A stretch of 63,648 nt of DNA, the filler included, from Chthonomonadaceae bacterium (GTDB lineage Bacteria; Armatimonadota; Chthonomonadetes; Chthonomonadales; Chthonomonadaceae): the NCBI GenBank assembly GCA_035650735.1. It is 4 parts of 4 records of this genome, joined end to end, with 100 filler letters (N's around TTAATTAATTAA, not from the genome) between each part and the next. Parts side by side here need not be neighbours in the genome. Positions count along the whole stretch, not along the records: positions 14,287 to 36,397 come from DASRGZ010000155.1; 3 more parts are not named here. The stretch is one strand, 5' to 3'. The number at the start of each line of letters is the position of its first letter. The stretch's first letter is position 1. Made by a program: the position numbers and the translations under genes. The notes below the pieces were generated by a model, which did not search any database, was not told the DNA's origin, and was given only the letters and a program-made list of their open reading frames with translations. This document shows positions 1-63,648 of this stretch, piece by piece.

Positions 1-152
1 TGTTATGCCCTTTTTTGCCTGCTTCGAGAGAGGACTTGGAGGCTGATGACCGCTTGGTGCTCGCTAAAAAGCGAGCACCAAGCCTCTAATGAGCGGCTGG
101 CCTATCTCCTCAAGAGGACCCAAGTGCATCCCACGCTCTAGCGGGCGCTATC

Positions 153-192
153 AAGGAGGCGGCTGTAAATAAAACGCCGCCTCCTTCGTTTT
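153..192 (+). terminator. Rho-independent terminator-like hairpin
   Basis: AAGGAGGCGGC...GCCGCCTCCTT followed by CGTTTT. Confidence 0.5.
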
Positions 193-414
193 AAGGAAGG
201 CAGGGGCCTTCCATTCTGCCTTATCTCCCCTCATCCCCGACCCTTCTCCCTCCAAGGGAGAAGGGAGAGGAGAAGCCCTCATCCCAGCCCTGCTCCCTAC
301 CAGGGAAAAGTGAACCGAATAGCCCTGTTTAAGGAAGACCTGCGGCAGGGATTCCCGGTGCGGAAGGCGAATTAAGAAGCACCCAATTCACCCTTATTTT
401 GGAGAAAACCAGCC

Positions 415-1239
415 ATGTCCCAGAGCTTAGACACCCTGCCCGCACTTTCCGGTGATTACCCTCTCGCCGAGGAACAGATCGCCCAGTTCCAGCGCGACGG
501 GCATATCCTGCTGCGGGGCATCTGCTCGCCCGAAGAGATCGCCGCTTACCGTCCTGTCCTGACCGGCACGGTGATGCGGCACAATAAAGAGACCCGTCCG
601 CTCGAAGAGCGCGATACCTACGGCAAAGCCTTCCTCCAGATTGGCTACCTGAGCGAGAAGGATGAGGCCGCGCGCCGCTTCGTCTTTGCCCGCCGGTTCG
701 CCAAGATCGCGGCAGAGCTAATGGGCGTGGAGGGAGTGCGCCTCTACCACGACCAGGCGCTCTATAAGGAGGCGCACGGTGGGCACACCCCCTGGCACCA
801 GGACCAGTACTACTGGCCGCTAGATACCAATAACACGGTCACCATGTGGATGCCGCTCGTGGATGTCTCGCCGGAAATGGGGCCGATCACGTTTGCCAGC
901 GGCTCGCACAAGGAAGGCTTCCTGGGCCACATCGCCATTTCCGACGAGTCCGAGGAGCATTATGCGCAGTTGGTCCGGGAGCGCGGCTATCCGATAGTCA
1001 ACCATGCCATGCGGGCCGGGGATGCCACCTTTCATCTCGGCTGGACGCTCCACTCCGCCCCCGCCAACGCCACCGACCGCACCCGCGAGGTCATGACCAT
1101 TATCTACTTCGAGGACGGCGTCTCTACAATCGTGCCGGACAATCCCGCCCGCTGGGTGGACTTCAACGCCTTCTTCCCCGGCGTCACGCCCGGCGCCCTA
1201 GCCGCCAGCGAGGTGACCCCGGTGCTCTATCATGGATAG
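415..1239 (+). CDS. Phytanoyl-CoA dioxygenase (PhyH) family Fe(II)/2-oxoglutarate dioxygenase
   Basis: TPWHQD (HxD) motif, GDATFH, LHSAPAN distal His, conserved Arg. Confidence 0.9.
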   Translation: MSQSLDTLPALSGDYPLAEEQIAQFQRDGHILLRGICSPEEIAAYRPVLTGTVMRHNKETRPLEERDTYGKAFLQIGYLSEKDEAARRFVFARRFAKIAAELMGVEGVRLYHDQALYKEAHGGHTPWHQDQYYWPLDTNNTVTMWMPLVDVSPEMGPITFASGSHKEGFLGHIAISDESEEHYAQLVRERGYPIVNHAMRAGDATFHLGWTLHSAPANATDRTREVMTIIYFEDGVSTIVPDNPARWVDFNAFFPGVTPGALAASEVTPVLYHG

Positions 1240-1322
1240 ATCGCCAGCTTGTCCTTCCGACCGGGCGTATTTCTCCTGCGGCCGAGTCTGGGGCGCTCGA
1301 TCCCAACCAAGTAAACCGCCCG

Positions 1323-2738
1323 CTATTTTGCCAGTTCGTACAGGGCGTGGGCGTAGATTTTGGCAGCGTTGAAGAGCGTGGAGAGGGCGAAGTGCTCGTC
1401 GGGCTCGTGGGCCGGGCCGTCGTGCCCGCCGGGAAAGCTGGCGCCGTAGGCGACGGCGTGGGGCGTGGCACGCGCATAAGTGCCCCCGCCCATCGTGCCG
1501 GGCTGACTCTGCTCATCGCCCGTCTCCTCCCGGTAGACGCGCAGCAGCGTGGCGACCGGCTCCTGATCGAGCGGAACGTAGAGCGGCGGCTGATCGTGGT
1601 ACTCTGCCAGCGCCCAGCCGTGCTTTTCGCGCACCGGGCGATTGGCCTCCAGCAGCGCCTCGACGTTCCACGTCACCGGATAGCGGATATTATACACCAG
1701 GCGTACGCGGCCATTGTTGGTATACTCCAGAATGCCCAGGTTGTTGGTTAGCGGCCCGGCTACCTCGTCGGTGTGGGCAATCCCAAGCGCCGCGCCGGTC
1801 GGGTCCACCGTCTCGATGACGAAGCTCAGCCAGACGTCCTTCTCCGGCAGGTCGAGCGTGGCGAGGGCGTGGGCCAGGCGCGCGACGGCGTTATCGCCCC
1901 CGGTCGGTCGGCTGCCATGCGACGATTTCCCCAGCGCCTGCACGCGAAGCCCCTCCTGCGTGGCCGTGACCATCACATTCTTATCCCAGTACTTTTGCAG
2001 CGTCGCCATCGCCGTATAGAGCGCCTCCGGGGTGCCCACCAGCAGCGCCTCCGCCGAGTCGGGCACCATATTGGCCCGCAGTCCGCCGCTGGCGCGCGCA
2101 ATGCGCAGCGGGAAATCGCCCTGCGGCAACTCCTTCTCCAGTATCAGGTTGGCGATTCCCTTCTCCGCATAGATGAGAGGGAAGCTGGAGTCAGGCGTGA
2201 AGGCGGCGACGGGGCGCTCCTCGCCCGCCACCTCCCAATAGTGCTTGACACAGCCGAAGCCACTCTCCTCGTTGCACCCGAAGATAATGCGCACGCGCCG
2301 CCGCAGGGGCAGGCCGGAATCCATCAGCGCTTTCGCGCCGAACAGGGCCGCATAGGTCGGGCCTTTGTCATCGGCGGAGCCGCGCGCGTAGAGCGCGCCG
2401 TCGGCGAGCGTGGCGCCGTAGGGCGGATACGTCCAGCCATCGCCCTCGGGCACCACATCCAGATGTCCTAGCGCGGCGACCATCTCCTCGCCCTGGCCAA
2501 ACTCGGCGTGGCCCGCGTAGCCTTCCACGTCTTTCGTGCGAAAACCCAGGCGTTCGCACAGGGCCAGCGTATAGTCCAGCGCCTCGCGCACCGGCTTGCC
2601 GAAGGGCGCATTGGGCTCGGGCGGCCCCTGCAGGCTGGGAATCCGCAATACACCCTGCAGCGCGCTGACAATCTCATCCTGATGGCTATCAATCCAGGCG
2701 TGCAGCTTCTGAATGTTGGGATCGGTCGGAGGTATCAT
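1323..2738 (-). CDS. pepV: M20 family dipeptidase (PepV/Sapep-like)
   Basis: GHLDVVP, ARGSADDKGP, NEESG, GGGTYAR, AHEPDE motifs; start taken at MIPPTD. Confidence 0.85.
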   Translation of the reverse strand: MIPPTDPNIQKLHAWIDSHQDEIVSALQGVLRIPSLQGPPEPNAPFGKPVREALDYTLALCERLGFRTKDVEGYAGHAEFGQGEEMVAALGHLDVVPEGDGWTYPPYGATLADGALYARGSADDKGPTYAALFGAKALMDSGLPLRRRVRIIFGCNEESGFGCVKHYWEVAGEERPVAAFTPDSSFPLIYAEKGIANLILEKELPQGDFPLRIARASGGLRANMVPDSAEALLVGTPEALYTAMATLQKYWDKNVMVTATQEGLRVQALGKSSHGSRPTGGDNAVARLAHALATLDLPEKDVWLSFVIETVDPTGAALGIAHTDEVAGPLTNNLGILEYTNNGRVRLVYNIRYPVTWNVEALLEANRPVREKHGWALAEYHDQPPLYVPLDQEPVATLLRVYREETGDEQSQPGTMGGGTYARATPHAVAYGASFPGGHDGPAHEPDEHFALSTLFNAAKIYAHALYELAK

Positions 2739-2909
2739 TGCAGGCTCTCGGCTCCCTTCTAAGATATTCCCGTCCTTAGGAAAGGTCGGGCGGGGCATTC
2801 TATGCTATTGCTTGGCGCCGGTGTGCTTTAGCATTTGTATAATCTGTTTACGCGCACGAAAAAGCAGCCGTTTATCTCACGCGCTCCTCTGCACGGGGGA
2901 GGGACGCAC

Positions 2910-3299
2910 TTATCGGATAAAACGGATGGGAACGATGCCAAGAGGCACCAGCGGGTCAAATTCATGGTGGTCAGAGGTAACGACCTCTCCCCCTAACTGC
3001 TGAGCTGGAGCCATACAGAAGCAATCGGCTAAGGAGATGCCGCCTCTGGCTTTTAGCTGCCCGACACGACGGAAGAACGGTTGGTTCAAGTCCCGTCGCT
3101 CTATGACGTTGGCGGCAGCTAAATCCACAAGCGTCTGGCGTGCGATGAGTTCACTGTACCGGCGAATAAAATCGTAGTAGACTTGCAGCAGATTGATGGT
3201 GTGCGCGTAGCAGGTCTCATTGGGGTCATCGGGCAGAGCTTGTACGACCGGACCGCCTGGCTCCCCGCGCAAATAGGCGATCATCGCACACGCATCTAA
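2910..3299 (-). pseudogene. PIN-domain (VapC-like) toxin with a disrupted start
   Basis: LDACAMIAYL...ISLADCF...VVTSDHHEFD; the catalytic LD codons lie upstream of the first in-frame ATG and directly after an in-frame TGA (3300-3302). Confidence 0.7.
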
Positions 3300-3559
3300 T
3301 CATGAGCGCGGCCTATCCTCACGCGCAATCTCTTCCTGCTTCTCTCGCGCAAACTCCTCCGAGCCACCGGGAACAAAGGCATACTTTCCCAGAGCAGAGA
3401 TCCCCTTCTTCCTGCTCTGTACTTCGGTTGCCTCCTGCCCCGTCTCCTCTTGCTGCTCTTCCGGCATGACTACGGCTCTAAGCCGGCCAGGGAGATGACT
3501 GCGGCGTAGTGCTCGGCGATCTCCTGGGCGGTGCCAACGTATTCTTGTGGTTGTACCAT
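3300..3559 (-). pseudogene. Putative antitoxin, apparently frameshifted
   Basis: MVQPQEYVGTAQEIAEHYA (from 3559) continues in another frame as SHLPGRLRAVVMPEEQ...GKYAFVPGGSEEFAREKQEEIAREDRPRS*; abuts the PIN gene. Confidence 0.5.
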
Positions 3560-3707
3560 CTTCTTCTCCCCCTCTGGCTGCATCGTCTCCTAATTATAAC
3601 AAAACCAGCCCGGGAACGCAAAGGGGTGCCCCGAAAGCGGGTACAACCGAATTCCAGGCTGCCGCTTGTATCCGCAGATAGAGCCATTCCGTTTTGGTTC
3701 AGGCGGT

Positions 3708-4030
3708 TTAGAACCGGAACTTTCGATAGACCTGAAAGAGAAAATCCCCGCTGCGCCCGGCGTACGGCGTCCAGCTGGGCTTGTAGGACGACGAGCCGTT
3801 GTTGCGCCGCCAGTGAAGGGAGAAAATCCAATGGGCATCTGCCGTATAGCGCACCCCCAGCGTTACCTGTTTGCCGACCGGATCGTCCTTGCCGGGCGTC
3901 AATGCCTCCAGGCGCGCCACCAGCGTGAACTTTTCATACTTGGGCAGGTGGTAGTAGATATCCAGATACCAGCCGTACATCGCGCCTGCCTTTGTGAACA
4001 TGATGCGCGCCAGCAGCGCGCGAGCGCAAG
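3708..4030 (-). pseudogene. C-terminal fragment of an outer-membrane beta-barrel/porin-like protein
   Basis: Amphipathic strands (YGWYLDIYY, QVTLGVRY, FLFQVYRKFRF with terminal Phe); no signal peptide or N-terminus; 5' limit approximate. Confidence 0.4.
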
Positions 4031-4080
4031 CCGCCTGATGATTTTTGCGGATCTCATTCGGTACTGCCTGGCTTACCCAG

Positions 4081-4160
4081 CAGGCTAAACCCTGCCGCTG
4101 TAGGGCGCAAAGCGCCCGTCGCTCACCTACGTGGGCGAAACTCTCTGCCTGCCTACGCGG
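4081..4160 (+). repeat. REP-like palindromic repeat family B
   Basis: CAGGCTAAACCCTGCCGCT...CACCTACGTGGGCG; related copies at 23284, 23440, 29527, 54881. Confidence 0.75.
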
Positions 4161-4305
4161 GCAAGTATCGAGCTTCCTCTCCAACCACGGTTTGATCGAG
4201 CGCTATTCCCGGTAGGAAATCGCGAGGCAGAAGGGGAATATATCCAGCGACGCTTCTGCCTGCAGGTCACACAGGCGGGCATATCTCTTTATGGGGGAGG
4301 CAATC

Positions 4306-5613
4306 ATGCCTGGACAAAGCAGCCGCCGTGAGTTTCTGAAGACGGCAGCCCTTACCGGATTGGGCCTTTGGGTGGCCGATAGATCCTGGGCGCAGAAGGG
4401 CAAATCGCCCAACGAACAGATCAGCTTCGCCTGCATCGGCGTAGATGGCAAGGGAGCAAGCGATACCGCCGACGCCGCGCGGCTTGGCAACGTCGTTGCC
4501 CTCTGCGACGTAGACGAGGACAAGCTCAACAAGGCGGCGCAGCAGTATCCCAAGGCCCGCACGTTCACCGACTACCGTAAGATGTTCGACGAGATGGGCA
4601 AGAGCATTGATGCGGTCACCGTCAGCACCCCCGACCACCATCATGCCCTGGCAGCGGCGGCGGCGATGCACCTGGGCAAGCACTGCTTCTGCCAGAAGCC
4701 GCTGACTCATACGATCTACGAAGCGCGCCGTCTGGGTGAGCTCGCCCGCCAGAAGAAGGTCGCCACGCAGATGGGCAACCAGGGCACCGCCGATTCGAGC
4801 CTACGCCAGATGGCGGCGAAGCTGCGGGCCGGCGTGCTCGGCACCGTCACCGAGATCCATATCTGGACCGACCGCCCGATCTGGCCGCAGGGCATCGCGC
4901 GCCCTGAGCCGACGGACCCGCCCTCCAACCTCCACTGGGATCTGTGGCTCGGCCCGGCTCCCGAACGCCCCTATGCCAAAGACGTCTACCATCCCTTTGC
5001 CTGGCGCGGCTGGTGGGATTTCGGCACCGGCGCGCTCGGCGACATGGCCTGCCATACGATGAACATGCCCTTCATGGGGCTGGATCTGCGCAACCCGATT
5101 GCGGTGCAGGCCGAAACCTCCAGCCAGAACCGGGACAGCTACCCGCAGTGGTCCATCATCAAGTACGAGTTCGCAGCCCTGCCGCACCGCCCGGCGCTCA
5201 CCCTGACCTGGTACGACGGCGGCAAGCGCCCGTCGAAGGACCTGCTGGACGGGCAGGAGCCTCCCATCAGCGGCTCGCTCGTTATCGGGGACAAAGGCAA
5301 GCTCTATACGCCCGGCGATTACGGCGGAGGCGGCAAGATCACCGGCGGCGTGGATGTCGGCGAGGTAAAGTACCCGGAATCGCCCGGCCACTTTGAGGAG
5401 TTTGTGCGGGCCATCAAAGAGGGCATTCCTGCCATGTCCAACTTCCCGGACTATGCCGGCCCGCTGACGGAGATGGTGCTGCTGGGCAACCTAGCGGTCT
5501 GGGTGCCGGGCCAGAGGATCGAGTGGGACGCCCGCCATATGCACTCCAAGAACGTTCCGGAGGTCAACGAGCGTGTCCGGCCTAGCTACCGCGCCGGGTA
5601 TTCGCTCGGATGA
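4306..5613 (+). CDS. Tat-exported Gfo/Idh/MocA oxidoreductase
   Basis: SRREFLK Tat motif, VSTPDHHH, FCQKPL, WDLWLGPAP, GDMACH. Confidence 0.9.
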   Translation: MPGQSSRREFLKTAALTGLGLWVADRSWAQKGKSPNEQISFACIGVDGKGASDTADAARLGNVVALCDVDEDKLNKAAQQYPKARTFTDYRKMFDEMGKSIDAVTVSTPDHHHALAAAAAMHLGKHCFCQKPLTHTIYEARRLGELARQKKVATQMGNQGTADSSLRQMAAKLRAGVLGTVTEIHIWTDRPIWPQGIARPEPTDPPSNLHWDLWLGPAPERPYAKDVYHPFAWRGWWDFGTGALGDMACHTMNMPFMGLDLRNPIAVQAETSSQNRDSYPQWSIIKYEFAALPHRPALTLTWYDGGKRPSKDLLDGQEPPISGSLVIGDKGKLYTPGDYGGGGKITGGVDVGEVKYPESPGHFEEFVRAIKEGIPAMSNFPDYAGPLTEMVLLGNLAVWVPGQRIEWDARHMHSKNVPEVNERVRPSYRAGYSLG

Positions 5614-5629
5614 AACCCAGAAAGAATCC

Positions 5630-6031
5630 ATGCTACTTGAAAAGACACAACAGCTCACTTTGAGGGCGGCGTTAGACCGCATCATCCCGCCGGACGATTA
5701 TCCGGGCGCGTGGGAGGCGGGTGTCGGCGACTACCTGGCGCGGCAGTGGGAGGGCGACCTGCGGCACACGCTGCCTCTCTACCGCGCCGGGCTGGACGCC
5801 CTCCATGCGGAAGCCCTCGCGCAGTTCGGGGTCGGTTTTGCCGCGCTGGACGCGGGCAAGCAGGACGCAATTCTCCGGAACGTTGAGTCCGGCGACGTGC
5901 GCGCGAACTGGCCGGTGGCGCCGCAGGAGTTCTTCTCCCTGCTAGTCAGCCACGCGGCGGAAGGCTACTACAGCGACCCCGGCAACGGCGGAAACCGCAA
6001 CGCCGTCTCCTGGGATATGGTCGGCTTCTAA
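5630..6031 (+). CDS. Gluconate 2-dehydrogenase subunit 3 family protein
   Basis: DRIIPPDDYPGA and EGYYSDPGNGGN..SWDMVGF motifs; upstream of a GMC oxidoreductase. Confidence 0.85.
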   Translation: MLLEKTQQLTLRAALDRIIPPDDYPGAWEAGVGDYLARQWEGDLRHTLPLYRAGLDALHAEALAQFGVGFAALDAGKQDAILRNVESGDVRANWPVAPQEFFSLLVSHAAEGYYSDPGNGGNRNAVSWDMVGF

Positions 6032-6225
6032 GTTATTCCACTCCTCTTACGTAGGCAACTCCTGGTGCGATAGCGGTTTCGTCCGCCAGGACGGTTGGCC
6101 GCAGGCCCAATAGACGGGTACTTTCCGTGCCCGGCGCCTTAGCGCGGAGTGCAACGCGGTTGCGGGGGCATGCGTGGCCCGGTCAAGCCCGTTTGCGTAA
6201 GGGAGTTCCTCATAGAAACAGAGTT

Positions 6226-7866
6226 ATGAAGAGTTACGATGTAATTGTGGTAGGCACGGGCGCGGCGGGTGGCATCGTCGCGGGCGTGCTCGCTGAGGCG
6301 GGAAAGCATGTCCTGCTCTTGGAGCGGGGCCGCAACCTTTCTTTTGAAGAGGTCGGGCGTGACCACCTGCGCAACCAGCGCCTTTCCCTCTACGGCCACA
6401 ATGCCGGACCGGACATCGAGGGCAATCCGCGCGTCTGGGTCGATCCGCTAGGCAACGCGCACCACGTTCGCCCGCATGAGGGCGGGTATCACAACAACGC
6501 CGCGACCGTCGGCGGCGGTACGCGGGTCTATGGAGCGCAGGCGTGGCGGTTCATGGCCCAGGACTTCCGCATGGCCTCCCTCTACGGCGTGCCGGAAGGC
6601 AGCTCGCTGGCCGACTGGCCCCTTACCTACGACGACCTGGAGCCCTATTACGAGCGGGCCGAGTGGGAGATCGGCGTCGCTGGCTCGGACGAAGGCCATC
6701 GCTTTCAGGCGCCCCGCCGCAAAGGCTATCCCATGCCGCCCGTTCCCCTCACCCGCTCCGGCGCCATTCTGGAGCGCGCGGCGCGCGCCCTCGGCTGGAA
6801 TACCGCCCCGGTTCCGCTCGCCATCAACACCGTGCCCTATGGTGGGCGGGAAGCCTGCATCCAGTGCAAGTACTGCGTTGGGTTCGCCTGTCCCACCGAC
6901 GCCAAGAACGGCTCCCAGAATACCCTGATCCCGCGCGCCCTCGCAACCGGGAACTGTGAGCTGGTCACCGAGGCGATGGCGGAGCGGATCGAGACCAACG
7001 CACAGGGCGACGTCGTGGGCGTCTCCTACCTTATCGAGCGGAACGGCCAGGCGCAGCGCGTGACGGCGCAGGCGAAGGTGGTGGTGGTTTCGGCGGGGGC
7101 CATCGAGTCGGCGCGTCTGCTGCTCAATTCGGCCAGTTCCCACCATCCGCGCGGCCTGGGCAATGCCTTCGATCAGGTCGGACGCAACCTGCAAGGCCAC
7201 TACTATCCGGGCGCCTTCGCCCTGATGGAGGAGACGACTCAGGACGGCATCGGCCCCGGCCCCTCCATCGCCACCTGCCAGTTCAATCACGGCAATCCCG
7301 GCGTCCTCGGCGGCGGGATGTTGGCCAACGACTTTATCAAGCTGCCCATAATCTTCTGGCGCACCACCCTTCCGCCCGATCTGCCGCGCTGGGGCGCGGA
7401 GAACAAGGAGTTCATGCGCCGTTACTACACGCGGTACCTGCAGGTCATGGGGCCGGTACAGGAGATTCCCAACCCGCAGGCCCGTGTCACCGTAGATCCG
7501 AGTGTGCGCGACCGCTGGGGCCTGCCGGTGGCCTGCCTTTCCGGCACGACACACCCGGAGACCGTGCGCACGGCGCAGTTCATGCGGGAGCGCGCCGAGG
7601 AGTGGCTGCGGGCTTGCGGGGCGGGGCGCATCTGGAGCTATCCGCCCAGCCTCGGCCTGAGCGCAGGCCAGCATCAGGCGGGAACCTGCCGCATGGGCGA
7701 CGACCCGCGCGCCTCCGTCACCGATAAATGGGGCCGCGTCCACGCTCACGATAACCTCTACGTAGTGGACGCTTCCCTCCATGTCACTAACGGCGGCTTC
7801 AATCCTGTCCTGACGATCATGGCGTTGGCCTTCCGCTCCGCCGAGCATATCGCAGCGACGGTGTAG
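6226..7866 (+). CDS. GMC family FAD oxidoreductase
   Basis: GTGAAGG FAD motif, VGGGT, CxxCxxC, HQAGTCRMG, NPVLTIMALA. Confidence 0.92.
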   Translation: MKSYDVIVVGTGAAGGIVAGVLAEAGKHVLLLERGRNLSFEEVGRDHLRNQRLSLYGHNAGPDIEGNPRVWVDPLGNAHHVRPHEGGYHNNAATVGGGTRVYGAQAWRFMAQDFRMASLYGVPEGSSLADWPLTYDDLEPYYERAEWEIGVAGSDEGHRFQAPRRKGYPMPPVPLTRSGAILERAARALGWNTAPVPLAINTVPYGGREACIQCKYCVGFACPTDAKNGSQNTLIPRALATGNCELVTEAMAERIETNAQGDVVGVSYLIERNGQAQRVTAQAKVVVVSAGAIESARLLLNSASSHHPRGLGNAFDQVGRNLQGHYYPGAFALMEETTQDGIGPGPSIATCQFNHGNPGVLGGGMLANDFIKLPIIFWRTTLPPDLPRWGAENKEFMRRYYTRYLQVMGPVQEIPNPQARVTVDPSVRDRWGLPVACLSGTTHPETVRTAQFMRERAEEWLRACGAGRIWSYPPSLGLSAGQHQAGTCRMGDDPRASVTDKWGRVHAHDNLYVVDASLHVTNGGFNPVLTIMALAFRSAEHIAATV

Positions 7867-7892
7867 GCCATATTGGCCGTTATGAGGTAGAT

Positions 7893-8702
7893 ATGGGACA
7901 GCCCATCCTTCAAGTGGACGCCTTCACCGACAGGCCGTTTGCAGGCAACCCGGCGGCGGTCTGCGTCTTGCCGGAGCTGCGTGACGCCGCCTGGATGCAG
8001 CGGGTCGCCGCCGAGATGAACCTGGCCGAGACCGCGTTTCTGGCGCGGCAAGAGGACGGCTTTCAGTTGCGCTGGTTCACCCCGACCGTTGAGGTAGACC
8101 TGTGCGGCCATGCGACGCTGGCGAGCGCGCACGTTCTGTGGGAAACCGGCCTCCTCGCCCCGGACGAGACGGCGCGCTTTCATACGCGCAGCGGCCTCCT
8201 GACGTGTCGGCGCAGCGGCGACTGGATCGAGATGGACTTCCCCGCCGAGCCAGCCGCGCCGACTGCGCCGCTGCCCGCCCTGGAAAGAGCGCTGGGCGTC
8301 ACGCCAGGCTACGTCGGCAAAAACCGCTTCGACTTTCTGGTCGAGGTTAGCTCCGAACCCATCCTGCGCGCCCTGAAGCCCGACTTCCTGCTGTTGAGCA
8401 GCATTCCTATGCGCGGCGTAATCGTCACCAGCCGCGCCGACGACCCGCAGTTCGATTTTGTTTCCCGCTTCTTTGCGCCGGGGGCTGGCGTCAATGAGGA
8501 CCCGGTTACGGGTTCAGCCCACTGCTGCCTCGGTCCTTTCTGGCAAAAACGGCTGCACAAAGCGGAGTTCGTTGCCTATCAGGCATCGGCGCGCGGCGGG
8601 GTGGTGCAGGTAGGTGTGAACGGAGATCGCGTGGTTCTGAGCGGGCAGGCGGTCACGGTACTACGCGGAGAACTGCTGGCAAACGAATTCAAATCCGGCT
8701 GA
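7893..8702 (+). CDS. PhzF family isomerase/epimerase
   Basis: VDAFT..FAGNPA, EVDLCGHATLA, EDPVTGSAH. Confidence 0.92.
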   Translation: MGQPILQVDAFTDRPFAGNPAAVCVLPELRDAAWMQRVAAEMNLAETAFLARQEDGFQLRWFTPTVEVDLCGHATLASAHVLWETGLLAPDETARFHTRSGLLTCRRSGDWIEMDFPAEPAAPTAPLPALERALGVTPGYVGKNRFDFLVEVSSEPILRALKPDFLLLSSIPMRGVIVTSRADDPQFDFVSRFFAPGAGVNEDPVTGSAHCCLGPFWQKRLHKAEFVAYQASARGGVVQVGVNGDRVVLSGQAVTVLRGELLANEFKSG

Positions 8703-8879
8703 GGTAGGGCTGCATTTTTGCGACTAGAATGAAGGGAGAGCGGTGCGACCCATCACCGCTCTCCCTCATATCTTGGAAGCGCGAGGCTTCCATCCAGGTA
8801 AGCGCAAAAGCGTTTCCCAAAAGTTCCCCAACGTCACGTTGTTGGCAAAAATTTCGATTTCTTGCTGCGAATAAGCCTC

Positions 8880-8909
8880 TTGACAAGTCAAGCCGGATTG
8901 GAGTAATCT
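8880..8909 (+). promoter_or_regulatory. Sigma70-type promoter of groESL
   Basis: TTGACA (8880-8885), 18 bp, TAATCT (8904-8909), directly upstream of CIRCE. Confidence 0.7.
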
Positions 8910-8912
8910 ATT

Positions 8913-8939
8913 TTAGCGCTCTCGGCTGGAGAGTGCTAA
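8913..8939 (+). promoter_or_regulatory. CIRCE element (HrcA operator)
   Basis: TTAGCGCTC-N9-GAGTGCTAA, one mismatch to TTAGCACTC-N9-GAGTGCTAA, upstream of groES. Confidence 0.95.
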
Positions 8940-9042
8940 AACAGGAGCCTCAGGAACGCGCAGCCGTTGGGTTGATCCGAGCGCTGCCAGCGTAGGTGGG
9001 TGCCGATATCCAGAGTGATCAGTCACAACAGGAGGTAGCACA

Positions 9043-9333
9043 ATGGCATTGCGACCGCTTGGGGATAAGGTCGTTATCAAGCCGAGCGAGGAAGAGGAGA
9101 AGACCGCAGGCGGTATCCTGCTTCCCGACACGGCCAAGAAGAAGCCGCAGGAAGGCAAAGTTGTCGCCGTCGGCAAGGGGCGCACGCTTGAGGATGGCAC
9201 GGTCAAGCCGCTGGCCGTCAAAGTCGGCGATACCGTCATCTACTCCAAATACGGCGGGACGGAAGTGACCCTGGAAGGCCAGGACTATGTTATCCTGGAC
9301 GAGGATCAGATCTTCGCTATTCGGGAAGGTTAA
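9043..9333 (+). CDS. groES: Co-chaperonin GroES
   Basis: [30 protein letters not shown]. Confidence 0.98.
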
Positions 9334-9452
9334 ATAGAATTCAAGAGAAGGTTGAAGAAGGCTACTACCAGGACACCAAGGAACCCAGCCGTTTTCCGCT
9401 TTCCTGTTTTCTGAGGAGGCTGCGTGTCTTGGGGGCCTGGTGGTGATTTTAG

Positions 9453-11096
<1,644 letters not shown>

Positions 11097-11122
11097 TCCC
11101 CGGCAGTAGCCAAAGAACAGGC

Positions 11123-11161
11123 GAACCCCTCCTTACCCTCGGTGAGGAGGGGTTCTGTTTT
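11123..11161 (+). terminator. groESL terminator
   Basis: GAACCCCTCCT...AGGAGGGGTTC followed by TGTTTT. Confidence 0.8.
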
Positions 11162-11181
11162 AGAGCGGTGAAACAGAGAGC

Positions 11182-11392
11182 ATGGCATGCCGAGACCTCT
11201 TCCATGACGCTTGCGAGAACGCTCTGATCAAAGACGGCTGGACAATCACCCACGATCCCTATCTATTGCGGCGACGGAACCGCCTTCGGTATAGCCGATT
11301 TTCTGCTTGCCAACGGCGTTGGGCAGGAGGACATTGTTCTGGGCTTTCATCCTCCGGAATTGCGTGCGCGAACGCCTTTTGCGGCGGCTTAG
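11182..11392 (+). pseudogene. xisH'-'xisI internal-deletion remnant
   Basis: MACRDLFHDACENALIKDGWTITHDP (XisH N-terminus) joined out of frame to DGTAFGIADFLLANGVGQEDIVLGFHPPELR...* (XisI C-terminus; compare 41761-42102). Confidence 0.8.
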
Positions 11393-11521
11393 CCGCAAAG
11401 AGGGCGACCCTTCAAAGCAGGCTCCTTATAGAGCGCGCCCACGATCGCCTTCCCACTCCAAGCATTCACATAGACGGCCTCCCCTCCAAAACGCACGTCC
11501 CCCCGCCAACCGGACTGATAT

Positions 11522-11998
11522 TTAGTTGTTGCCGTTTTTCTGTTTCTCCATATTGGTGTCCTTTTCTGCGTTGCACTCTTTAGCGGGAAGCCTCTCCAGC
11601 AGATTGGTCAGCACTTGATTTAGCTTGTCCAGCACTTGGCTTAAGGTCGTCAGCGTGGTTGCCAGGTTATCGCATGGGACCGGGCGCGTTTCGCTATCGA
11701 CCTTGATGTCTATCTCGTCTCCCGTGAGCGTGATAGAGTCGGGAATGCGGCCCGCCAGGCTCGCGTGATGGGCGTCCCAGCCAACCTGGGTCGGCAGCTT
11801 CAGCCCTTTGGCAACGCCCTCAATCGTGGCCGGTTCCCGCTGGAGCGGCGCACCGTACCGCGTTTTGGGTCGGCCCCCCCTCCAGGCGCGACCATTGCGA
11901 CTGGCCCCATCCGGCGCGCAGCGGGTGACGGAGAACTCCTTTGCGTCAACGCCTCTGGCGGAGGCTTCCTGTTGCAGACGCAGGCGCGTTTTTCTCAC
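11522..11998 (-). CDS. Hypothetical protein with C-terminal coiled coil
   Basis: 158-aa ORF, co-oriented with neighbouring small ORFs; no recognised motif. Confidence 0.4.
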   Translation of the reverse strand: MRKTRLRLQQEASARGVDAKEFSVTRCAPDGASRNGRAWRGGRPKTRYGAPLQREPATIEGVAKGLKLPTQVGWDAHHASLAGRIPDSITLTGDEIDIKVDSETRPVPCDNLATTLTTLSQVLDKLNQVLTNLLERLPAKECNAEKDTNMEKQKNGNN

Positions 11999-12122
11999 CT
12001 ATTCGTGAAAGGGTAGCTTAAACTCGTTTGCAAAGCCGTGCGGTCGGTCGGATGATGCGGGCATAGCATAATTCAGCGACCCTATCATGGGTTCGCGCTC
12101 CTTTCTTAAAATGTAATCTTAA

Positions 12123-12221
12123 CCCAAGTTGCTACCTTGCCTCTTCGAGAAGGCAAACGGTGATGCAAAAGCCGGTTTCCAGAGCGATTCTCTCAAACGT
12201 GTTCCTAGGTAGCAACTTGGG
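12123..12221. mobile_element. 99-bp MITE with 15-bp perfect TIRs
   Basis: CCCAAGTTGCTACCT ... AGGTAGCAACTTGGG, flanked by the direct repeat TAATCTTAA (12114-12122 and 12223-12231). Confidence 0.75.
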
Positions 12222-12441
12222 TTAATCTTAATCAGCAGTAGAGAACGTAAACACGCACAGACACAGAGAGGGGCAGGCAGGTACTCGCATATGTGCGTCT
12301 CTGCCTGCGGTGCCACTTCACCCCGCTTCTCTGTGTCCATGATCTCCTTCCAGTGCGTTGCTTTGACTTCATGCCCCACGCATAGCGCGCCAATTGCCGC
12401 AGACCAGTTCTCTTCTCTCTATGCGCCGCCGGGCAGTTTTC

Positions 12442-12672
12442 TCAGCATCCGTGTCGTCTCCGCGTCCAACCCCGCCATGCCTGCGGCACATCACCATCGG
12501 CGTCTTCTTCCGCCTGGTGCTGAAATGGCACAAATACAGTGAGGGGCTCACCGAATATGGGATCATCGGGCGGCAGATGCTCTATCGGATAGGGCGACTC
12601 CAGCGGAATCAAGGGCCGCGAGGTTTCCTTCCCTGTCGGCGGTATCGGTTCTTGCCTCTTCTCTTTGCTCAT
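12442..12672 (-). CDS. Small Pro-rich hypothetical protein
   Basis: Strong RBS (AAGGAGAG) before MSKEKRQEP. Confidence 0.45.
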   Translation of the reverse strand: MSKEKRQEPIPPTGKETSRPLIPLESPYPIEHLPPDDPIFGEPLTVFVPFQHQAEEDADGDVPQAWRGWTRRRHGC

Positions 12673-12750
12673 CTTATCTCTCCTTCGGGAATGCTCTGTC
12701 TGAATTCTTGCACCCAGGTACAGGGCGCTAACCTGCATAGGCTAACACCG

Positions 12751-13341
12751 CTATCTCTGCGGCTGCATTCGATAGAGACGACGGAAACCTTCCTCCAATC
12801 CAGCGGTCAATTTAGCAATCTCTTCCAGGGAGGTCTCCGGCGTCCGTGTGATACAAACACAGCCGTTGCTGGTACAAGCGCCAAAGTATTCGTAACAGAC
12901 AACCTTGCCGGAAACCAGCCTTTGGTCTATGGCACGCTCCAGCATCTGGTAGCGTGTCCCTTCGGATAACGTTTCTTCTCCAATCTCCTCTTCACAGGCT
13001 TCCAACAGGGCAAAACACGCCCCGAAGGCTTCTCGTTTCTGGGCTTCTGACCAGTCGTCCCACTCTCTGTCCTCGGGCAAGGCAGGCAGAGCCAGTTCCG
13101 AGAAGGCGACGGCATTAGCCCCAAAGTCTTCGGAGTCCACCCCAAGCACATGCAGGCACTCTCCCTCTAGATACCCCAAGTCTATGCCCGCCCCGCACAG
13201 GGGGCAATAGACGGCTCCACAAGAACAGACACAATTGTCCATCCGTTGCTCCTCTCGTTCCGGCAAGGGATGTTCGCATTGCCAACAGATACAGTCGGAG
13301 TCAGATGGGGGTTGGATTTCATTCTGGTCGTGCATTGGCAT
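12751..13341 (-). CDS. Hypothetical acidic protein with Cys-rich (Zn-ribbon-like) N-terminus
   Basis: AAAGGAG RBS; CICWQC, CVCSCG, YCPLCG motifs. Confidence 0.6.
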   Translation of the reverse strand: MPMHDQNEIQPPSDSDCICWQCEHPLPEREEQRMDNCVCSCGAVYCPLCGAGIDLGYLEGECLHVLGVDSEDFGANAVAFSELALPALPEDREWDDWSEAQKREAFGACFALLEACEEEIGEETLSEGTRYQMLERAIDQRLVSGKVVCYEYFGACTSNGCVCITRTPETSLEEIAKLTAGLEEGFRRLYRMQPQR

Positions 13342-13437
13342 CTTCTGCTCCTTTCTGGCGCTTGGTGCAAGCGCGCTTGCTAGGGTGAGTTGTTGATGGC
13401 CTACCAGCAGGAAGTAGTCTGCCTGTGGGCAGGAGCA

Positions 13438-13519
13438 GGTAATCCCTCCCAACGGTGTTGACGTATCTCCTCAGCAGCAGGCTGCGTGAGATTGATCCAC
13501 ACGGCTGGGAGTGTCTACC
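13438..13519. mobile_element. 82-bp MITE (GGTA...TACC ends), copy 1
   Basis: Flanked by 8-bp TSD CAGGAGCA; one mismatch to the inverted copy at 58359-58440. Confidence 0.9.
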
Positions 13520-13523
13520 CAGG

Positions 13524-13730
13524 AGCATTAGGGGGCACAAACAGCAAAGCCACCAAGCGCATTAGCGTCCGGTGGCTCAGAATGGAGATGATCGGTTGGA
13601 AAAGCGGAGGCTTTTGGGAGACCTTGTTTCGGAAGGCGAGACTTCCGCGCATCGAGGCTTGTGCCTCAAGCACCGCTGGCATCTCCTGGCCCGGTTGCTG
13701 GATGCTCTCCTGAGCATCGCTCCTAATGCT
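13524..13730 (-). ncRNA. Candidate structured ncRNA / 5' leader
   Basis: 5' AGCATTAGG pairs with 3' CCTAATGCT; internal helices GATGCTC/GAGCATC, CAGCAA/TTGCTG, GGAGATG/CATCTCC, GAGGC/GCCTC, AGCCACC/GGTGGCT; begins at the predicted +1. Confidence 0.5.
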
Positions 13731-13736
13731 GTCTAA

Positions 13737-13766
13737 AGTATAGCATAAGAGATAATCATTTGTCAA
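13737..13766 (-). promoter_or_regulatory. Strong sigma70-type promoter
   Basis: TTGACA, 18 bp, TATACT with extended -10 TG. Confidence 0.75.
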
Positions 13767-13780
13767 CTAGTTTGTTGTGA

Positions 13781-14186
13781 GGGAGTGTCGAAAGGTATGC
13801 GGATATAATTTAGGCATGAACACTGCCACTGTCTCTTGTCCTTATTGCGGCTCCTCTGTCCGCCAGACCAAGCATGGCAAAACCCCTTCGGGCAGCCAAC
13901 GCTATCACTGCCCTGCTTGCCAACGACTCTACACTCCGGTTCCTAAACCACAGGGCTATCCCCCAGAAACAAGACATCTGGCCCTCAAGCTCTATCTGGA
14001 AGGCAACTCCTTCCGGGCTATCGGGCGGCTGCTGAGCGTGCATGCCCAGAGTGTGGCCAACTGGGGCAACGCCTACCAGGCCAAGCTAAAAGAGCAGGCC
14101 CCGACACTGCCCCGACCGGAGCAGGTAGAAACGGGGGAGTTGGATGAGTTGTATACTTTTATCGGCTCTAAAAAAACGGCTGGGTC
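13781..14186 (+). mobile_element. IS1-family element, partial (runs into gap); transposase from 13816
   Basis: CPYC...QRYHCPAC zinc finger, HTH (LEGNSFRAIGRLL), ELDELYTFIGSKK, A7C frameshift window at ~14170; left end approximate. Confidence 0.88.
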
Positions 14187-14286
14187 NNNNNNNNNNNNNN
14201 NNNNNNNNNNNNNNNNNNNNNNNNNNNNNNTTAATTAATTAANNNNNNNNNNNNNNNNNNNNNNNNNNNNNNNNNNNNNNNNNNNN
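14187..14286. other. Assembly gap / artificial contig linker
   Basis: N-run with TTAATTAATTAA six-frame stop linker. Confidence 0.99.
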
Positions 14287-14395
14287 GGCAGGGTTACGGC
14301 CTCTGCCTCCGCCTTGCGACATCAACATCAAGGTGGAAGGGTTGCGAATACTGGCCGTCGGCAGGGTTAGGGCCCCTGCCTCCGCCTTGCCACAG
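14287..14395. repeat. REP-like family C, two tandem copies
   Basis: GGCAGGGTTA..GCC.CTGCCTCCGCCTTGC.ACA twice; related to inverted copies at 24469-24513 and 54826-54871. Confidence 0.6.
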
Positions 14396-14472
14396 CCCTC
14401 CGCCTGGCGACACCCTTATGGGCGGGAAAAGCCGCCGCCATGAAAGGGCAGCGAACTTACCGGAGGCAGTAT

Positions 14473-15009
14473 TTAGATTTTATCTCCCGGCGGGCTCGGT
14501 TTGGCTTTCAGCATATTGATGACCGACCCTTTCAGCCAGACCTTCCACCGGCCATCCTTGTCTTTGCGCAGCTTGTAGTGATCGGTATAGGTTTCGGTAT
14601 CGGCCTGGTAGACCTCCTGCCCGCTCTTGCGGATGGAGACCTCGGCGTCCACGGTGGCGAGATTAGGCTTGTTCGGGTCTATCTGCTCGTTGGTGATCCG
14701 GACGGCGCTAATGCGCTCGGTGTAGCCGTGGGCCTGCGGGGCGCTCTTTTCATAATCGCTCTGCCGCGGGCACCACTCGCGTTTATCGCTGTTATCAATC
14801 AAATCGTACTGAGTGGTCACGTCTCCCCGCTTGATGGCGGCCAGATATTCGCCCAACGCATATCCCGGCGAGTTGCGATAGACCACAAAGTAGTATCGCG
14901 CTCCCGCCGCCAGCAACGCAATCGCAATGATGATGACGATATACTCCGAAATCTTCATCCCCGTCGTTGCGCTGTCCCGGTAGCGGGGTCTTGTCATGAT
15001 TCGCGACAT
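14473..15009 (-). CDS. Hypothetical membrane-anchored protein
   Basis: N-terminal TM helix (YIVIIIAIALLAAG) then a soluble domain; start may be 14958. Confidence 0.7.
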   Translation of the reverse strand: MSRIMTRPRYRDSATTGMKISEYIVIIIAIALLAAGARYYFVVYRNSPGYALGEYLAAIKRGDVTTQYDLIDNSDKREWCPRQSDYEKSAPQAHGYTERISAVRITNEQIDPNKPNLATVDAEVSIRKSGQEVYQADTETYTDHYKLRKDKDGRWKVWLKGSVINMLKAKPSPPGDKI

Positions 15010-15213
15010 AGAGGCTTATTCTCCTGTTCATCTGTGTGAACCGATATTTTCCCGGGCATTTCCTGCCCGAAGGCGCAAAGGCTTGCAGTGCCGCGCAAAC
15101 TGTGCTACTATTAGGCGCCCGGCTGCTCTTTTCCTGAACCGACTCCGCCAATCCGCCGCGCGCACGGGCAACCATCTATTCTTACATTCTACATGGAATG
15201 GGAGAGGAACGCA

Positions 15214-16188
15214 ATGCCTGCCTCTGCGAGACAGCCCCTATTGCTCGACACAGACATCGGCACCGATATAGATGACGTCTATGCCCTGATTCTGGGGGCG
15301 GTGTCGCCGGAGTTTGATCTGCGGGCCGTCACGGTGGTCAATAACGACGTCACGCTGCGGGCGAGGTTGGCGCGGCGCGTGCTCGACCTGCTGGGCCGTC
15401 CGGAGGTGCCGGTGAGCCTGGGTTCAGCCCTCTCGCTGACTCCCGGCGAGCGGCGCGGCTGGATGGGACATGAGGGGCTTGGCATCGCTCTTCCAGACGA
15501 GACATCGGCGGCTGCCGTTTCATCCCCTGAATCCGAGCCGATGGACGCCGCGCGGCGGATCGCCGTCTGCGCGGAAGAGGCGTATGCCGCCGGGACGCCG
15601 CTGCTCGTCTGCACGATAGGCGCCATGACCAACCTGGCCCTCGCCCTGCGCTGCTACCCGGAGTCGGCCCGGCATATCGGCCAGGTGGTATCTATGGCAG
15701 CGAATTTTGAGGGCTTCGGCCCGGAGAAGGCGCACATCGAGCACAACATCGCCTGCGACCCGGTGGCGGTGGATATTGTGTTCCGCTCTGGCCTGCCCGT
15801 TACCCTGGTCGGGCTCAACGTGACGATGCAGACGGCGATGACGCGCGAGGACGTGGACGCGCTGGAGGCTATCGGCGGGCCGCTGGCCGAAGCGCTGGTC
15901 GGAATGCACCGCGTCTGGTTTGCCGCCATTGGCGGTGACCGCTCTCCCATGCATGACGGCCTGGCCCTGGCCCAGCGCATAGACCCCACATTGCTTACCC
16001 TGATCGACGTGGTTCCCCAGGTGCTAACGCACGGACCACAAGCGGGCGTCATGACGTACACGCCGCCAGACGGCGCCACGCCGCCGTTCTGCCGCATCGC
16101 CACCGCCGTAGACGCGGCGCGCTTTCATGAGCTGCTGCAAAGCCGCGTCCGGCAGGCCGTACAGCAGGCGAAAGAACGAGCCTATTAA
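15214..16188 (+). CDS. Nucleoside hydrolase (IU-NH family)
   Basis: LDTDIGTDIDD, IGAMTNLA, EHNIACDP, MHDGLA. Confidence 0.9.
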   Translation: MPASARQPLLLDTDIGTDIDDVYALILGAVSPEFDLRAVTVVNNDVTLRARLARRVLDLLGRPEVPVSLGSALSLTPGERRGWMGHEGLGIALPDETSAAAVSSPESEPMDAARRIAVCAEEAYAAGTPLLVCTIGAMTNLALALRCYPESARHIGQVVSMAANFEGFGPEKAHIEHNIACDPVAVDIVFRSGLPVTLVGLNVTMQTAMTREDVDALEAIGGPLAEALVGMHRVWFAAIGGDRSPMHDGLALAQRIDPTLLTLIDVVPQVLTHGPQAGVMTYTPPDGATPPFCRIATAVDAARFHELLQSRVRQAVQQAKERAY

Positions 16189-16299
16189 GAGCGTCTAACA
16201 CAACCGTTCTCCCTCTCCCTGCAAGGGAGGGGGTCGGGGTGAGGGGAGAGCCTTATAGCCAAGTTGTGTTAGGGACTCTAAGGAGAAGGAGTTGGGAGG

Positions 16300-17283
16300 A
16301 TGCGCAAGGTGAAGTGGGGCGTGCTGGGCTGTGCGGCCTTCGCCAAAAGCACCGCCATTCCGGCCATGAAGCGGGCGGAGGGCGTGGAATTGGCGGGTAT
16401 CGCCAGCCGCAGCCGAGAGAAGGCGGAAGCGTTCGCCCGCGAGTTTGGCTTTCCGAAGGCGTATGGCTCCTACGAGGAGATGCTGGCCGACCCCGAAATT
16501 GAGGCGGTCTACATTCCGCTTCCCAACGGCCTGCATGCGGAATGGACCGTCAAGGCGGCGCAGGCCGGCAAGCACTCCCTGGTCGAAAAGCCGTTTGCTG
16601 CCAACCTGGAGCAGGCGCTTGCCATGGCGGAGGCGGCCCGCGCGTCTCAGGTCAAGATCATGGAAGCCTTTATGTGGCGCTTCCATCCGATGCACCAGCG
16701 CGCCCGGCAGCTTATTCGCGAGGGCGCCCTCGGTGCCGTCCGCTTTGTGCGCTCGGCCTTTACCTTTACTATTGCGCGCCAGCCCAACGTGCGGCTCGAC
16801 CCCGATCTGGCCGGCGGCGGCATCATGGATGTGGGCTGCTACTGCATCAGCGCCGTCCGCTTTCTCTTCGAGGACGAGCCCCTGCAAGTCTACGCCCACG
16901 CCGACTTCGACCCCGAATACCAGGTGGATATGCTGGCTGTCGGCCTGCTGGAGTTCCCCCAGGGCTGGGCCACCTTCGACGCCGGGTTTGCCCTGCCCTA
17001 TCGCTGCGACTATGAGGTGGTCGGAAGCAAGGGGCGAATCGTGGCGCCCAAAGCCTTTCTGCCCGGCGAAGAGGCCGAGCTGCACATCGAGATCAACGGC
17101 AAGACGACACGCGAGCCCTTCTATGGCGTCAACCAATGGGCGCTGGAGTTTGAGCATATATCGCGCAGCATCGCGGCGGGGGAGCCGCTCGCTTTCGACC
17201 CCGACGATGCCGTCAAACAGCAGAGGGTAATAGATGCCATCTTCCGCTCCACCGTTACCGGCCAACCTGAAACTATAGTATAG
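16300..17283 (+). CDS. Gfo/Idh/MocA oxidoreductase
   Basis: VYIPLPNGLH, VEKP, GGGIMDVGCY. Confidence 0.92.
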   Translation: MRKVKWGVLGCAAFAKSTAIPAMKRAEGVELAGIASRSREKAEAFAREFGFPKAYGSYEEMLADPEIEAVYIPLPNGLHAEWTVKAAQAGKHSLVEKPFAANLEQALAMAEAARASQVKIMEAFMWRFHPMHQRARQLIREGALGAVRFVRSAFTFTIARQPNVRLDPDLAGGGIMDVGCYCISAVRFLFEDEPLQVYAHADFDPEYQVDMLAVGLLEFPQGWATFDAGFALPYRCDYEVVGSKGRIVAPKAFLPGEEAELHIEINGKTTREPFYGVNQWALEFEHISRSIAAGEPLAFDPDDAVKQQRVIDAIFRSTVTGQPETIV

Positions 17284-17357
17284 ATCTCAGTTGTAGTAGT
17301 AGGGAGGCGACTAATGAATGCCTCTCGGCCAACCTGAAACTATAGTATAGATCTCAG
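17259..17357 (+). repeat. Repeat-insert-repeat unit 1 (30-32-bp duplication, period 67)
   Basis: CGGCCAACCTGAAACTATAGTATAGATCTCAG at 17259-17290 and 17326-17357. Confidence 0.95.
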
Positions 17358-17379
17358 ACCTCTAGCCCAGGCCCCTTCC

Positions 17380-17602
17380 TGACCTAACCCCTCGGCCCCC
17401 TTCCCTTGTAGGGAAGGGGGACCCGACCTAGGATGGTTGCGGCCCCCATCCCCTCTCCCACGCTGCGGGAGAGGGGAGAGGCCCCCCACCCTGGCCCTCC
17501 CCCTATTCTTGGGGGAGGGGAGAGGGGAAGCCGGGTCCCCCCTTCCCTGTGAGCGAAGCGAACGCATCAGGGAAGGGAGTCGCGTAGCGACGGGTGGGGT
17601 TA
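17380..17602. repeat. Cluster of REP-like family A palindromes (CCCTCACCCC/CCCTCTCCC...GGGAGAGGGG)
   Basis: Stacked CCCTCTCCC/GGGAGAGGG and CCCTTCCC/GGGAAGGG hairpins; the family recurs near 228, 16206, 26808, 29465, 30447, 33224, 35727, 39235. Confidence 0.75.
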
Positions 17603-17622
17603 GGTCTAAGTTGCCTAAGAGC

Positions 17623-17654
17623 AAAACGACCCTGCTGTACTCTACACAGCAGGG
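17623..17654 (-). terminator. Terminator downstream of the solitary CRISPR repeat
   Basis: Minus strand: CCCTGCTGT-gtagagt-ACAGCAGGG-TCGTTTT. Confidence 0.65.
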
Positions 17655-17689
17655 CCGTCGTGTTTCTCACGCCAATAGGCCATGAGTTT

Positions 17690-17726
17690 GTTTCAACCCT
17701 CGCCCAGCCCGAAGACCGGGCGCTAC
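17690..17726 (-). CRISPR. Solitary 37-bp CRISPR repeat-like unit (type I-C-like)
   Basis: GTAGCGCCCGGTCTTCGGGCTGGGCGAGGGTTGAAAC: palindromic stem and canonical TTGAAAC 3' end; single copy, no cas genes in the window. Confidence 0.7.
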
Positions 17727-17728
17727 GA

Positions 17729-18022
17729 TTAATGCTTGCCGCCTTTATGGGCGCTGTGGGCTGCGTGACCGCTTTTGCCGGGCTTGGTCGTCAGGCTTTT
17801 GTCCATTTTGCAGGCAGAGCAGCAGTACATCGTCTTGCCCTTGATATAGACGGCGGTCGGGTTTTTGTCGGTTTTCTTGGCGCTCAGGGGCATCTTGCAG
17901 GCGGGACACATCATCACCGCAGCCGGTTTCTTCGCTTTCTTAGGCGGAGCGGCGACTGCCAGGCTAGATACCAGGGCTAGCAGCGCAACCGACATCGTAC
18001 CACGTGCAATCCAGTTCTTCAT
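17729..18022 (-). CDS. Small secreted metal-binding (YHS/TRASH-like) protein
   Basis: Signal peptide, CPAC...YCCSAC, His-rich tail. Confidence 0.65.
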   Translation of the reverse strand: MKNWIARGTMSVALLALVSSLAVAAPPKKAKKPAAVMMCPACKMPLSAKKTDKNPTAVYIKGKTMYCCSACKMDKSLTTKPGKSGHAAHSAHKGGKH

Positions 18023-18243
18023 TGTACTCCTCCCAACGTCAGGATAAGCTAAAATTAACTACAAGTCAGGGATTTTCCTGCTTGTCTGTTTTTTACGACG
18101 TAATTTTCGGTGAAATGTTGCAAACCGCCTAGCCGGATCCTAGTTGCGCAGGGAATCTCGTTGTCGAACACGAACAAGCGCGTAGGGCGCCTTCGGCTTC
18201 TCTGAGAGGCCGTCCCGGAAACCTGATTGGAGGTAGCGCAACG

Positions 18244-19341
18244 ATGGCACGCTACGAGATAACCCGACGGGAAGCGCATGGAACGATTGCCTACTACCTT
18301 ACCGATACCGCGCGCCGCGCCGAGGCCGTCCTCTATCCGGCCTTCGGCAATAACTGCGTTGAGTTCCGCACGACGCCCGATCCCGACGGCAGCGACGCCT
18401 CCGGCAGCGATAGCGCGCCGGTAGACCTGTTCGTTCCGCCAAACAACGTGGAAGAGCTGCGCAACGCCCCCTTCCATGCCGGGCAGCCGATCCTCTTCCC
18501 CTTTCCCAACCGCGTCGAAAACGGCACGTATACCTTTGAGGGCCGCACCTACCATATGGATAAGCTGTTGGCAAAGGGATGGGACAAGGGCGCAGGGCAG
18601 GCGATCCACGGGCTGGTAGGGGATAAAGAGTGGACGGTGGAGGAGGTGAGCGCGACCGAGGAGGGCGCGGTGGTGCGCGCCTTTATCCAGATGGATGCGA
18701 TTCCCGACATCTACGAACAGTATCCGTTTTCCTGCCGCCTGACCGTCACCTATCGGCTGCGCGAGGGCGTGCTGGAGATGCGGACGGAGGTGATCAACAC
18801 GGGCCAGGGCGCGCTGCCGATGGGCTTTGGCATCCACCCCTGGTTTCCGGTGGCGCTGCGGCCCGGCGTCCGGCTGACCGGCGATCCGGTCGGCATTGCG
18901 CCCGAGCAGCGCGCCGAGGCGCAGGTGCATGTGCCCGCTAGCGCCTACTGGGAGCTGCAAAAGCTGATGCCCACCGGCAAAACGATCCCTGTGGACAACC
19001 CGCCCAGCATCTATGACCTGCGCCAGTTCCGTCCGCTGGACAATCACTTTTACGACAACGTCTTTACCCAGGTGCAGCGCCGCCCAGATGGCTGGAGCGA
19101 GGGCGGGCTGCGCGACCCGGCGCAGGGGCTGGAGATGTATGTCGCCGCCGACCGGCAGTTCCGCGATTGGGTGCTCTACGCACCGCTCAATCGCCCCGTC
19201 ATCGCGCTGGAGCCCTACACCTGCACCACCAACGCTGTCAATCTACAGCCCAGAGGCATTGATGCCGGACTGATCGTGCTGCCGGCCGGGCAGACGTGGG
19301 CAGGCGCGATCCATTTCGGACTGCGCCGCATCCAGGGCTAA
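18244..19341 (+). CDS. Aldose 1-epimerase family protein
   Basis: LFPFPNRV, AIHGLV, GFGIHPWF, IALEPYT. Confidence 0.9.
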   Translation: MARYEITRREAHGTIAYYLTDTARRAEAVLYPAFGNNCVEFRTTPDPDGSDASGSDSAPVDLFVPPNNVEELRNAPFHAGQPILFPFPNRVENGTYTFEGRTYHMDKLLAKGWDKGAGQAIHGLVGDKEWTVEEVSATEEGAVVRAFIQMDAIPDIYEQYPFSCRLTVTYRLREGVLEMRTEVINTGQGALPMGFGIHPWFPVALRPGVRLTGDPVGIAPEQRAEAQVHVPASAYWELQKLMPTGKTIPVDNPPSIYDLRQFRPLDNHFYDNVFTQVQRRPDGWSEGGLRDPAQGLEMYVAADRQFRDWVLYAPLNRPVIALEPYTCTTNAVNLQPRGIDAGLIVLPAGQTWAGAIHFGLRRIQG

Positions 19342-19419
19342 AAGACCTCACCGGGCAAGTTTGCAGCAGTGGCGTACCCTTTTGCCGGCCCTTTTCTGTC
19401 TAGAGGAAAGGAGCTATCT

Positions 19420-20544
19420 ATGCTCAGGAAACGAACCGTTCGCGCCTTGATTGCCGGCCTGCTCTGCGCCTTCGCCCTGCTCGCTCGCCCGTCTGTCGCG
19501 GCGCCGCCTGTCTATAAGGTCGTGGACCTGGGCGTGTTGCCGGGGGGCGACCAATCGCTCGGATTCGGCATCGGTTACTTTGCCTCCGCTGTCGGCCGTT
19601 CCACCAATGCTTCCGGCCATAATGAGGCCTTCTACTGGGCAGGCGGCTCTATGTTCGGCCTGGGAACGCTGCCCGGATATACCGACAGCGTCGCCGAGGG
19701 AGTGACGGAATTTGCCCCGTTCTTCCCCGTGATCGTGGGCTACAGCTTCAACACGCTCGTGCCCGATGACAGCCGCGCGTTGGTAAGCGTGTTTGGTTTT
19801 ATGCTCGATCTGGGCTCCCTGGGCGGTCCGAACAGTCGCGCCCATGCTATCGCCGGTCAGGGGTTCATCGTCGGCGAGTCCCAGCTCGCGCAGGCTCCCC
19901 CCGACATTCGCCATGCCTTCCGAACGCAGCCGTTCAGCTTCCTTAATCCGCTCACCGACGACCTGGGCACGCTGGCCGGCGCCGACTCAAGCTTTGCCAC
20001 CGCCGTCAACAACGGGGCGCAGGTGACCGGGCAGTCGGGCGGCCATGCCTATCGGACCGCGCCGTTCAGCAAGATCAACCCGGCCACCGACGACCTGGGC
20101 ACGCTCGGCGGCAGCTTCAGCATCGGCTTTGGCATCAACCAGGCGGGGATTGTCGTGGGCCTGTCCAACACAGCCGACATCTCCCCAACCACCGGTGAGC
20201 CGATTGACCATGCGTTCCTGGCCGACGCGACGGGGATGCATGACCTGGGAACCGTGCCGGGCTACGAGAACAGTTCCGCCGCGGCGATCAATGACCTCAA
20301 CCAGGTCGTCGGGATTATCGGCAACGCCCCGCCCGACTTCCATGCGATGATCTGGGATAGCACACACGGTATGCGCGACTTGAACACGCTCATCAGCCCG
20401 AGGTTAGGCTGGCTGCTGCAAGCGGCGCGCGCCATCAACAATCGGGGCCAGATTGTAGGCTGGGGCCTGCATCACGGTCGGCTGCACGCCTTTCTGCTGC
20501 GTCCCTCAAGGACAGTTCCTCTGCACTCCCCAAGAAACGCATGA
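19420..20544 (+). CDS. Secreted HAF-repeat protein
   Basis: Signal peptide; repeated DLGTLGG...INxxGQVVG...HAF units. Confidence 0.85.
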   Translation: MLRKRTVRALIAGLLCAFALLARPSVAAPPVYKVVDLGVLPGGDQSLGFGIGYFASAVGRSTNASGHNEAFYWAGGSMFGLGTLPGYTDSVAEGVTEFAPFFPVIVGYSFNTLVPDDSRALVSVFGFMLDLGSLGGPNSRAHAIAGQGFIVGESQLAQAPPDIRHAFRTQPFSFLNPLTDDLGTLAGADSSFATAVNNGAQVTGQSGGHAYRTAPFSKINPATDDLGTLGGSFSIGFGINQAGIVVGLSNTADISPTTGEPIDHAFLADATGMHDLGTVPGYENSSAAAINDLNQVVGIIGNAPPDFHAMIWDSTHGMRDLNTLISPRLGWLLQAARAINNRGQIVGWGLHHGRLHAFLLRPSRTVPLHSPRNA

Positions 20545-20570
20545 GTCATCCCAAAAATGGGATGACTCAT
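20541..20570. terminator. Perfect 13-bp hairpin between convergent ORFs
   Basis: ATGAGTCATCCCA-AAAA-TGGGATGACTCAT. Confidence 0.5.
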
Positions 20571-20642
20571 TATGCGTTTCTATAGGGCTTCCTGGAGGAA
20601 TATACGGCGAGCCAGGAAGGGACGGGCCGCCTTGCATCCAGG

Positions 20643-20876
20643 TTATTCCCGCCTGTCTGGATAAGGATTAGTGGGGGGCGTCTCGGGCAGGCGCTTGATC
20701 AGTCCCATCTGGTAGAGGGCAACGGAGAGGCTAGATGCCTCCTCCTGCTGGTTCATCGAGAGCGGAATATCGGTATCCGTCAGGGAGTGCGCCTTGTCAG
20801 GGCTATCCTGAAGCGCAAGGGCCAGATAGTGAAAATACATGCGGATCGCATGAACGGTCTGTTGTAGGGCTTGCAT
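20643..20876 (-). CDS. Hypothetical protein
   Basis: Short ORF with GGAG RBS; no motif. Confidence 0.35.
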   Translation of the reverse strand: MQALQQTVHAIRMYFHYLALALQDSPDKAHSLTDTDIPLSMNQQEEASSLSVALYQMGLIKRLPETPPTNPYPDRRE

Positions 20877-21205
20877 GATATAACTCCATCGAGAGAGAGA
20901 CATTGCGCAGTCATCCTTGACTGCCGGTTTAGAATAGGGATGTCCTTATCCTGGTCAGACTAGAAAACGGGAGGATATTGTTCCCGTGTTATCGCCAGCA
21001 GCCGAAACGAGATACCTAAGCTAGCGTTTCGCGCTAGGAATAAGTTCCTGATTCGCTGCCGAACCATGCAATCCTTTCGCCAGAGCAAACAATTTATAAA
21101 AAAATTATAGCAATTTGTTGCTGCCGGGCAGTTCCATCTCTGCCATACAGGACGACGCTGCCTGTACGAGCCGCCCTGCTGTGCCTTCTATGCTATACTG
21201 ATGGT

Positions 21206-23263
21206 ATGCAACGCCCATTCTTTTCGATCTACTCGCACGGCTTTCTGCGCGCCGCCGTCTGCATACCGTTTGTGCGCGTGGCCGATCCGGCGTTTAATGG
21301 AGAGCATACGCTGGAACTGGCTCGCCGCGCCTCCGAATTGCAGGCTGCGGTGGCGCTCTTCCCGGAGCTGGGGATTTCCGCTTACTCGAACGAGGACCTG
21401 TTCCATCAGGACGCCCTGCTGAGAGCAACGGAGGAGGCACTGGCGCATCTCGTGCGTGAGAGTCGCGACCTGACGCCCATCCTGCTTGTCGGTGTGCCGC
21501 TGCGCTTCGAGGAGAAGCTGTTCAACTGCGCCGTCGTCATCTACCGGGGGCAGGTGCTTGGGATTGTGCCCAAGACCTACCTGCCCAACTACCGGGAGTT
21601 CTACGAGAAGCGGCAGTTCACCTCGGCGCGCAGCGCGGTCAGCCGAGAGGTGCGCTTCCTGGGCGCGACGGTGCCGTTCGGAAACGACCTAGTGTTCGAA
21701 GCGGCCAACGTGGAGGACTTCGCGCTGCACGCCGAGATCTGCGAGGACGTCTGGACGCCGATTCCGCCCAGCACTTACGCCGCGCTGGCGGGCGCGACGG
21801 TGCTGGCGAATCTCTCGGCCAGCAACATCACGGTCGGCAAGGCGGAATATCGCCATGCCCTGTGCGCGCAGCAATCGGCCAAATGCATTGCCGCCTATCT
21901 CTACTCCGCCGCCGGGCCCGGCGAGTCCACGACCGATCTGGCCTGGGATGGGCACGCCCTCATCTACGAGGATGGCGACCTGTTGTCCGAATCGAAACGA
22001 TTCGCAGGCGAGGAACAGGTTATCATCGGCGACATTGACCTGGAGCGGCTGGCCCAGGATCGGGCACGCATGACCAGCTTCAACGACGCGGCCGGCGACC
22101 ATCGGGAGCGGGTGCGCGCCATACGCAAAATTCTCTTCACGTTCCAGGTTCCTGAGGGCGAGATAGAGCTAAAGCGCCGGGTGGCGCGCTTCCCCTACGT
22201 GCCCGGCGACCCGCGCGTGCGGGACGAACGCTGCTATGAAGTCTACAACATTCAGGTGCACGGCCTGATGACGCGGCTGGCGAGCACGGGGATCAAGAAG
22301 GCGGTGATCGGGGTTTCGGGTGGGCTGGACTCGACGCAGGCGCTAATTGTCGCTGCCAGGACGATGGATCGGATGGGCCTGCCCCGCAAGAATATCCTCG
22401 GCTACACCATGCCTGGCTTCGCTACCAGCGCGGTGACGCTCAATAACGCCCGGCAGTTAATGCAGTCGCTGGGAATCACGGCGGGCGAGATCGACATCCG
22501 GCCCTCCTGCTTGCAGATGATGCGCGACATCGGCCATCCGTTCGCGGAGGGCAAGCCGGTCTACGACATCACTTTCGAGAACGTACAGGCGGGCGAGCGT
22601 ACCTCTCACCTGTTCCGGCTGGCCAACCTCCATAACGCCCTCGTGCTTGGCACGGGCGATCTGAGCGAGCTGGCGCTGGGCTGGGCGACCTACGGCGTCG
22701 GGGATCATATGTCCCACTACAACGTCAACGTCTCGGTGCCCAAGACCCTGATCCAGTACGTCCTGCGGTGGGTGAGCGACTCGGGCCAGTTTGACGCGCA
22801 GACGAACCATATCCTGCTATCCATCCTGGAAACGGAGATCTCGCCGGAGCTGGTGCCCCATGAGGCGGGAGAGATGGAGCGGCCTGCGCAGAGCACCCAG
22901 GAGAAGATCGGCCCCTACGAATTGCAGGACTTCAACCTCTACTATATCACGCGCTTCGGATTCCGGCCCAGCAAGGTAGCCTATCTTAGCTATCACGCCT
23001 GGAGCGATAGAACGCGCGGCGTCTGGCCCGACCTGCTGCCGCCGGAGAAGCGCAACGAGTATGACCTGCCCACCATCAAGAAGTGGCTGGAGGTCTTTCT
23101 CTACCGCTTCTTCCAGACCAGCCAGTTCAAGCGATCCGCCCTGCCCAATGGGCCTAAGGTCGGCTCCGGCGGTTCGCTCTCCCCACGTGGCGACTGGCGC
23201 GCGCCCAGCGACTCCGTGGCGAGCGTCTGGCTGGAGGAGCTGCGCTGCAACGTGCCGGAATAG
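21206..23263 (+). CDS. nadE: Glutamine-dependent NAD+ synthetase
   Basis: CN-hydrolase domain ([24 protein letters not shown]) plus [23 protein letters not shown]. Confidence 0.97.
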
Positions 23264-23283
23264 CCCTCCCTCACTCCTCTCCC

Positions 23284-23475
23284 GGCAGGCTAAACCCTGC
23301 CGCTCGGGGGCGCTTTGCGCCCGTCGCCCACCTACGTGGGCGAGACTCCCTGCCTGCGCAGGCAGTACCTATAGAGAGGGGTGGTAATGATCCTGCGTAT
23401 CTCCCGGATCTTCTGCCTGCGCAGGCGGGCAGAAGGCCATAGGCCCCACAGCGGCAGGCTAAACCCTGCCGCTTC
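23284..23475. repeat. REP-like family B copies
   Basis: GGCAGGCTAAACCCTGCCGCT twice plus CCCACCTACGTGGGCG. Confidence 0.75.
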
Positions 23476-23559
23476 AGGGCCGGGCAGGGAAGGGAGACGG
23501 AGGGTTAGGTGCAACTTCCGGCCCTGGAGTTTGCTCTCCCTTATCCAAGGGTGAAAGCT

Positions 23560-24441
23560 ATGAAGCAAGCGTATCTGCGGGCTTATTGGAAGCACCTGCG
23601 CGTTCCCTTCCAGCTTTCGCTGGCGCCGCTATTCCTCTGGGGCTATTTTCTTGCTTCGCTCCGTCTCACCCCCGCGTTTGCGCTCGGCTTTCTCTCGTTT
23701 CATTTCTGCCTCTATACCGGCATCACCGCCTTTAACTCTGCCTACGACCGGGACGAGGGGCCGGTCGGGGGAATGCTTTCGCCGCCGCCCGTGCCGCCCG
23801 GGCTGCTGGCGTTCTCGCTGGCAGTGCAGGCGGTCGGGGCTGTGCTTGCAGCGTGCGTGAACGCGGCCTTTCTGGCTATCTATGGGATCATTGCGGCCCT
23901 GGGGGCGGCCTACTCGCATCCGCGCGTGCGCTGGAAAGCGTCACCGGCGGCGAGCGCGATCACGGTCTTTATCGGGCAGGGAGCGCTGGGATTTCTGGCA
24001 GGCTGGGCGGCGGCAACGGGAGGGATTGCCACAGCGGGGAGCGAGCGGGGGATTCTGGGGATGCTCTCGGCGGCCTTTACCACGCTAGGACTCTATCCGC
24101 TGACGCAGGTATATCAGATCGCGGAGGACGCGGCGCGCGGCGACCGGACGCTGGCGGTGGCGCTGGGTCCGACGAGAGCGCTCTGTTTCGGCCTGGGCTG
24201 CCTGGCGCTGGCGGGGCTGGCGGCGACGACGGCGATGGCGCGCACCTCTACCCGGCTCGATGCCCTGCTCGTCGCTGCCGCCTATATCCTCATCCTCTGG
24301 CAGGTGGCGCGATTCGCTCAGGACTACCGCCGACAGCGCCACACGGTCCTCAGCGCGTTCCGCACGGCCATGCGCCTTAACTTCCTTACCTCCGCCGGCT
24401 TTCTGCTCTTCATCGCCCTGCACCTGGCCCACCTGCTTTAA
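23560..24441 (+). CDS. UbiA family prenyltransferase
   Basis: Multi-TM; NSAYDRDEG, YSHP.VRWK, QIAEDAARGDRTLA. Confidence 0.85.
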   Translation: MKQAYLRAYWKHLRVPFQLSLAPLFLWGYFLASLRLTPAFALGFLSFHFCLYTGITAFNSAYDRDEGPVGGMLSPPPVPPGLLAFSLAVQAVGAVLAACVNAAFLAIYGIIAALGAAYSHPRVRWKASPAASAITVFIGQGALGFLAGWAAATGGIATAGSERGILGMLSAAFTTLGLYPLTQVYQIAEDAARGDRTLAVALGPTRALCFGLGCLALAGLAATTAMARTSTRLDALLVAAAYILILWQVARFAQDYRRQRHTVLSAFRTAMRLNFLTSAGFLLFIALHLAHLL

Positions 24442-24530
24442 CCCCACGGCCCTCACCCCCTGTCCCCACTGCAAGGCGGAGGGGCGAACCGTTGTAGCCC
24501 CGACCCTGGCAGTGGGTAAGGGGTGGGGGC

Positions 24531-25508
24531 TTAACGCTCCGACTCTGAATGCTCGTGCGCGTGAGCGTGGCTGCAGGTGGAATGGCGGGCGGGCATTCGA
24601 CAGTGTAGTTCCCCCGGTTCGCAGCCACCGCACTCCGTTTCAATGGTGGAATGCCGCACCTCGTAACGCTCGGCCAGCAGATCCTTGACCTCCCGCACCA
24701 CGCCCGCCGCGTTGGGTATATCTTCTTCCTCGACGCGCAGATGGCAGGAGAGGGCGTGCATGCCGTCGGCAATCGTCCAGACATGCAGATCGTGAATGTC
24801 ACTGACGCCGGGAACCGCCTCCATGTCTTTGACCATCGCCTGCACGTCCAGCCCCTTGGGCGTGCCCTCCAGCAGCACGTTGATCGTCTCGGTGACGATT
24901 CCCCAGGAGGAGTAGACGATGAACAGGCCGATGAGCACGGAGACCAGCGGGTCGGCATAGACCCAGCCGGTGTAGTGAATGACGAGGCCGGCGACGATGA
25001 CGGCGGCTGCCGAGAGGGCATCGCCGACCATGTGGAGGAAAGCGCTGCGCACGTTGACATCGTGGGCCGCCTCGCCGTGCAGCCACAGGGCGATGAGCGT
25101 GTTGAGGAACACAGCGACGGCGGCCACCACGATCATCGGCAGGCTCTCGACGGGCCAGGGATGGAACAACAACCAGTACGCCTCCACAAAGATCAGCACG
25201 GCGATCACCAGCAGAGTGACCGCGTTAAACAGCGCCGTCAGAATGCCGACCCGATGGTAGCCGTAGGTCTTGGTAGTCGTGGCGGGTTTGCGCGCGATCC
25301 AGAGGGCGTACCAGGCCAGCGCCAGCGCCAGGGCATCGGTGAAGTTATGGCCCGCGTCGGAAAGCAGGGCCAGGCTATGGGCGCTCAAGCCGACCAGCGC
25401 TTCCAGAATGACAAAGCCGAAGGTCAGGCAGAGCGAGAGCTTCAGCCGTCCCTCAGAGAGGTCCGCCGCATGATGATGGCTGTGATGATGCGCGTGTGTC
25501 CCCGCCAT
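24531..25508 (-). CDS. Cation diffusion facilitator (CzcD/ZitB-like)
   Basis: ALLSDAGHNFTD, TYGYHR, AFLHMVGDAL, HDLHVW, His-rich termini. Confidence 0.93.
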   Translation of the reverse strand: MAGTHAHHHSHHHAADLSEGRLKLSLCLTFGFVILEALVGLSAHSLALLSDAGHNFTDALALALAWYALWIARKPATTTKTYGYHRVGILTALFNAVTLLVIAVLIFVEAYWLLFHPWPVESLPMIVVAAVAVFLNTLIALWLHGEAAHDVNVRSAFLHMVGDALSAAAVIVAGLVIHYTGWVYADPLVSVLIGLFIVYSSWGIVTETINVLLEGTPKGLDVQAMVKDMEAVPGVSDIHDLHVWTIADGMHALSCHLRVEEEDIPNAAGVVREVKDLLAERYEVRHSTIETECGGCEPGELHCRMPARHSTCSHAHAHEHSESER

Positions 25509-25523
25509 GGCGTCTCCTTTTCT

Positions 25524-26201
25524 CTACAACATCAACAGCACAACGCCGAGAAGCACCAGGATAACTCCAACCGCCTGTGGCTCATAGCGTTCCAGCCAGC
25601 GCAGGTTCAGCCGTTCCAGACCGTTGAGGGCCAGCCAGACCAGCGTGAGCATGGTCGCCAGCGTCACGATCGCCATGACCAGGCTGAGGGCCAGGATCAG
25701 GCTCCAGGGCTGTGCGGCAGCCGTTACATAGATCGGCAGCAGGTCCAGGCAGGGCGAGAGCGTCAGCCCGATCACCAGCGCGACCATCGCAGCATGGGCA
25801 TTGCGGCGCCCGTCCAGCGCCTCTGCGGGTGAGATATGGGCATGCATAGGATCGCCCTGACAGTGAGTGTGCGCGTGGTGCCCGCCGCGCCGCAGCAGAG
25901 GCGTGAGGAGGAAGTAGAGGCCGAGCAGGATCAGCAGACTGGCGGCGATGCCATGCTCCAGCATGGGCGGGATGGATTTGAGGGCGATCTTGCCAGCGAT
26001 CACGAGCACCAGACCGAGCGCCACGGTAAAGAGCACATGCCCGGCCCCGGCCAAGGCGGCAAAGCTCAGCGTCTTCCCCTTCGGCCACCGCTGCGCCCGC
26101 CCGACCACGGCAAAGGCCAGCCAGTGCGAGGGAATAAGCGCGTGCAGCGCTGCAATGGACAGCGTGCCCGCCAGCAACGCGCCCGCCGAACTAAAATCCA
26201 T
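25524..26201 (-). CDS. Ni/Co transporter-like membrane protein (RcnA/UreH-like)
   Basis: LHALIPSHW, GAGHV, His-rich loop, LSPC motif. Confidence 0.75.
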   Translation of the reverse strand: MDFSSAGALLAGTLSIAALHALIPSHWLAFAVVGRAQRWPKGKTLSFAALAGAGHVLFTVALGLVLVIAGKIALKSIPPMLEHGIAASLLILLGLYFLLTPLLRRGGHHAHTHCQGDPMHAHISPAEALDGRRNAHAAMVALVIGLTLSPCLDLLPIYVTAAAQPWSLILALSLVMAIVTLATMLTLVWLALNGLERLNLRWLERYEPQAVGVILVLLGVVLLML

Positions 26202-26250
26202 CTTTCTGCCTTTCTCGGATGTGCTGCCAATGTCACATCTGGCCACGCCA

Positions 26251-26595
26251 TCATTCGATAGCGTCGCTGCCCTCTTCCCCGGTGCGAATGCGGATCGCCT
26301 CCGCCACAGGAACGAGGAAGATCTTGCCGTCGCCGATCTCGCCGGTGCGCGCCGCGTTGGCTATCGTCTCGGCCACAAAGCGCGCCTCTTGCTCGGCCAC
26401 GACGATCTCGATCTTGATCTTCTGGATCAGGTTGACGGTGTATTCCGCGCCCCGATAGTGTTGTGTAAACCCCTTCTGCTTGCCCGAACCGCGCACCTCG
26501 GTAATGGTCATCCCTTTGACGCCGATTTCGGCCAGCGCCGCCTTGACCTCTTCCAGTTTTTGTGGGCGGATTAACGCCTCCACAAGCATCAGCAT
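26251..26595 (-). CDS. glnB: PII nitrogen regulatory protein (GlnB/GlnK family)
   Basis: T-loop HYRGAEY, TGEIGDGKIF, RIRTGE. Confidence 0.9.
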   Translation of the reverse strand: MLMLVEALIRPQKLEEVKAALAEIGVKGMTITEVRGSGKQKGFTQHYRGAEYTVNLIQKIKIEIVVAEQEARFVAETIANAARTGEIGDGKIFLVPVAEAIRIRTGEEGSDAIE

Positions 26596-26940
26596 GGCCG
26601 GTACGCTCCTTTTGCGCAGGTCTTCTCATGGTGTCTACCCGCAGACACTGTGATTAGTTCCCAGATTATAGGCTTTGGCGCGGCTTGCCGTCAAGCAATC
26701 CGCTCTCGCTTGGCCTGGGCTGGCGAAAATTCACCCAATTACTTCACAGACGTGAATATTTCACACCCCTGTGCATCGTATATAGAGATGGCTATGAAGC
26801 AATGCCTCTCCCCCTCCCACGCTACGGGAGAGGGGACCGAGGGTGAAGGCGCTCCTACTCCCTACACCCTAAACAAGGAGTCGGGAGTGAGGGCTATTTT
26901 CACTTTGGTTTAATGTTGCCGGCCCGAGAAGGGTTAGGGT

Positions 26941-27684
26941 ATGGAACACACGACAACCCCGTCAACCACGCAAAATGCAATCGTTTCCAGGCCGTCAGGC
27001 GAGGCGGCAACGGATGAAATCGTGGCCTGGCTGGAGAGCAGCCTGCCGCGCATCATGCGCCGCCTGATGGATTCGGAAAACCTGGATATGCCCCTGCTGC
27101 AACTTCCGCTGGCGCAGATGCGGCTGGCGCAGGCGCTCTATAATGCTTCGGAGAGCCCCGAAACGATGGCGACCGGAGAGACGATGGGACGCCTGAGCGA
27201 GCGGCTTGGCGTGCGTCAAAACGCGCTCACCCAGGCCGCCGACCGCCTCATCAATCACGGCCTGGCCGAGCGCGTCGGGGACCCGCACGACCGGCGCGTC
27301 GTGCGCCTGCGGCTGACCGAGAAGGGAAACGAGTGGGTGCGTGAGCGCCGCGCTCGCCGCCGGGCCCATCTGCGGCAGCTTTGGGCTCTCATGGACACCG
27401 ACGAACGGGAAGAGTTTGTGCGCGCTGTCCGCACCCTGGAAGCGGCGGCTAACCGCCTGAGCGAGCGCCCGACGCAGATAGCGAGTGAGACGTCCGCAGA
27501 CAGGCCGGAGGCCACCGTCGAGGAAACGCTCTCGCGCTTTACCATCGGGGCTGCCAACAGCTCCTGCGCGCGCGTTTCAACACCGACAGAACCAGATACG
27601 CCGAGGCAAACGCCAGCAAGGATGGGTCCAATGGAGACCGTCTCTGCGCGGGAAAATACGGCGGCTAAGGAAGGAGAGTTATAG
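26941..27684 (+). CDS. MarR family transcriptional regulator
   Basis: Winged HTH with DRRVVRLRLTEKG; heads an efflux operon. Confidence 0.85.
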   Translation: MEHTTTPSTTQNAIVSRPSGEAATDEIVAWLESSLPRIMRRLMDSENLDMPLLQLPLAQMRLAQALYNASESPETMATGETMGRLSERLGVRQNALTQAADRLINHGLAERVGDPHDRRVVRLRLTEKGNEWVRERRARRRAHLRQLWALMDTDEREEFVRAVRTLEAAANRLSERPTQIASETSADRPEATVEETLSRFTIGAANSSCARVSTPTEPDTPRQTPARMGPMETVSARENTAAKEGEL

Positions 27685-29454
27685 ATGGCTTCGGTACAAT
27701 CGCCCCTACAGTCGCCTACGGTGGCGGCCGTGCGGCGACGTGTGCGGCGCAAAAGCCGCGCTCTGCCCATCGTGATCACGCTGGCTATTGCCGCCGCGCT
27801 GGGCTGGTGGGGATGGACCAAAACGCATCCGGCTCAGGATCCGACCAGCAACCTGCTGACCGACACGGTGACGCGCGGTGACCTAGTGGAAACCGTCTCG
27901 GCGACCGGCAGCGTCACGGCCCAGACTGGCGCGCAGGTCAAGATCGGTTCCCAGATCACCGGCACCATCAAGCGACTCTATGCCGATGTGGGCAGCTACG
28001 TCAAAGCCGGACAGGTCATCGCTGAGCTCAATCTGCCCGACATCCAGGCCCAGCTTGCTCAGGCCGAGGCAAACCTGGCGGCGGCAAAGACCAGGCTGCT
28101 CCAGCAGGAGACCGGCGTCGGAATGCAGCGCACGCAGGTCAGCAGCGCCGTCGCGCAGGCGCAGGCCCAGCTGCGCAGCGCCCAGGCGCGGCTCCGTTCC
28201 GCGCAGGCGGCTGCCAAACTGCAATCGGCGCAGACGCCCACGGATATCAAGCGCGCGGAAACGGCCGTCAAAGCCGCCCAAGCTGCGCTTTCGACCGCCA
28301 GATCCAATCTGGCCCAGGTCAAGGCCAGCGCCAATCTCCAGGTCGCCAACGCCCAGGAGCAGCTAAACCAGGCGCGCGCCACCGCCCAGAACTCCTCCGT
28401 CAATCTCAAGCGGCAGCAGGAGCTACTCAAGAAAGGGTTTGTGGCCGCCAGTGTGGTGGACGCTGCGCTCGCCGCCGATGAGGTCAACCAATCTCAGGTG
28501 AAGGCAGCCCAGCAGAACGTGCAGTTGGTCAAGGATAAGGTCGCGGCGGACCTCCAGGCGGCCCAGGATCAGGTGACCCAGGCGGAGCAGAACCTGGCCT
28601 CAGCGCAGGCGGCCCTGGTCGCCGCGCAGGCCGGACCCTATCAGGACGCCGCCAAACAGGCCGATGTCGCCAATGCACAGGCCGAGGTGCGGCAGGCGCA
28701 GGCCAATCTGCAGGCAGCGCTGGGCAATACTACCCAGAATGTCCTCAAGCAGCAGGACATTCAGCAGGCGCAGGAAGCCGTGCGCCAGGCGCAGGGCCAG
28801 GTGGACTACTATAAGGCGCAACTGGACAAGACGTTTATCCGCTCGCCCATCTCCGGCACGGTGCTTCAACTGGCTTCGCAGCAGGGCGAGACGCTGGCGG
28901 CGGGCCTGTCGGCGCCGACGCTCATCATTGTTGCCGACCTTAATCGGCTACAGGTGGATGTCTATGTGGATGAGACCGACATCGGCAAGGTAAGGCTCGG
29001 GCAAGAGGCCGATGTGACCGTGGATGCCTTCCCGAAACACGTGTTCAAGGGCAAGGTAGCTAAGATCGCCTCCGGCTCGACCATCCAGCAGGGCGTAATT
29101 ACCTACGATGTCACCATTGCCATCCACGATCCGAAGCACCGGCTCAAGCCCGATATGACGGCCAGTGCTACCATCCAGACGGGCAAACGGGAGAACGTCC
29201 TGCTCGTGCCCTCGGAGGCGGTGAAGGTCGGAACGCGCGGCTCTACCGTCAGTGTGCTGACCAAGAAGGACGGCAAGACCGAGATCGAGACGCGGCGAGT
29301 CAAGACGGGTGGCAGCGATGGCGTACATACCGAGATCCGCGACGGCTTGAAGGAAGGCGAAACGGTCGTGCTGGCGGGCATGGACGATGGCCAGAAACGG
29401 GAGCGCGGCAACGCTTCGCCCTTCGGCCCGAGCAACAACAGGAGACGCAGGTAA
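27685..29454 (+). CDS. Efflux periplasmic adaptor (MacA/HlyD-like) with long coiled coil
   Basis: N-terminal TM, GSQITG, IRSPISG, VDETDIG, LKPDMTA. Confidence 0.9.
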   Translation: MASVQSPLQSPTVAAVRRRVRRKSRALPIVITLAIAAALGWWGWTKTHPAQDPTSNLLTDTVTRGDLVETVSATGSVTAQTGAQVKIGSQITGTIKRLYADVGSYVKAGQVIAELNLPDIQAQLAQAEANLAAAKTRLLQQETGVGMQRTQVSSAVAQAQAQLRSAQARLRSAQAAAKLQSAQTPTDIKRAETAVKAAQAALSTARSNLAQVKASANLQVANAQEQLNQARATAQNSSVNLKRQQELLKKGFVAASVVDAALAADEVNQSQVKAAQQNVQLVKDKVAADLQAAQDQVTQAEQNLASAQAALVAAQAGPYQDAAKQADVANAQAEVRQAQANLQAALGNTTQNVLKQQDIQQAQEAVRQAQGQVDYYKAQLDKTFIRSPISGTVLQLASQQGETLAAGLSAPTLIIVADLNRLQVDVYVDETDIGKVRLGQEADVTVDAFPKHVFKGKVAKIASGSTIQQGVITYDVTIAIHDPKHRLKPDMTASATIQTGKRENVLLVPSEAVKVGTRGSTVSVLTKKDGKTEIETRRVKTGGSDGVHTEIRDGLKEGETVVLAGMDDGQKRERGNASPFGPSNNRRRR

Positions 29455-29526
29455 TCGCTTAAGGCCCTCACCCCCTGTCCCCTCTCCCACGCTGCGGGAG
29501 AGGGGAGAGCAGAAGCCGGGATTTGC

Positions 29527-29587
29527 CTCTGCCCACGTAGGTGGGCAGCGGGCCGCAGGCCCCACAGCGGCAGGGTTTAGCCTGCCG
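29527..29587. repeat. REP-like family B, 61 bp identical to 54881-54941
   Basis: CTCTGCCCACGTAGGTGGGCAGCGGGCCGCAGGCCCCACAGCGGCAGGGTTTAGCCTGCCG. Confidence 0.9.
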
Positions 29588-29633
29588 CCAGGGGTGAGGT
29601 AAGAGAAGATCCATTCAGGCAAAGCAGAAAACG

Positions 29634-30413
29634 ATGACCATACAATCGAACCCGCCGCAGCCGATGCTGCGCTTACGCGACATCCGCAAAACCTATATCA
29701 TGGGCGATCAGGAGGTGCAGGCTCTGGATGGACTGGATCTCGACATCCACATGGGCGAGTTTGTCGCCATCATGGGTCCCTCCGGCTCCGGCAAGTCCAC
29801 GCTGATGCACATCATCGGCTGTCTGGACGTGCCGACATCGGGCTCCTACCAACTGGACGGCATCGAGGTTTCCGAGATGGACGACTACGAGCTGGCCCAC
29901 ATCCGCAATCGTAAGATAGGCTTTGTGTTCCAGGGCTTTAACCTCCTGCCGCGTACCACCGCGCTGGAAAACGTGGAGTTGCCCATGCTCTACGCCCACC
30001 GTAAGGATCGCCAGGAGCGCGCCATTGCCGCCTTAGAGCGCGTCGGGCTGGGCAACCGGCTCGATCATAAGCCCAACGAGCTCTCCGGTGGGCAACAGCA
30101 GCGCGTCGCTATCGCCCGGGCGCTGGCCTCCGATCCGCTGCTTATTCTGGCTGATGAGCCGACGGGAAACCTCTCCAGCGTGCAGAGCGAGGAGATTATG
30201 CAGATCTTCCAGGAGCTCAACGACGAGGGCAAAACCGTCGTCATGGTCACCCACGAGCCGGACATCGGTCGGCATTGTAAGCGCCTGGTGCATATCCGAG
30301 ATGGCCGCGTCGTGGAGGATGAGCCGGTACACGACCGCCTGCTGGCCCGCGATGTCCTGGCGCAAATGGCCGCCGAGCGCGAAGCCCGGCAGAAGCTCAA
30401 GGTTTTGGTCTGA
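29634..30413 (+). CDS. ABC transporter ATP-binding protein (MacB/LolD-type)
   Basis: [34 protein letters not shown]. Confidence 0.95.
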
Positions 30414-30545
30414 TCCAGGGCAGGGGCTCTTCTATTTTCCCATCCGGCCCTCACCCCTCTCCTAGAATTGGGAGAGGGGGACAGGAGGTGAGGGCCAGAA
30501 CGGAAGGAGCCTGAACCCGGCAGGTTTAGACAGGAAAATACTCCA

Positions 30546-31826
30546 ATGAACGTGCTTGAAAGTCTCCGAGTCGCCCTGCGCGGCCTTGCCAGCAATAAGA
30601 TGCGCACTGTCCTGACCATGCTGGGCATCATCATCGGCGTCGCCGTGGTGATCCTGGTCGTCGCTATTGGGCAGGGCGCCACCCAGCGCGTCACCGAGGT
30701 CGTCAACTCGCTGGGCACGAACATGCTCTCCATCTGGCCGGGCGCGTCGCGCATCCGTATCAATGCCGTTACCACCAAAGCGGCCACAGGCGATACAACA
30801 AGCGATTCCAATAATGCCAATTCAGGGCCGGCCAACCGCCTGACCCTCGAAGACGCCAAGCTCATCGCCCAGAACTTTCCCAAGACCGTCGCCGCCGTCG
30901 CCCCGCAGGTGCGCAGTAACGTCCAGATACGCCTGGGAAACAAGGACTCGACGACCAACCTGACCGGCTCGACAGTGGACTATCCCTTCGTCAACAACGC
31001 CGAGGTGGAGCGCGGGCGCTTCTTCACCGATTATGAGGTGGACGGCAGCCTCAAGGTCTGCGTAATCGGAACGACGGTCGCCGAAAAGCTGACCGGCGAT
31101 CCCAACGCCAACCTGGTCGGGCAGACCATCTCCGTCAACCGGCAGAATTTCCAGGTGGTCGGGATACTCGCGCCCAAGGGGTCGGGCGCCTGGGGCCAGG
31201 ATCAGGACGACCTGATCCTCACGCCCATCACCACCGCCATGCGCCGCATCATGAACCGGCACTTTATCAACTTCATGGCGGTGCGCTGCACCAGTCAGAA
31301 GATGATGCCGCTGGCCCAGGAGCAGATCGCCAACTTCTTGCGCAACCGGCACCATCTTCAGCCGCCCTTCCCGGATAACGATGACTTCAATATCCGCAGC
31401 CAGACGGAGCTGATGGAGCGCCAACAGAGCGTGACCAGCACCATGACCTCGCTTCTGAGCATCGTGGCGGTCGTCTCGCTGGTGGTCGGCGGCATCGGCA
31501 TCATGAACATCATGCTGGTCTCCGTCACCGAGCGCACCCGCGAGATCGGCATCCGCAAGGCCATCGGGGCCACGCCGCGCGATATCCTGCTGCAGTTTCT
31601 GATCGAGTCGGCCATCATCTCCCTGATCGGGGGCATCATCGGCATCGGCATCGGCATCGGCGGGGCTATTCTGCTGGCCAATGTGGGCGGTTGGAACACC
31701 ATCGTCAGCACAACGGCGGTGGTCATGGCGGTGGCCGTATCTGCGGGCGTCGGGATCTTCTTCGGCATCTACCCGGCCAGCAAGGCCGCCGGGCTGCATC
31801 CCATCGAAGCGCTGCGGTACGAATAA
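30546..31826 (+). CDS. ABC permease (MacB/FtsX-type)
   Basis: [46 protein letters not shown]. Confidence 0.95.
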
Positions 31827-31843
31827 ACGCGCGGAGGCGTATA

Positions 31844-33202
31844 TTGGAGAAAGAGCTGCGAGACGAACCGGCCCTGGCGCCGCCCAACACAGGCAACGGG
31901 AACGGCACCGATTATATGACGCAGGCGGAGGTGGATGCAGCGATGGCGGGGCTTCCGGCCAACGACCGGCGCGGCCCCTTCTATCCGTTCACCTTCCGCA
32001 ACTTCCGGCTGTTCTTCTATGGGCAGACCATCTCGGTAGCCGGCACGTGGATGCAGACGGTGGCGCAGCAGTGGCTCGTCTGGAAGCTTACGGGCTCGGC
32101 AGCCTGGCTGGGCATTGTCTCCGGCGCGAGCGCTATTCCCTACGTCCTCTTTGCCACCTGGGGCGGGCAGGTCGCCGACCGTTATCCGCGGCGCGACACG
32201 CTGGTCTGGACGCAGACGGCGGCGATGATCCTGGCGTTTGTGCTGGCCTTTCTCACCTACGGCTGGTGGATTCCGGTGCAGCCATGGCATGTGGCGCTGC
32301 TGGCGGGGCTATCGGGCATCGTCAATGCCTTCAATATGCCCACGCAGCAGGCGTTTATCACGGATATGGTGGACGACCGGAAGGCGCTGGGCAGCGCGAT
32401 AGCTCTCAACTCCTTCCGCTTCAATATGGCGCGCATCCTGGGACCGATCTTTGCGGGCGTCGTGCTGGTCAAGTGGGGGGCCGCAACCTGTTTCCTGATC
32501 AACGGGCTGAGCTTTATCGCGGTCATCATCTCTCTGTTGATGATGCGGCTTCCTCCCTTTGTCCCGCACGCGCAGCAAATCTCCATGTGGGGCGGCTTCG
32601 GGTATATCTGGCGCAACCGCAGCGTGTTCCGCACCGTTGCCTTGATCGGAGCAGCCAGCCTGTTCGCCTGGTCGGTTTCGACCCTCTATCCCGTGTTTGC
32701 GACCCTGTTCCATCGGGGCGCGCGGGGCTATAGCAATATCCTGTCGGTCAACGGCGTCGGGGCGGCAACGGGCGGACTGACGCTGGCGATCCTGGGGGAG
32801 AGGCTGTCGCGCCGCAAGGCCATCTACGGCGGGGCGTTTCTCTATGGAAGCATGCTGCTGATGCTCTCCTTTGCGCCGACCTATGCGTGGGTGCTGTTCA
32901 GTCTGGCGTGCAGCGGCTTCGCTATGATCTCCCTGGGCATTAGCTGCAACACGAAAGTGCAGGAGGAGGTACCGGACGCGCTGCGGGGCCGGGTCATGGC
33001 GGTCTATTCGCTGGTGTTCAGCGGGCTGATGCCGGTAGGAGGGTTGGAGATCGGGTTCCTGGCCGAGCATCTGAAGGCGGTCACAGCGGTCCAGATCAAC
33101 GCCTCCGTCTTCCTGTTCCTGACGACGACCCTCTTGGTCTGGAGCCTGATAGATGCGCGCGCGTTTGAGCGGGCCGCAGAGCAGTACGATCCGACCGGCT
33201 GA
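31844..33202 (+). CDS. MFS transporter
   Basis: RNFRLFFYGQ..S..GTWMQ, GGQVADRYPRR, LRGRVMAVY; start uncertain (TTG at 31844). Confidence 0.9.
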   Translation: MEKELRDEPALAPPNTGNGNGTDYMTQAEVDAAMAGLPANDRRGPFYPFTFRNFRLFFYGQTISVAGTWMQTVAQQWLVWKLTGSAAWLGIVSGASAIPYVLFATWGGQVADRYPRRDTLVWTQTAAMILAFVLAFLTYGWWIPVQPWHVALLAGLSGIVNAFNMPTQQAFITDMVDDRKALGSAIALNSFRFNMARILGPIFAGVVLVKWGAATCFLINGLSFIAVIISLLMMRLPPFVPHAQQISMWGGFGYIWRNRSVFRTVALIGAASLFAWSVSTLYPVFATLFHRGARGYSNILSVNGVGAATGGLTLAILGERLSRRKAIYGGAFLYGSMLLMLSFAPTYAWVLFSLACSGFAMISLGISCNTKVQEEVPDALRGRVMAVYSLVFSGLMPVGGLEIGFLAEHLKAVTAVQINASVFLFLTTTLLVWSLIDARAFERAAEQYDPTG

Positions 33203-33400
33203 TGCTTTTCAAACCTCTTCTGCCCTCACCCCCGACCCCTCTCCCGGCGCTGCGGGAGAGGGGAGAGTCAGAGTTGGCTTCTGCTCCCCCCTTCTTCCTT
33301 GCAGGGAGAAGGGACGGGGAGGAGGGGAGAGAAGGCAGAACAGAAGAACTTGGGAGAGGGGAGGCTTCACCTCTCCCACGCTGCGGGAGAGGGGAGTTGT

Positions 33401-34519
33401 TCAGGCCCGAATGGCTCCGGCGACGGCGTTAACGAAGAGGCGGCGCACGCGCCCGATGCCTGCGCCCTCCGCCGAACTATAGACCCGATTGGTCAGCAGC
33501 AGCAGCGTCAGATCGGTTTCGGGGTCGAAGAGCAGGAGCGTGCCGGTAAAGCCAGTATGTCCGTAGGCGCGCTCGGAGAGCAGGTCGCCGCGCGGCAGCA
33601 TGCCGTTGGGCGGCGTGAACCAGCCGATGGAGTGCCCGCCGATGGCCGGATCGATCTGGCTGCGTTCCGCCAGTTGGCGCGCGAGTGGGCCGAGCAGAGG
33701 CGGCAAATCTAACTGCGCGGCGGTTATTGCGTTGCGGAAGGCCAGCGCGAAGCGGGCCATGTCCGGCGCGGTGGAAAACAGCCCCGCGTGGCCGGAGATG
33801 CCGCCCATACTGTGGGCGTTGGCGTCATGCACCTGCCCGATAAGCACCTGGTCTTTGCGCCAGGGGCAGTTGGCGGTGGCGGCGACAAAGGGATGCAGGG
33901 TGGCCTCCGGGCAGAAGCCGCTGCGCTCCATGCCAAGCGGTGCGAAGATGCGCTCACGGGCTAGGCGATCCAGCGGCAGACCGGTAACGCGGGCCAGGAT
34001 CTCCCCCAGGAGAATATAGCCCAGATCGCTATAGGTATAGCGCGTGCCGGGTTCGGCTTCGAGCGGCGCCGCCAGGATCGCGACGACGGCGGAGGGCGGC
34101 GTCGCGGCATAGAGCGGCTTCCAGGCGGGCAGGCCACTGGTGTGGGTTGCCAGTTGCCGCAGGGTGATCGGCCCGATCGGCGTCCCGGCGGCTTCCGGCA
34201 GAAAGTCGGCAACCTGCTGGCCAAGATGTAGCCGTCCCTCCTCCACGCACATCAGCAGTAGGGTCGCCGTGATCGGCTTGGTGAGGGAAGCCATGTCGAA
34301 AACCGTATCCAGCCAGGCCGGTATGGGCGGATCGGCGTCCGGCTGCGCCAGGCCGAGTGCTCCCTGCGCGGCGATCCGGCCCTGTCGCATCACCAGATAG
34401 ACAGCAGCGGGAAACACGCCCTCAGCAAGACCGCGCCTCAGCACGGCCTCCGCGCGCTGCAAGCGTTCGACGTCAAAGCCCAGAGATTGCGGCAAAGCGG
34501 CCAGGTTCGCAATATCCAT
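33401..34519 (-). CDS. Serine hydrolase (beta-lactamase-related)
   Basis: SLTK (SxxK), YSD, GHAGLFS, GHTGFTG. Confidence 0.9.
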   Translation of the reverse strand: MDIANLAALPQSLGFDVERLQRAEAVLRRGLAEGVFPAAVYLVMRQGRIAAQGALGLAQPDADPPIPAWLDTVFDMASLTKPITATLLLMCVEEGRLHLGQQVADFLPEAAGTPIGPITLRQLATHTSGLPAWKPLYAATPPSAVVAILAAPLEAEPGTRYTYSDLGYILLGEILARVTGLPLDRLARERIFAPLGMERSGFCPEATLHPFVAATANCPWRKDQVLIGQVHDANAHSMGGISGHAGLFSTAPDMARFALAFRNAITAAQLDLPPLLGPLARQLAERSQIDPAIGGHSIGWFTPPNGMLPRGDLLSERAYGHTGFTGTLLLFDPETDLTLLLLTNRVYSSAEGAGIGRVRRLFVNAVAGAIRA

Positions 34520-34525
34520 AGGATG

Positions 34526-35695
34526 TCATGTCCAGGAGATGAAATAGGTAAACCAGCGCCGATGCGCCGGGTATTCCCCGCTCTGCGGGGAGGGGTTCGC
34601 GCCGGGAGGATAGGCAACCATGCGCAGGTGTTCCGGCCCCGGCTGGCCCAGCGCAAACCAGCGGGCGATGTGCTGCTCCAACACGTCGGCTATGTGCTGG
34701 CTGCCCCATCCGTAGAGGACAGTAGGGGTTCCCCTCTCCAGAAAGCACAGGGTTTCCCTGTCCGTATCCGCCAGACCGTATCGGATCTCGATGGCGTTCT
34801 CTCCGGTAGGTTTCATGCGCGCCACCATGCGCGGCTCCTGGACGGCGAGGAAGAACCGAAGGTTGTCTTCTCCCGGCGCTTCGAGCGGTTCTGGCAGCAG
34901 AGCGCAGGGCCTCTCCCACCGCTCGCCGGATTGCAGACGGCTCAGCCGCGCGACGTCGGCAGGCAGCAACCGTTCGGAAAACCAGGTATGTCCCTCTGTA
35001 TCGGCAAGCAGGGGACGGCTGTACTCGCCGCGTAGCGGCATATAGCCATAGAAGGCGTGATCTACCAGGCGCAGCCTGCCCTCCTCCTTCTGAAAGGCCA
35101 ATCCGCGCTGCTGCATACCCAGCACAACCCAGGGCAATACGAGTCGTCCCCCTTCCTGCAACTGCGCAAACCATGCCGGGGCAATATCATAGGCGCTCGC
35201 GGTGAGGATGATTCGATCATAGGGGGCCTCTGCGGCGTAACCCTGCCAGCCGTCGGCATGAAGGACATGCACGCCCGGATAGCCTGCCGCCGCCAGATGT
35301 TGCCGCGCCTCTTCGCAGATCGAATTGTCCACGTCCAGCGACCACACCTGGTCGGCGCAGCCCGTCAACTCCGCCAGCACAGCCGCGTTGTAACCCGTGC
35401 CCGCCCCGATCTCCAGCACCTTCATCCCTGGCTCCACCTGGAGTTGCCGAAGCATCAGCGCCATGGCGGTCGGCTGGCTGGAGGAGGAGATCGCCATGCC
35501 CTGATACTCCGGGTGCGTCCGCGTGACGATGGCCTCATCGGCATAGACCTCGTCTAAGCTCCGTCCCGGCAGGAAATGGTGGCGCAGCACGGTGCGGAAG
35601 GCACGCTCCATTTCGAGGGAAGGGAGCACGCCGCCGGCTCGCATGGCATCCACCAGGGCGTCATTGCGTTTCCGCGCCTCAATCTCCTCCTGCAT
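34526..35695 (-). CDS. Protein-L-isoaspartate O-methyltransferase-like with C-terminal extension
   Basis: SSSSQP, VLEIGAGTGYNAA, APYDRII; start at MQEEIE. Confidence 0.85.
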   Translation of the reverse strand: MQEEIEARKRNDALVDAMRAGGVLPSLEMERAFRTVLRHHFLPGRSLDEVYADEAIVTRTHPEYQGMAISSSSQPTAMALMLRQLQVEPGMKVLEIGAGTGYNAAVLAELTGCADQVWSLDVDNSICEEARQHLAAAGYPGVHVLHADGWQGYAAEAPYDRIILTASAYDIAPAWFAQLQEGGRLVLPWVVLGMQQRGLAFQKEEGRLRLVDHAFYGYMPLRGEYSRPLLADTEGHTWFSERLLPADVARLSRLQSGERWERPCALLPEPLEAPGEDNLRFFLAVQEPRMVARMKPTGENAIEIRYGLADTDRETLCFLERGTPTVLYGWGSQHIADVLEQHIARWFALGQPGPEHLRMVAYPPGANPSPQSGEYPAHRRWFTYFISWT

Positions 35696-35852
35696 TGCAT
35701 TGCCCCCTGCGGCCCTCACCCAACCGGCCTCACCCCCAACCCCTCTCCTTCTAAAGGAGAGGGGAGAGGAGAAGCCAAGTCTCCCCTCCCCTGTTCTTGG
35801 GGGAGGGGGTGGGGGCCAGACTTGAAGCCCGCTTGCCTGGCAGCCTCTCTGC

Positions 35853-36397
35853 CTATCGAGAACGGACGGAACGCTTGCCGAGGCGTTCGGCAATACGGTG
35901 GATGACGCCCGCGACCTGCTCGCGCGCCGTCACTATGATGTCTATCTTCCCGCCGGCCAGCGAACCGGCGACAAACACGCCGGGTACATTGGTCTCAAAG
36001 GTTTCGGGGTCGCGTTCCGGGCGTCCGTCCGGCTGGAGGCAGAGGCCCATCTTGCGGAAGAGCGTGGTATCGCCACGCTGCCCCAGCAACGCGAAGACAA
36101 AGCGGGCCGGAACGGGGTAAGGCTCGCCGGTCGGCCTACCGCCCAGCGGATGCGCCGGATCGTATTCGGCGGGCTGGAGCCAGGCGACCTGCGGCTCGAT
36201 ACGGGCCACAATCATGCCGGTGCGCAGGTCCACCTTCTTTTCGTTGACCGCAAACTCCAGGTCGCGCACGACGAAGGGACGCAGGTGGCTCTGGTAAGCG
36301 ACCGGCGGGCGGCGCATCGCGAAGATGACCCGGGCGCGCGCCTCGGAAAGCATCAGCGCGGCATTGACCGCCGAGTTGCCCCCGCCGACGACCAGCA
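35853..36397 (-). CDS. YpdA/thioredoxin reductase-like FAD oxidoreductase, 5'-partial at gap
   Basis: LVVGGGNSAV (read upstream of the listed ORF), ETNVPGVFVAG. Confidence 0.75.
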
Positions 36398-36497
36398 NNN
36401 NNNNNNNNNNNNNNNNNNNNNNNNNNNNNNNNNNNNNNNNNTTAATTAATTAANNNNNNNNNNNNNNNNNNNNNNNNNNNNNNNNNNNNNNNNNNNN
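36398..36497. other. Assembly gap / artificial contig linker
   Basis: N-run with TTAATTAATTAA. Confidence 0.99.
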
Positions 36498-36628
36498 TCG
36501 TGTTCGAGCTGGCGGACGGGCTCTCCGTCGAGGAAGTGTCCGCTCTCCAGGACTGAAAGCAGAGCGGCATCGATGTCTGCCTTGAGGCGCTGGTACTGAG
36601 TGGGCAAGTCGGCCAGTGGAACTCTCAA
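36498..36628 (-). CDS. DegT/DnrJ/EryC1/StrS aminotransferase, N-terminus only (cut by gap)
   Basis: VPLADL..QY..LKADIDAA...VLESG.F..G..V..LE. Confidence 0.8.
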
Positions 36629-36762
36629 ACCTTCCTCCCTCGCTACTTGAATTCAAACTCATACACTGGGCTGTTTTGCAAATAATCCTTACTTGATACG
36701 ATTATCTGGCCGCATCTGCTGCAAAACGTCGCCTTTCCTGTCAGAAAAGGAGGAAAGTGACG

Positions 36763-37689
36763 CTACCCTGGATCACTCGCGCTCGGGCTCTCCGTGACAT
36801 GCAGGACCTCTTCGACAGCCTGGCGCGCTGCCTCACCGGCCTCGGGATCGCGCAGTGCAGCGCGGACAAAGGCGGCAAAGAAGCTCTCAAAGTTGCCGAT
36901 GTCGCGGCGGGCCTCCCCGGCGCGCAAGGGCACCGCCCACAGCGGCGCTCCGGCGCGGCGTAGGGCGCGCACGGCATCTATCATATTGAGTTCGCCGCGC
37001 GCATCCAGCGGCGTGCGGCGCAGTGCCGGAAAAATGGCGGGCTGCAATGTCAGACGCGCCGCCACGACCAGGTTGCTGGGCGCTTCCTCGCGCGCAGGCT
37101 TTTCGATAATATCGGCGGCGGCAAACGGCTCGGTCGGCAGGGAGGGCAGCGGGCGCTCCGGGGCCAGCACGCCATAGCGCGATACCTTGTCCCAGGAGAC
37201 CGCTTCCACAAGCACGGAGGCCGCCGCATCGTGCTCTGTGTGGGTTGCCATCAGGCGGCGCAGCGGCTCAGAGGGATCGCCAGGTGGATCGGCTTCGATC
37301 AGGCAATCTCCGAAGGCCACCACGAAAGGCTCTGCGCCGACCCACTCCTCTGCGTAGAGCAGGGCATCGCCCGATCCTCGCTGCTCCTTCTGGATCACGT
37401 AGTCGCAGCGCAGCGTCGGCAGATCCGCGCGGGCTGTATCGCCCGTATGCTCCGCGCCGAAGAAGGCCCGTATCTGCGGCTTGTTCTCTGAGACGATAAA
37501 CAGCGCCTGCGTAATGCCGGCCCCGCGCAACTCCTCCGCGACATAGGCCAGCACGGGTTGCCGCCCGACAGGCAGCAGTTCTTTGGGGATAGCCCGCGTG
37601 AGAGGGCGCAAGCGCGTGCCGAGACCCGCGGCAGGGATAACGGCCTTCTGGATGCGAGAAGGAACGGGCGTGGAGGGCAAAACGGACAT
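36763..37689 (-). CDS. galU: UTP-glucose-1-phosphate uridylyltransferase-like nucleotidyltransferase
   Basis: KAVIPAAGLGTRL.P.T.AIPKELLPV, SRYGV, IIEKP. Confidence 0.75.
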   Translation of the reverse strand: MSVLPSTPVPSRIQKAVIPAAGLGTRLRPLTRAIPKELLPVGRQPVLAYVAEELRGAGITQALFIVSENKPQIRAFFGAEHTGDTARADLPTLRCDYVIQKEQRGSGDALLYAEEWVGAEPFVVAFGDCLIEADPPGDPSEPLRRLMATHTEHDAAASVLVEAVSWDKVSRYGVLAPERPLPSLPTEPFAAADIIEKPAREEAPSNLVVAARLTLQPAIFPALRRTPLDARGELNMIDAVRALRRAGAPLWAVPLRAGEARRDIGNFESFFAAFVRAALRDPEAGEAARQAVEEVLHVTESPSASDPG

Positions 37690-37795
37690 GAAGCCTCTCA
37701 TCAATGAGGATGACTGCGCGGTATCTTCTTAGCGCGGCCTGGCGCCGAATTTTCGCCTGCATTGTAGCAGATCGAGGCGGCAGTGTCAATCCTCA

Positions 37796-37825
37796 TTGAC
37801 GGGAGGGACATCTATCCCCTATAAT
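37796..37825 (+). promoter_or_regulatory. Sigma70-type promoter
   Basis: TTGACG, 18 bp, TATAAT upstream of the PPIase gene. Confidence 0.6.
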
Positions 37826-37937
37826 ACACGGGCGGTGCCGGTAAGGCGATCAGGAACCGCGCCGCCTTCTCTTGCCGTAATCGTAACGGATCGCTCTCAT
37901 CAGGCCGTAAGCGGCCTTCGTTTGAAAGGAGATGTGC

Positions 37938-39143
37938 ATGTTGAAGAACGCATGGCCCGCGTTGCTGGCTGCCTCCCTGTGGGCCGTGGCCCCGGCGCCC
38001 TCCCAGGCGCAGGGCGCAAACAACAAGCCCGCCCCGCAGAAGCCGGCTTCGGTAGGCGCGGCCAGGCCGGCCGTTCCCACGGCGGCGGCCAACTCGGAAG
38101 TCGTCGCCAGCGTGGACGGCAAGCCGATTACCTGGGACCAGTTGTTCGAGCGCGTTCGTAAGGAGAACCCGGAAGGGTTCCTCCAGTCCGTCGGGCAGGC
38201 GGTCGGCCTGAAGGCGGCGGATACCCTGTTCGGCCCGGACAACAAGGCCCAGTTTACCATTACCCGCGCGCAGGCATTGGCGGCGCTCCGCCAGCAGCCG
38301 ACACAGTTGGTACGCATGGTTCTACAGCGTATGCTGGTGGAGGAGGCGCTTAACCAGGTCGCTGCCAGGGAGGGCGTGCAGTTGACCGACGCCCAGATGA
38401 ACGCCCACCTGACAAGACTGCTCCAGAACGCGCGCAAGCGCAAGCTTATCCCCGACAACCTCACCGACGACCAGTTCCTGACGCAACTAGGCTATACGCG
38501 CGCGTCGTTTGCGGCCACCCAGCGCCCTATCTGGCAGGCCGATGCCCTGATTGAAAAGGATCTGGAAAAGACCTATGGCCATCCGATCGGCGCGGGAGAC
38601 TTTATCCAGGCGCGGCATATCTTGATTTCGGTACCCCAGCCGACCCCGGACATGAAAGAGGAGAACATCAAGAAGCAAGACGCTGACGCGCTCGCCAAGA
38701 TCACCCAGATCGCCAAGGAGATCAAGTCCGGCAAGAAGACCTTCGAGCAGGCGGCCCAGGAGAACAGCGACGATCCCTCCAAGGCCAACGGTGGCGATCT
38801 GGGCGTATTCATGCGCGGCAGCATGGTCAAGCCCTTCGAGGATAAGGCGTTCAGCCTCAAGCCAGGCGAGGTCAGCGAGCCTGTGCGCACGCAGTTCGGG
38901 TATCATTTAATCAAGGTGGAGAAGCTGGGCCAGGACATCCCGGCGGAGGAGCGCGAGGCGGCCCTGGAGCAGTACGACCAGAAGCGCCTGCAATCGTTCA
39001 TCGGGCTGGTGATGACCCAGCGCGTGAAGGTCGTCAATAACATGCCGCAGCCTCCGGCGTCTGCGACGGGGCCGATGATGCCCGGACGTCCCGTCGGTGC
39101 GGCGGGGCGTAGCCCGCAGGATAATTCCGCTTCTGGCCGATAA
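37938..39143 (+). CDS. Exported parvulin-type peptidyl-prolyl isomerase (PrsA/SurA-like)
   Basis: Signal peptide, ARHILI, GGDLG.F, FEDKAF, TQFGYHLIK. Confidence 0.9.
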   Translation: MLKNAWPALLAASLWAVAPAPSQAQGANNKPAPQKPASVGAARPAVPTAAANSEVVASVDGKPITWDQLFERVRKENPEGFLQSVGQAVGLKAADTLFGPDNKAQFTITRAQALAALRQQPTQLVRMVLQRMLVEEALNQVAAREGVQLTDAQMNAHLTRLLQNARKRKLIPDNLTDDQFLTQLGYTRASFAATQRPIWQADALIEKDLEKTYGHPIGAGDFIQARHILISVPQPTPDMKEENIKKQDADALAKITQIAKEIKSGKKTFEQAAQENSDDPSKANGGDLGVFMRGSMVKPFEDKAFSLKPGEVSEPVRTQFGYHLIKVEKLGQDIPAEEREAALEQYDQKRLQSFIGLVMTQRVKVVNNMPQPPASATGPMMPGRPVGAAGRSPQDNSASGR

Positions 39144-39352
39144 TCCCGCCAGGAGACCTCCTGCAAAGTTAGCTCTGCTGTTCGTGCTAAGCGCAGTGAA
39201 TCGCCCTTTTCCCGGGGAGGCTTCGCTGCACGGACTCTCCCCTCCCCTGTTCTTGGGGGAGGGGTGGCCGCAGGCCGGGGTGGGGCCGTTCTCATTCTCC
39301 CTGCCGCGCGAAGAGGGGCGCGGGTGGACGATCGAAGGTGAATGAGGTTGCC

Positions 39353-41698
39353 ATGATTCTGAGGAAAGCTGTATGGGGCGTCGCGTGCCTGCTATTGCTG
39401 ACAGGCGTCGCGTACCGCAGGGGACAGGCTGCCGACCGGCTGGAAGGCGCGGCGTGGAGCGTAACGGCGGCAGGTTTCGAGGATAAAGGGATTCGGGCCT
39501 TGAGCGGCGCGGACGGTGTGGTCGCGTCGGCCACGCGCGGCGGGGCGCGCTGCCTGACTACGCAGGCAGGAACCACGCCGCCCTCTGCCTACCTCTACTT
39601 TCAGGTGGATGCGGGCCGCGCGCAGGGGGCGAGCGGGCCGATCTACGCGGTGGTCAGCTATTTTGACGATGGGATCGGCGCGGGGCTGCGGCTGGAGTAC
39701 GACAGCGCAATCGGCGACGATCTGGGCGCGAAGTATCGGGCGGCAGAGGAGCAGGCGGGCGGCTGGTCGCTCGGAGCCAGGCAGTGGAAGACCGCCATCT
39801 TCCGTTTGCAGCGCCCGCTCTTCGCCCATCGGGAGAACCTGGGCGCGGATTTCCGCCTGAGCGGGCCGCGCCTCTTCGTCCGCTCGGTGCGGTTGACGCA
39901 CGCGCGCCCGGCTAACTGGGAGGAGGCCGACCGAATCGGGGTGGTGGACGTGAAGCCGCTGGTGCATATCGGGCCGGGAAAGCAGCTTATTATCGGCGGG
40001 TTTGACCCGGCCCATGTGTCCGACGCCGTACCCCAATCCCGCGCTCTGGAAGCGGCCATGCCCGCGCTTAAATCGCTCGGCGTGACCAGCCATGAGGGCT
40101 ATGTGCGCTGGAACCTCTGCGAGCCTGCGCCGGGCCGCTACGATTGGAGCGTCTACGACCGGTTCGTGCAGGTCTACAAGCGGCACGGGCTGAAGTGGGT
40201 GCCGTTCCTCATCATCGGCTCGGCCTACAGCCTGCCGGATTGGTACTACAAAAAGCCGGGTTCGCAGGGCTACGTCTGCCTGGAGCACGGTCAGGAGTCG
40301 GACGTGCAATCGCTCTGGAACCCGACCCTGCGCCAGCATGTCGCCCGCTTCATCAAAGCCTTCTGCGACCACTATCGCCCGACCGGCGTCATCGAGTCGA
40401 TTCTGCTCGGCATCACCGGCAACTACGGCGAAGCCATCTATCCCGTCACCGGCAACGACTGGACGGCGGATATTCACGGGCCGTATCATACACATCCGGG
40501 CTATTGGGCGGGCGATAAGTACGCGGTGGAGAGCTTCCGGCTCTGGCTGATCCAGAAGTACGGCGGCACGAGCCGATTGCGCGACGCCTGGGGGACGCAG
40601 TTTGGCAACATCAATCAGGTGCGGCCCTTCCTGCGCAAAGATGCCCCCAACGACCGCGCCTGGCTGGATTTCGTGGACTGGTACATCGGCTCCATGACCG
40701 ACTACGCGCGCTTCTGGCTGCGCGAGACGCGCAAGAACTTCCCGCAGGGTGGCATCTACCTGTGCACAGGCGGGCATGCGCCGCCGGAGCACGGCTCGGA
40801 CTTCGGCGCGCAGTGCAAGGCGGCGGCGGAGATTGGCGGGGGCGTGCGCATCACCAACGAGGGCAGCGACTACCGCGCCAACTTCTCCCTGACGCGCTGG
40901 GTGGCCTCGGCGGGCCGGCAGTACCGCGCCTACTTCAGCTTTGAGCCGGCGGGCGGGGTGGATGCCAACGGCGTCATCGCCCGCATCTATAACGCGGCGA
41001 CCTCCGGCGCCCTCGGCCTGCACTACTACTTCCCCAACCTCTTCGACAGCGAGCAGGCCCGCCAGAACTTTATCCGCTGGGGCGGGCAGTTCCGGGATTA
41101 TCGGCCCTACGCAGAGATCGCCGTCTACTACCCGGAGACCTATATCAAGCTTCACGGCAACGACTTCCTGGGCCGCGTTCAGCCCCTGCGCGACCGCTTC
41201 GACTTCGACTACATGAGCGACGGGCAGATCGCCGACGGCGGTCTGGAGCGCGTGAAGGCGCTGATTTTGCTGGAGGGCAGCGTCTCCGAGGCGAAGACCT
41301 GGCAGGCCATTACGGAGTGGGTGCGGCAGGGCGGCGTGCTGTTCTACGCGGACGGCATGGGCCGCCTGCGCACGGTGGAGGGAGACGACAGCCCCTACAG
41401 GAATCTGCTGGGAGTGGACGCCAATCAAGGCAAGGGACGCGTCCTGGTCTTCCACGGCAATCCCGACAGCGCCGAGTACCGCGCCTTCGTGACGGGCGAG
41501 CTGGCGAAGCTGGACCGACTCAGCCCGGCGGTACGCGCGATGGTTCAGGGGGACGGCCAGGAGGACGGCGTCTTTGTCGCCGCCTGCAAGCCCAACCTCC
41601 TCGTCTGGCTCAACTACACGCCCAACCCCGCCCGCAAGGAAGGCAGCCTCACTCTGCCGCCCTTCTCGATTGTCACCTCGGAGGTTGGGCCGCGTTAA
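39353..41698 (+). CDS. Secreted glycoside hydrolase (GH14/GH42-like TIM barrel)
   Basis: Signal peptide; YVRWNLCEPAPGRYDWS, GNYGEAIYP, C-terminal trimerisation-like domain. Confidence 0.7.
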   Translation: MILRKAVWGVACLLLLTGVAYRRGQAADRLEGAAWSVTAAGFEDKGIRALSGADGVVASATRGGARCLTTQAGTTPPSAYLYFQVDAGRAQGASGPIYAVVSYFDDGIGAGLRLEYDSAIGDDLGAKYRAAEEQAGGWSLGARQWKTAIFRLQRPLFAHRENLGADFRLSGPRLFVRSVRLTHARPANWEEADRIGVVDVKPLVHIGPGKQLIIGGFDPAHVSDAVPQSRALEAAMPALKSLGVTSHEGYVRWNLCEPAPGRYDWSVYDRFVQVYKRHGLKWVPFLIIGSAYSLPDWYYKKPGSQGYVCLEHGQESDVQSLWNPTLRQHVARFIKAFCDHYRPTGVIESILLGITGNYGEAIYPVTGNDWTADIHGPYHTHPGYWAGDKYAVESFRLWLIQKYGGTSRLRDAWGTQFGNINQVRPFLRKDAPNDRAWLDFVDWYIGSMTDYARFWLRETRKNFPQGGIYLCTGGHAPPEHGSDFGAQCKAAAEIGGGVRITNEGSDYRANFSLTRWVASAGRQYRAYFSFEPAGGVDANGVIARIYNAATSGALGLHYYFPNLFDSEQARQNFIRWGGQFRDYRPYAEIAVYYPETYIKLHGNDFLGRVQPLRDRFDFDYMSDGQIADGGLERVKALILLEGSVSEAKTWQAITEWVRQGGVLFYADGMGRLRTVEGDDSPYRNLLGVDANQGKGRVLVFHGNPDSAEYRAFVTGELAKLDRLSPAVRAMVQGDGQEDGVFVAACKPNLLVWLNYTPNPARKEGSLTLPPFSIVTSEVGPR

Positions 41699-41760
41699 GC
41701 TTCCAGCGAGAGAAAGGCAGGCAGGGAAGCTTTGGGTGAGATGGCTGAAGAAGGCGGCGC

Positions 41761-42102
41761 TCAGGCGATTGCAAACTCGGTCTGGGAACGCACCGAGGGC
41801 GGTTGAAAGCCCAGAACAATGTCTTCCTTCGGCACGCCGTTCGCCACCAACTCATTGGCGATGCCGTCTTCCGTCCAGTCCTCCTCAATCCATATCTTGC
41901 CGTCCTGAATGCGTAGATAGAGGGTTGCGCCGTGCAGACGGCGTTCCCCTACCCAGCCGGTATTGACTAGCAGGTACTGGTCCCGCTCCTCATCCAGCGC
42001 GCAATACTGCTCATGGCCCTCTTGCCCGCAGCGGCGAAACAGCGCCTCTTTTTCCAGCAGCAGGCGCTTGATAAGGGTGCGATAGCGGCTTACTCGATCC
42101 AT
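41761..42102 (-). CDS. xisI: XisI family protein
   Basis: DEERDQYLL..GW, GKIWIEEDWTEDGIANELVANGVPKEDIVLGF. Confidence 0.9.
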   Translation of the reverse strand: MDRVSRYRTLIKRLLLEKEALFRRCGQEGHEQYCALDEERDQYLLVNTGWVGERRLHGATLYLRIQDGKIWIEEDWTEDGIANELVANGVPKEDIVLGFQPPSVRSQTEFAIA

Positions 42103-42283
42103 CGGACGATCTCCTCCTTCGTGACATTGACGACCAGAATCGCCATCCGGCTTAAAACCACAACTTCCCGCAGGCCGTCTCGCTCCAGAATGCTATGATA
42201 CGCCTCCTCACTCACGGCCAGATAGACTTGATGTCCACTCCCGGTCAACTGAACGAGATAGCAGTAGAACTGGTATTGACCTA
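42090..42283 (-). pseudogene. xisH: XisH C-terminal remnant truncated by IS630
   Basis: LGQY..Y...VYLAVS...EEIVRWIE, overlapping the xisI start. Confidence 0.8.
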
Positions 42284-43498
42284 GTGCCCCCTCAAGTGAC
42301 CTGTTGTGCGAGGGGCTCGAGCAGTTCGCACTGGTAGTAGGCACACAGACGCTCTTTGAGTTCTGCCATCGTCAACTTCCGGTCGGGTTCGACAAGGGCC
42401 CGCTTGCCATGGACCCACTTGGGCTCAATGTTGTTGAGCCAGGGACTCTTGCTGGGCAGAGGGCAAACCAGCAGACGACAGCCCCCTGCTTTCTTAACTG
42501 TGCGCTTATGCGCTTGGAGCCAGGTGCGCACCGGCTGGCTCTTATGCCAGGAGGCATTGTCCCAGAGGAGTACCAGGGCCTTCTTGCCCTGCTTTGTCAT
42601 CTGCTCGGCTAGCCAGGCCAGGAAGTCACAGGTGACCTGGCTGACCGGACGCCCCTGGACAAAGCGCAGCAGCCTCTGGCCTGTATCGGAGAGCAGAACC
42701 CCGTAACAGGCCAGGGCTTTGGGAGCGGGGTCGGCTTTGTCGGCCTCTGTCTCCAAAAGAGGCAGCGGCTTGGCCTCTGTCCAGGTGTGCAGGGAGGGCT
42801 GTGCCAAGCGAGAAAACCAGACCTCGTCTTATAACCCAGTTGCCAGTCGGGATGGCGCTCCAACAAGGCTATCAGGCGTTCGCGTCGGTTTTTTTGCGCG
42901 CATAAGCCGGGTCGGGACTGGTGCTCCAGCGCTTGGCCCGCTTCCAATCAAAGCCCAACCGTTGCATCGCCTGTCGGATCGTCTCGCCCGACAAGACCCG
43001 CTCCGACACGCCTTGCTCCTTAGCCACTTGGGCTAACAGCGGAAGCGTCCAGGTGCTGTAGGCTTTACCATAGGCTCGCGGCGACTGATGCAGCAGAGCC
43101 CGCAGGCGCTCGCGCTTGGCCCCATCCAGCACCGGAACCGCCGACTTGGGGCGGGAGGAGCCTTCAGTCAAACAGGCCAAGCCGCCTGCGTTGAAGGCCT
43201 TAATACCGTTGCGGACAGTTTGCACGGCGCCAATGCAGTTGCTTGGCAATGGCCGAGGGCTTGTGTCCTTGTGCGCTAGCCAGCACGATCTGGGCCCGGC
43301 GCAGAGTAAAGGCGCTTTTGGAGCGCAAGCCCGCTTCCAGTTGGGCCTGCTCGTCTGGTGTGAGTGGACGAACGTAAAGGGGTGGTAGCATAGCAAGAGG
43401 ATACCACCCAATAGACTACTTGCACAAGCTAGTTCGGCGCGCTCGATCCGATTGAGCTTGTAACGGGATACCACCCAATAGACTACTTGCACAAGACC
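42284..43498 (-). mobile_element. IS630-family element; transposase 43391-42292 with several frameshifts
   Basis: HTH (RRAQIVL, QTVRN), A7 slippery site ~42889, WDNASWH, LPSKSPWLNNIE; CTAG (TA target) at both ends. Confidence 0.9.
43399..43495 (-). repeat. Repeat-insert-repeat unit 2 (30-bp duplication, 37-bp insert)
   Basis: GGATACCACCCAATAGACTACTTGCACAAG at 43399-43428 and 43466-43495. Confidence 0.95.
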
Positions 43499-43499
43499 T

Positions 43500-43655
43500 A
43501 GCCTGAGATTGCACGGCCAGATCCCGGCAGAGCAGTTAGGCGACTTCAGCGTCTCTAATCTGGAGAAGGACCTCAACCCGACGCGCTCTGGCTCGCCCGT
43601 GTCACGCCGCAACCAGTACCCACTCAATTTTACGATCGTCAACTTCCCGCGCTGA
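43500..43655 (+). pseudogene. Orphan C-terminal gene fragment truncated by IS630
   Basis: Open frame SLRLHGQIPAEQ...YPLNFTIVNFPR* starting at the IS junction. Confidence 0.4.
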
Positions 43656-43832
43656 GCGCGTCGGGGCGCGTTGTTGCTTATCGGTGGTCTGGACGCAGGC
43701 GTGCAGAACATTCCGGCGGCTCCGCCACGAGCCACACTGATAGCGAGTACAGGAAGGGAACAGCGCTCAGTCGAATACGCAAAAGAGCCAGGTGAATGGG
43801 TCAGGCAACGCCGAGGGGGGGAGCGTAGGCGA

Positions 43833-45839
43833 TTGGATGCGGAAGCGAAATCCAGGGATAGAGCGCAGGATAACCAACCCGAGCGGAGCGCGCGGGCCGT
43901 TGCGCACGGTATCGGATTGCGCGGGCGGGTGGTCGTCGCCGCCGTCATCGGCATCGCGCTCAACGCCTGGCTGCTCACCGAGGTCGAGATGGTCCGCTTC
44001 ATTGCGCTCGGCAGCATGTGGAGCCTTTCACCCCTGGTGCTCACGGAGACCCTCCTGGCTCTGCTTCTCTTCACTCCGCTGCGCAGGAGTGAACGCTGGC
44101 GGTGGCGCGCAAGGGACTTCCTGGCCCTGTATATTCTGCTGACCCTGGGAACGGCCCCCATCAGCTTCGATGGCGCCTTTGCGCTGACGGGCCTGCTCGC
44201 GTTTCCCTCTAGTCCGCTGGCGCACCCGCCTGATTGGCGCAGTGAATGGCTGGCAAGCCTGCCGCCGCGACTCCTCGTAACGGATACCCTTGCCGCCAAC
44301 GCGGCGGTGCTGGGCAACCATGCCTTCTGGTCCGAGGGGCTGTGGGTCGCGTGGATCAAGCCACTGGCAGGCTGGACAGGTCTGCTGGCGACCCTGAGCA
44401 TGGTCTACCTGGGCCTCAGTTGTCTGCTGCATCGGCGCTGGTCGCAGCAGCAGCGGTTAGCCTACCCCCTCGCCACGCTGCCGGTGGCCTTGTTTGCGGA
44501 GGACCCGCCCCTGTGGCGCCGTCGCGCGTTCTGGAGCGGCGCGGCGCTGGCTGCGGGGCTGGCCACGCTCAACCGCTGGCAGCCGCTTTTCCCTTTCTTA
44601 CCCTCTATCCCGGTGGATATTCGCCAGATACCCTGTCCTTTTCCGCTGCCGCCCTGGTCCGCACTGGGCGACATCTTCATCGGCTGTCCGCTCTGGATGT
44701 TTGGAATGGCCTTTCTCGCGCCCCTGGATGTGCTCTTTTCGACGGTACTCTGTTACTGGATGTGGCGGCTGGCGCTGGTCGGGGCGGCGTTTGCGGGCCG
44801 GGGAGACGTGAACGGGGTTTATGGCTCAGCGGGCGGGCTGTATCTCAACCATATCTCTTACGGCGCGTATCTGGGGCTGGGAATCGGCGCGCTCTGGTCG
44901 GCGCGGCGGCATCTGCTTTGGGGCTTTCGGAAGCTCCCGGATCGCCAGGCATCTGAGGACAGGGAGACGGCGATTTCCTATCGCCTCGCCGCTAGCCTGG
45001 TGGGCCTCGGCATTCTCGGCCTCTGGGGCTGGAGCCTGTGGCTGGGCCTATCGGCCTCCTTTGCCTTCGCCTTCTTCTGCCTGATGCTCCTGACGGCGGT
45101 CGCCCTCGGACGTATCCGGGCGGAGCTGGGGGTCGTCGCCTACGGTATGCTCGGCATGGCGCCCGTGCAGATGCTCGCCGGCACCATCGGCGCTACCTCG
45201 CTGACCCAGGTAGATCAGGTGGTGGGAATGCAGCTGCTCAACTATGGGCTGACTTACGGCCAGCGCAGCAATCTCATGCCGCTACAGGTGGAGGCGCTCA
45301 AGGTCGCAGAGCGCGGCGGCGGGGTGGGGCGCCCCTTAATGGTCGGGATGCTGTGCGCTGCGGTGCTGGGCATCGGCTTGGGACTGTTGGCTGCGGGGAT
45401 GGCGCTTACCCGGCATGGCGCGATGAGTGGGCAGAGCGTCCAGCCTTCCTATACGGTCTTCACCTGGGCCACGGATAGGCTCAATAGCTGGGCTGAGAAC
45501 CCCAGGCAGTTCGGTTTTAATCCCGCTGCGACCCTGGCGGTCGGCGTGGGCGTGGGGATCACACAGCTTCTGTTCCTGTTGCGCACCAACTTCCTCGCGT
45601 TTCCCCTGCATCCCATCGGTTTTGCCATCGCCTCCGACTATAACTGCCACTTCTTCTGGATGGCCTTTACCTTGGCCTGGCTGGTCAAAGGCGCGCTGCT
45701 GCGCTACGGCGGATTGCGCGCTTATCGTCGGATGCTGCCCTTCTGCCTGGGATTGATCGTGGGCGATTTCGTCATGATGGTGGTCAATGGGCTGCTGCTG
45801 GCCGCCCTCGGAGTGAAACCTCAAGAACTGACCATGTGA
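43833..45839 (+). CDS. Polytopic membrane protein, DUF6785/DUF6784-like (OPT-related)
   Basis: W..QRLAYPL..LP, RIRAELG, FPLHPIGF, LLRYGG...Y...PFCLGLIVGD; start uncertain. Confidence 0.75.
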   Translation: MDAEAKSRDRAQDNQPERSARAVAHGIGLRGRVVVAAVIGIALNAWLLTEVEMVRFIALGSMWSLSPLVLTETLLALLLFTPLRRSERWRWRARDFLALYILLTLGTAPISFDGAFALTGLLAFPSSPLAHPPDWRSEWLASLPPRLLVTDTLAANAAVLGNHAFWSEGLWVAWIKPLAGWTGLLATLSMVYLGLSCLLHRRWSQQQRLAYPLATLPVALFAEDPPLWRRRAFWSGAALAAGLATLNRWQPLFPFLPSIPVDIRQIPCPFPLPPWSALGDIFIGCPLWMFGMAFLAPLDVLFSTVLCYWMWRLALVGAAFAGRGDVNGVYGSAGGLYLNHISYGAYLGLGIGALWSARRHLLWGFRKLPDRQASEDRETAISYRLAASLVGLGILGLWGWSLWLGLSASFAFAFFCLMLLTAVALGRIRAELGVVAYGMLGMAPVQMLAGTIGATSLTQVDQVVGMQLLNYGLTYGQRSNLMPLQVEALKVAERGGGVGRPLMVGMLCAAVLGIGLGLLAAGMALTRHGAMSGQSVQPSYTVFTWATDRLNSWAENPRQFGFNPAATLAVGVGVGITQLLFLLRTNFLAFPLHPIGFAIASDYNCHFFWMAFTLAWLVKGALLRYGGLRAYRRMLPFCLGLIVGDFVMMVVNGLLLAALGVKPQELTM

Positions 45840-45987
45840 CCCTTCCCGATTATTCCCGAAACAAGGCGGTCGTGGTCTACTGTAGGGGCAGGGAATCCGT
45901 GAGTCGGCACGCTCTGCATGTGCCCTGGCGCGTTATCGCTCTGTACAGGCGGAGGGTTCTATGGTATGATGGAGGCGGAGGAGAACC

Positions 45988-46191
45988 ATGAGCGAAACGA
46001 TGCTGAGCAAGCCCAAGCGCAAAACCACCGCCGACTACAAAGCCATCGCTGACCAACTACTGACAGGAATGAGACGACTGGATGAATTAATGCAGAAAGA
46101 CCGTACCGAAATCGAATGTCTCAAGGCGGAAACCGCGCGTCTAGAAGCCGAAAACCGGGTCGTTCTCTCCCGCTTGAAGACGATGTGGTAG
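45988..46191 (+). CDS. Small coiled-coil hypothetical protein
   Basis: GGAGGAG RBS; 67-aa ORF. Confidence 0.55.
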   Translation: MSETMLSKPKRKTTADYKAIADQLLTGMRRLDELMQKDRTEIECLKAETARLEAENRVVLSRLKTMW

Positions 46192-46360
46192 GCCATGTGG
46201 CAGAAAGTCATAGACTTCACGGGACCGCGAAATCCAACGGTTGCGTCTGGAAAACATGCTCTTGCGTTTTGAGCGTGGCTTGCCTCCCGCAAGCAAGCCG
46301 GAGAGCGAAGACGAGCCGTAGGTGTTTCTTGCAGGCGACAGAGATTGTCTTGCAAAGCCC

Positions 46361-46389
46361 TTGACAAGAGGACGAATTGCCCCTACAAT
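46361..46389 (+). promoter_or_regulatory. Sigma70-type promoter upstream of the DUF1559 cluster
   Basis: TTGACA, 17 bp, TACAAT. Confidence 0.75.
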
Positions 46390-46479
46390 CAAACCTATGT
46401 ACCGGCGGGTGTCTAAGGCCGCACATCGCTTCTCGCAGTCATCGTGCGCCCTACAATCAAACCTATGTACCGGCGGGTG
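46381..46479 (+). repeat. Repeat-insert-repeat unit 3 (30-31-bp duplication, period 68)
   Basis: CCCTACAATCAAACCTATGTACCGGCGGGTG at 46381-46411 and 46449-46479. Confidence 0.95.
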
Positions 46480-46639
46480 CCCCGGAGGGGCGCCGGGGTT
46501 ATGGAGAAGACGACATGACCACATGTCGCGCGTTTGGGAAGGTAGGTGAAGCAAGTACGACAAACCCTCTGGCTTTTAGGAAGTACAATCCACTTTTTGC
46601 ATTGTGCCAAGTTTACTGCCATCCAAGGAGGATGCAAGA

Positions 46640-47518
46640 ATGCGTAAGCGTGGGGCATTTACCCTGATCGAATTGCTCGTCGTAATCGCCATTATCGCCA
46701 TCCTGGCCGCCATTCTCTTCCCGGTCTTCGCGCAGGCCCGTGAAAAAGCCCGCGCCATCTCCTGTCTTTCCAACCTCAAGCAGATCGGCTTGGGCACGAT
46801 GCAGTATGTCCAGGACTACGATGAGACCTATCCCTGCGGATGGATGCCGGGCGCTGGCGGCGCGCCCGCCGGCACGACTATGTGGCGCATTGTCCTGAAA
46901 CCGTACATTCAAAAATACGGCAACCCCAACGACATGTACGACGCCAAGGGGAACTGGGGCGTCTATTCCTGCCCGGACATGCCCGCAGGCGACCCAAACG
47001 GCCCGACGAGCTATGGCTATAATGCGGCGGCGAGCGGCCTGACCAATGGGTGGAACGATGCGGCTCCGGGAGATAAGCCCGATCATTATATCGGTAAGGC
47101 CCAGGCTGCTGTGCGACGCCCGGCCAACGTCGTCGCCTTCTGTGACTCAGCGCAGATCTATACTCCGGAAACCATCGCCGCCGATCCCAACTGGCACCAG
47201 GGCGACGAGTATCCGAGCCTCTGCACAGGCTACGAGACCAACAATGGCGACAATGCCACCGGTCCCTGCGGCCCGTTCGCCTTCAACCCCAAGGTCTGGA
47301 AGGCGCAGAACCCCTGGGGCAGCACGGACTGGGACTTCGGCGTTCCCGGACTGGCCGGCGATGGCGACTGGACCGTCAACGGCGCGCGGCGGCCCCATTC
47401 GCGGCATAGCGGCAAGGTCAACGCCGTCTTTGCCGATGGGCACGGCAAGGTCATAGACGCCGACTCCCTCAAGGCCAAGCTGGGCACGCCCGGCGACCTG
47501 TGGCACGACCACGAGTAA
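46640..47518 (+). CDS. Prepilin-type N-methylation / DUF1559 / H-X9-DG protein
   Basis: [53 protein letters not shown]. Confidence 0.95.
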
Positions 47519-47544
47519 TCCCGCTCACTCTCTGTAGAGACTCG

Positions 47545-49749
47545 ATGAAGCAAGAAAGCAGGGCGGTCTCAACCACCGCCCTCCCTCCTCTAACGGCATC
47601 CAAAACAAGTGCGCCTGCACGCCCCGGCTGGTTCCGACGTCTGCGCCTGCCCCTTGTTGTCGCGTTGTTGCTCCTTGCCATCGGGCTGTTCCTTGTACAG
47701 ACGCCGTGGTACCAGGAACGCCGCCTGGCGCGTTTGTCCTTGCCGTCTCTGGAACGCGAGCGGCGCACGCGTGGAGACAACGATCCCCGTCTCCTTTACT
47801 ATCTCGGCCTGCGCCTCAATCAGCGGGCGCAGTTTGCCGCTGCCGATCCGATCCTGCGCAAGGCGGTAGGGCTGGACCCCGACTCGCCGCGCCTGCGGGA
47901 CGAATGGGCGCGCGCGCTGCTGGGAAGCGGGCTGACGACAGCGGCGTTCGGGGAGCTGCGCCAGTTTGCAGGCACGCATCCTAACTCCGCTCCCGCCCAT
48001 CTGCTTCTGGGCAAATTCTATGTCACGCAGAACTCCATGCGCCGCGCCATCGAGGAGTTGAACCGCGCCGTCCAGCTCGATCCGGCGCTCCCCGAAGGCT
48101 GGTCTTACCTCGCCGTCGCTCACGATGCGCTACGGAACTATGCCGAGGCGAAGGAGGCGGCGGAAAAAGCGGCAGCGCTCCGTCCCAACGATTTCGGCAG
48201 CCAGTTGCAGTTGGCGTTGCAGCAGGCGCACCTGGGCGAAGCGGAAGGGGCAAGGCGGGCCTTTGCGCGGGCGGCAGTCCTGGGACCTAAGGCTGCGGTC
48301 GTGCATCGCGAGTATGCGCAGTGGCTGCTTCAGGTCGGCTCCCAACCGCAAGATCGCGACCTCGCTGTGGCGGAGGCACGCCGGGCCGTGGCTCTGGATG
48401 CACGGGATGCGGGAGCGCAGATGACTCTGGGCCGCGCCCTCGCGCAACAGGGGCAACTGGAAGCGGCCGTAGAGCCGTTCCGGCAGGCGGCGGAGCTGGC
48501 CCCGGAGTATCCGGCTTCCGCTCTGGCCGTGGCCCGGGCATTGGGCCGTCTGGGGCGAGAAAAGGCGGCGCGCGCCTGGATGCAGGTCTATGCCTCCCGC
48601 CAGCAGCGCTTCACCGCCAAGGCGAAGCTACAGGCGCAGATAGAATTGAATCCGAAGGACGCGAACGCCCATCGCCGTCTGGCGCGATTGCTGGCGGAGG
48701 AGGGCCATGTCGAGGAGTGCGTCCGCCACCATGCGAGCGCGCGGCGCAAAGCCCCGGACTCTCCGCCTGTGCTGGCAGCCGCCGCCAGCGATCTGGTGGA
48801 GACAGGGCACGCCAGAGAGGCGCTGCCGTTGGCGCAACGCGCGGTTACCATCGCGCCGCACAGCCCGGAGGCGCTCGAAACGATGGGCAACGTGCTCCTG
48901 GGCGTTGGGCAGCCCAGGGACGCCGCCGCCTACTATGATCGGGCCAGGACCTACCATCCCGAGCGGTTCCAGATCTATTGCGACCGCATCGCGCGCTTCT
49001 TCCGCCAGCAACGGGAGCGCGCTGCCAGCCAGTTGTCGCCTGCCGAGCGGGCATACCGCGCCTCCCGTGAGCTTGTTCATGCGCAGGTCGGACCGCTGCA
49101 CGTTCCCCCGGAAGCCTTGCGCCTGGCCGAGAAGGCGGTCTTGCTGGAACCGGCGAACCCTACCTATCTGCGCTATCTGCTGATGCTCCAGTTTGACCGA
49201 CGACGCGACAAAGAGGCGATAGACACCGCCCAGCGTCTGCTTGCCATCGCGCCGCAGGACACCAGAGCGCACGCGCTGCTTGCCATCCTGCTCGTGGATC
49301 GCGCCACCAGTCCGCAGGACCTCAATGCGGTCGAAGCGCATCTCCAGATCGCCTCTACCGATCCTTCCGCCGAGGCGACCTGGCGGTATGGGCAGGGGCT
49401 GCTGGCGCTGAAACGCGGCGACAATCTTCGCGCGGTCCGGGAGCTCCAGCGCGCGCTGGAACTGGATCCCGAGCCGACGGTGACCTATTACAAGCTGGCC
49501 CAGGCGCAGGCGAGAGTCGGGCAGAAAGAGGCTGCCGCCCACAACCTGGCGATTTTCCGGAAACGTCAGGCCCAGAAGCTCTCCGAGGCCGAAGCGTTAC
49601 GTTTACTGGCGGCCAAGCCGGAGGACGCCGACCGTTATCGTCGCGCCGCCGCGCTCTTTGATGCTCACGGTCGCCACCAAGAGGCGGAAGCGATTCGAGC
49701 GGCTGCCCGAAGCCATGTCCCTGCCGAAAAGTCTATGGCTTCCCCTTAA
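47545..49749 (+). CDS. Membrane-anchored TPR protein
   Basis: N-terminal TM plus many TPR units (A..LDP, LAP). Confidence 0.88.
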   Translation: MKQESRAVSTTALPPLTASKTSAPARPGWFRRLRLPLVVALLLLAIGLFLVQTPWYQERRLARLSLPSLERERRTRGDNDPRLLYYLGLRLNQRAQFAAADPILRKAVGLDPDSPRLRDEWARALLGSGLTTAAFGELRQFAGTHPNSAPAHLLLGKFYVTQNSMRRAIEELNRAVQLDPALPEGWSYLAVAHDALRNYAEAKEAAEKAAALRPNDFGSQLQLALQQAHLGEAEGARRAFARAAVLGPKAAVVHREYAQWLLQVGSQPQDRDLAVAEARRAVALDARDAGAQMTLGRALAQQGQLEAAVEPFRQAAELAPEYPASALAVARALGRLGREKAARAWMQVYASRQQRFTAKAKLQAQIELNPKDANAHRRLARLLAEEGHVEECVRHHASARRKAPDSPPVLAAAASDLVETGHAREALPLAQRAVTIAPHSPEALETMGNVLLGVGQPRDAAAYYDRARTYHPERFQIYCDRIARFFRQQRERAASQLSPAERAYRASRELVHAQVGPLHVPPEALRLAEKAVLLEPANPTYLRYLLMLQFDRRRDKEAIDTAQRLLAIAPQDTRAHALLAILLVDRATSPQDLNAVEAHLQIASTDPSAEATWRYGQGLLALKRGDNLRAVRELQRALELDPEPTVTYYKLAQAQARVGQKEAAAHNLAIFRKRQAQKLSEAEALRLLAAKPEDADRYRRAAALFDAHGRHQEAEAIRAAARSHVPAEKSMASP

Positions 49750-49805
49750 TATCTACTCTAACGGAAGAGTTGTCCTTACGCATCCACGCAAAGAGAGGAT
49801 TTTCT

Positions 49806-50069
49806 ATGAAAGCTAAAGTTGGCCCTGTTGCCATCATCATCGCCGTTGCTGTCCTGGCGGCTTTCTGCTACTTCATGTATAAGAAGACCGATACGTCTTC
49901 GTCCTCCATGGGCGCCTACAATCCCGAAAAGTATGGCCCGCCCGACTACGTAAAGAATATGAAACAGGGAAACACGAGCTACATGGGTCCCCGTGGACAA
50001 GCGGGTGGCGGGCAGACAGGAGCGGCGCCCGGCACGGGCGGAGCGTCTTCCGGCTCAACAGGTCCGTAG
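49806..50069 (+). CDS. Small single-TM hypothetical protein
   Basis: GAGG RBS; hydrophobic helix and Gly/Pro tail. Confidence 0.7.
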   Translation: MKAKVGPVAIIIAVAVLAAFCYFMYKKTDTSSSSMGAYNPEKYGPPDYVKNMKQGNTSYMGPRGQAGGGQTGAAPGTGGASSGSTGP

Positions 50070-50076
50070 CCCCTCT

Positions 50077-50485
50077 CGTGCCGGGCCATGAATGACCCGT
50101 CTCTAGGGCCTGCGGCCAACCGACTGCAAGGGACGGCGCTGCCACTGCTAGGGTCGGTGCTCAACGGTTCGCACCTCCGCCTAGCGACACTCGTGCCTTT
50201 GCCTTGCGACTGGCGGACGGAACACCTGGCTTGGCTGTGCGTCCGCTAGTCGCAAGGCCGAGCCGCGAACCGTTGAGCGGCGTCCCTTGCAGTCGCTTGG
50301 CCGCAGGCCCTAGAGCCGGGGGTTGAAAACCTCCGATCCGTGCCGGGCATGGAAAACCCCCGTCTAGAGGGCGGCTACGCCGCCAACCGTCCTTCGGACG
50401 GAACACCTGGCTTGGCTGTGCGTCCGCCAGGACGCTTGACCGTTAGGCCCTAGAGCCGGGTACTTTTAGTGCCCGGCAAGGGCAG
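50077..50485. repeat. Composite palindromic repeat (family D)
   Basis: GGACGGAACACCTGGCTTGGCTGTGCGTCCGC twice and GGCCCTAGAGCCGGG twice; related sequence at 6075-6135. Confidence 0.65.
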
Positions 50486-50683
50486 AGTACCCGGCCCGGC
50501 AGAGGAAAGTCGTCTCTGCCGGGCCGTTTCGCGTCTGGAGGAAAGGTAGTAGGCTGCAAATGCGGGTTTTTTGCGCAGATTTGCGTATAGATATAGGGAA
50601 CCGATCCAAACGGTGTATAATGATGCAAAACAGGTGCGCGTCCGGCAGACCCGCCGCGCAGCTAAACCAAGGATGTATAAATC

Positions 50684-52216
50684 ATGGCCGAAATTACGGA
50701 AGATTTGACCCCCAGCCAGATCGTGGCGGAACTCGATAAATATATCGTGGGACAGAAGGAGGCCAAGCGCGCGGTCGCCGTGGCGCTGCGCAATCGCTAT
50801 CGGCGTCGCAGGTTGCCCGACGACCTTCGCGATGAGGTGATCCCCAAGAATATCCTGATGATCGGGCCGACCGGCGTAGGCAAGACCGAGATCGCCCGCC
50901 GCCTAGCCCATCTGGCCCACGCGCCCTTCGTCAAGGTGGAGGCCACCAAGTTTACCGAGGTCGGCTACGTGGGGCGGGACGTGGACTCGATGGTGCGCGA
51001 TCTGGTGCAGGTGGCGATCCGCCTGGTGGAGTCGGAGAAGATCGCCGAGGTGCGCGCCGCCGCCGAGCAGCGCGCCATTGATCGCATTGTGGATATCCTC
51101 CAGCCGCGCCGCGCGCCTGCGGGCCGTCGCAGGCCCGGCGAGGAAGGCGCCGCCGAGTCGACGGACCTGACCAGGGCTATTCGCCAGATGTTCGGCGGCG
51201 TGCTGGGCAGCAACGCGGAGATCGCCTCTATCAATGTGGAGCGTGCCGCGCCGCGCCCGCACGAGACGCCGGAGGAGGACGAGGCAGAGGACGAGGAAGA
51301 GCGCAAAGACGCTTCGCGCCGGGAGCGCATTCGCGAGCGCCTGCGCCAGCAGGTGGCGAGCGGGGTGCGCGACGACGAAAAGATAGAGATCACCGTCGAG
51401 GAGAGCCAGGGGCTTCCCTTCCTGCAAGTCTTTTCGCCGCAGGGCATGGAAGAGATGGGCATGGATATGCAGAACACGCTCGGCGGCATGTTCCCGAAAC
51501 GGCATAAGCAGCGCACCGTCACCATCGCTGAGGCCAAGCAAATCTTCACCCAGGAAGAGGCGCAGGCCATGATTGACCGGGACGCGCTGACGCGAGAGGC
51601 CATTCAGCGGGCAGAGCAGACCGGCATCATCTTCGTGGACGAGATTGATAAGATCGCCGGGCCGTCGCGCGGGCCGGGAATGGGCGGCGGGCCGGACGTG
51701 TCCCGTGAGGGCGTGCAGCGCGACATTCTGCCCATCATCGAAGGCTCAACCGTGGCGACCAAGTTCGGCCCCGTCCGCACCGACCACGTTCTGTTTATCG
51801 CGGCGGGCGCGTTCCACGTCTCCAAGCCCTCCGACTTGATACCGGAGCTGCAGGGCCGCCTGCCGATCCGCGTGGAGTTGGAGAACCTGACCGAAGAGGA
51901 TTTCAAGCGTATCCTCACCGAGCCGCGCAACGCCCTCATCCGTCAGTACACCGCCCTGCTGGCCACCGAGGGCGTGACCGTCGAGTTCACCGACGACGCC
52001 ATTACCGAACTGGCGCGCGCGGCGGCGGAGGTCAACCGCAACAGCGAGAACATCGGCGCGCGGCGGCTGCATACGGTGCTGGAGCGGGTGCTGGAAGACC
52101 TCTCCTTTGAGGCGCCCGATCTGGAGAACAAGCACGTGCGCGTTGATGCCGCCTACGTGCGCACGCGCCTGGAAGACATCATCAAGAACGAGGACTTGAG
52201 CCGCTATATTCTCTAG
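50684..52216 (+). CDS. hslU: ATP-dependent protease ATPase subunit HslU
   Basis: [56 protein letters not shown]. Confidence 0.98.
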
Positions 52217-52253
52217 GTCACCTGGATCAGGGAAAATCGCGCCCACCAATACG

Positions 52254-52291
52254 AGCGCCCTCCTCGCTGTTTGAGGAGGGCGCTTCTGTTT
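52254..52291 (+). terminator. hslU terminator
   Basis: AGCGCCCTCCTC...GAGGAGGGCGCT followed by TCTGTTT. Confidence 0.8.
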
Positions 52292-52314
52292 GCAGGGAAA
52301 AGAAACGGAACCGG

Positions 52315-54321
52315 CTACGGATTGGCCGTCAGCGTTCCCGTTTTCGTCGTCGGGTTGTTGTTGGTATCTCCGGCAAACGCGACGGTGATAGTATGCGAGC
52401 CTGCGCTGATATTGGCAGGCAGGGTGTAGTCCAGGCGGGCGGCACCGTACTCATTGCTGTCTGCGATGTAGCCGGTCGTGGCGGTACCGATGGTCGTGCC
52501 GTCCAGCTTGAAGGTCAGCGTCCGGTTGTTGAGCTTGACGGAGTGGTCTATGTTGCGGCTAAGCACCCCGTAGAACGCCACCCTCTGGCCGGGCTTGCCG
52601 GAGCGCGGGGTGACGTAGAGGTAGGTATCCGCCTTGCCCACCGTCAGCGTGCCCGTGCCCGTGATGGGGTTGTTGTTGGCGTCCCCGGCGAACTCCACCG
52701 TGATCGTGTGCGCTCCCGCCGTCATGGTGGCAGGCAGGCCATAGTCCAGGCGTGCAGCGCCCATCTCGCCGCTGTTAGCCAGATAGCCTGTGACGGCGGT
52801 GCCGAGGGTCTGGCCGTCCAGCTTGATGGTGAGCAGCTTGTTGTTAAGGTGCGCTCCGTCGGGAATGCGGCTCAATACGCCAAAGAAGGCAGCCGGATAG
52901 CCGGGCAGGCCGGAGCGCGGCGTCACGTAGAGGCGCGTGTCGGCCTTTTGGGTGTAGGTCAGCTTATAGATCGTGCCGCTGTTGTCGTCGGAGATGAGCA
53001 GGTTACCGTCCTGGTCTACGGCAATATCCACGGGACGGCCCCAGGCTTGCTGGGTGGCATCATCAAGCCAGCCGTTCACCAGATCGATCTGGCCGCCGGG
53101 CAACTGGGTGGTGCGGTCCCAGGGGAAATAGATGACCTTGTAGCCCGTGCGCCGCTGCCGGTTCCACGAGCCGTGCAGGCCGACGAGGGCGCCCTCTTTG
53201 TAGAGGGCCGGAAACGGCGTATCCTGCAGAAGCAGCAATCCTAATGGGGCCGAGTGCGCCTGAATGCCTTTGGTGATGCGGTCAAAGGTGTTGACATTGA
53301 AGACGCTGCCATCCCGGTTGTTGTCATAGTCCGGGTCGAAGGGCATGGAGTCCATGCCGCTCGATGTATCGGGGTTGGGATTGGCGAACGGCCAGCCGTA
53401 GTTGCCGCCGTCCCGAACGCGCGTGAACTCATCGGGCGGGTGGTTATCTACATAGTCGGGCACGACCTGGCCGTAGTAGCCGGTGGAATCGTTATAGGGA
53501 TAGCGAATGTTGTCGCGATTGTTGACCACCACCCAGAGTTGATTCGTTCCCGGCAGGACCGCCAGTCCCTCCGCATTACGCAGGCCCCGCGCGAAGAGCC
53601 GCCCGTTGGTGCCGTCGGCATTGTAGATATAGATGGAGGCGCGCACCGGATCAGCGGTCGTGTCGGCGGCAGAGGCGTTGGTGGCCGAGCCAATGGAGAC
53701 GTAGAGGTTGTGGCTGGCGTCCAGCGCAATGTTTTTCAATTCGTGGCCGTACCCTCCGGGAGTGGAGACGCTATCGGGCAGACCGGTAACCACGATCTCG
53801 CGGTTTTGGGCCGCCGTATCCCCCGGATGGTAAATGTAACGATTGATCTGGTGGGTCTCCGCGATATAAACGTAGGTCGTCTGGCCGATGGCGTGGAAAA
53901 CAATATCATGGGGCCTGCGCAGGCCGGTCGCAAAGTCGAAGAGGCTGGGGTCGCCTCCAGTCGGATTGGGCCGGACGAGTATCACTTTGCCCGCACCCGG
54001 CTGGGAGACGAGCAGGTCGCCGCTAGGGGCAATCGCCATGAAGCGCGCTCCGCTGATGCGCGCGTAGACTGCGATGGTGAAGTTGGGCGGCACATTCAGG
54101 TAGCGGTCGGCATCAAACGGAAACGCGCGCATACTCGCCGGTACCTGCACCTTGACTGACACCGAGGCGCCCGGAGGCGGAGCGCTCTGAGCGCACGCCG
54201 CTTCCCAGGAAAGCGCCCCGATCCTGTCGCCCCTGGAAAAACGGGCGGGATGCAGCGAGGAAAGGCAGAACAACGCCATACTCATCAAGAATACAACGAG
54301 GGGACGGAAACAGGTTCCCAT
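52315..54321 (-). CDS. Secreted PQQ-dependent sugar/sorbosone dehydrogenase with two C-terminal Ig-like repeats
   Basis: GLRNAEG, NYGWP, AHSAPLG, HGSWN, GRPVD, ISDD; duplicated KADT.LYVTPRSG...HTITV.FAGD domain. Confidence 0.85.
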   Translation of the reverse strand: MGTCFRPLVVFLMSMALFCLSSLHPARFSRGDRIGALSWEAACAQSAPPPGASVSVKVQVPASMRAFPFDADRYLNVPPNFTIAVYARISGARFMAIAPSGDLLVSQPGAGKVILVRPNPTGGDPSLFDFATGLRRPHDIVFHAIGQTTYVYIAETHQINRYIYHPGDTAAQNREIVVTGLPDSVSTPGGYGHELKNIALDASHNLYVSIGSATNASAADTTADPVRASIYIYNADGTNGRLFARGLRNAEGLAVLPGTNQLWVVVNNRDNIRYPYNDSTGYYGQVVPDYVDNHPPDEFTRVRDGGNYGWPFANPNPDTSSGMDSMPFDPDYDNNRDGSVFNVNTFDRITKGIQAHSAPLGLLLLQDTPFPALYKEGALVGLHGSWNRQRRTGYKVIYFPWDRTTQLPGGQIDLVNGWLDDATQQAWGRPVDIAVDQDGNLLISDDNSGTIYKLTYTQKADTRLYVTPRSGLPGYPAAFFGVLSRIPDGAHLNNKLLTIKLDGQTLGTAVTGYLANSGEMGAARLDYGLPATMTAGAHTITVEFAGDANNNPITGTGTLTVGKADTYLYVTPRSGKPGQRVAFYGVLSRNIDHSVKLNNRTLTFKLDGTTIGTATTGYIADSNEYGAARLDYTLPANISAGSHTITVAFAGDTNNNPTTKTGTLTANP

Positions 54322-54497
54322 CGAATCGTCTCCTTCCTGTGCAGCAGGCGGCACAGAGAGCAAAACTTCTGCGCGTGTGATTGAAATAGTGGGTACGAGA
54401 GGAGCCAGGCAATTTCCTGCCCGACTGCATTCGTGTGATTGGAAACTAAGACGGAGCAGGCAAACGTTAAGTTCCGTTGAAACGGCAGCCAGCCGGT

Positions 54498-54650
54498 TTA
54501 GCGCGGGGTAAAAAGAGCGCGGCGCAGTTCGTCCGGGGTGTCGCAGAGAAAGCCGGGGCACTCGGCGGCCAGGAGGGCGCGCGGGGCCGCGCCCCAGGTG
54601 ACGCCGATGGCGCGTATGCCGGCGGCGCGGGCGGCGCGCATATCGTGTAT
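54498..54650 (-). CDS. HAD-family hydrolase, C-terminus (cut by gap)
   Basis: Translated by hand: HDMRAARAAGIRAIGVTWG...P.FLCDTPDEL*. Confidence 0.75.
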   Translation of the reverse strand: MHDMRAARAAGIRAIGVTWGAAPRALLAAECPGFLCDTPDELRRALFTPR

Positions 54651-54750
54651 NNNNNNNNNNNNNNNNNNNNNNNNNNNNNNNNNNNNNNNNNNNNTTAATT
54701 AATTAANNNNNNNNNNNNNNNNNNNNNNNNNNNNNNNNNNNNNNNNNNNN
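54651..54750. other. Assembly gap / artificial contig linker
   Basis: N-run with TTAATTAATTAA. Confidence 0.99.
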
Positions 54751-55062
54751 TAGGCAGCAGGGCTGCCCCTAGAGAACGATGGTGACGCCCCTGGCGTTGT
54801 CAACGGGTATTCTGCCCGCGTCGGTGTCGCAAGGCGGAGGGCCGAATTATTGCAGGCCCGACCCTGGCAGTCAGCATGATCTCTGCCCACGTAGGTGGGC
54901 AGCGGGCCGCAGGCCCCACAGCGGCAGGGTTTAGCCTGCCGAAAGAGATGCGAATAGGAGCAAAATCGAGCAGGAGATTGCGAGGCAGGTACGAATACGG
55001 AATGGCGAGAAACGCAACCATCCGTTGGAGAGGGCTCGGTCGAGCCAGAAAGGAGCCTGGGT

Positions 55063-55356
55063 ATGCCTACCTACGTCGTGCTCTACAAATTCACCGATGA
55101 AGGGGCCAAAAACATCAAATCCACGGTGGAGCGGTCCGAACAAATCCGCGCGGACAACGAGCAGCGTGGCTTTAAAATCCACGGGATCTACTGGACGCAG
55201 GGGCCGTATGATGTGGTGGTCGTTATCGAGGCGCCCGATGAACAGGCCATGATGGCCGGTCTCTTCAATATCGCGGCGGCCGGTAATGTTCGCAGCCTGA
55301 CCATGCGCGCCTTTACCGTCGAGGAGATGCGCCAGATCATCCAGAAGATGGGTTAG
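55063..55356 (+). CDS. GYD domain protein
   Basis: MPTYVVL.KFT..G, YWTQGPYDVV, GNVRSLT.RAF. Confidence 0.9.
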   Translation: MPTYVVLYKFTDEGAKNIKSTVERSEQIRADNEQRGFKIHGIYWTQGPYDVVVVIEAPDEQAMMAGLFNIAAAGNVRSLTMRAFTVEEMRQIIQKMG

Positions 55357-55476
55357 CCTCCTTGCGCCGGGCCGGAGAGCCGGAGTCCGCTTTTCTGGCC
55401 CGAATAGAGGCGTTAGCCCTGCTTACGCCAGGTCGGAGAGGCAAGGGCGGGCGGAGTGGGCCGGGATGCCCCGCGC

Positions 55477-56727
55477 CTATGCGGTTGCCTGTGGCGCGGA
55501 AACGGGCATCACGAGGGTCACGAGCCCGCCCCCTTCGGGGTGGTTTGTATAGCAGATATGTCCGTTCAAATCCAGCCGACTCAAGTTTTCCACCAGCTCC
55601 AGCCCGGTATTGGCTGAGCGCGCCGGATCGAAGTCGGCCGGAAACCCGGGGCCGTCATCGCGCACGGTTAATGTAGCCGTCTCGCCCTGCACGACCCAGG
55701 AAACCTCCACCGCGCCCTGGCCGTGCTTGAGGGCGTTGCTCACCAGCTCGTTAGTCACCAGGGCCAGGGAGGTGCCCTGCCGCGCGGTCAGGTTGGCCTC
55801 ATTCAGCCCCAGCGATACCAGGCGGCCCGCAGAGGTCGCCTGCAGCATGGATATCAGCTTCTCCAGGACCTCGCGGGCGGAGACAAACTGCGCCTGTCCG
55901 TCCATTTTGGCCTGGTGGGTTAGGATCTCATGCACCGCCGCCAGCGTGCGCACATAGCTGCTCAGCCGTTTGATTTCTTGAATGCCGATGTTGGGCTTGC
56001 CGTCCATCAGAAGCATATCCATCATCGCGGAGATGATCTGGAGGTTATTCTTGACACGGTGATGGGTTTCGGTCATGGCCTGCTGCAGCCGCGCGTTGAG
56101 CGCTTCGATGTGCGCCTGATGCAGGGCCAGAACCTCCTGCGCCCGTTTGCGCTCGGCGACCTCGTTCTTAAGCTCCAGGTTGGCCACTTGCAGGGCGGCC
56201 GTGCGCTCGGCGACCCGCCGCTCCAGATCCCGGTTAAGCTTGCGCACCTCCTCTTCGGCCTGCTTGCGCCGCGTGATCTCCTCCTGCAGCTCTTTGGTCT
56301 TCCGGGATAGCTCCACAAACGCGCCGACCTTGGCCTTGAGCACGGCCGGATCGAAGGGCTTGAAGACGTAATCCACCGCGCCCACGGAATAGCCCTGGCT
56401 GACATGGCTATCGCTTTTGTTAATGGCGGTCAGGAAGACAATCGGCGTGTTCTGAGAGCGCTCGCGCGACCGGATGAGCGTGGCCGTCTCAAACCCGTTC
56501 ATCTCCGGCATCTGCACGTCCAGCAGGATGACGGCAAACTCCTCCTTCAGCACGTGCTTGAGCGCCTCTCGACCGGAATGGGCCTTCACCAGGTTCTGGC
56601 CCAGGTCGGCCAGCACCGACTCCAGAGCCACCAGGTTCTCTGGACGGTCGTCCACAAGCAGAATGTTCATCTTATCCTCAACTGGCATGGTCATTACCCT
56701 TGCGCGCCTTTCAGGGTTGGTCAACAT
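55477..56727 (-). CDS. Response regulator fused to HisKA_2-type histidine kinase
   Basis: REC (LLVDD, LLDVQMP, FKP), ETHHRVKNNLQ, NELVSNALKH, DDGPG. Confidence 0.92.
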   Translation of the reverse strand: MLTNPERRARVMTMPVEDKMNILLVDDRPENLVALESVLADLGQNLVKAHSGREALKHVLKEEFAVILLDVQMPEMNGFETATLIRSRERSQNTPIVFLTAINKSDSHVSQGYSVGAVDYVFKPFDPAVLKAKVGAFVELSRKTKELQEEITRRKQAEEEVRKLNRDLERRVAERTAALQVANLELKNEVAERKRAQEVLALHQAHIEALNARLQQAMTETHHRVKNNLQIISAMMDMLLMDGKPNIGIQEIKRLSSYVRTLAAVHEILTHQAKMDGQAQFVSAREVLEKLISMLQATSAGRLVSLGLNEANLTARQGTSLALVTNELVSNALKHGQGAVEVSWVVQGETATLTVRDDGPGFPADFDPARSANTGLELVENLSRLDLNGHICYTNHPEGGGLVTLVMPVSAPQATA

Positions 56728-57325
56728 CGGGCCTGGCGCTCCTTATAGGGGCTAGATGCGGCTTGCGCGCACAAAGCCGGACCAGAAACGGGCCGATCTC
56801 GTCCAGGGGCAGCACATAATCGGCTGCGCCGCGCTCAATAACGGTGCGCGGCATCAGCGGACTTTCCGCCGTAGCCGGGTCTTGCGCGATCACCAGCCCG
56901 CCCTGCGCCCTGATCACGGCGGCACCGTTGGCCCCGTCGTGGCTGGCCCCGGTCAGCACCACCCCGATAACCCGCTCGGCGTAGGCGTCCGCCGCCGACT
57001 CAAAGAGAACATCAATGGAGGGGCGCGCATATCCGACAGGCGCATCCGTCGTCAGCGCGAAGGCACTCTCCTCAATCAGCAGATGATAGTCGGCAGGGGC
57101 AATATAGACGTAGCCGGGTCGGATGGCCTCCTTGTCCTCGGGCTCGCGCACCGCCAGGGCGCTGTGGCGGCGCAGCACCGCCGCCAACGCCGCCCCCGAG
57201 TCCGCGCTGCGATGCTGCACCACCACCAGCGGCAGCGGAAAATCGGCAGGGAACGCGGGCAGCAAGATCTCCAGCGCGCTCAGCCCGCCCCAGGAGGTGC
57301 CTACCACGATCAGCGCATACGCCAT
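56711..57325 (-). CDS. cheB: CheB-type methylesterase (stand-alone)
   Basis: GTSWGG, VVQH, RPSIDVLFES, LTGASHDGA. Confidence 0.92.
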   Translation of the reverse strand: MAYALIVVGTSWGGLSALEILLPAFPADFPLPLVVVQHRSADSGAALAAVLRRHSALAVREPEDKEAIRPGYVYIAPADYHLLIEESAFALTTDAPVGYARPSIDVLFESAADAYAERVIGVVLTGASHDGANGAAVIRAQGGLVIAQDPATAESPLMPRTVIERGAADYVLPLDEIGPFLVRLCARKPHLAPIRSARPDVDQP

Positions 57326-58228
57326 TTATTGAATCCGCCGATAGAGCTTAATGCCTGCCTCCAACTGCTGGTAGCACGGCTCCTGCGGCATAAACTGCAG
57401 TGATTCCTTGCTCCCCAGGCCCAGAATCCCGAACATCGCCAGGCTGTCGTAGAGCAGCTGGTGAACGCGCTGCTGCAGGGGCCGCGCAAAGTAGATCAGG
57501 ACGTTGCGGCACAGGATGACGTGGAACTCATTAAAAGAGCTATCTGCCGTCAGGTTATGCTGCGAGAAGATGATGTTCTCCTTGAGTGCGCTGCGAAAGA
57601 TCGCGCTGCCATAGGCCGCCGTATAATAGTCGGCAAAGGACTTCTTGCCGCCCGCCTTGCTGTAGTTGGCTGCATAACGGTCGGCCAGATCCAGGCCGAA
57701 AATGCCCTCCTTCGCCTGCTTGAGAACGGCCTCGTCCATGTCCGTCGCGTAGATGCGGCATCGGTCATACAGGCCCTCCTCCTGGAGCAGGATCGCCATC
57801 GAGTAGACCTCTTCGCCGGTCGAGCAGCCCGCGTGCCAGATGCGCACAAAAGGATACGTGCGCAGCAGCGGCACCACCTGTTGGCGGAACGCCAGGAAAA
57901 ACGGCGGATCGCGAAAGACCGCGGTGACGTTGACCGTCAGCGCCAGCAGAAACCGGCGCATAGCGGCCGGGTCGTGCAGCACTTTCTCCTGCAGGCCCGA
58001 GATCGTGGTCACTCCCTCTGCGCGCCGTATGTTCTCCACGCGGCGCTTGAGCGAGGCATACGCATATTCCCGGAAGTCGTAGCCGTAGTGGTGGTAGATG
58101 GCTTCCAGCAGCAGGTGGATCTCTAACTTCTCCAGTTCGCTGTTGCGTTTCTCCGGCAGCTCTTCGGTCTGTTGTATGGCAGGTACCATGAATCCTTGCA
58201 TGGCCGGGCCGAGAAACGACCCGGCCAC
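57326..58228 (-). CDS. cheR: CheR-type methyltransferase
   Basis: RIWHAGCSTGEEVYS, ILCRNVLIYF. Confidence 0.93.
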   Translation of the reverse strand: MAGSFLGPAMQGFMVPAIQQTEELPEKRNSELEKLEIHLLLEAIYHHYGYDFREYAYASLKRRVENIRRAEGVTTISGLQEKVLHDPAAMRRFLLALTVNVTAVFRDPPFFLAFRQQVVPLLRTYPFVRIWHAGCSTGEEVYSMAILLQEEGLYDRCRIYATDMDEAVLKQAKEGIFGLDLADRYAANYSKAGGKKSFADYYTAAYGSAIFRSALKENIIFSQHNLTADSSFNEFHVILCRNVLIYFARPLQQRVHQLLYDSLAMFGILGLGSKESLQFMPQEPCYQQLEAGIKLYRRIQ

Positions 58229-58244
58229 AGGGCATCCTCTTCAT

Positions 58245-58748
58245 CCCAACGGGGGTGCAGGGGGTGGAAGCCCCCTTGCTTTAGCCATGGGGAGTAGTAC
58301 CCCCTGCAAACCTCCCGCCTCGCATAACTTAGCGGTTCTCTATCTGCCTTTGTACTTCGGTAGACACTCCCAGCCGTGTGGATCAATCTCACGCAGCCTG
58401 CTGCTGAGGAGATACGTCCACACCGTTGGGAGGGATTACCTGTACTTCTGGCACGGAACTTGCAGCCAAGTAGTTGTACCTTGAAAACTAAACAATTGCC
58501 GGTTGTCGGAGGGAAGCGTCTCCGGCGTAAAACTGTTTGCGTCGGCAGTCCTACGAGGCTGCTGTTCGCTTCCTTCGCGAAACCCAAGCAAGGAAGCCAA
58601 GAACGTATTCAGTTACGACTGCAATACAAGGTGGCGCAGGGAAGAGGCACCACCTTAAAAACGCTCGTGGAGTCCTCATAAGCCCTGAGACTTCAGGCTA
58701 GGGACGAGGAAACGAGAAGCCCCTCGCGTTAGCGATGGGGTACTTCAC
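58245..58748 (+). mobile_element. Non-autonomous IS200/IS605-family element (504 bp, no ORF)
   Basis: Left-end hairpin GAAGCCCCCTTGCTTTAGCCATGGGG; right end GAAGCCCCTCGCGTTAGCGATGGGGTACTTCAC; preceded by TTCAT; excision restores the kinase CAA-TGA. Confidence 0.85.
58359..58440. mobile_element. 82-bp MITE, copy 2 (nested)
   Basis: 8-bp TSD TGTACTTC (58351-58358 and 58441-58448). Confidence 0.9.
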
Positions 58749-58764
58749 TGGTAGAGCCAGACGC
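58630..58764 (+). ncRNA. TnpB omegaRNA (reRNA) scaffold plus flank-derived guide
   Basis: GGTGGC..GGGAA..CACCTTAAA..CGCTCGTGGAG..GAGAA..TTAG..TTCAC is colinear with the ISDra2 reRNA as recalled; the guide would start at 58749. Confidence 0.8.
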
Positions 58765-61700
58765 GCAGCAGCGAAAGCAACTGCTCGGTATCTACCGGCT
58801 TAGCGATATAGTCGGAGGCGCCCGCCTCAATGCAGGTTTCGCGGTCGCCTTTCATCGCCTTGGCGGTCAGCGCGATAATGGGCAGCGACTTAAACCGCTT
58901 CTGCTTGCGAATCTCGCGCGTCGTCTCGTACCCGTCCATTTCGGGCATCATCACATCCATCAGGACGATATCCACGTCTGGCGTGTTCTCCAAAATTTCA
59001 ATGCCGTCGCGGCCGTTCTCGGCATAGAGAACCTGCATGTGGTGATGCTCCAGCAGGCTGGTCAGCGCGAAGATATTGCGGATGTCGTCGTCAATGATGA
59101 GGGCTTTTTTGCCCGAGAGGACCGGATCGTTGAGGCGCACCTGATCGAGCATCTGCCGCTGCGTCTGCGGCAGGTTATCCTGCACGCGATGCAGGAACAG
59201 GGTCGTCTCCTCCAGCAGCCGCTCCGGCGATTTGACATCCTTGACGATGATGGTATCCGCCACGCGCCGCAGCTCCGTCTCCTGCTTGCGGGTCAGGCTC
59301 TTGGCCGTGTAGATGATGATGGGCAGGTTGGACAACTGCAGGTCCTTACGGATGCGCTCGATCAGCGCAAACCCCGTCATGTCCGGCAGGCCCAGGTCCA
59401 GCACCATACAGTCGAACGGCTCGGCCTGGAGCGCCGCCAGGGCCTCCTCGCCGGTGCTGACAGCGATTGTCTTGACGTCGCCGTTGCCGATCAGCTCGAC
59501 GATGCTATTGCGCTGAACCTCATCGTCTTCGACCACGAGCAGGCGTTTGACTTTGCGTTCCACAAAGCTCTTGATGGTCGCCAGCGCCTCCTCCACCGCT
59601 TCCCGAGTGACCGGCTTATTGAGATAGGCAATGGCTCCCTGCCGCAGGCCGCGCTGCCGCTCCTCCACGCCCGAGATGATGTGAATGGGAATGTGGCGGG
59701 TGCGCGGATCGTGCTTCAGGCGATCCAGGACGGCCCAGCCGTCCACGTCGGGCAGGCGAATATCGAGCGTGATGGCATGGATCGGGAACTGCCGGGCCAG
59801 GATCGGAACCGCTTCGCCTCGGGCGGTGACGATCCCCTTGAAGCCCTTGGCGCGCGCTAGATCCAGCAGGATGCGCGCGAAGGCCGGATCGTCCTCGACG
59901 ATCAGCAGCACCTGATCGCCGGCCTGAATATCGCTGCGGTCATCGGCGACATCGCCGGGCGCCAGCAGGCTCGGATCGGCCGCTGGCGTGACGAGCACGG
60001 CCGTCTGCGGACGCGGCGCGGCGGTCACGGTCACGGTCGTGGCGCCGGAGCCCGCAGCGGCGTTGGCGGAGAGGCTGGCACCGCCCGCGCTGCCCCCGCC
60101 GCCGGTTCCGGTTTCTCCGCCTTCCCCGCCGGGTCCGACATGGACGACCGCCGAAGTCGGCAGCCCCGCCGACGGCGCGGTTCCGGCTGGCACGAACTCC
60201 TGAGGCAGGTAGAGCGTGAAGGTGCTGCCCTGCCCCGGCGCGCTGACCAGCTTGATCTCGCCGCCCAGCAGCGTGGCGATCTCGCGGCTGATGGACAGGC
60301 CCAGGCCCGTGCCGCCGTATTTGCGGCTTGTGGTGCCGTCTCCCTGCTGGAAGGCTTCAAAGACCAGGCGCTGCCGATGGGGCGGAATGCCGATGCCAGT
60401 ATCGCTGACGCAGAAGGCGATCACGCGGTCGGCCTCATTCAGGAGCTTCTGATCGCGGCTCCAGCCCTCGGTGGCGGTGCGCATCTGCAGAGTCACCTGG
60501 CCCTGCTCGGTGAACTTAATGGCGTTCGAGAGCAGGTTCCGCAGGACTTGCTGCAAGCGCTGCTGATCCGTGCGCAGGGTGGGGGGCAGCTCTGGATCTA
60601 GTTCGATGCTAAAGTTCAGCCCCTTATCCTGGGCCACTTCGCGGAAGTTGCGGTCAATGTGGTCGCTCAGGGCCGTGAACGGCACATCGGAAATGTGCAG
60701 CTCCATCGTGCCGGACTCGATCTTGGCTAGGTCGAGGATCTCGTTTATCAGCGAGAGCAGGTCGTTGCCGGAGGAGTGGATGGTCGTGGCGTAATCTACC
60801 TGCTTGGGCGTCAGGTTGCCCTCGCCGTTCTCGGACAGCATCCGGGAGAGGATCAGCATGCTGTTGAGCGGCGTGCGCAGCTCGTGGGACATATTGGCCA
60901 GGAACTCCGATTTGTACTTGGAGGTCAGCGCCAACTGCTCGGCCTTCTCTTCCAGCTCCTGCCGCGCCAGCTCGATCTGGCGATTCTTGCGCTCCACTTC
61001 CCGGTTCTGCTCGGAGAGCAGTTGGGCCTTCTCTTCCAGCTCTTCGTTGGTCTGTTGCAGCTCTTCCTGCTGCTGGCGCAGCAGCTCTTCGGAGGCTTGC
61101 AGGGATTTGGCCTGCTGCTCCAGGCGGCGGTTGGTCTCCTGAAGCTCTTCCTGCTGCTTTTGCAGCTCCTGCGTCAGCGACTGCGACTGCTTGAGCAGCT
61201 CTTCCGTGCGCATCGTGGCCGCCAGGGTGTTGAGGACGATGCCGATGCTCTCGGTGAGTTGATCCAGGAAGGTGAGGTGGATCTGGCTGAACTTGTTAAA
61301 CGAAGCTAGTTCCATCACCGCCAGCACGTCGCCCTCAAAGACGATGGGCAGCACCACAATATTGCGCGGCGCGGCCTCGCCCAGCCCGGAACTGACTTTA
61401 ATATAGTCGTCCGGCACTTCGGAAAGCAGGATGCGCTGCTTCTCCAGGACGCACTGCCCGACTAGCCCCTCACCGGGGCGGAAGCGGTTGGAAAGATGCT
61501 TGCGCTCCTGGTAGCCATAGCTGGCCAGCAGCTTCATCACCGCCTCGCCGTCGGCGCTATCCTTGATATAGAAGACGCCGGCCTGTTCGGAGACTAGCGG
61601 GGCCAGTTCCGAGAGGATGAGACGGGCGACCGTGAGCAGATCGCGCTGGCCTTGCAGCAGGCGAGTGAACCGGGCCACGTTGGTCTTGAGCCAGTCCTGC

Positions 61701-63648
61701 TCGGTGTTGATGCGGGTCGTGTCGCGCAGGTTGCGGATCATCTCATTGATGTTATCTTTGAGGGCGGCGACTTCTCCGGCGGCCTCGACGGCGATGCTGC
61801 GCGACAGGTCGCCCGTGGTAACAGCGGTGGCGACTTCCGCGATGGCGCGGATCTGAGTGGTCAGGGTGGCCGCCAGGCGGTTGACGTTGTCGGTCAGGTC
61901 GCGCCAGGTTCCCGCCGCGCCGGGCACGTTCGCCTGGCCGCCCAGCTTGCCTTCGTTGCCGACTTCGCGGGCCACGGTGGTGACCTGATCGGCGAAGGTG
62001 GCCAGGGTATCAATCATAGCGTTGATGGTGTCGGCTAGCTCGGCGATTTCTCCCTTGGCTTCGAGCACCAGTTTGCGCTTGAGGTTGCCGTTTGCGACCG
62101 CCGTAACGACTTCGGCGATGCCGCGCACCTGATTGGTCAGGTTGCTGGCCATGAAGTTAACGCTGTCGGTCAGGTCCTTCCAGGTGCCGGAGACGCCCTT
62201 GACCTCCGCTTGCCCGCCCAGTTTCCCCTCGGTTCCTACCTCTCTAGCCACGCGGGTGACTTCCGAGGCGAAGGCATTGAGCTGGTCTACCATCGTGTTG
62301 ATGGTGTTCTTGAGTTCTAAAATCTCCCCGCGTACATCAACCGTAATCTTCTTAGAGAGGTCGCCCGTAGCGACAGCGGTGGTCACGTCGGCAATATTGC
62401 GGACCTGATTGGTCAGGTTGTTGGCCATCGAGTTAACACTGTCGGTCAGATCCTTCCAGGTGCCGGAAACCCCCCGCACAACCGCCTGCCCACCCAGCTT
62501 GCCTTCCGTTCCTACCTCGCGAGCAACACGGGTAACCTCGGAGGCGAAGGCATTGAGCTGGTCTACCATCGTGTTGATGGTGCTCTTGAGTTCTAGAATT
62601 TCCCCACGGGCGTCTGCGGTAATCTTCTTGGACAGGTCGCCGTTAGCGACGGCAGTGGTAACTTCAGCGATGTTTCTCACCTGATTAGTCAGGTTGCTGG
62701 CCATGAAGTTGACATTATCGGTGAGGTCTTTCCAGGTGCCAGAAACACCTTTGACCTCTGCCTGACCGCCCAGCTTGCCTTCCGTGCCAACTTCTCTAGC
62801 CACGCGGGTGACTTCCGAGGCGAAGGCATTGAGCTGGTCTACCATCGTGTTGATGGTGTTCTTGAGTTCTAAAATCTCCCCGCGTACATCTACGGTAATC
62901 TTCTTGGACAGGTCGCCGTTAGCGACGGCGGTCGTGACTTCGGCAATATTGCGGACCTGATTGGTCAGGTTGCTGGCCATGAAGTTAACGCTGTCGGTCA
63001 GGTCCTTCCAGGTGCCCGAGACGCCCTTGACCTCCGCCTGCCCGCCTAGGTTTCCCTCGGTTCCCACCTCTCTAGCCACGCGGGTAACCTCGGAGGCGAA
63101 GGCATTAAGCTGGTCTACCATCGTGTTGATGGTGTTCTTCAACTCCAGGATCTCGCCCTGCACATCTACGGTGATCTTCTTGGACAGGTCGCCGTTAGCG
63201 ACGGCGGTCGTGACTTCGGCAATATTGCGGACCTGATTGGTCAGGTTGTTGGCCATCGAGTTAACGCTGTCGGTCAGGTCCTTCCAGGTGCCGGAGACGC
63301 CCTTGACCTCTGCCTGGCCACCCAGCTTGCCTTCGGTTCCCACTTCTCTAGCCACGCGGGTAACCTCGGAGGCGAAGGCATTGAGCTGGTCTACCATCGT
63401 GTTGATGGTGTTCTTGAGTTCTAAAATCTCCCCGCGTACATCTACGGTAATCTTCTTGGACAGGTCGCCGTTAGCGACGGCGGTGGTCACGTCGGCGATG
63501 TTTCTCACCTGGCCCGTAAGATTGTTGGCCATCGAGTTAACGCTGTCGGTCAGGTCCTTCCAGGTGCCGGAGACGCCCTTGACCTCTGCCTGGCCACCCA
63601 GCTTGCCTTCGGTTCCCACTTCTCTAGCCACGCGGGTAACCTCGGAGG
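58745..63648 (-). CDS. Poly-HAMP/GAF hybrid histidine kinase with three receiver domains (5'-partial)
   Basis: 92-aa HAMP repeats, [21 protein letters not shown], three REC domains. Confidence 0.95.
62120..63648 (-). repeat. 276-bp coding tandem repeats (HAMP units)
   Basis: Near-identical units with period 276 bp. Confidence 0.95.

What the first reader, a model, noticed from the sequence alone, without database searches (positions are those of the whole stretch)
17259..46479. Three ectopic repeat-spacer-repeat scars with CRISPR geometry but host-derived repeats
Seen: three unrelated sites (17259, 43399, 46381) each have an exact 30-32-bp direct repeat around a unique insert, with periods 67, 67 and 68 (30 + 37/37/38). 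The repeats differ from each other and are local DNA: a gene 3' end, an IS630 end and a promoter. Oriented as CGGCCAACCTGAAACTATAG, CTTGTGCAAGTAGTCTATTG and CCCTACAATCAAACCTATGT, they share C1, A12 and CTAT at 15-18. Known: Cas1-Cas2 inserts fixed-length spacers while duplicating the repeat; 30-bp type I-B-like repeats often have a central CCTAT; off-target integration has been shown experimentally in E. coli. Inference: a promiscuous Cas1-Cas2(-Cas4) or unknown integrase is writing short foreign fragments across the chromosome. Three events in 64 kb would be a high natural density.
Basis: partly seen in the sequence, partly recalled or inferred. Interest (0 to 1): 0.9.

Follow-up and report, generated by a model that had tools for sequence, protein, structure and literature searches.

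The report
Misplaced CRISPR spacer insertions, genome-wide
The three small scars are real and belong to some 70-100 places in this bacterial genome where the enzyme that writes CRISPR immune memories seems to have pasted a spacer-sized DNA snippet at the wrong address, copying about 30 bases of ordinary host DNA each time and sometimes breaking genes.

Summary
Observation confirmed. The three units are exact: repeats of 32, 30 and 31 nt at periods 67, 67 and 68. The "window" is four contigs of a 6.5-Mb draft genome.

Genome-wide there are 53 isolated units of the same geometry (duplication mode 30 nt, insert mode 37 nt). There are also 5 units of 28+33 nt and 16 of 35-40+33-40 nt. A simulated genome gives no exact repeat longer than 16 nt.

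The only cas1-cas2 is type I-B with cas4. It sits beside an 80-repeat array with a 29/30-nt repeat and periods of 65-67.

- The target sites share the resident repeat's mid-repeat positions A12, C14, G18 and T19. These are the ruler motifs known from Haloarcula type I-B.
- Six inserts copy the genome itself; four of these protospacers carry a CCG motif.
- Orthologues lack the insertion at two in-gene sites.
- Contigs from several studies carry the units.

This is known from laboratory E. coli. This scan has already noted it in at least 29 other genomes.

The parts
17259..17290 (.). Site 1, copy 1 of the duplicated target. The exact run is 32 nt; the motif register suggests a 30-nt duplication starting at 17261. 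It holds the last 8 codons and the TAG stop of the Gfo/Idh/MocA gene.
17291..17325 (.). Site 1 insert, 35 nt between the exact runs (37 nt if the duplication is 30 nt). Unique in the genome; source not found.
17326..17357 (.). Site 1, copy 2 of the duplicated target.
16300..17283 (+). Gfo/Idh/MocA-family oxidoreductase gene. Its native 3' end is kept in copy 1.
   Evidence: PF01408, PF22725, PF02894
43399..43428 (.). Site 2, copy 1 of a 30-nt duplicated target, directly upstream of the transposase ORF on the minus strand.
43429..43465 (.). Site 2 insert, 37 nt. Unique; source not found.
43466..43495 (.). Site 2, copy 2.
   Evidence: One Logan contig in each of runs X1 and X2 spans 42800-46410, and one in X5 spans 42907-46410, all with 0 differences. 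A JGI metagenome contig also holds both copies 67 nt apart.
42292..43399 (-). Transposase in two ORFs: HTH_32/HTH_29 part 42872-43399 and DDE_3 part 42292-42807. No second copy exists in the assembly.
46381..46411 (.). Site 3, copy 1 (31-nt exact run; motif register favours 46382-46411). It begins inside the -10 hexamer TACAAT.
46412..46448 (.). Site 3 insert, 37 nt. Unique; source not found.
46449..46479 (.). Site 3, copy 2. It carries a second TACAAT without a -35 box.
   Evidence: A 97-98-nt unitig covering 46382-46478/9 is present in runs X1, X2, X5 and X7.
46361..46389 (+). Sigma-70-like promoter TTGACA-17-TACAAT (11 of 12) upstream of the DUF1559 / N-terminal-methylation gene at 46604-47518.

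Best explanation
The three units, and the 53-unit class they belong to, are natural off-target spacer integrations made by this organism's own type I-B Cas1-Cas2 adaptation module, with Cas4.

Proposed mechanism. The integrase loads a prespacer of about 37 nt, selected next to a CCG motif, partly from the cell's own chromosome. Instead of the leader-proximal CRISPR repeat it engages an ordinary DNA site. That site happens to carry the two mid-repeat anchor motifs at the right spacing: AAC(C) at positions 11-14 and GT at positions 18-19, with G-rich and C-rich flanks. The integrase makes two staggered strand transfers 30 bp apart. Gap repair then duplicates those 30 bp on either side of the insert.

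Consequences. Surviving events lie mostly between genes. Some split genes or add about 23 residues to a protein. One site was hit twice and is a three-repeat 'neo-array'.

Shown here: the geometry, the genome-wide excess, the presence of a matching cas module and array, the motif resemblance, the self protospacers with a shared flank, the derived state at two sites, and presence in contigs of several public runs.

Inferred, not shown: that this particular Cas1-Cas2 catalysed the events, the order of the two strand transfers, and the role of Cas4.
For: 1. Geometry. There are 53 isolated exact units. Duplication lengths are 28:1, 29:9, 30:25, 31:12, 32:5, 33:1 and periods run 64-70 with a mode of 67-68. 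The resident array has 80 identical 29-nt repeats, with a variable 30th base, at periods of mainly 65-67.

2. Excess over chance. 50 isolated exact 28-34-nt repeats fall at periods 64-70, against 16 at all other periods from 40 to 120. The longest exact repeat in a Markov-simulated genome is 16 nt.

3. Cas genes. One cas1 (TIGR03641 type I-B, 431 bits) and one cas2 lie beside the array, with cas4, cas3, cas5, cas7 and a csm module.

4. Site similarity to the resident repeat. The in-register match to the resident 30-mer is 11.46 on average for 52 sites, against 9.21 (sd 2.10) for 8465 GC-matched random sites. The enriched positions are A12 (0.60 vs 0.25), C14 (0.60 vs 0.36), G18, T19 (0.63 vs 0.23), A28 and C30.

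5. Flanks, which were not used to orient the sites. G at -2 has frequency 0.59; C at +32 and +33 has 0.50 and 0.54; n = 74.

6. Known ruler motifs. These positions are the resident AACCA and GTGGA. [quoted passage not shown]

7. Self-derived inserts. 6 of 53 inserts match distant loci of the same genome over 36-39 nt with at most 1 mismatch. 4 of the 6 protospacers have CCG immediately 5', and a fifth has CC followed by G as the first insert base. The CCG trinucleotide frequency is 0.031, so P(>=4 of 6) = 1.3e-5. None of the 79 resident spacers has a full-length self match.

8. Polarity. The unit at C125:44700 adds 22-23 residues in frame to a conserved gene, and two orthologues lack exactly this stretch (alignment A2). 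The unit at C136:1460 (67 nt) splits a gene that is one 325-aa frame in genome G019.

9. Survivor pattern. Both flanks lie in GC3-supported ORFs for 6 of 53 units, against 73% of random sites; both flanks are non-coding for 30 of 53, against 21%.

10. Independent DNA. One contig in each of X1 and X2 spans 42800-46410, and one in X5 spans 42907-46410, through site 2 with 0 differences and 0 gaps. Unitigs break exactly at the 31-nt repeat of site 3, as a k=31 graph must. A fourth run, X7, holds the site 3 insert. A JGI contig holds site 2.

11. Re-use of a site. C224:43547 has three copies of one pseudo-repeat around two different inserts.
Against: 1. Lengths are not identical to the array. The resident array duplicates 29 nt (its 30th base varies) and its period mode is 65-66. 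The ectopic units mostly duplicate 30 nt with a period mode of 67-68. I have no tested explanation for this.

2. The PAM of the resident spacers could not be determined. No protospacers were found in phages, plasmids or 68 genomes of the order. The CCG link to the resident module is therefore indirect.

3. Insert orientation relative to the site motif is not consistent in the few informative self-derived cases: C68 reads one way and C204:4511 the other (my reading of the sequences printed).

4. One of the six self protospacers (C57) lacks CCG, and two inserts have one terminal base that does not match their source.

5. No empty allele of any of the three window sites was found.

6. The 28+33 and 35-40 classes have no cognate cas1-cas2 in this 97.6%-complete assembly.

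7. A relative with an orthologous Cas1 (74% identity) and a much larger array shows none of these units in 800 kb sampled. Having the module is therefore not sufficient, and what makes this lineage prone is unknown.

8. Runs X1, X2 and X5 are each flagged as a possible source of this DNA, so they are not fully independent support.
Confidence: 0.86

Rival explanations
1. The units are Cas1-Cas2 integrations, but were made by a different adaptation module with a true 30-nt repeat and 37-38-nt spacers. That module has since been lost, or lies on a plasmid that was not binned. The resident I-B module is innocent.
For: - Ectopic duplications are mostly 30 nt with periods of 67-68, whereas the resident array duplicates 29 nt with periods of 65-66.
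- Relatives' orthologous arrays have 30-nt repeats and periods of 66-68.
- Two further geometry classes (28+33 and 35-40+33-40) have no cognate cas genes in the assembly. Adaptation modules that are now absent must therefore have acted in this lineage, or be missing from the bin.
- The assembly is a 224-contig draft.
Against: - Site preference matches the resident repeat's own motif positions.
- 43 of 66 unique-core class A units have no mismatch between copies, and the self-derived inserts are still identical to their sources. The events are therefore recent, and the resident module is present and looks intact.
- Only one cas1 was found at 97.6% completeness.
Confidence: 0.07
2. An integrase unrelated to Cas1, or a DNA-repair process such as templated insertion at breaks, creates a fixed ~30-bp target duplication around ~37-nt fragments.
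For: - Catalysis by Cas1-Cas2 was not shown here.
Against: - No known enzyme other than Cas1-Cas2 gives repeat-length duplications around spacer-length inserts (established knowledge; recalled).
- Both lengths match the resident array to within 1-2 nt.
- The sites carry the resident repeat's ruler motifs.
- The sources carry a PAM-like flank.
- Unlike that earlier case, 0 of 16 inserts of the 35-40-nt class and only 6 of 53 of the 30-nt class copy the genome.
Confidence: 0.04
3. The units are an assembly or sequencing artefact, or replication slippage.
For: - The genome is a draft from metagenomes.
- 30 nt equals k-1 for a k=31 de Bruijn graph.
Against: - The unique 35-40-nt inserts must come from reads.
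- Site 2 is contiguous and identical in contigs of three runs from three studies, and in a JGI contig.
- There are three discrete geometry classes.
- The units are strongly depleted from coding sequence.
- The sites share a sequence motif.
- Inserts are not copies of adjacent DNA.
- Slippage would give tandem copies without a unique insert.
Confidence: 0.01

Closest known systems
Off-target ('non-canonical') spacer integration and neo-CRISPR loci in E. coli over-producing type I-E Cas1-Cas2 (Nivala, Shipman and Church 2018, Nat Microbiol 3:310). The paper is not held. It is known here only through passages of citing papers: PMC7054753, PMC6698737 and bioRxiv 10.1101/148544.
   Same: - Spacer-sized inserts outside any array.
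- Duplication of a repeat-length stretch of ordinary DNA.
- Sites that resemble the repeat.
- A site hit twice, giving a small new array (C224:43547).
   Different: - Natural, not induced by over-expression.
- Type I-B with Cas4, in an uncultured soil/mine bacterium.
- 53 exact units (66 with decayed ones), against 79 spacers in the proper array.
- Fixed in the population and shaped by selection.
- Part of the inserts are self-derived with a CCG flank.
- According to 10.1101/148544 (passage), natural occurrence rested on 'circumstantial evidence' in two other species.
Mid-repeat ruler motifs of type I-B adaptation in Haloarcula hispanica (Wang et al. 2016, PMC4872114; abstract read).
   Same: - A 30-bp duplication.
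[quoted passage not shown]
- The ectopic sites here are enriched at exactly these positions.
- Duplication sizes of 29-33 bp occur in both.
   Different: - There, the motifs were defined by mutating a real repeat behind a leader.
- Here, they emerge from natural leaderless sites.
- Only the first 2-4 bases of each motif are enriched.
In vitro off-target integration by Pyrococcus furiosus Cas1-Cas2 at plasmid sites that share features with the repeat (PMC6698737; passages read), and frequent off-target integration by the type V-C mini-integrase (mentioned in PMC13034035; passage).
   Same: Off-target sites reveal context-independent repeat elements that the integrase recognises.
   Different: Those are test-tube or plasmid assays. 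Here the record is chromosomal, heritable and filtered by selection.
Earlier findings of this scan on other genomes: e1-6524404, e1-6519098, e1-6524293, e1-6527508 and e1-7085311 (AI notes, not checked by me).
   Same: Dozens to hundreds of repeat-length duplications around spacer-length inserts, some in genes, about half self-derived in one case.
   Different: - Those are mostly ammonia-oxidising archaea and sponge symbionts with 36-37-nt duplications.
- This one is a bacterium with a 30-nt type I-B geometry plus two further geometry classes.

Membership tests
Off-target Cas1-Cas2 spacer integration (neo-CRISPR type event) | The target duplication has the length of the resident CRISPR repeat. 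| tested here: met
   Duplication mode is 30 nt (25 of 53; range 28-33). The resident repeat has 29 conserved nt plus a variable 30th base, and orthologous arrays have 30 nt. The 1-nt difference from the resident array's own 29-nt duplication is unexplained.
Off-target Cas1-Cas2 spacer integration (neo-CRISPR type event) | The insert has the length of resident spacers, and inserts are unrelated to one another. | tested here: met
   Inserts are 35-40 nt with a mode of 37. Resident spacers are 36-38 nt (periods 65-67 minus 29). BLAST of all inserts against the genome, which contains all the other inserts, gave no insert-to-insert matches apart from two inserts drawn from one heptamer-repeat family.
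Off-target Cas1-Cas2 spacer integration (neo-CRISPR type event) | A cas1-cas2 module of matching type is encoded in the genome. | tested here: met
   For the 30+37 class: one type I-B cas1 plus cas2 plus cas4 lie beside the array. Not met for the 28+33 and 35-40 classes.
Off-target Cas1-Cas2 spacer integration (neo-CRISPR type event) | Target sites share recognition elements with the genuine repeat. | tested here: met
   The in-register match is 11.46 against 9.21 (sd 2.10). A12, C14, G18 and T19 are enriched. Flanks show G at -2/-3 and C at +32/+33.
Off-target Cas1-Cas2 spacer integration (neo-CRISPR type event) | Inserts derive from protospacers that carry the system's PAM. | tested here: inconclusive
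   6 of 53 inserts have self protospacers. 4 of those 6 have CCG upstream, and 1 more is shifted by one base. The PAM of the resident spacers could not be found.
Off-target Cas1-Cas2 spacer integration (neo-CRISPR type event) | The filled state is derived: an empty site exists in relatives. | tested here: met
   Met at two in-gene units, C125:44700 and C136:1460. Not obtainable for the three window units.
Off-target Cas1-Cas2 spacer integration (neo-CRISPR type event) | The events depend on Cas1-Cas2 catalysis. | not testable with these tools
   Needs biochemistry or genetics.
Canonical or orphan CRISPR array | A family of repeats is shared between units, with a leader and several spacers. | tested here: not met
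   Each unit has its own repeat, present exactly twice in the genome (94 of 106 isolated repeats). At two sites this repeat is shown to be ordinary gene sequence. The only exception is the three-copy unit at C224:43547.
Transposon or MITE with target-site duplication | A common element sequence or common termini lie between the duplications. | tested here: not met
   Inserts share no sequence with each other.

The most novel reading that the evidence does not exclude
In this lineage the CRISPR integrase acts as a standing endogenous mutagen. Its scars are also a fossil record of the adaptation modules the lineage has carried.

Three geometry classes are present: 30+37, 28+33 and 35-40+33-40. 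They would then record three different Cas1-Cas2 rulers: type I-B, a type I-E-like one, and a ~37-nt-repeat type that sister genera still carry. Two of these no longer have cas genes in the genome.

The unusually high load of the first class would follow from a drifted leader-repeat junction. Here the leader ends in TGT before the repeat and the array duplicates only 29 nt. Relatives' leaders end in GG and their arrays have 30-nt repeats. Such a junction would no longer out-compete pseudo-repeats flanked by G-rich and C-rich bases.

If so, loss of leader fidelity converts immunity into genome-wide insertional mutagenesis and seeds new arrays.
Probability: 0.3. Interest if true: 0.8.

Novelty: new member of a known kind. 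Interest (0 to 1): 0.66.

Why it matters
Off-target spacer integration is known mainly from E. coli over-producing Cas1-Cas2 and from test-tube assays. How often it happens in nature, what it costs, and whether it starts new arrays are open questions. One preprint (10.1101/148544, passage read) calls it 'unclear' whether it is common.

This genome offers a natural data set that selection has already filtered.
- It has 53-66 type I-B events next to a 79-spacer array.
- The site logo recovers the experimentally defined ruler motifs.
- The self-derived spacers give a PAM-like flank and a 43-kb source hotspot.
- One gene is split, and one protein carries a 23-residue insertion.
- One site was used twice.

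It therefore gives directly testable predictions for integrase specificity and for the fitness cost of CRISPR adaptation. It is also a way to read past CRISPR systems from their scars.

This is not a new kind of system, and the scan has already met the phenomenon in other genomes.

Tried and rejected
1. Empty sites at DNA level in relatives. The nearest genome (same genus, G001) is only about 82-83% identical in genes. Homology stops at the stop codon next to site 3 and at the start of the site 1 repeat. No answer either way.

2. Empty alleles in public data. No joint skipping 67 or 68 nt appears in the Logan contigs of 4 runs; contigs drop rare variants. One JGI contig holds the filled site 2. 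There is no match in the genome collection.

3. Other copies of the transposase element as natural empty sites: none in the assembly.

4. Sources of the three window inserts: no exact match in IMG/VR and none in the genome itself.

5. PAM of the resident array. There were no hits of the array in phages or plasmids. The search of 68 genomes of the order was swamped by array-to-array matches and gave no clear protospacer.

6. A second in-gene polarity test at C68:4604: no orthologue covers the site.

7. De novo EM for a site motif without a seed. The likelihood was well above that of random sites (293 vs 126-152), but runs did not converge on one solution. It was replaced by the in-register and leave-one-out analyses.

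8. Origin of the 35-40-nt class. Similarity to the 37-nt repeat of relatives is weak (z = 2.2). Similarity to the split class A matrix is equally weak (z = 2.3). Left undecided.

9. Contig C15 as a plasmid or prophage source. It carries ordinary metabolic genes plus two restriction-modification systems, so this idea is rejected. Why 4 of 7 self protospacers map to it remains unexplained.

10. In-frame bias of in-gene events. There are too few cases, and several are frameshifting. No claim is made.

11. Notes of this scan for this genome: none exist.

Full report
**1. What the window is**

The 63,648-base window is not one stretch of chromosome. It is four contigs (C154, C155, C157, C169) of a 224-contig, 6.52-Mb, 63% G+C draft genome, joined by runs of N. 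Site 1 lies on C155. Sites 2 and 3 lie on C157.

**2. The observation**

The three direct repeats are exact and at the stated places:

| Site | Copy 1 | Copy 2 | Repeat length | Spacing |
|---|---|---|---|---|
| 1 | 17259-17290 | 17326-17357 | 32 nt | 67 |
| 2 | 43399-43428 | 43466-43495 | 30 nt | 67 |
| 3 | 46381-46411 | 46449-46479 | 31 nt | 68 |

Each repeat occurs exactly twice in the genome, and each insert is unique.

- Site 1 covers the last eight codons and the stop of a Gfo/Idh/MocA oxidoreductase gene, so copy 1 keeps the native 3' end.
- Site 2 lies directly upstream of a two-ORF transposase with HTH and DDE_3 domains.
- Site 3 begins inside the -10 box of a TTGACA-17-TACAAT promoter (11 of 12) in front of a DUF1559 / N-methylation-motif gene.

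**3. Genome-wide scan**

I scanned every contig for runs where base i equals base i+p, for p from 24 to 300.
- Exact repeats of 26-40 nt pile up at periods 65-68. They also pile up at multiples of that, which come from a true array.
- After clustering, one true array remains (C93:2502-7721), together with 106 isolated two-copy repeats of at least 24 nt at periods 40-120. For 94 of these the repeated sequence is present exactly twice in the genome.
- Plotted as duplication length against insert length, they fall into three tight groups. My list of 55 class A rows held two duplicates.

| Class | Units | Duplication | Insert |
|---|---|---|---|
| A | 53 | 28-33 nt (30 in 25 of them) | 35-40 nt (mode 37) |
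| B | 5 | 28-29 nt | 32-33 nt |
| C | 16 | 35-40 nt | 33-40 nt |

The three window units are class A.

Among isolated exact repeats of 28-34 nt, 50 lie at periods 64-70. Nine lie at periods 40-63 (five of them class B) and 7 at periods 71-120. A third-order Markov genome of the same size has nothing longer than 16 nt.

The class A length distribution is 28:1, 29:9, 30:25, 31:12, 32:5, 33:1. By my hand calculation, this is what a true 30-bp duplication gives if each flanking base matches by chance one time in four: 24, 12, 4.5 and 1.5 expected among the 43 units of 30 nt or more. A 29-bp minority comes on top.

Allowing up to 3 mismatches in 28, the unique-core counts are as follows:

| Class | Counts by mismatches (0, 1, 2, 3, 4) | Total |
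|---|---|---|
| A | 43, 13, 5, 5 | 66 |
| B | 4, 1, 1, 2 | 8 |
| C | 11, 8, 5, 4, 2 | 30 |

Class C is therefore older on average.

**4. The resident CRISPR system**

The genome has one cas1 and one cas2, at a marker-gene completeness of 97.6%. The locus on C93 reads:
- cas7, cas5, cas3 and cas4 of type I-B;
- a type III-A csm module;
- a CRISPR-associated gene;
- cas1 (TIGR03641 type I-B, 431 bits) and cas2;
- then the array.

The array has 80 identical copies of a 29-nt repeat whose 30th position varies. Its periods are 65 (34 cases), 66 (24) and 67 (14).

Full-length orthologues of this Cas1 (60-74% identity) occur in many relatives. In genome G012 the array follows cas1-cas2 on the same strand and has a 30-nt repeat ending in ATTGAAAC. 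That fixes the canonical orientation of the resident repeat. In this orientation it carries AACCA at positions 11-15 and GTGGA at positions 18-22.

**5. Do the ectopic sites look like the repeat?**

Yes. Each duplicated segment was aligned in register to the resident 30-mer, taking the better of the two orientations.
- The 52 distinct class A sites match at 11.46 positions on average.
- 8465 GC-matched random sites treated the same way match at 9.21 (sd 2.10). By hand, z is about 7.7.
- The excess sits at A11, A12 (0.60 vs 0.25), C13, C14 (0.60 vs 0.36), G18, T19 (0.63 vs 0.23), A28 and C30.

A leave-one-out refinement over 74 sites (52 exact and 22 decayed) gives A12 at 0.73, C14 at 0.57, G18 at 0.58 and T19 at 0.57. 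The flanks played no part in orienting the sites. They show G at -2 (0.59) and -3 (0.45), and C at +32 (0.50) and +33 (0.54). This is a symmetric pattern, as expected if both strand-transfer sites have the same local preference.

The abstract of Wang et al. 2016 (PMC4872114) reports the following for type I-B of Haloarcula hispanica. [quoted passage not shown] Changed spacing between them gives duplications of 29 or 31-33 bp. The natural sites here recover those same two anchors at the same positions.

All three window sites carry them. Site 3 matches the resident repeat at 14 of 30 positions by my count from the sequence printed.

Its CTAT at 15-18 is not general.

**6. Where do the inserts come from?**

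BLAST of all inserts and all 79 resident spacers against the genome gave these results.
- Six class A inserts have full-length matches (36-39 nt, at most 1 mismatch) at distant loci.
- Two further class A inserts are drawn from a multi-copy heptamer-repeat family.
- One class B insert matches 32 of 32.
- No class C insert has a match.
- No resident spacer has a full-length match.

That last point fits spacers in the real array being under selection against self-targeting, while ectopic ones are not (inference).

Four of the six class A protospacers have CCG directly upstream. A fifth has CC followed by a G that became the first insert base. CCG has a frequency of 0.031, so P(>=4 of 6) = 1.3e-5.

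Four of the seven self protospacers map to one 43.5-kb contig, C15 (P = 7e-8). That contig carries ordinary metabolic genes and two restriction-modification systems. I have no tested explanation for this hotspot.

The three window inserts have no match in the genome or in IMG/VR.

Insert G+C is 0.61, resident-spacer G+C is 0.61 and genome G+C is 0.63.

**7. Polarity: insertion, not deletion**

Intergenic DNA is not alignable with the nearest genome (same genus, about 82% identity in genes). I therefore used units that lie inside genes.
- C125:44700 (69 nt) lies in frame in a conserved gene. The same-genus orthologue and one from another family of the order lack exactly 22-23 residues, namely the foreign stretch plus the second copy of a 9-10-residue motif (alignment A2).
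- C136:1460 (67 nt) splits a gene into two frames that both carry the duplicated peptide. The orthologue in G019 is one 325-aa frame, collinear with both halves (alignment A3).

So the filled state is derived, and the process does break genes.

Survivors avoid coding sequence. Both flanks lie in GC3-supported ORFs for 6 of 53 class A units, against 73% of 20,000 random sites. Both flanks are non-coding for 30 of 53, against 21%.

**8. Is it in the DNA, or only in this assembly?**

Eight public runs from five studies hold the 4.4-kb stretch around sites 2 and 3. Six of them are flagged as possible sources of this genome.

I laid Logan contigs of four runs from four studies on the stretch.
- X1 and X2 each have one contig covering 42800-46410, and X5 has one covering 42907-46410, through site 2. 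All three show 0 differences and 0 gaps.
- At site 3, whose repeat is 31 nt, the k=31 unitigs break exactly at the repeat. A 97-nt unitig (46382-46478) carries the insert at a depth like that of the flanks.
- The low-coverage run X7 has the same unitig.
- No joint skipping 67 or 68 nt is listed. Contigs cannot exclude rare empty alleles.

A JGI metagenome contig also carries both copies of site 2, 67 nt apart.

**9. How special is this genome?**

G012 has an orthologous Cas1 (74% identity) and an array about 12 kb long. In 800 kb sampled from it I found no isolated 28-34-nt exact repeat at periods 64-70 outside the array. The only isolated hits were one 27+33 unit and one 23+42 unit. At this genome's density, 6.4 would be expected (P = 0.0017). 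Having the module is therefore not enough.

One difference I can see, though I have not tested it, concerns the leader. The leaders of three relatives end in GG before a 30-nt repeat that starts with CC. Here the leader ends in TGT, and the array duplicates only 29 nt, so the first base of the ancestral 30 has become variable. The ectopic sites prefer G-rich upstream flanks and duplicate 30 nt. A weakened canonical junction that competes poorly with pseudo-repeats is a testable hypothesis, not a finding.

**10. The other two classes**

Class B:
- Four of its five units are 28+33. This is the geometry I recall for type I-E, where the last base of the 29-nt repeat comes from the protospacer (recalled, not checked here).
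- Several of its sites, by my eye, contain a palindrome followed by an A-rich tail, like the 29-nt repeat of two cas-less mini-arrays on C109 and C19.
- No type I-E cas2 or cas6e was found. The control for those two families rang only in Thermus, so sensitivity is uncertain.

Class C:
- It matches the geometry of a second CRISPR type, with a 37-nt repeat and periods of 71-75, carried by three genomes of the same family.
- The similarity of class C sites to that repeat is weak (z = 2.2). It is no better than their similarity to the class A matrix (z = 2.3).
- Its maker is therefore open. It could be a lost or unbinned module, or aberrant long duplications by the I-B integrase.

**11. What is known**

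The library does not hold Nivala et al. 2018. Citing papers say the following.
- With Cas1-Cas2 over-produced in E. coli, rare off-target integrations elsewhere in the genome were detected (PMC7054753, passage).
- Such events can spawn neo-CRISPR arrays, with only 'circumstantial evidence' in two other species. It is 'unclear' whether this is common (10.1101/148544, passages).
- P. furiosus Cas1-Cas2 integrates in vitro at non-CRISPR sites that share features with the repeat (PMC6698737, passages).
- The type V-C mini-integrase is frequently off-target (PMC13034035, passage).

Five full-text searches turned up no paper describing dozens of natural chromosomal events. In the papers found, 'ectopic spacer' means integration inside an array (listing).

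Within this scan the phenomenon has been noted before: 36 findings in at least 29 genomes, mostly ammonia-oxidising archaea and sponge symbionts (AI notes, unchecked by me).

**12. Verdict**

Its interpretation, off-target integration by a type I-B-like Cas1-Cas2(-Cas4), is the best-supported explanation (about 0.86).

It is a new natural member of a known kind of event, not a new system.

Its value lies in four things: the size and cleanliness of the record, the recovery of the ruler motifs from natural sites, the self-derived spacers with a PAM-like flank, and the demonstrated gene damage.

Four things remain open:
- the 29 versus 30 nt discrepancy;
- the PAM of the resident array;
- the maker of classes B and C;
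- why this lineage is prone.

Noticed in passing
G000 contigs C109:6231-6382 and C19:53152-53232 (outside the window): Two cas-less mini-arrays of 3 and 2 repeats, with a 28-29-nt type I-E-like palindromic repeat and 32-nt spacers (period 61). Each is embedded between inverted runs of a TTAGGGTTCTAAGG-like short repeat. No type I-E cas genes were found in the assembly.
   Followed up: partly
G000 contigs C3:3536, C19:48197, C89:7863, C121:514, C152:3580, C162:4894, C166:41934: Solitary, slightly degenerate single copies of the resident I-B repeat (at most 6 mismatches in 29), far from the array. They could be array remnants or solitary repeat units of mobile elements.
   Followed up: no
G000 C224:43547-43709: One pseudo-repeat is present in three copies around two different inserts (39 and 36 nt). 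This ectopic site was used twice, giving a minimal new array.
   Followed up: partly
G000 C15 (43.5 kb), protospacers at 2024, 4215, 17136 and 32865; ectopic unit at 24204-24301: Four of seven self-derived inserts come from this one contig of ordinary metabolic genes. It also carries an EcoRV-like endonuclease with a methylase fragment, and a BsoBI-like endonuclease with a methylase. One ectopic unit sits exactly between the BsoBI-like system's methylase and endonuclease genes.
   Followed up: partly
G000 C109:11715-11851: An older class A unit (3 mismatches between copies, period 67) ends 5 nt before the protospacer that supplied the insert at C68:4604. The integration site and a spacer source are adjacent.
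   Followed up: no
G000 C93:8250-9428 (cas1): Cas1 is 392 aa and matches the Cas1 models in two stretches, with about 65 extra residues between profile positions 129 and 130. Full-length orthologues in relatives show that the extra segment is conserved in this clade.
   Followed up: partly
window 14287-14394 (start of contig C155): A 35-nt repeat at period 73 (91% identity). It belongs to a multi-copy G+C-rich element (core present 11 times) that also sits at the ends of contigs C147, C194, C187 and C126. It has class C geometry but is ambiguous because the element is repeated.
   Followed up: partly
window 1-60 (start of contig C154): The first 60 bases occur on 15 contigs, mostly at their ends. 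This is a repeated element, probably an insertion sequence, that breaks the assembly.
   Followed up: no
window 46655-46830: The 5' part of the DUF1559 / N-terminal-methylation gene matches very many places in every relative searched, and Logan depth there rises from about 13 to about 900. It is a very large paralogous family, which I recall as typical of Planctomycetota.
   Followed up: no
G000 C167:27172, C184:38470, C31:3766, C90:6265: Four further class A units of 67-68 nt lie inside long GC3-supported frames that are open only when the unit is removed in silico. They are candidate gene disruptions, not checked against orthologues.
   Followed up: no
G000 C93:2200-2400: Directly beyond the leader-distal end of the array, a frame reads by eye like the C-terminus of an IS21-type helper ATPase. 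No family search was run.
   Followed up: no

Follow-up and report, generated by a model that had tools for sequence, protein, structure and literature searches.

The repeat described here lies on contig C155 of a Chthonomonadaceae bacterium genome, of which the window, the 63,648-nt stretch of DNA that was analysed, holds a piece only at positions 14287–36397; all coordinates are those of the window, where runs of N at 14187–14286, 36398–36497 and 54651–54750 join separate contigs. On the minus strand, an open reading frame (ORF) of 97 amino acids (17729–18022), with a signal-like N-terminus and CxxC...CCxxC motifs, ends in a stop codon at 17729–17731, and 2 nt past it, in the 3′ untranslated region (UTR) of this host gene, begins a solitary 37-nt type I-C CRISPR repeat (17690–17726). 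By folding, the repeat forms a 9-bp stem-loop over its positions 5–26 (17701–17722), followed by an 11-nt single-stranded tail that ends in GAAAC (17690–17700), a putative 5′ handle if Cas5c cut here. Immediately 3′ of the repeat stands AAAC (17686–17689), the minimal version of a tail met repeatedly behind solitary copies. An intrinsic-terminator-like hairpin with a T-rich tail occupies 17615–17659, the hairpin itself lying at 17625–17659. An earlier note on this DNA had described the layout as a repeat, a 35-nt segment and a terminator, and both the order and the 37-mer stand; the gap, however, is shorter, because the terminator stem of 16 pairs reaches 17659, which leaves 30 nt between repeat and stem (17660–17689) and assigns 5 nt of the supposed segment to the stem. 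The 37-mer folds at −17.5 kcal/mol (z = −2.58, 4 of 200 shuffles being equally good) and the terminator hairpin at z = −5.36 (0 of 200); the weak hairpin that the note had seen in the 35-mer was found as well (z = −2.68, 2 of 200).

The single repeat at this locus is genuine. In contigs of three other DNA runs (X2, X5 and X6), the element is identical with no letter changed; the four runs compared come from two studies. No second copy was found within 16000–19500, and no Rfam family matches the repeat site. The 97-aa ORF has neither a Pfam nor a PHROG match; its homologues occur in 16 of the 24 genomes of the same family, and its Atlas feature matches to YHS/TRASH clusters score 0.82–0.85, which serves as a lead only. 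The ten neighbouring proteins belong to metabolic and transport families only, with no phage structural or integration family among them, and the synteny of the small ORF with an epimerase gene is retained in a related genome, G001. Two separate features were seen in the window: GC-rich, REP-like palindromes clustered past the terminator (about 17360–17610), which very many contigs of the DNA runs match, and a SAM-I/IV riboswitch match above the gathering score (13614–13734, minus strand) beside an IS1-like ORF at a contig end.

That the 37-mer resembles type I-C repeats had been proposed from its length, palindrome and end, together with the suggestion that it be compared with the CRISPR repeats of the genome. 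Comparison with relatives bears the resemblance out: by sequence and structure, the 37-mer is a CRISPR repeat of type I-C, arrays of the matching family stand beside cas5c, cas8c and cas7 in relatives, and the window copy has two mismatches to the repeat of the L060 array, which lies beside cas5c (two to three to the L060 and L058 repeats). A pattern search of GTDB contigs gave seven loci, six of them arrays, with the gene order cas5c-cas8c-cas7 adjoining the array at three of the seven, and family scans type the cas genes of L060, L061 and the relative G311 as I-C. A covariance model built from the copies of this genome has matches in 13 of the 24 genomes of the same family and in 5 of 16 others of the same order, and Cas5c was found in 5 of the 24. 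The I-C arrays, the covariance-model matches and the Cas5c genes of the relatives together show this family of repeats to be native to the lineage. The locus itself holds a single copy, where a type I-C array would show at least two repeats with spacers and a leader. As an observation apart, a similar short sequence lies 3′ of the last repeat in two unrelated arrays and 3′ of one solitary copy (L027, L058 and L071).

The solitary repeat belongs to a set of dispersed copies that lay outside the view of the earlier note. Scanning the genome (6.5 Mb in 224 contigs, 97.6% complete) with a profile gave 17 solitary copies at 32.6–54.3 bits, with a best score of 15.6 bits in the reversed genome; the profile was trained on the same 17 copies, and two weaker matches (21.6 and 18.5 bits) were excluded from the count. 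All 17 are intergenic by gene calls, although one touches a start codon. Every one of the 12 copies in gaps between co-directional genes is in the sense orientation (p = 0.0005), the three in convergent gaps lie 2, 8 and 10 nt past the stop of the sense gene, and both copies in divergent gaps are oriented toward the nearer gene. Among the flanking genes are glnA, a histidine phosphatase, an HD hydrolase, a macro-domain gene and several DUF1559 prepilin-type genes. The copies differ from one another by 3–17 nt, so there has been no recent burst. None lies at the end of a contig, where the remains of a broken array would be expected, and no leader was found that is common to the 17 copies or matches any of four I-C leaders.

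The tail AAAC directly follows 7 of the 17 copies in this genome and 10 of the 57 in the whole set, compared with 0.36% of control positions, and all five long AAAC-tract matches of the genome (four loci) follow a copy. Of 363 array spacers, 7 begin with AAAC, most of these from loci chosen for that motif, and the tail pattern has one match in viral contigs. A strict −10 hexamer occurs within 70 nt upstream of 16 of the 57 copies and at 5.3% of control positions, a weak signal of promoter proximity, since only 2 of the 17 copies in this genome show it and the controls come from this genome alone.

Where empty sites can be read, the copies prove to be insertions of about 37 nt without a leader and not remnants of arrays, although most empty-site alignments to other genera are too diverged for the junctions to be placed. 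In the leader of glnA, the copy is a net insertion of about 34 nt relative to four relatives, about 35 nt after the −10 box, and the repeat is absent from 29 other glnA loci; the copy in the 16S rRNA leader of G001 is a clean 37-nt insertion relative to this genome. TTC is present at or near the insertion point in the empty 16S and glnA sites. At the locus in the window, the syntenic G001 orthologue has about 41 nt between stop and terminator, and other orthologues 24–48 nt, without any repeat, and the hairpin 3′ of the G001 orthologue has outer arms similar to those of the window terminator. Since the gap is similar without the repeat, the supposed 35-nt spacer is best read as old 3′ UTR, of which the 30-nt stretch would be what now separates repeat and terminator. 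Some copies in relatives have another origin: a G004 copy (L069) occupies a site where G311 has an array and a G311 copy (L318) retains the array leader, which makes these collapsed arrays and not leaderless insertions. G311 and G313 also have a cas-free array with its leader, whose site in G004 is empty.

Three routes by which such insertions might have arisen were considered and rejected. Copies left as PAM scars were set aside because TTC precedes only 3 of 57 copies (no enrichment against 1.7%), integration of the repeat as a prespacer because no flanking duplication surrounds the copies, and reverse transcription because no RVT_1 match exists in this genome. The best identity between the flanks of the 17 copies is 0.37–0.57 (null mean 0.44, maximum 0.57), so that none has a repeat-length target duplication above the null maximum. 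Without target duplication and without enrichment of TTC upstream, neither a simple integrase route nor a PAM-scar route is supported.

The only cas locus found in this genome, on contig C93, is of type I-B with a partial III-A. Cas5c, Cas7c and Cas8c were not found, using a family search, tblastn and a custom HMM from 15 proteins for Cas5c, and tblastn for Cas8c. With an assembly of this completeness and contig number, the absence of I-C is not proven, but the genome seems to have lost it. Nor was there a match to Cas1, Cas5, Cas5c or Cas6 in five relatives that carry copies, namely G004 (one closed contig), G016 (three contigs), G013, G014 and G010. As no cognate nuclease was found in this genome or in these five, cleavage of the copies at present is unlikely. 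G311, of the same genus as G004, has a full I-C operon beside its solitary copies, and G022 combines an intact I-C locus with about 11 solitary matches. Carriers without cas genes, taken together with the full I-C operon in the genus of G004, suggest that the copies arise with I-C and outlast it.

A resident nuclease that might still act on the copies is the type I-B Cas6 encoded by this genome, and the I-B array (80 repeats of 30 nt, period 65–67) has a repeat that shares its last 8 nt with the copy consensus. Only these 8 nt are common, however, and the window copy deviates at the first of them, repeat position 30, where its 11-nt tail departs from the consensus of the 17 copies; moreover, Cas6 is matched in none of the five relatives with copies. 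We therefore give very little credence to the copies being Cas6 substrates. The locus on C93 (7900–22500; L004, L005) is a hybrid in its own right, in which the I-B genes cas6, cas7, cas5, cas3 and cas4 are followed by a truncated cas10, csm2-csm4, a TIGR02619-like gene, cas1, cas2 and the 80-repeat array, broken by an IS; none of the array spacers has a full-length match in the genome. Mini-arrays of other repeat types, without cas genes, lie on C109 (6231–6400) and C119 (60732–60850), and one spacer of the C109 array matches contig C91 exactly.

The earlier note had raised the idea of a guide: the locus would release a crRNA-like RNA of the CreA/crlRNA type that steers Cascade to a promoter, or act as an RNA anti-CRISPR (Racr). 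A repeat, a short segment and a terminator would indeed give a crRNA-sized product. Guide matches were scored with every sixth base ignored, against 30 shuffles and with the PAMs TTC, TTN and TCN, and the search for PAM-adjacent matches that the note had asked for returned nothing beyond chance: the longest PAM-proximal match of the 35-mer was 8 nt for TTC (shuffle mean 9.6, all 30 shuffles being as good), 9 nt for TTN and 9 nt for TCN, at or below the shuffles, and the best match in the cas region was 7 nt without a PAM. Over all 17 copies, one of 51 such tests beat all 30 shuffles, owing to the low-complexity AAAC tail of the copy on C128. The first 24 nt of the segment have no exact match in viral contigs, and the I-C array spacers of four relatives have only short matches to this genome among the matches listed. 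The element is not near the cas locus (they lie on C155 and C93, respectively), and none of the 14 other loci of the small ORF carries a repeat. As for an anti-CRISPR, the repeat is solitary and intergenic as a Racr would be, but its metabolic and transport neighbours are not those of a phage, prophage or plasmid, and the host offers I-B and partial III-A only, not the matching subtype. With no I-C cas gene found in the genome, both the Racr and the CreA readings fail here; the guide reading of this locus is largely refuted, and we regard it as highly improbable. As a guide the single locus is unremarkable, and the dispersed pattern is the interesting part.

Dispersal extends to the relatives, where G001 has 13 solitary copies (and a 19-repeat array), G022 about 11 (and a 14-repeat array), G004 and G016 six each, G014 seven and G010 four, among others. 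Among 54 copies of ten relatives, with flank orientation taken from blastx against the proteins of this genome, co-directional gaps hold 21 sense and 2 antisense copies, all 19 copies with one identified flank are sense, 11 lie in divergent or convergent gaps, and one is in a 16S leader without protein flanks; the 54 do not include the copy that precedes cas5c in G022, three mosaic copies of G311, the mini-array of G013 and three of the four matches of G024. The consensus of the copies varies from genome to genome, and most sites are not common to different genera. A motif made of the repeat end and AAAC twice was found at four GTDB loci (Planctomycetota, Dehalococcoidia and Chloroflexota), each time single in its 3-kb locus, and at 51 metagenome loci, 42 without exact duplicates, of which 38 are single within 1.4 kb; by eye, about 30 of the 42 fold the stem in the same register, and several AT-rich ones resemble chance. 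Genes at the GTDB and metagenome loci, read from translations, include rpsF, rpsM, groEL and tatA.

Several other arrangements were met in the relatives. Solitary degenerate repeats within I-C operons, before cas5c (L308, G022:C4 90972) and before cas2 (L060, about 9443), are candidate regulatory crRNA-like units. G311 (L325, L327) and G313 harbour a highly repeated intergenic mosaic, with dozens of matches per genome, in which pieces of the I-C repeat are joined to other short modules. In G013 (L146, C1 177675–179610), a repeat is followed by a 1.8-kb segment, which may be an element that entered at or between repeats, and then by repeat-spacer-repeat; the segment holds a 495-aa ORF that by eye is topoisomerase IB-like. 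In G004 (L329, C1 1197231–1197459), two copies flank 155 nt at a site where G311 and G313 (L330–L333) have a 459-aa gene and no repeat, so that gene loss coincides with the repeats.

By eye, the genes that follow copies include groES, rpsU, infC, glnA and rpsF, and also 16S rRNA, which raises the idea that copies in strongly expressed leaders titrate Cas5c or Cascade of an I-C system, whether resident or incoming, as a host-made swarm of Racrs, or else seed new arrays by offering a promoter and a repeat ready made. Their anatomy equals that of RacrIC1 as presented in PMC10651486, many carriers lack I-C genes, and G013, G311 and G313 have two-repeat and orphan arrays at cas-free sites. Nevertheless, intact I-C operons coexist with solitary copies in G022 and G311, and none of the 17 copies in this genome has acquired a spacer, so we consider titration or seeding improbable.

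The RNA structure of the copies gives further insight. Over the 17 copies, 92.8% of stem cells are paired, a value that 2 of 500 shuffles equalled with a pair-count control that is known to over-call on related sequences, while the mean column identity is 83%. Among 52 copies of six genomes, single stem changes comprise 27 C>T and 13 G>A (p = 0.04), an excess that may be mutational strand bias, and double stem changes comprise 23 that keep the pair and 4 that do not, which may be inherited from different donor arrays. Orthologous pairs are more telling than such pooled counts with regard to selection on RNA structure. Orthologous copies, with their stems, are retained between C176 of this genome and L093 of G001, where the coding DNA is 71% identical, and between G004 and G311 at infC and ilvE; at infC, what separates the two copies is three changes in the loop and a single compensatory exchange of A-U and G-C, and the tail is the same in both. 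Decayed orthologous copies are also present, on C59 of this genome and on C575 of G001.

A second kind of CRISPR-like trace lies close to the repeat. At 17259–17357 (plus strand), a 32-bp direct repeat copies native sequence, including the last codons of a Gfo/Idh/MocA gene, around a unique 35-bp insert; GTDB contigs contain no exact match to the duplication. Over the whole genome, periods of 61–75 nt were found for 103 of 154 unique short direct repeats, with a peak at 66–68 that corresponds to the period of the I-B array. Coding sequence makes up 81% of the genome, and 97 of 111 inserts of such scars fall in no predicted gene. Among 67 clean scars, 50 have duplications of 28–33 bp, 12 have perfect ones of 35–40 bp and 5 have a 61-nt period; a full-length genomic source was found for 8 of the 67 inserts, with CCG directly upstream in four and, with a 1-nt shift, in two more. 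About 100 scars, 17259–17357 among them, are thus candidate footprints of off-target Cas1-Cas2 integration, and the class of 35–40-bp duplications suggests that an integrase with a 37-bp ruler may once have been active in the lineage. A three-copy scar was observed at C224:43547. Since the solitary repeats have no duplications, the scars alone do not explain them.

Misfiring of the integrase on this scale makes it conceivable that the copies are neutral debris, spilled from the CRISPR machinery by a strand-biased route (array collapse, integrase errors or repair at self-targeted sites) and tolerated in non-coding DNA until they decay. The mostly lineage-specific sites, the decayed orthologous copies, the persistence of copies where no cas gene was found and the collapsed or eroding orphan arrays of G004, G311 and G313 all agree with this, and a strand-specific insertion mechanism could produce the orientation bias without any function. 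On the other hand, co-directional gaps hold 33 sense and 2 antisense copies in all, the stems are paired more fully than their column identity would suggest, one orthologous site shows a compensatory change, and the copies have neither the target duplications nor the upstream TTC that the named routes might leave. Weighing both, we find debris unlikely, though it is the foremost of the rival readings.

From these results, a hypothesis regarding the function of the copies may be put forward, towards which we lean with some reserve: they would be copies of the lineage's I-C repeat that were inserted without a leader and influence host transcripts in cis. The dispersed family, 17 copies here and 4–13 in several relatives, would stem from each lineage's own I-C repeats, and its members occupy almost only transcribed non-coding positions in the sense orientation, namely 5′ leaders, intercistronic gaps, 3′ UTRs and one rRNA leader. 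The element in the window is a leaderless I-C repeat put into the existing 3′ UTR of a gene for a small, presumably exported protein. Type I-C processing, by its geometry and biochemistry, places the Cas5c cut at the 3′ base of the repeat stem. Where I-C is present, such a cut would let the upstream mRNA end in a hairpin and free a short RNA led by the handle; where I-C is missing, as it seems to be in this genome, the repeat would be a stable hairpin relic that may protect the 3′ end of the mRNA. Processing of the mRNA in cis, which the earlier note had mentioned beside the guide, is the most plausible function for the repeat. We put forward only as a doubtful generalisation that I-C repeats form a dispersed regulatory module in several phyla, selected in the leaders and trailers of core, highly expressed transcripts, with Cas5c processing host mRNAs and pre-rRNA or being titrated by them, and with the hairpins kept in use after the loss of cas genes.

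Should the copies undergo processing, host transcripts would be substrates of a CRISPR maturation nuclease, the counterpart in nature of the mRNA processing that has been engineered with such repeats. As debris, they would still testify to an unexplained path of repeats out of arrays, and caution that chromosomal calls of solitary repeat units (SRUs) or Racrs can be false. G022 and G311, in which intact I-C and solitary copies occur together, make the question of processing directly testable.

The copies may be compared with several known systems. REP elements, too, are short hairpins present in many extragenic copies, lie in transcribed UTRs and can affect the ends of mRNAs, and REP/RAYT systems comprise hundreds of copies, paired inverted units, a 5′ GTAG tag and a Y1 transposase gene. 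The copies described here, in contrast, are CRISPR-derived, possess an 11-nt handle, are strictly oriented and number about 17 single units, 7 of which begin with GTAG, while consensus copies of other genomes begin differently; this genome has three Y1_Tnp matches. Neo-CRISPR loci formed by off-target integration were obtained in E. coli over-producing Cas1-Cas2 (Nivala et al. 2018, as cited in PMC7054753), and the duplication-insert-duplication scars found here, 17259–17357 and its kin, are like them, except that they occur in a natural genome; the parallel fails for the solitary repeats, which have no target duplication. Like RacrIC1, placed 11 nt behind a gene within a bicistronic RNA (PMC10651486; Camara-Wilpert et al. 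2023), the repeat in the window is a single I-C unit right after a stop codon within a transcript. According to the same account, however, 83% of prophage SRUs match the subtype of their host; here, there are 17 copies in a chromosomal housekeeping context, the Pfam and PHROG searches gave no acr-like or phage gene beside the element, and the matching subtype was not found in the host. The crRNA-like regulators, as characterised in bioRxiv 10.1101/2023.03.03.530964 and PMC9458426, are situated within or close to cas loci, with PAM-adjacent targets in promoters, and the former (Shmakov et al. 2023) states that repeat-like sequences are depleted elsewhere in the genome. No description of a genome-wide scatter of repeats on the sense strand was found in searches of open-access literature, although the supplements of Shmakov et al. 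may list such elements. The copies resemble these standalone repeats and CreA in being ectopic, partly degenerate and outside arrays, and those upstream of cas5c in G022 and before cas2 at L060 are placed as the accounts of crRNA-like regulators would predict; the others differ in being spread over the genome, without a target and often without cas genes. Lone repeats are known as phage decoys or as regulators within cas loci, whereas a strand-specific scatter through the UTRs of housekeeping genes, which spans unrelated phyla and often persists where cas genes are missing, is a different arrangement.
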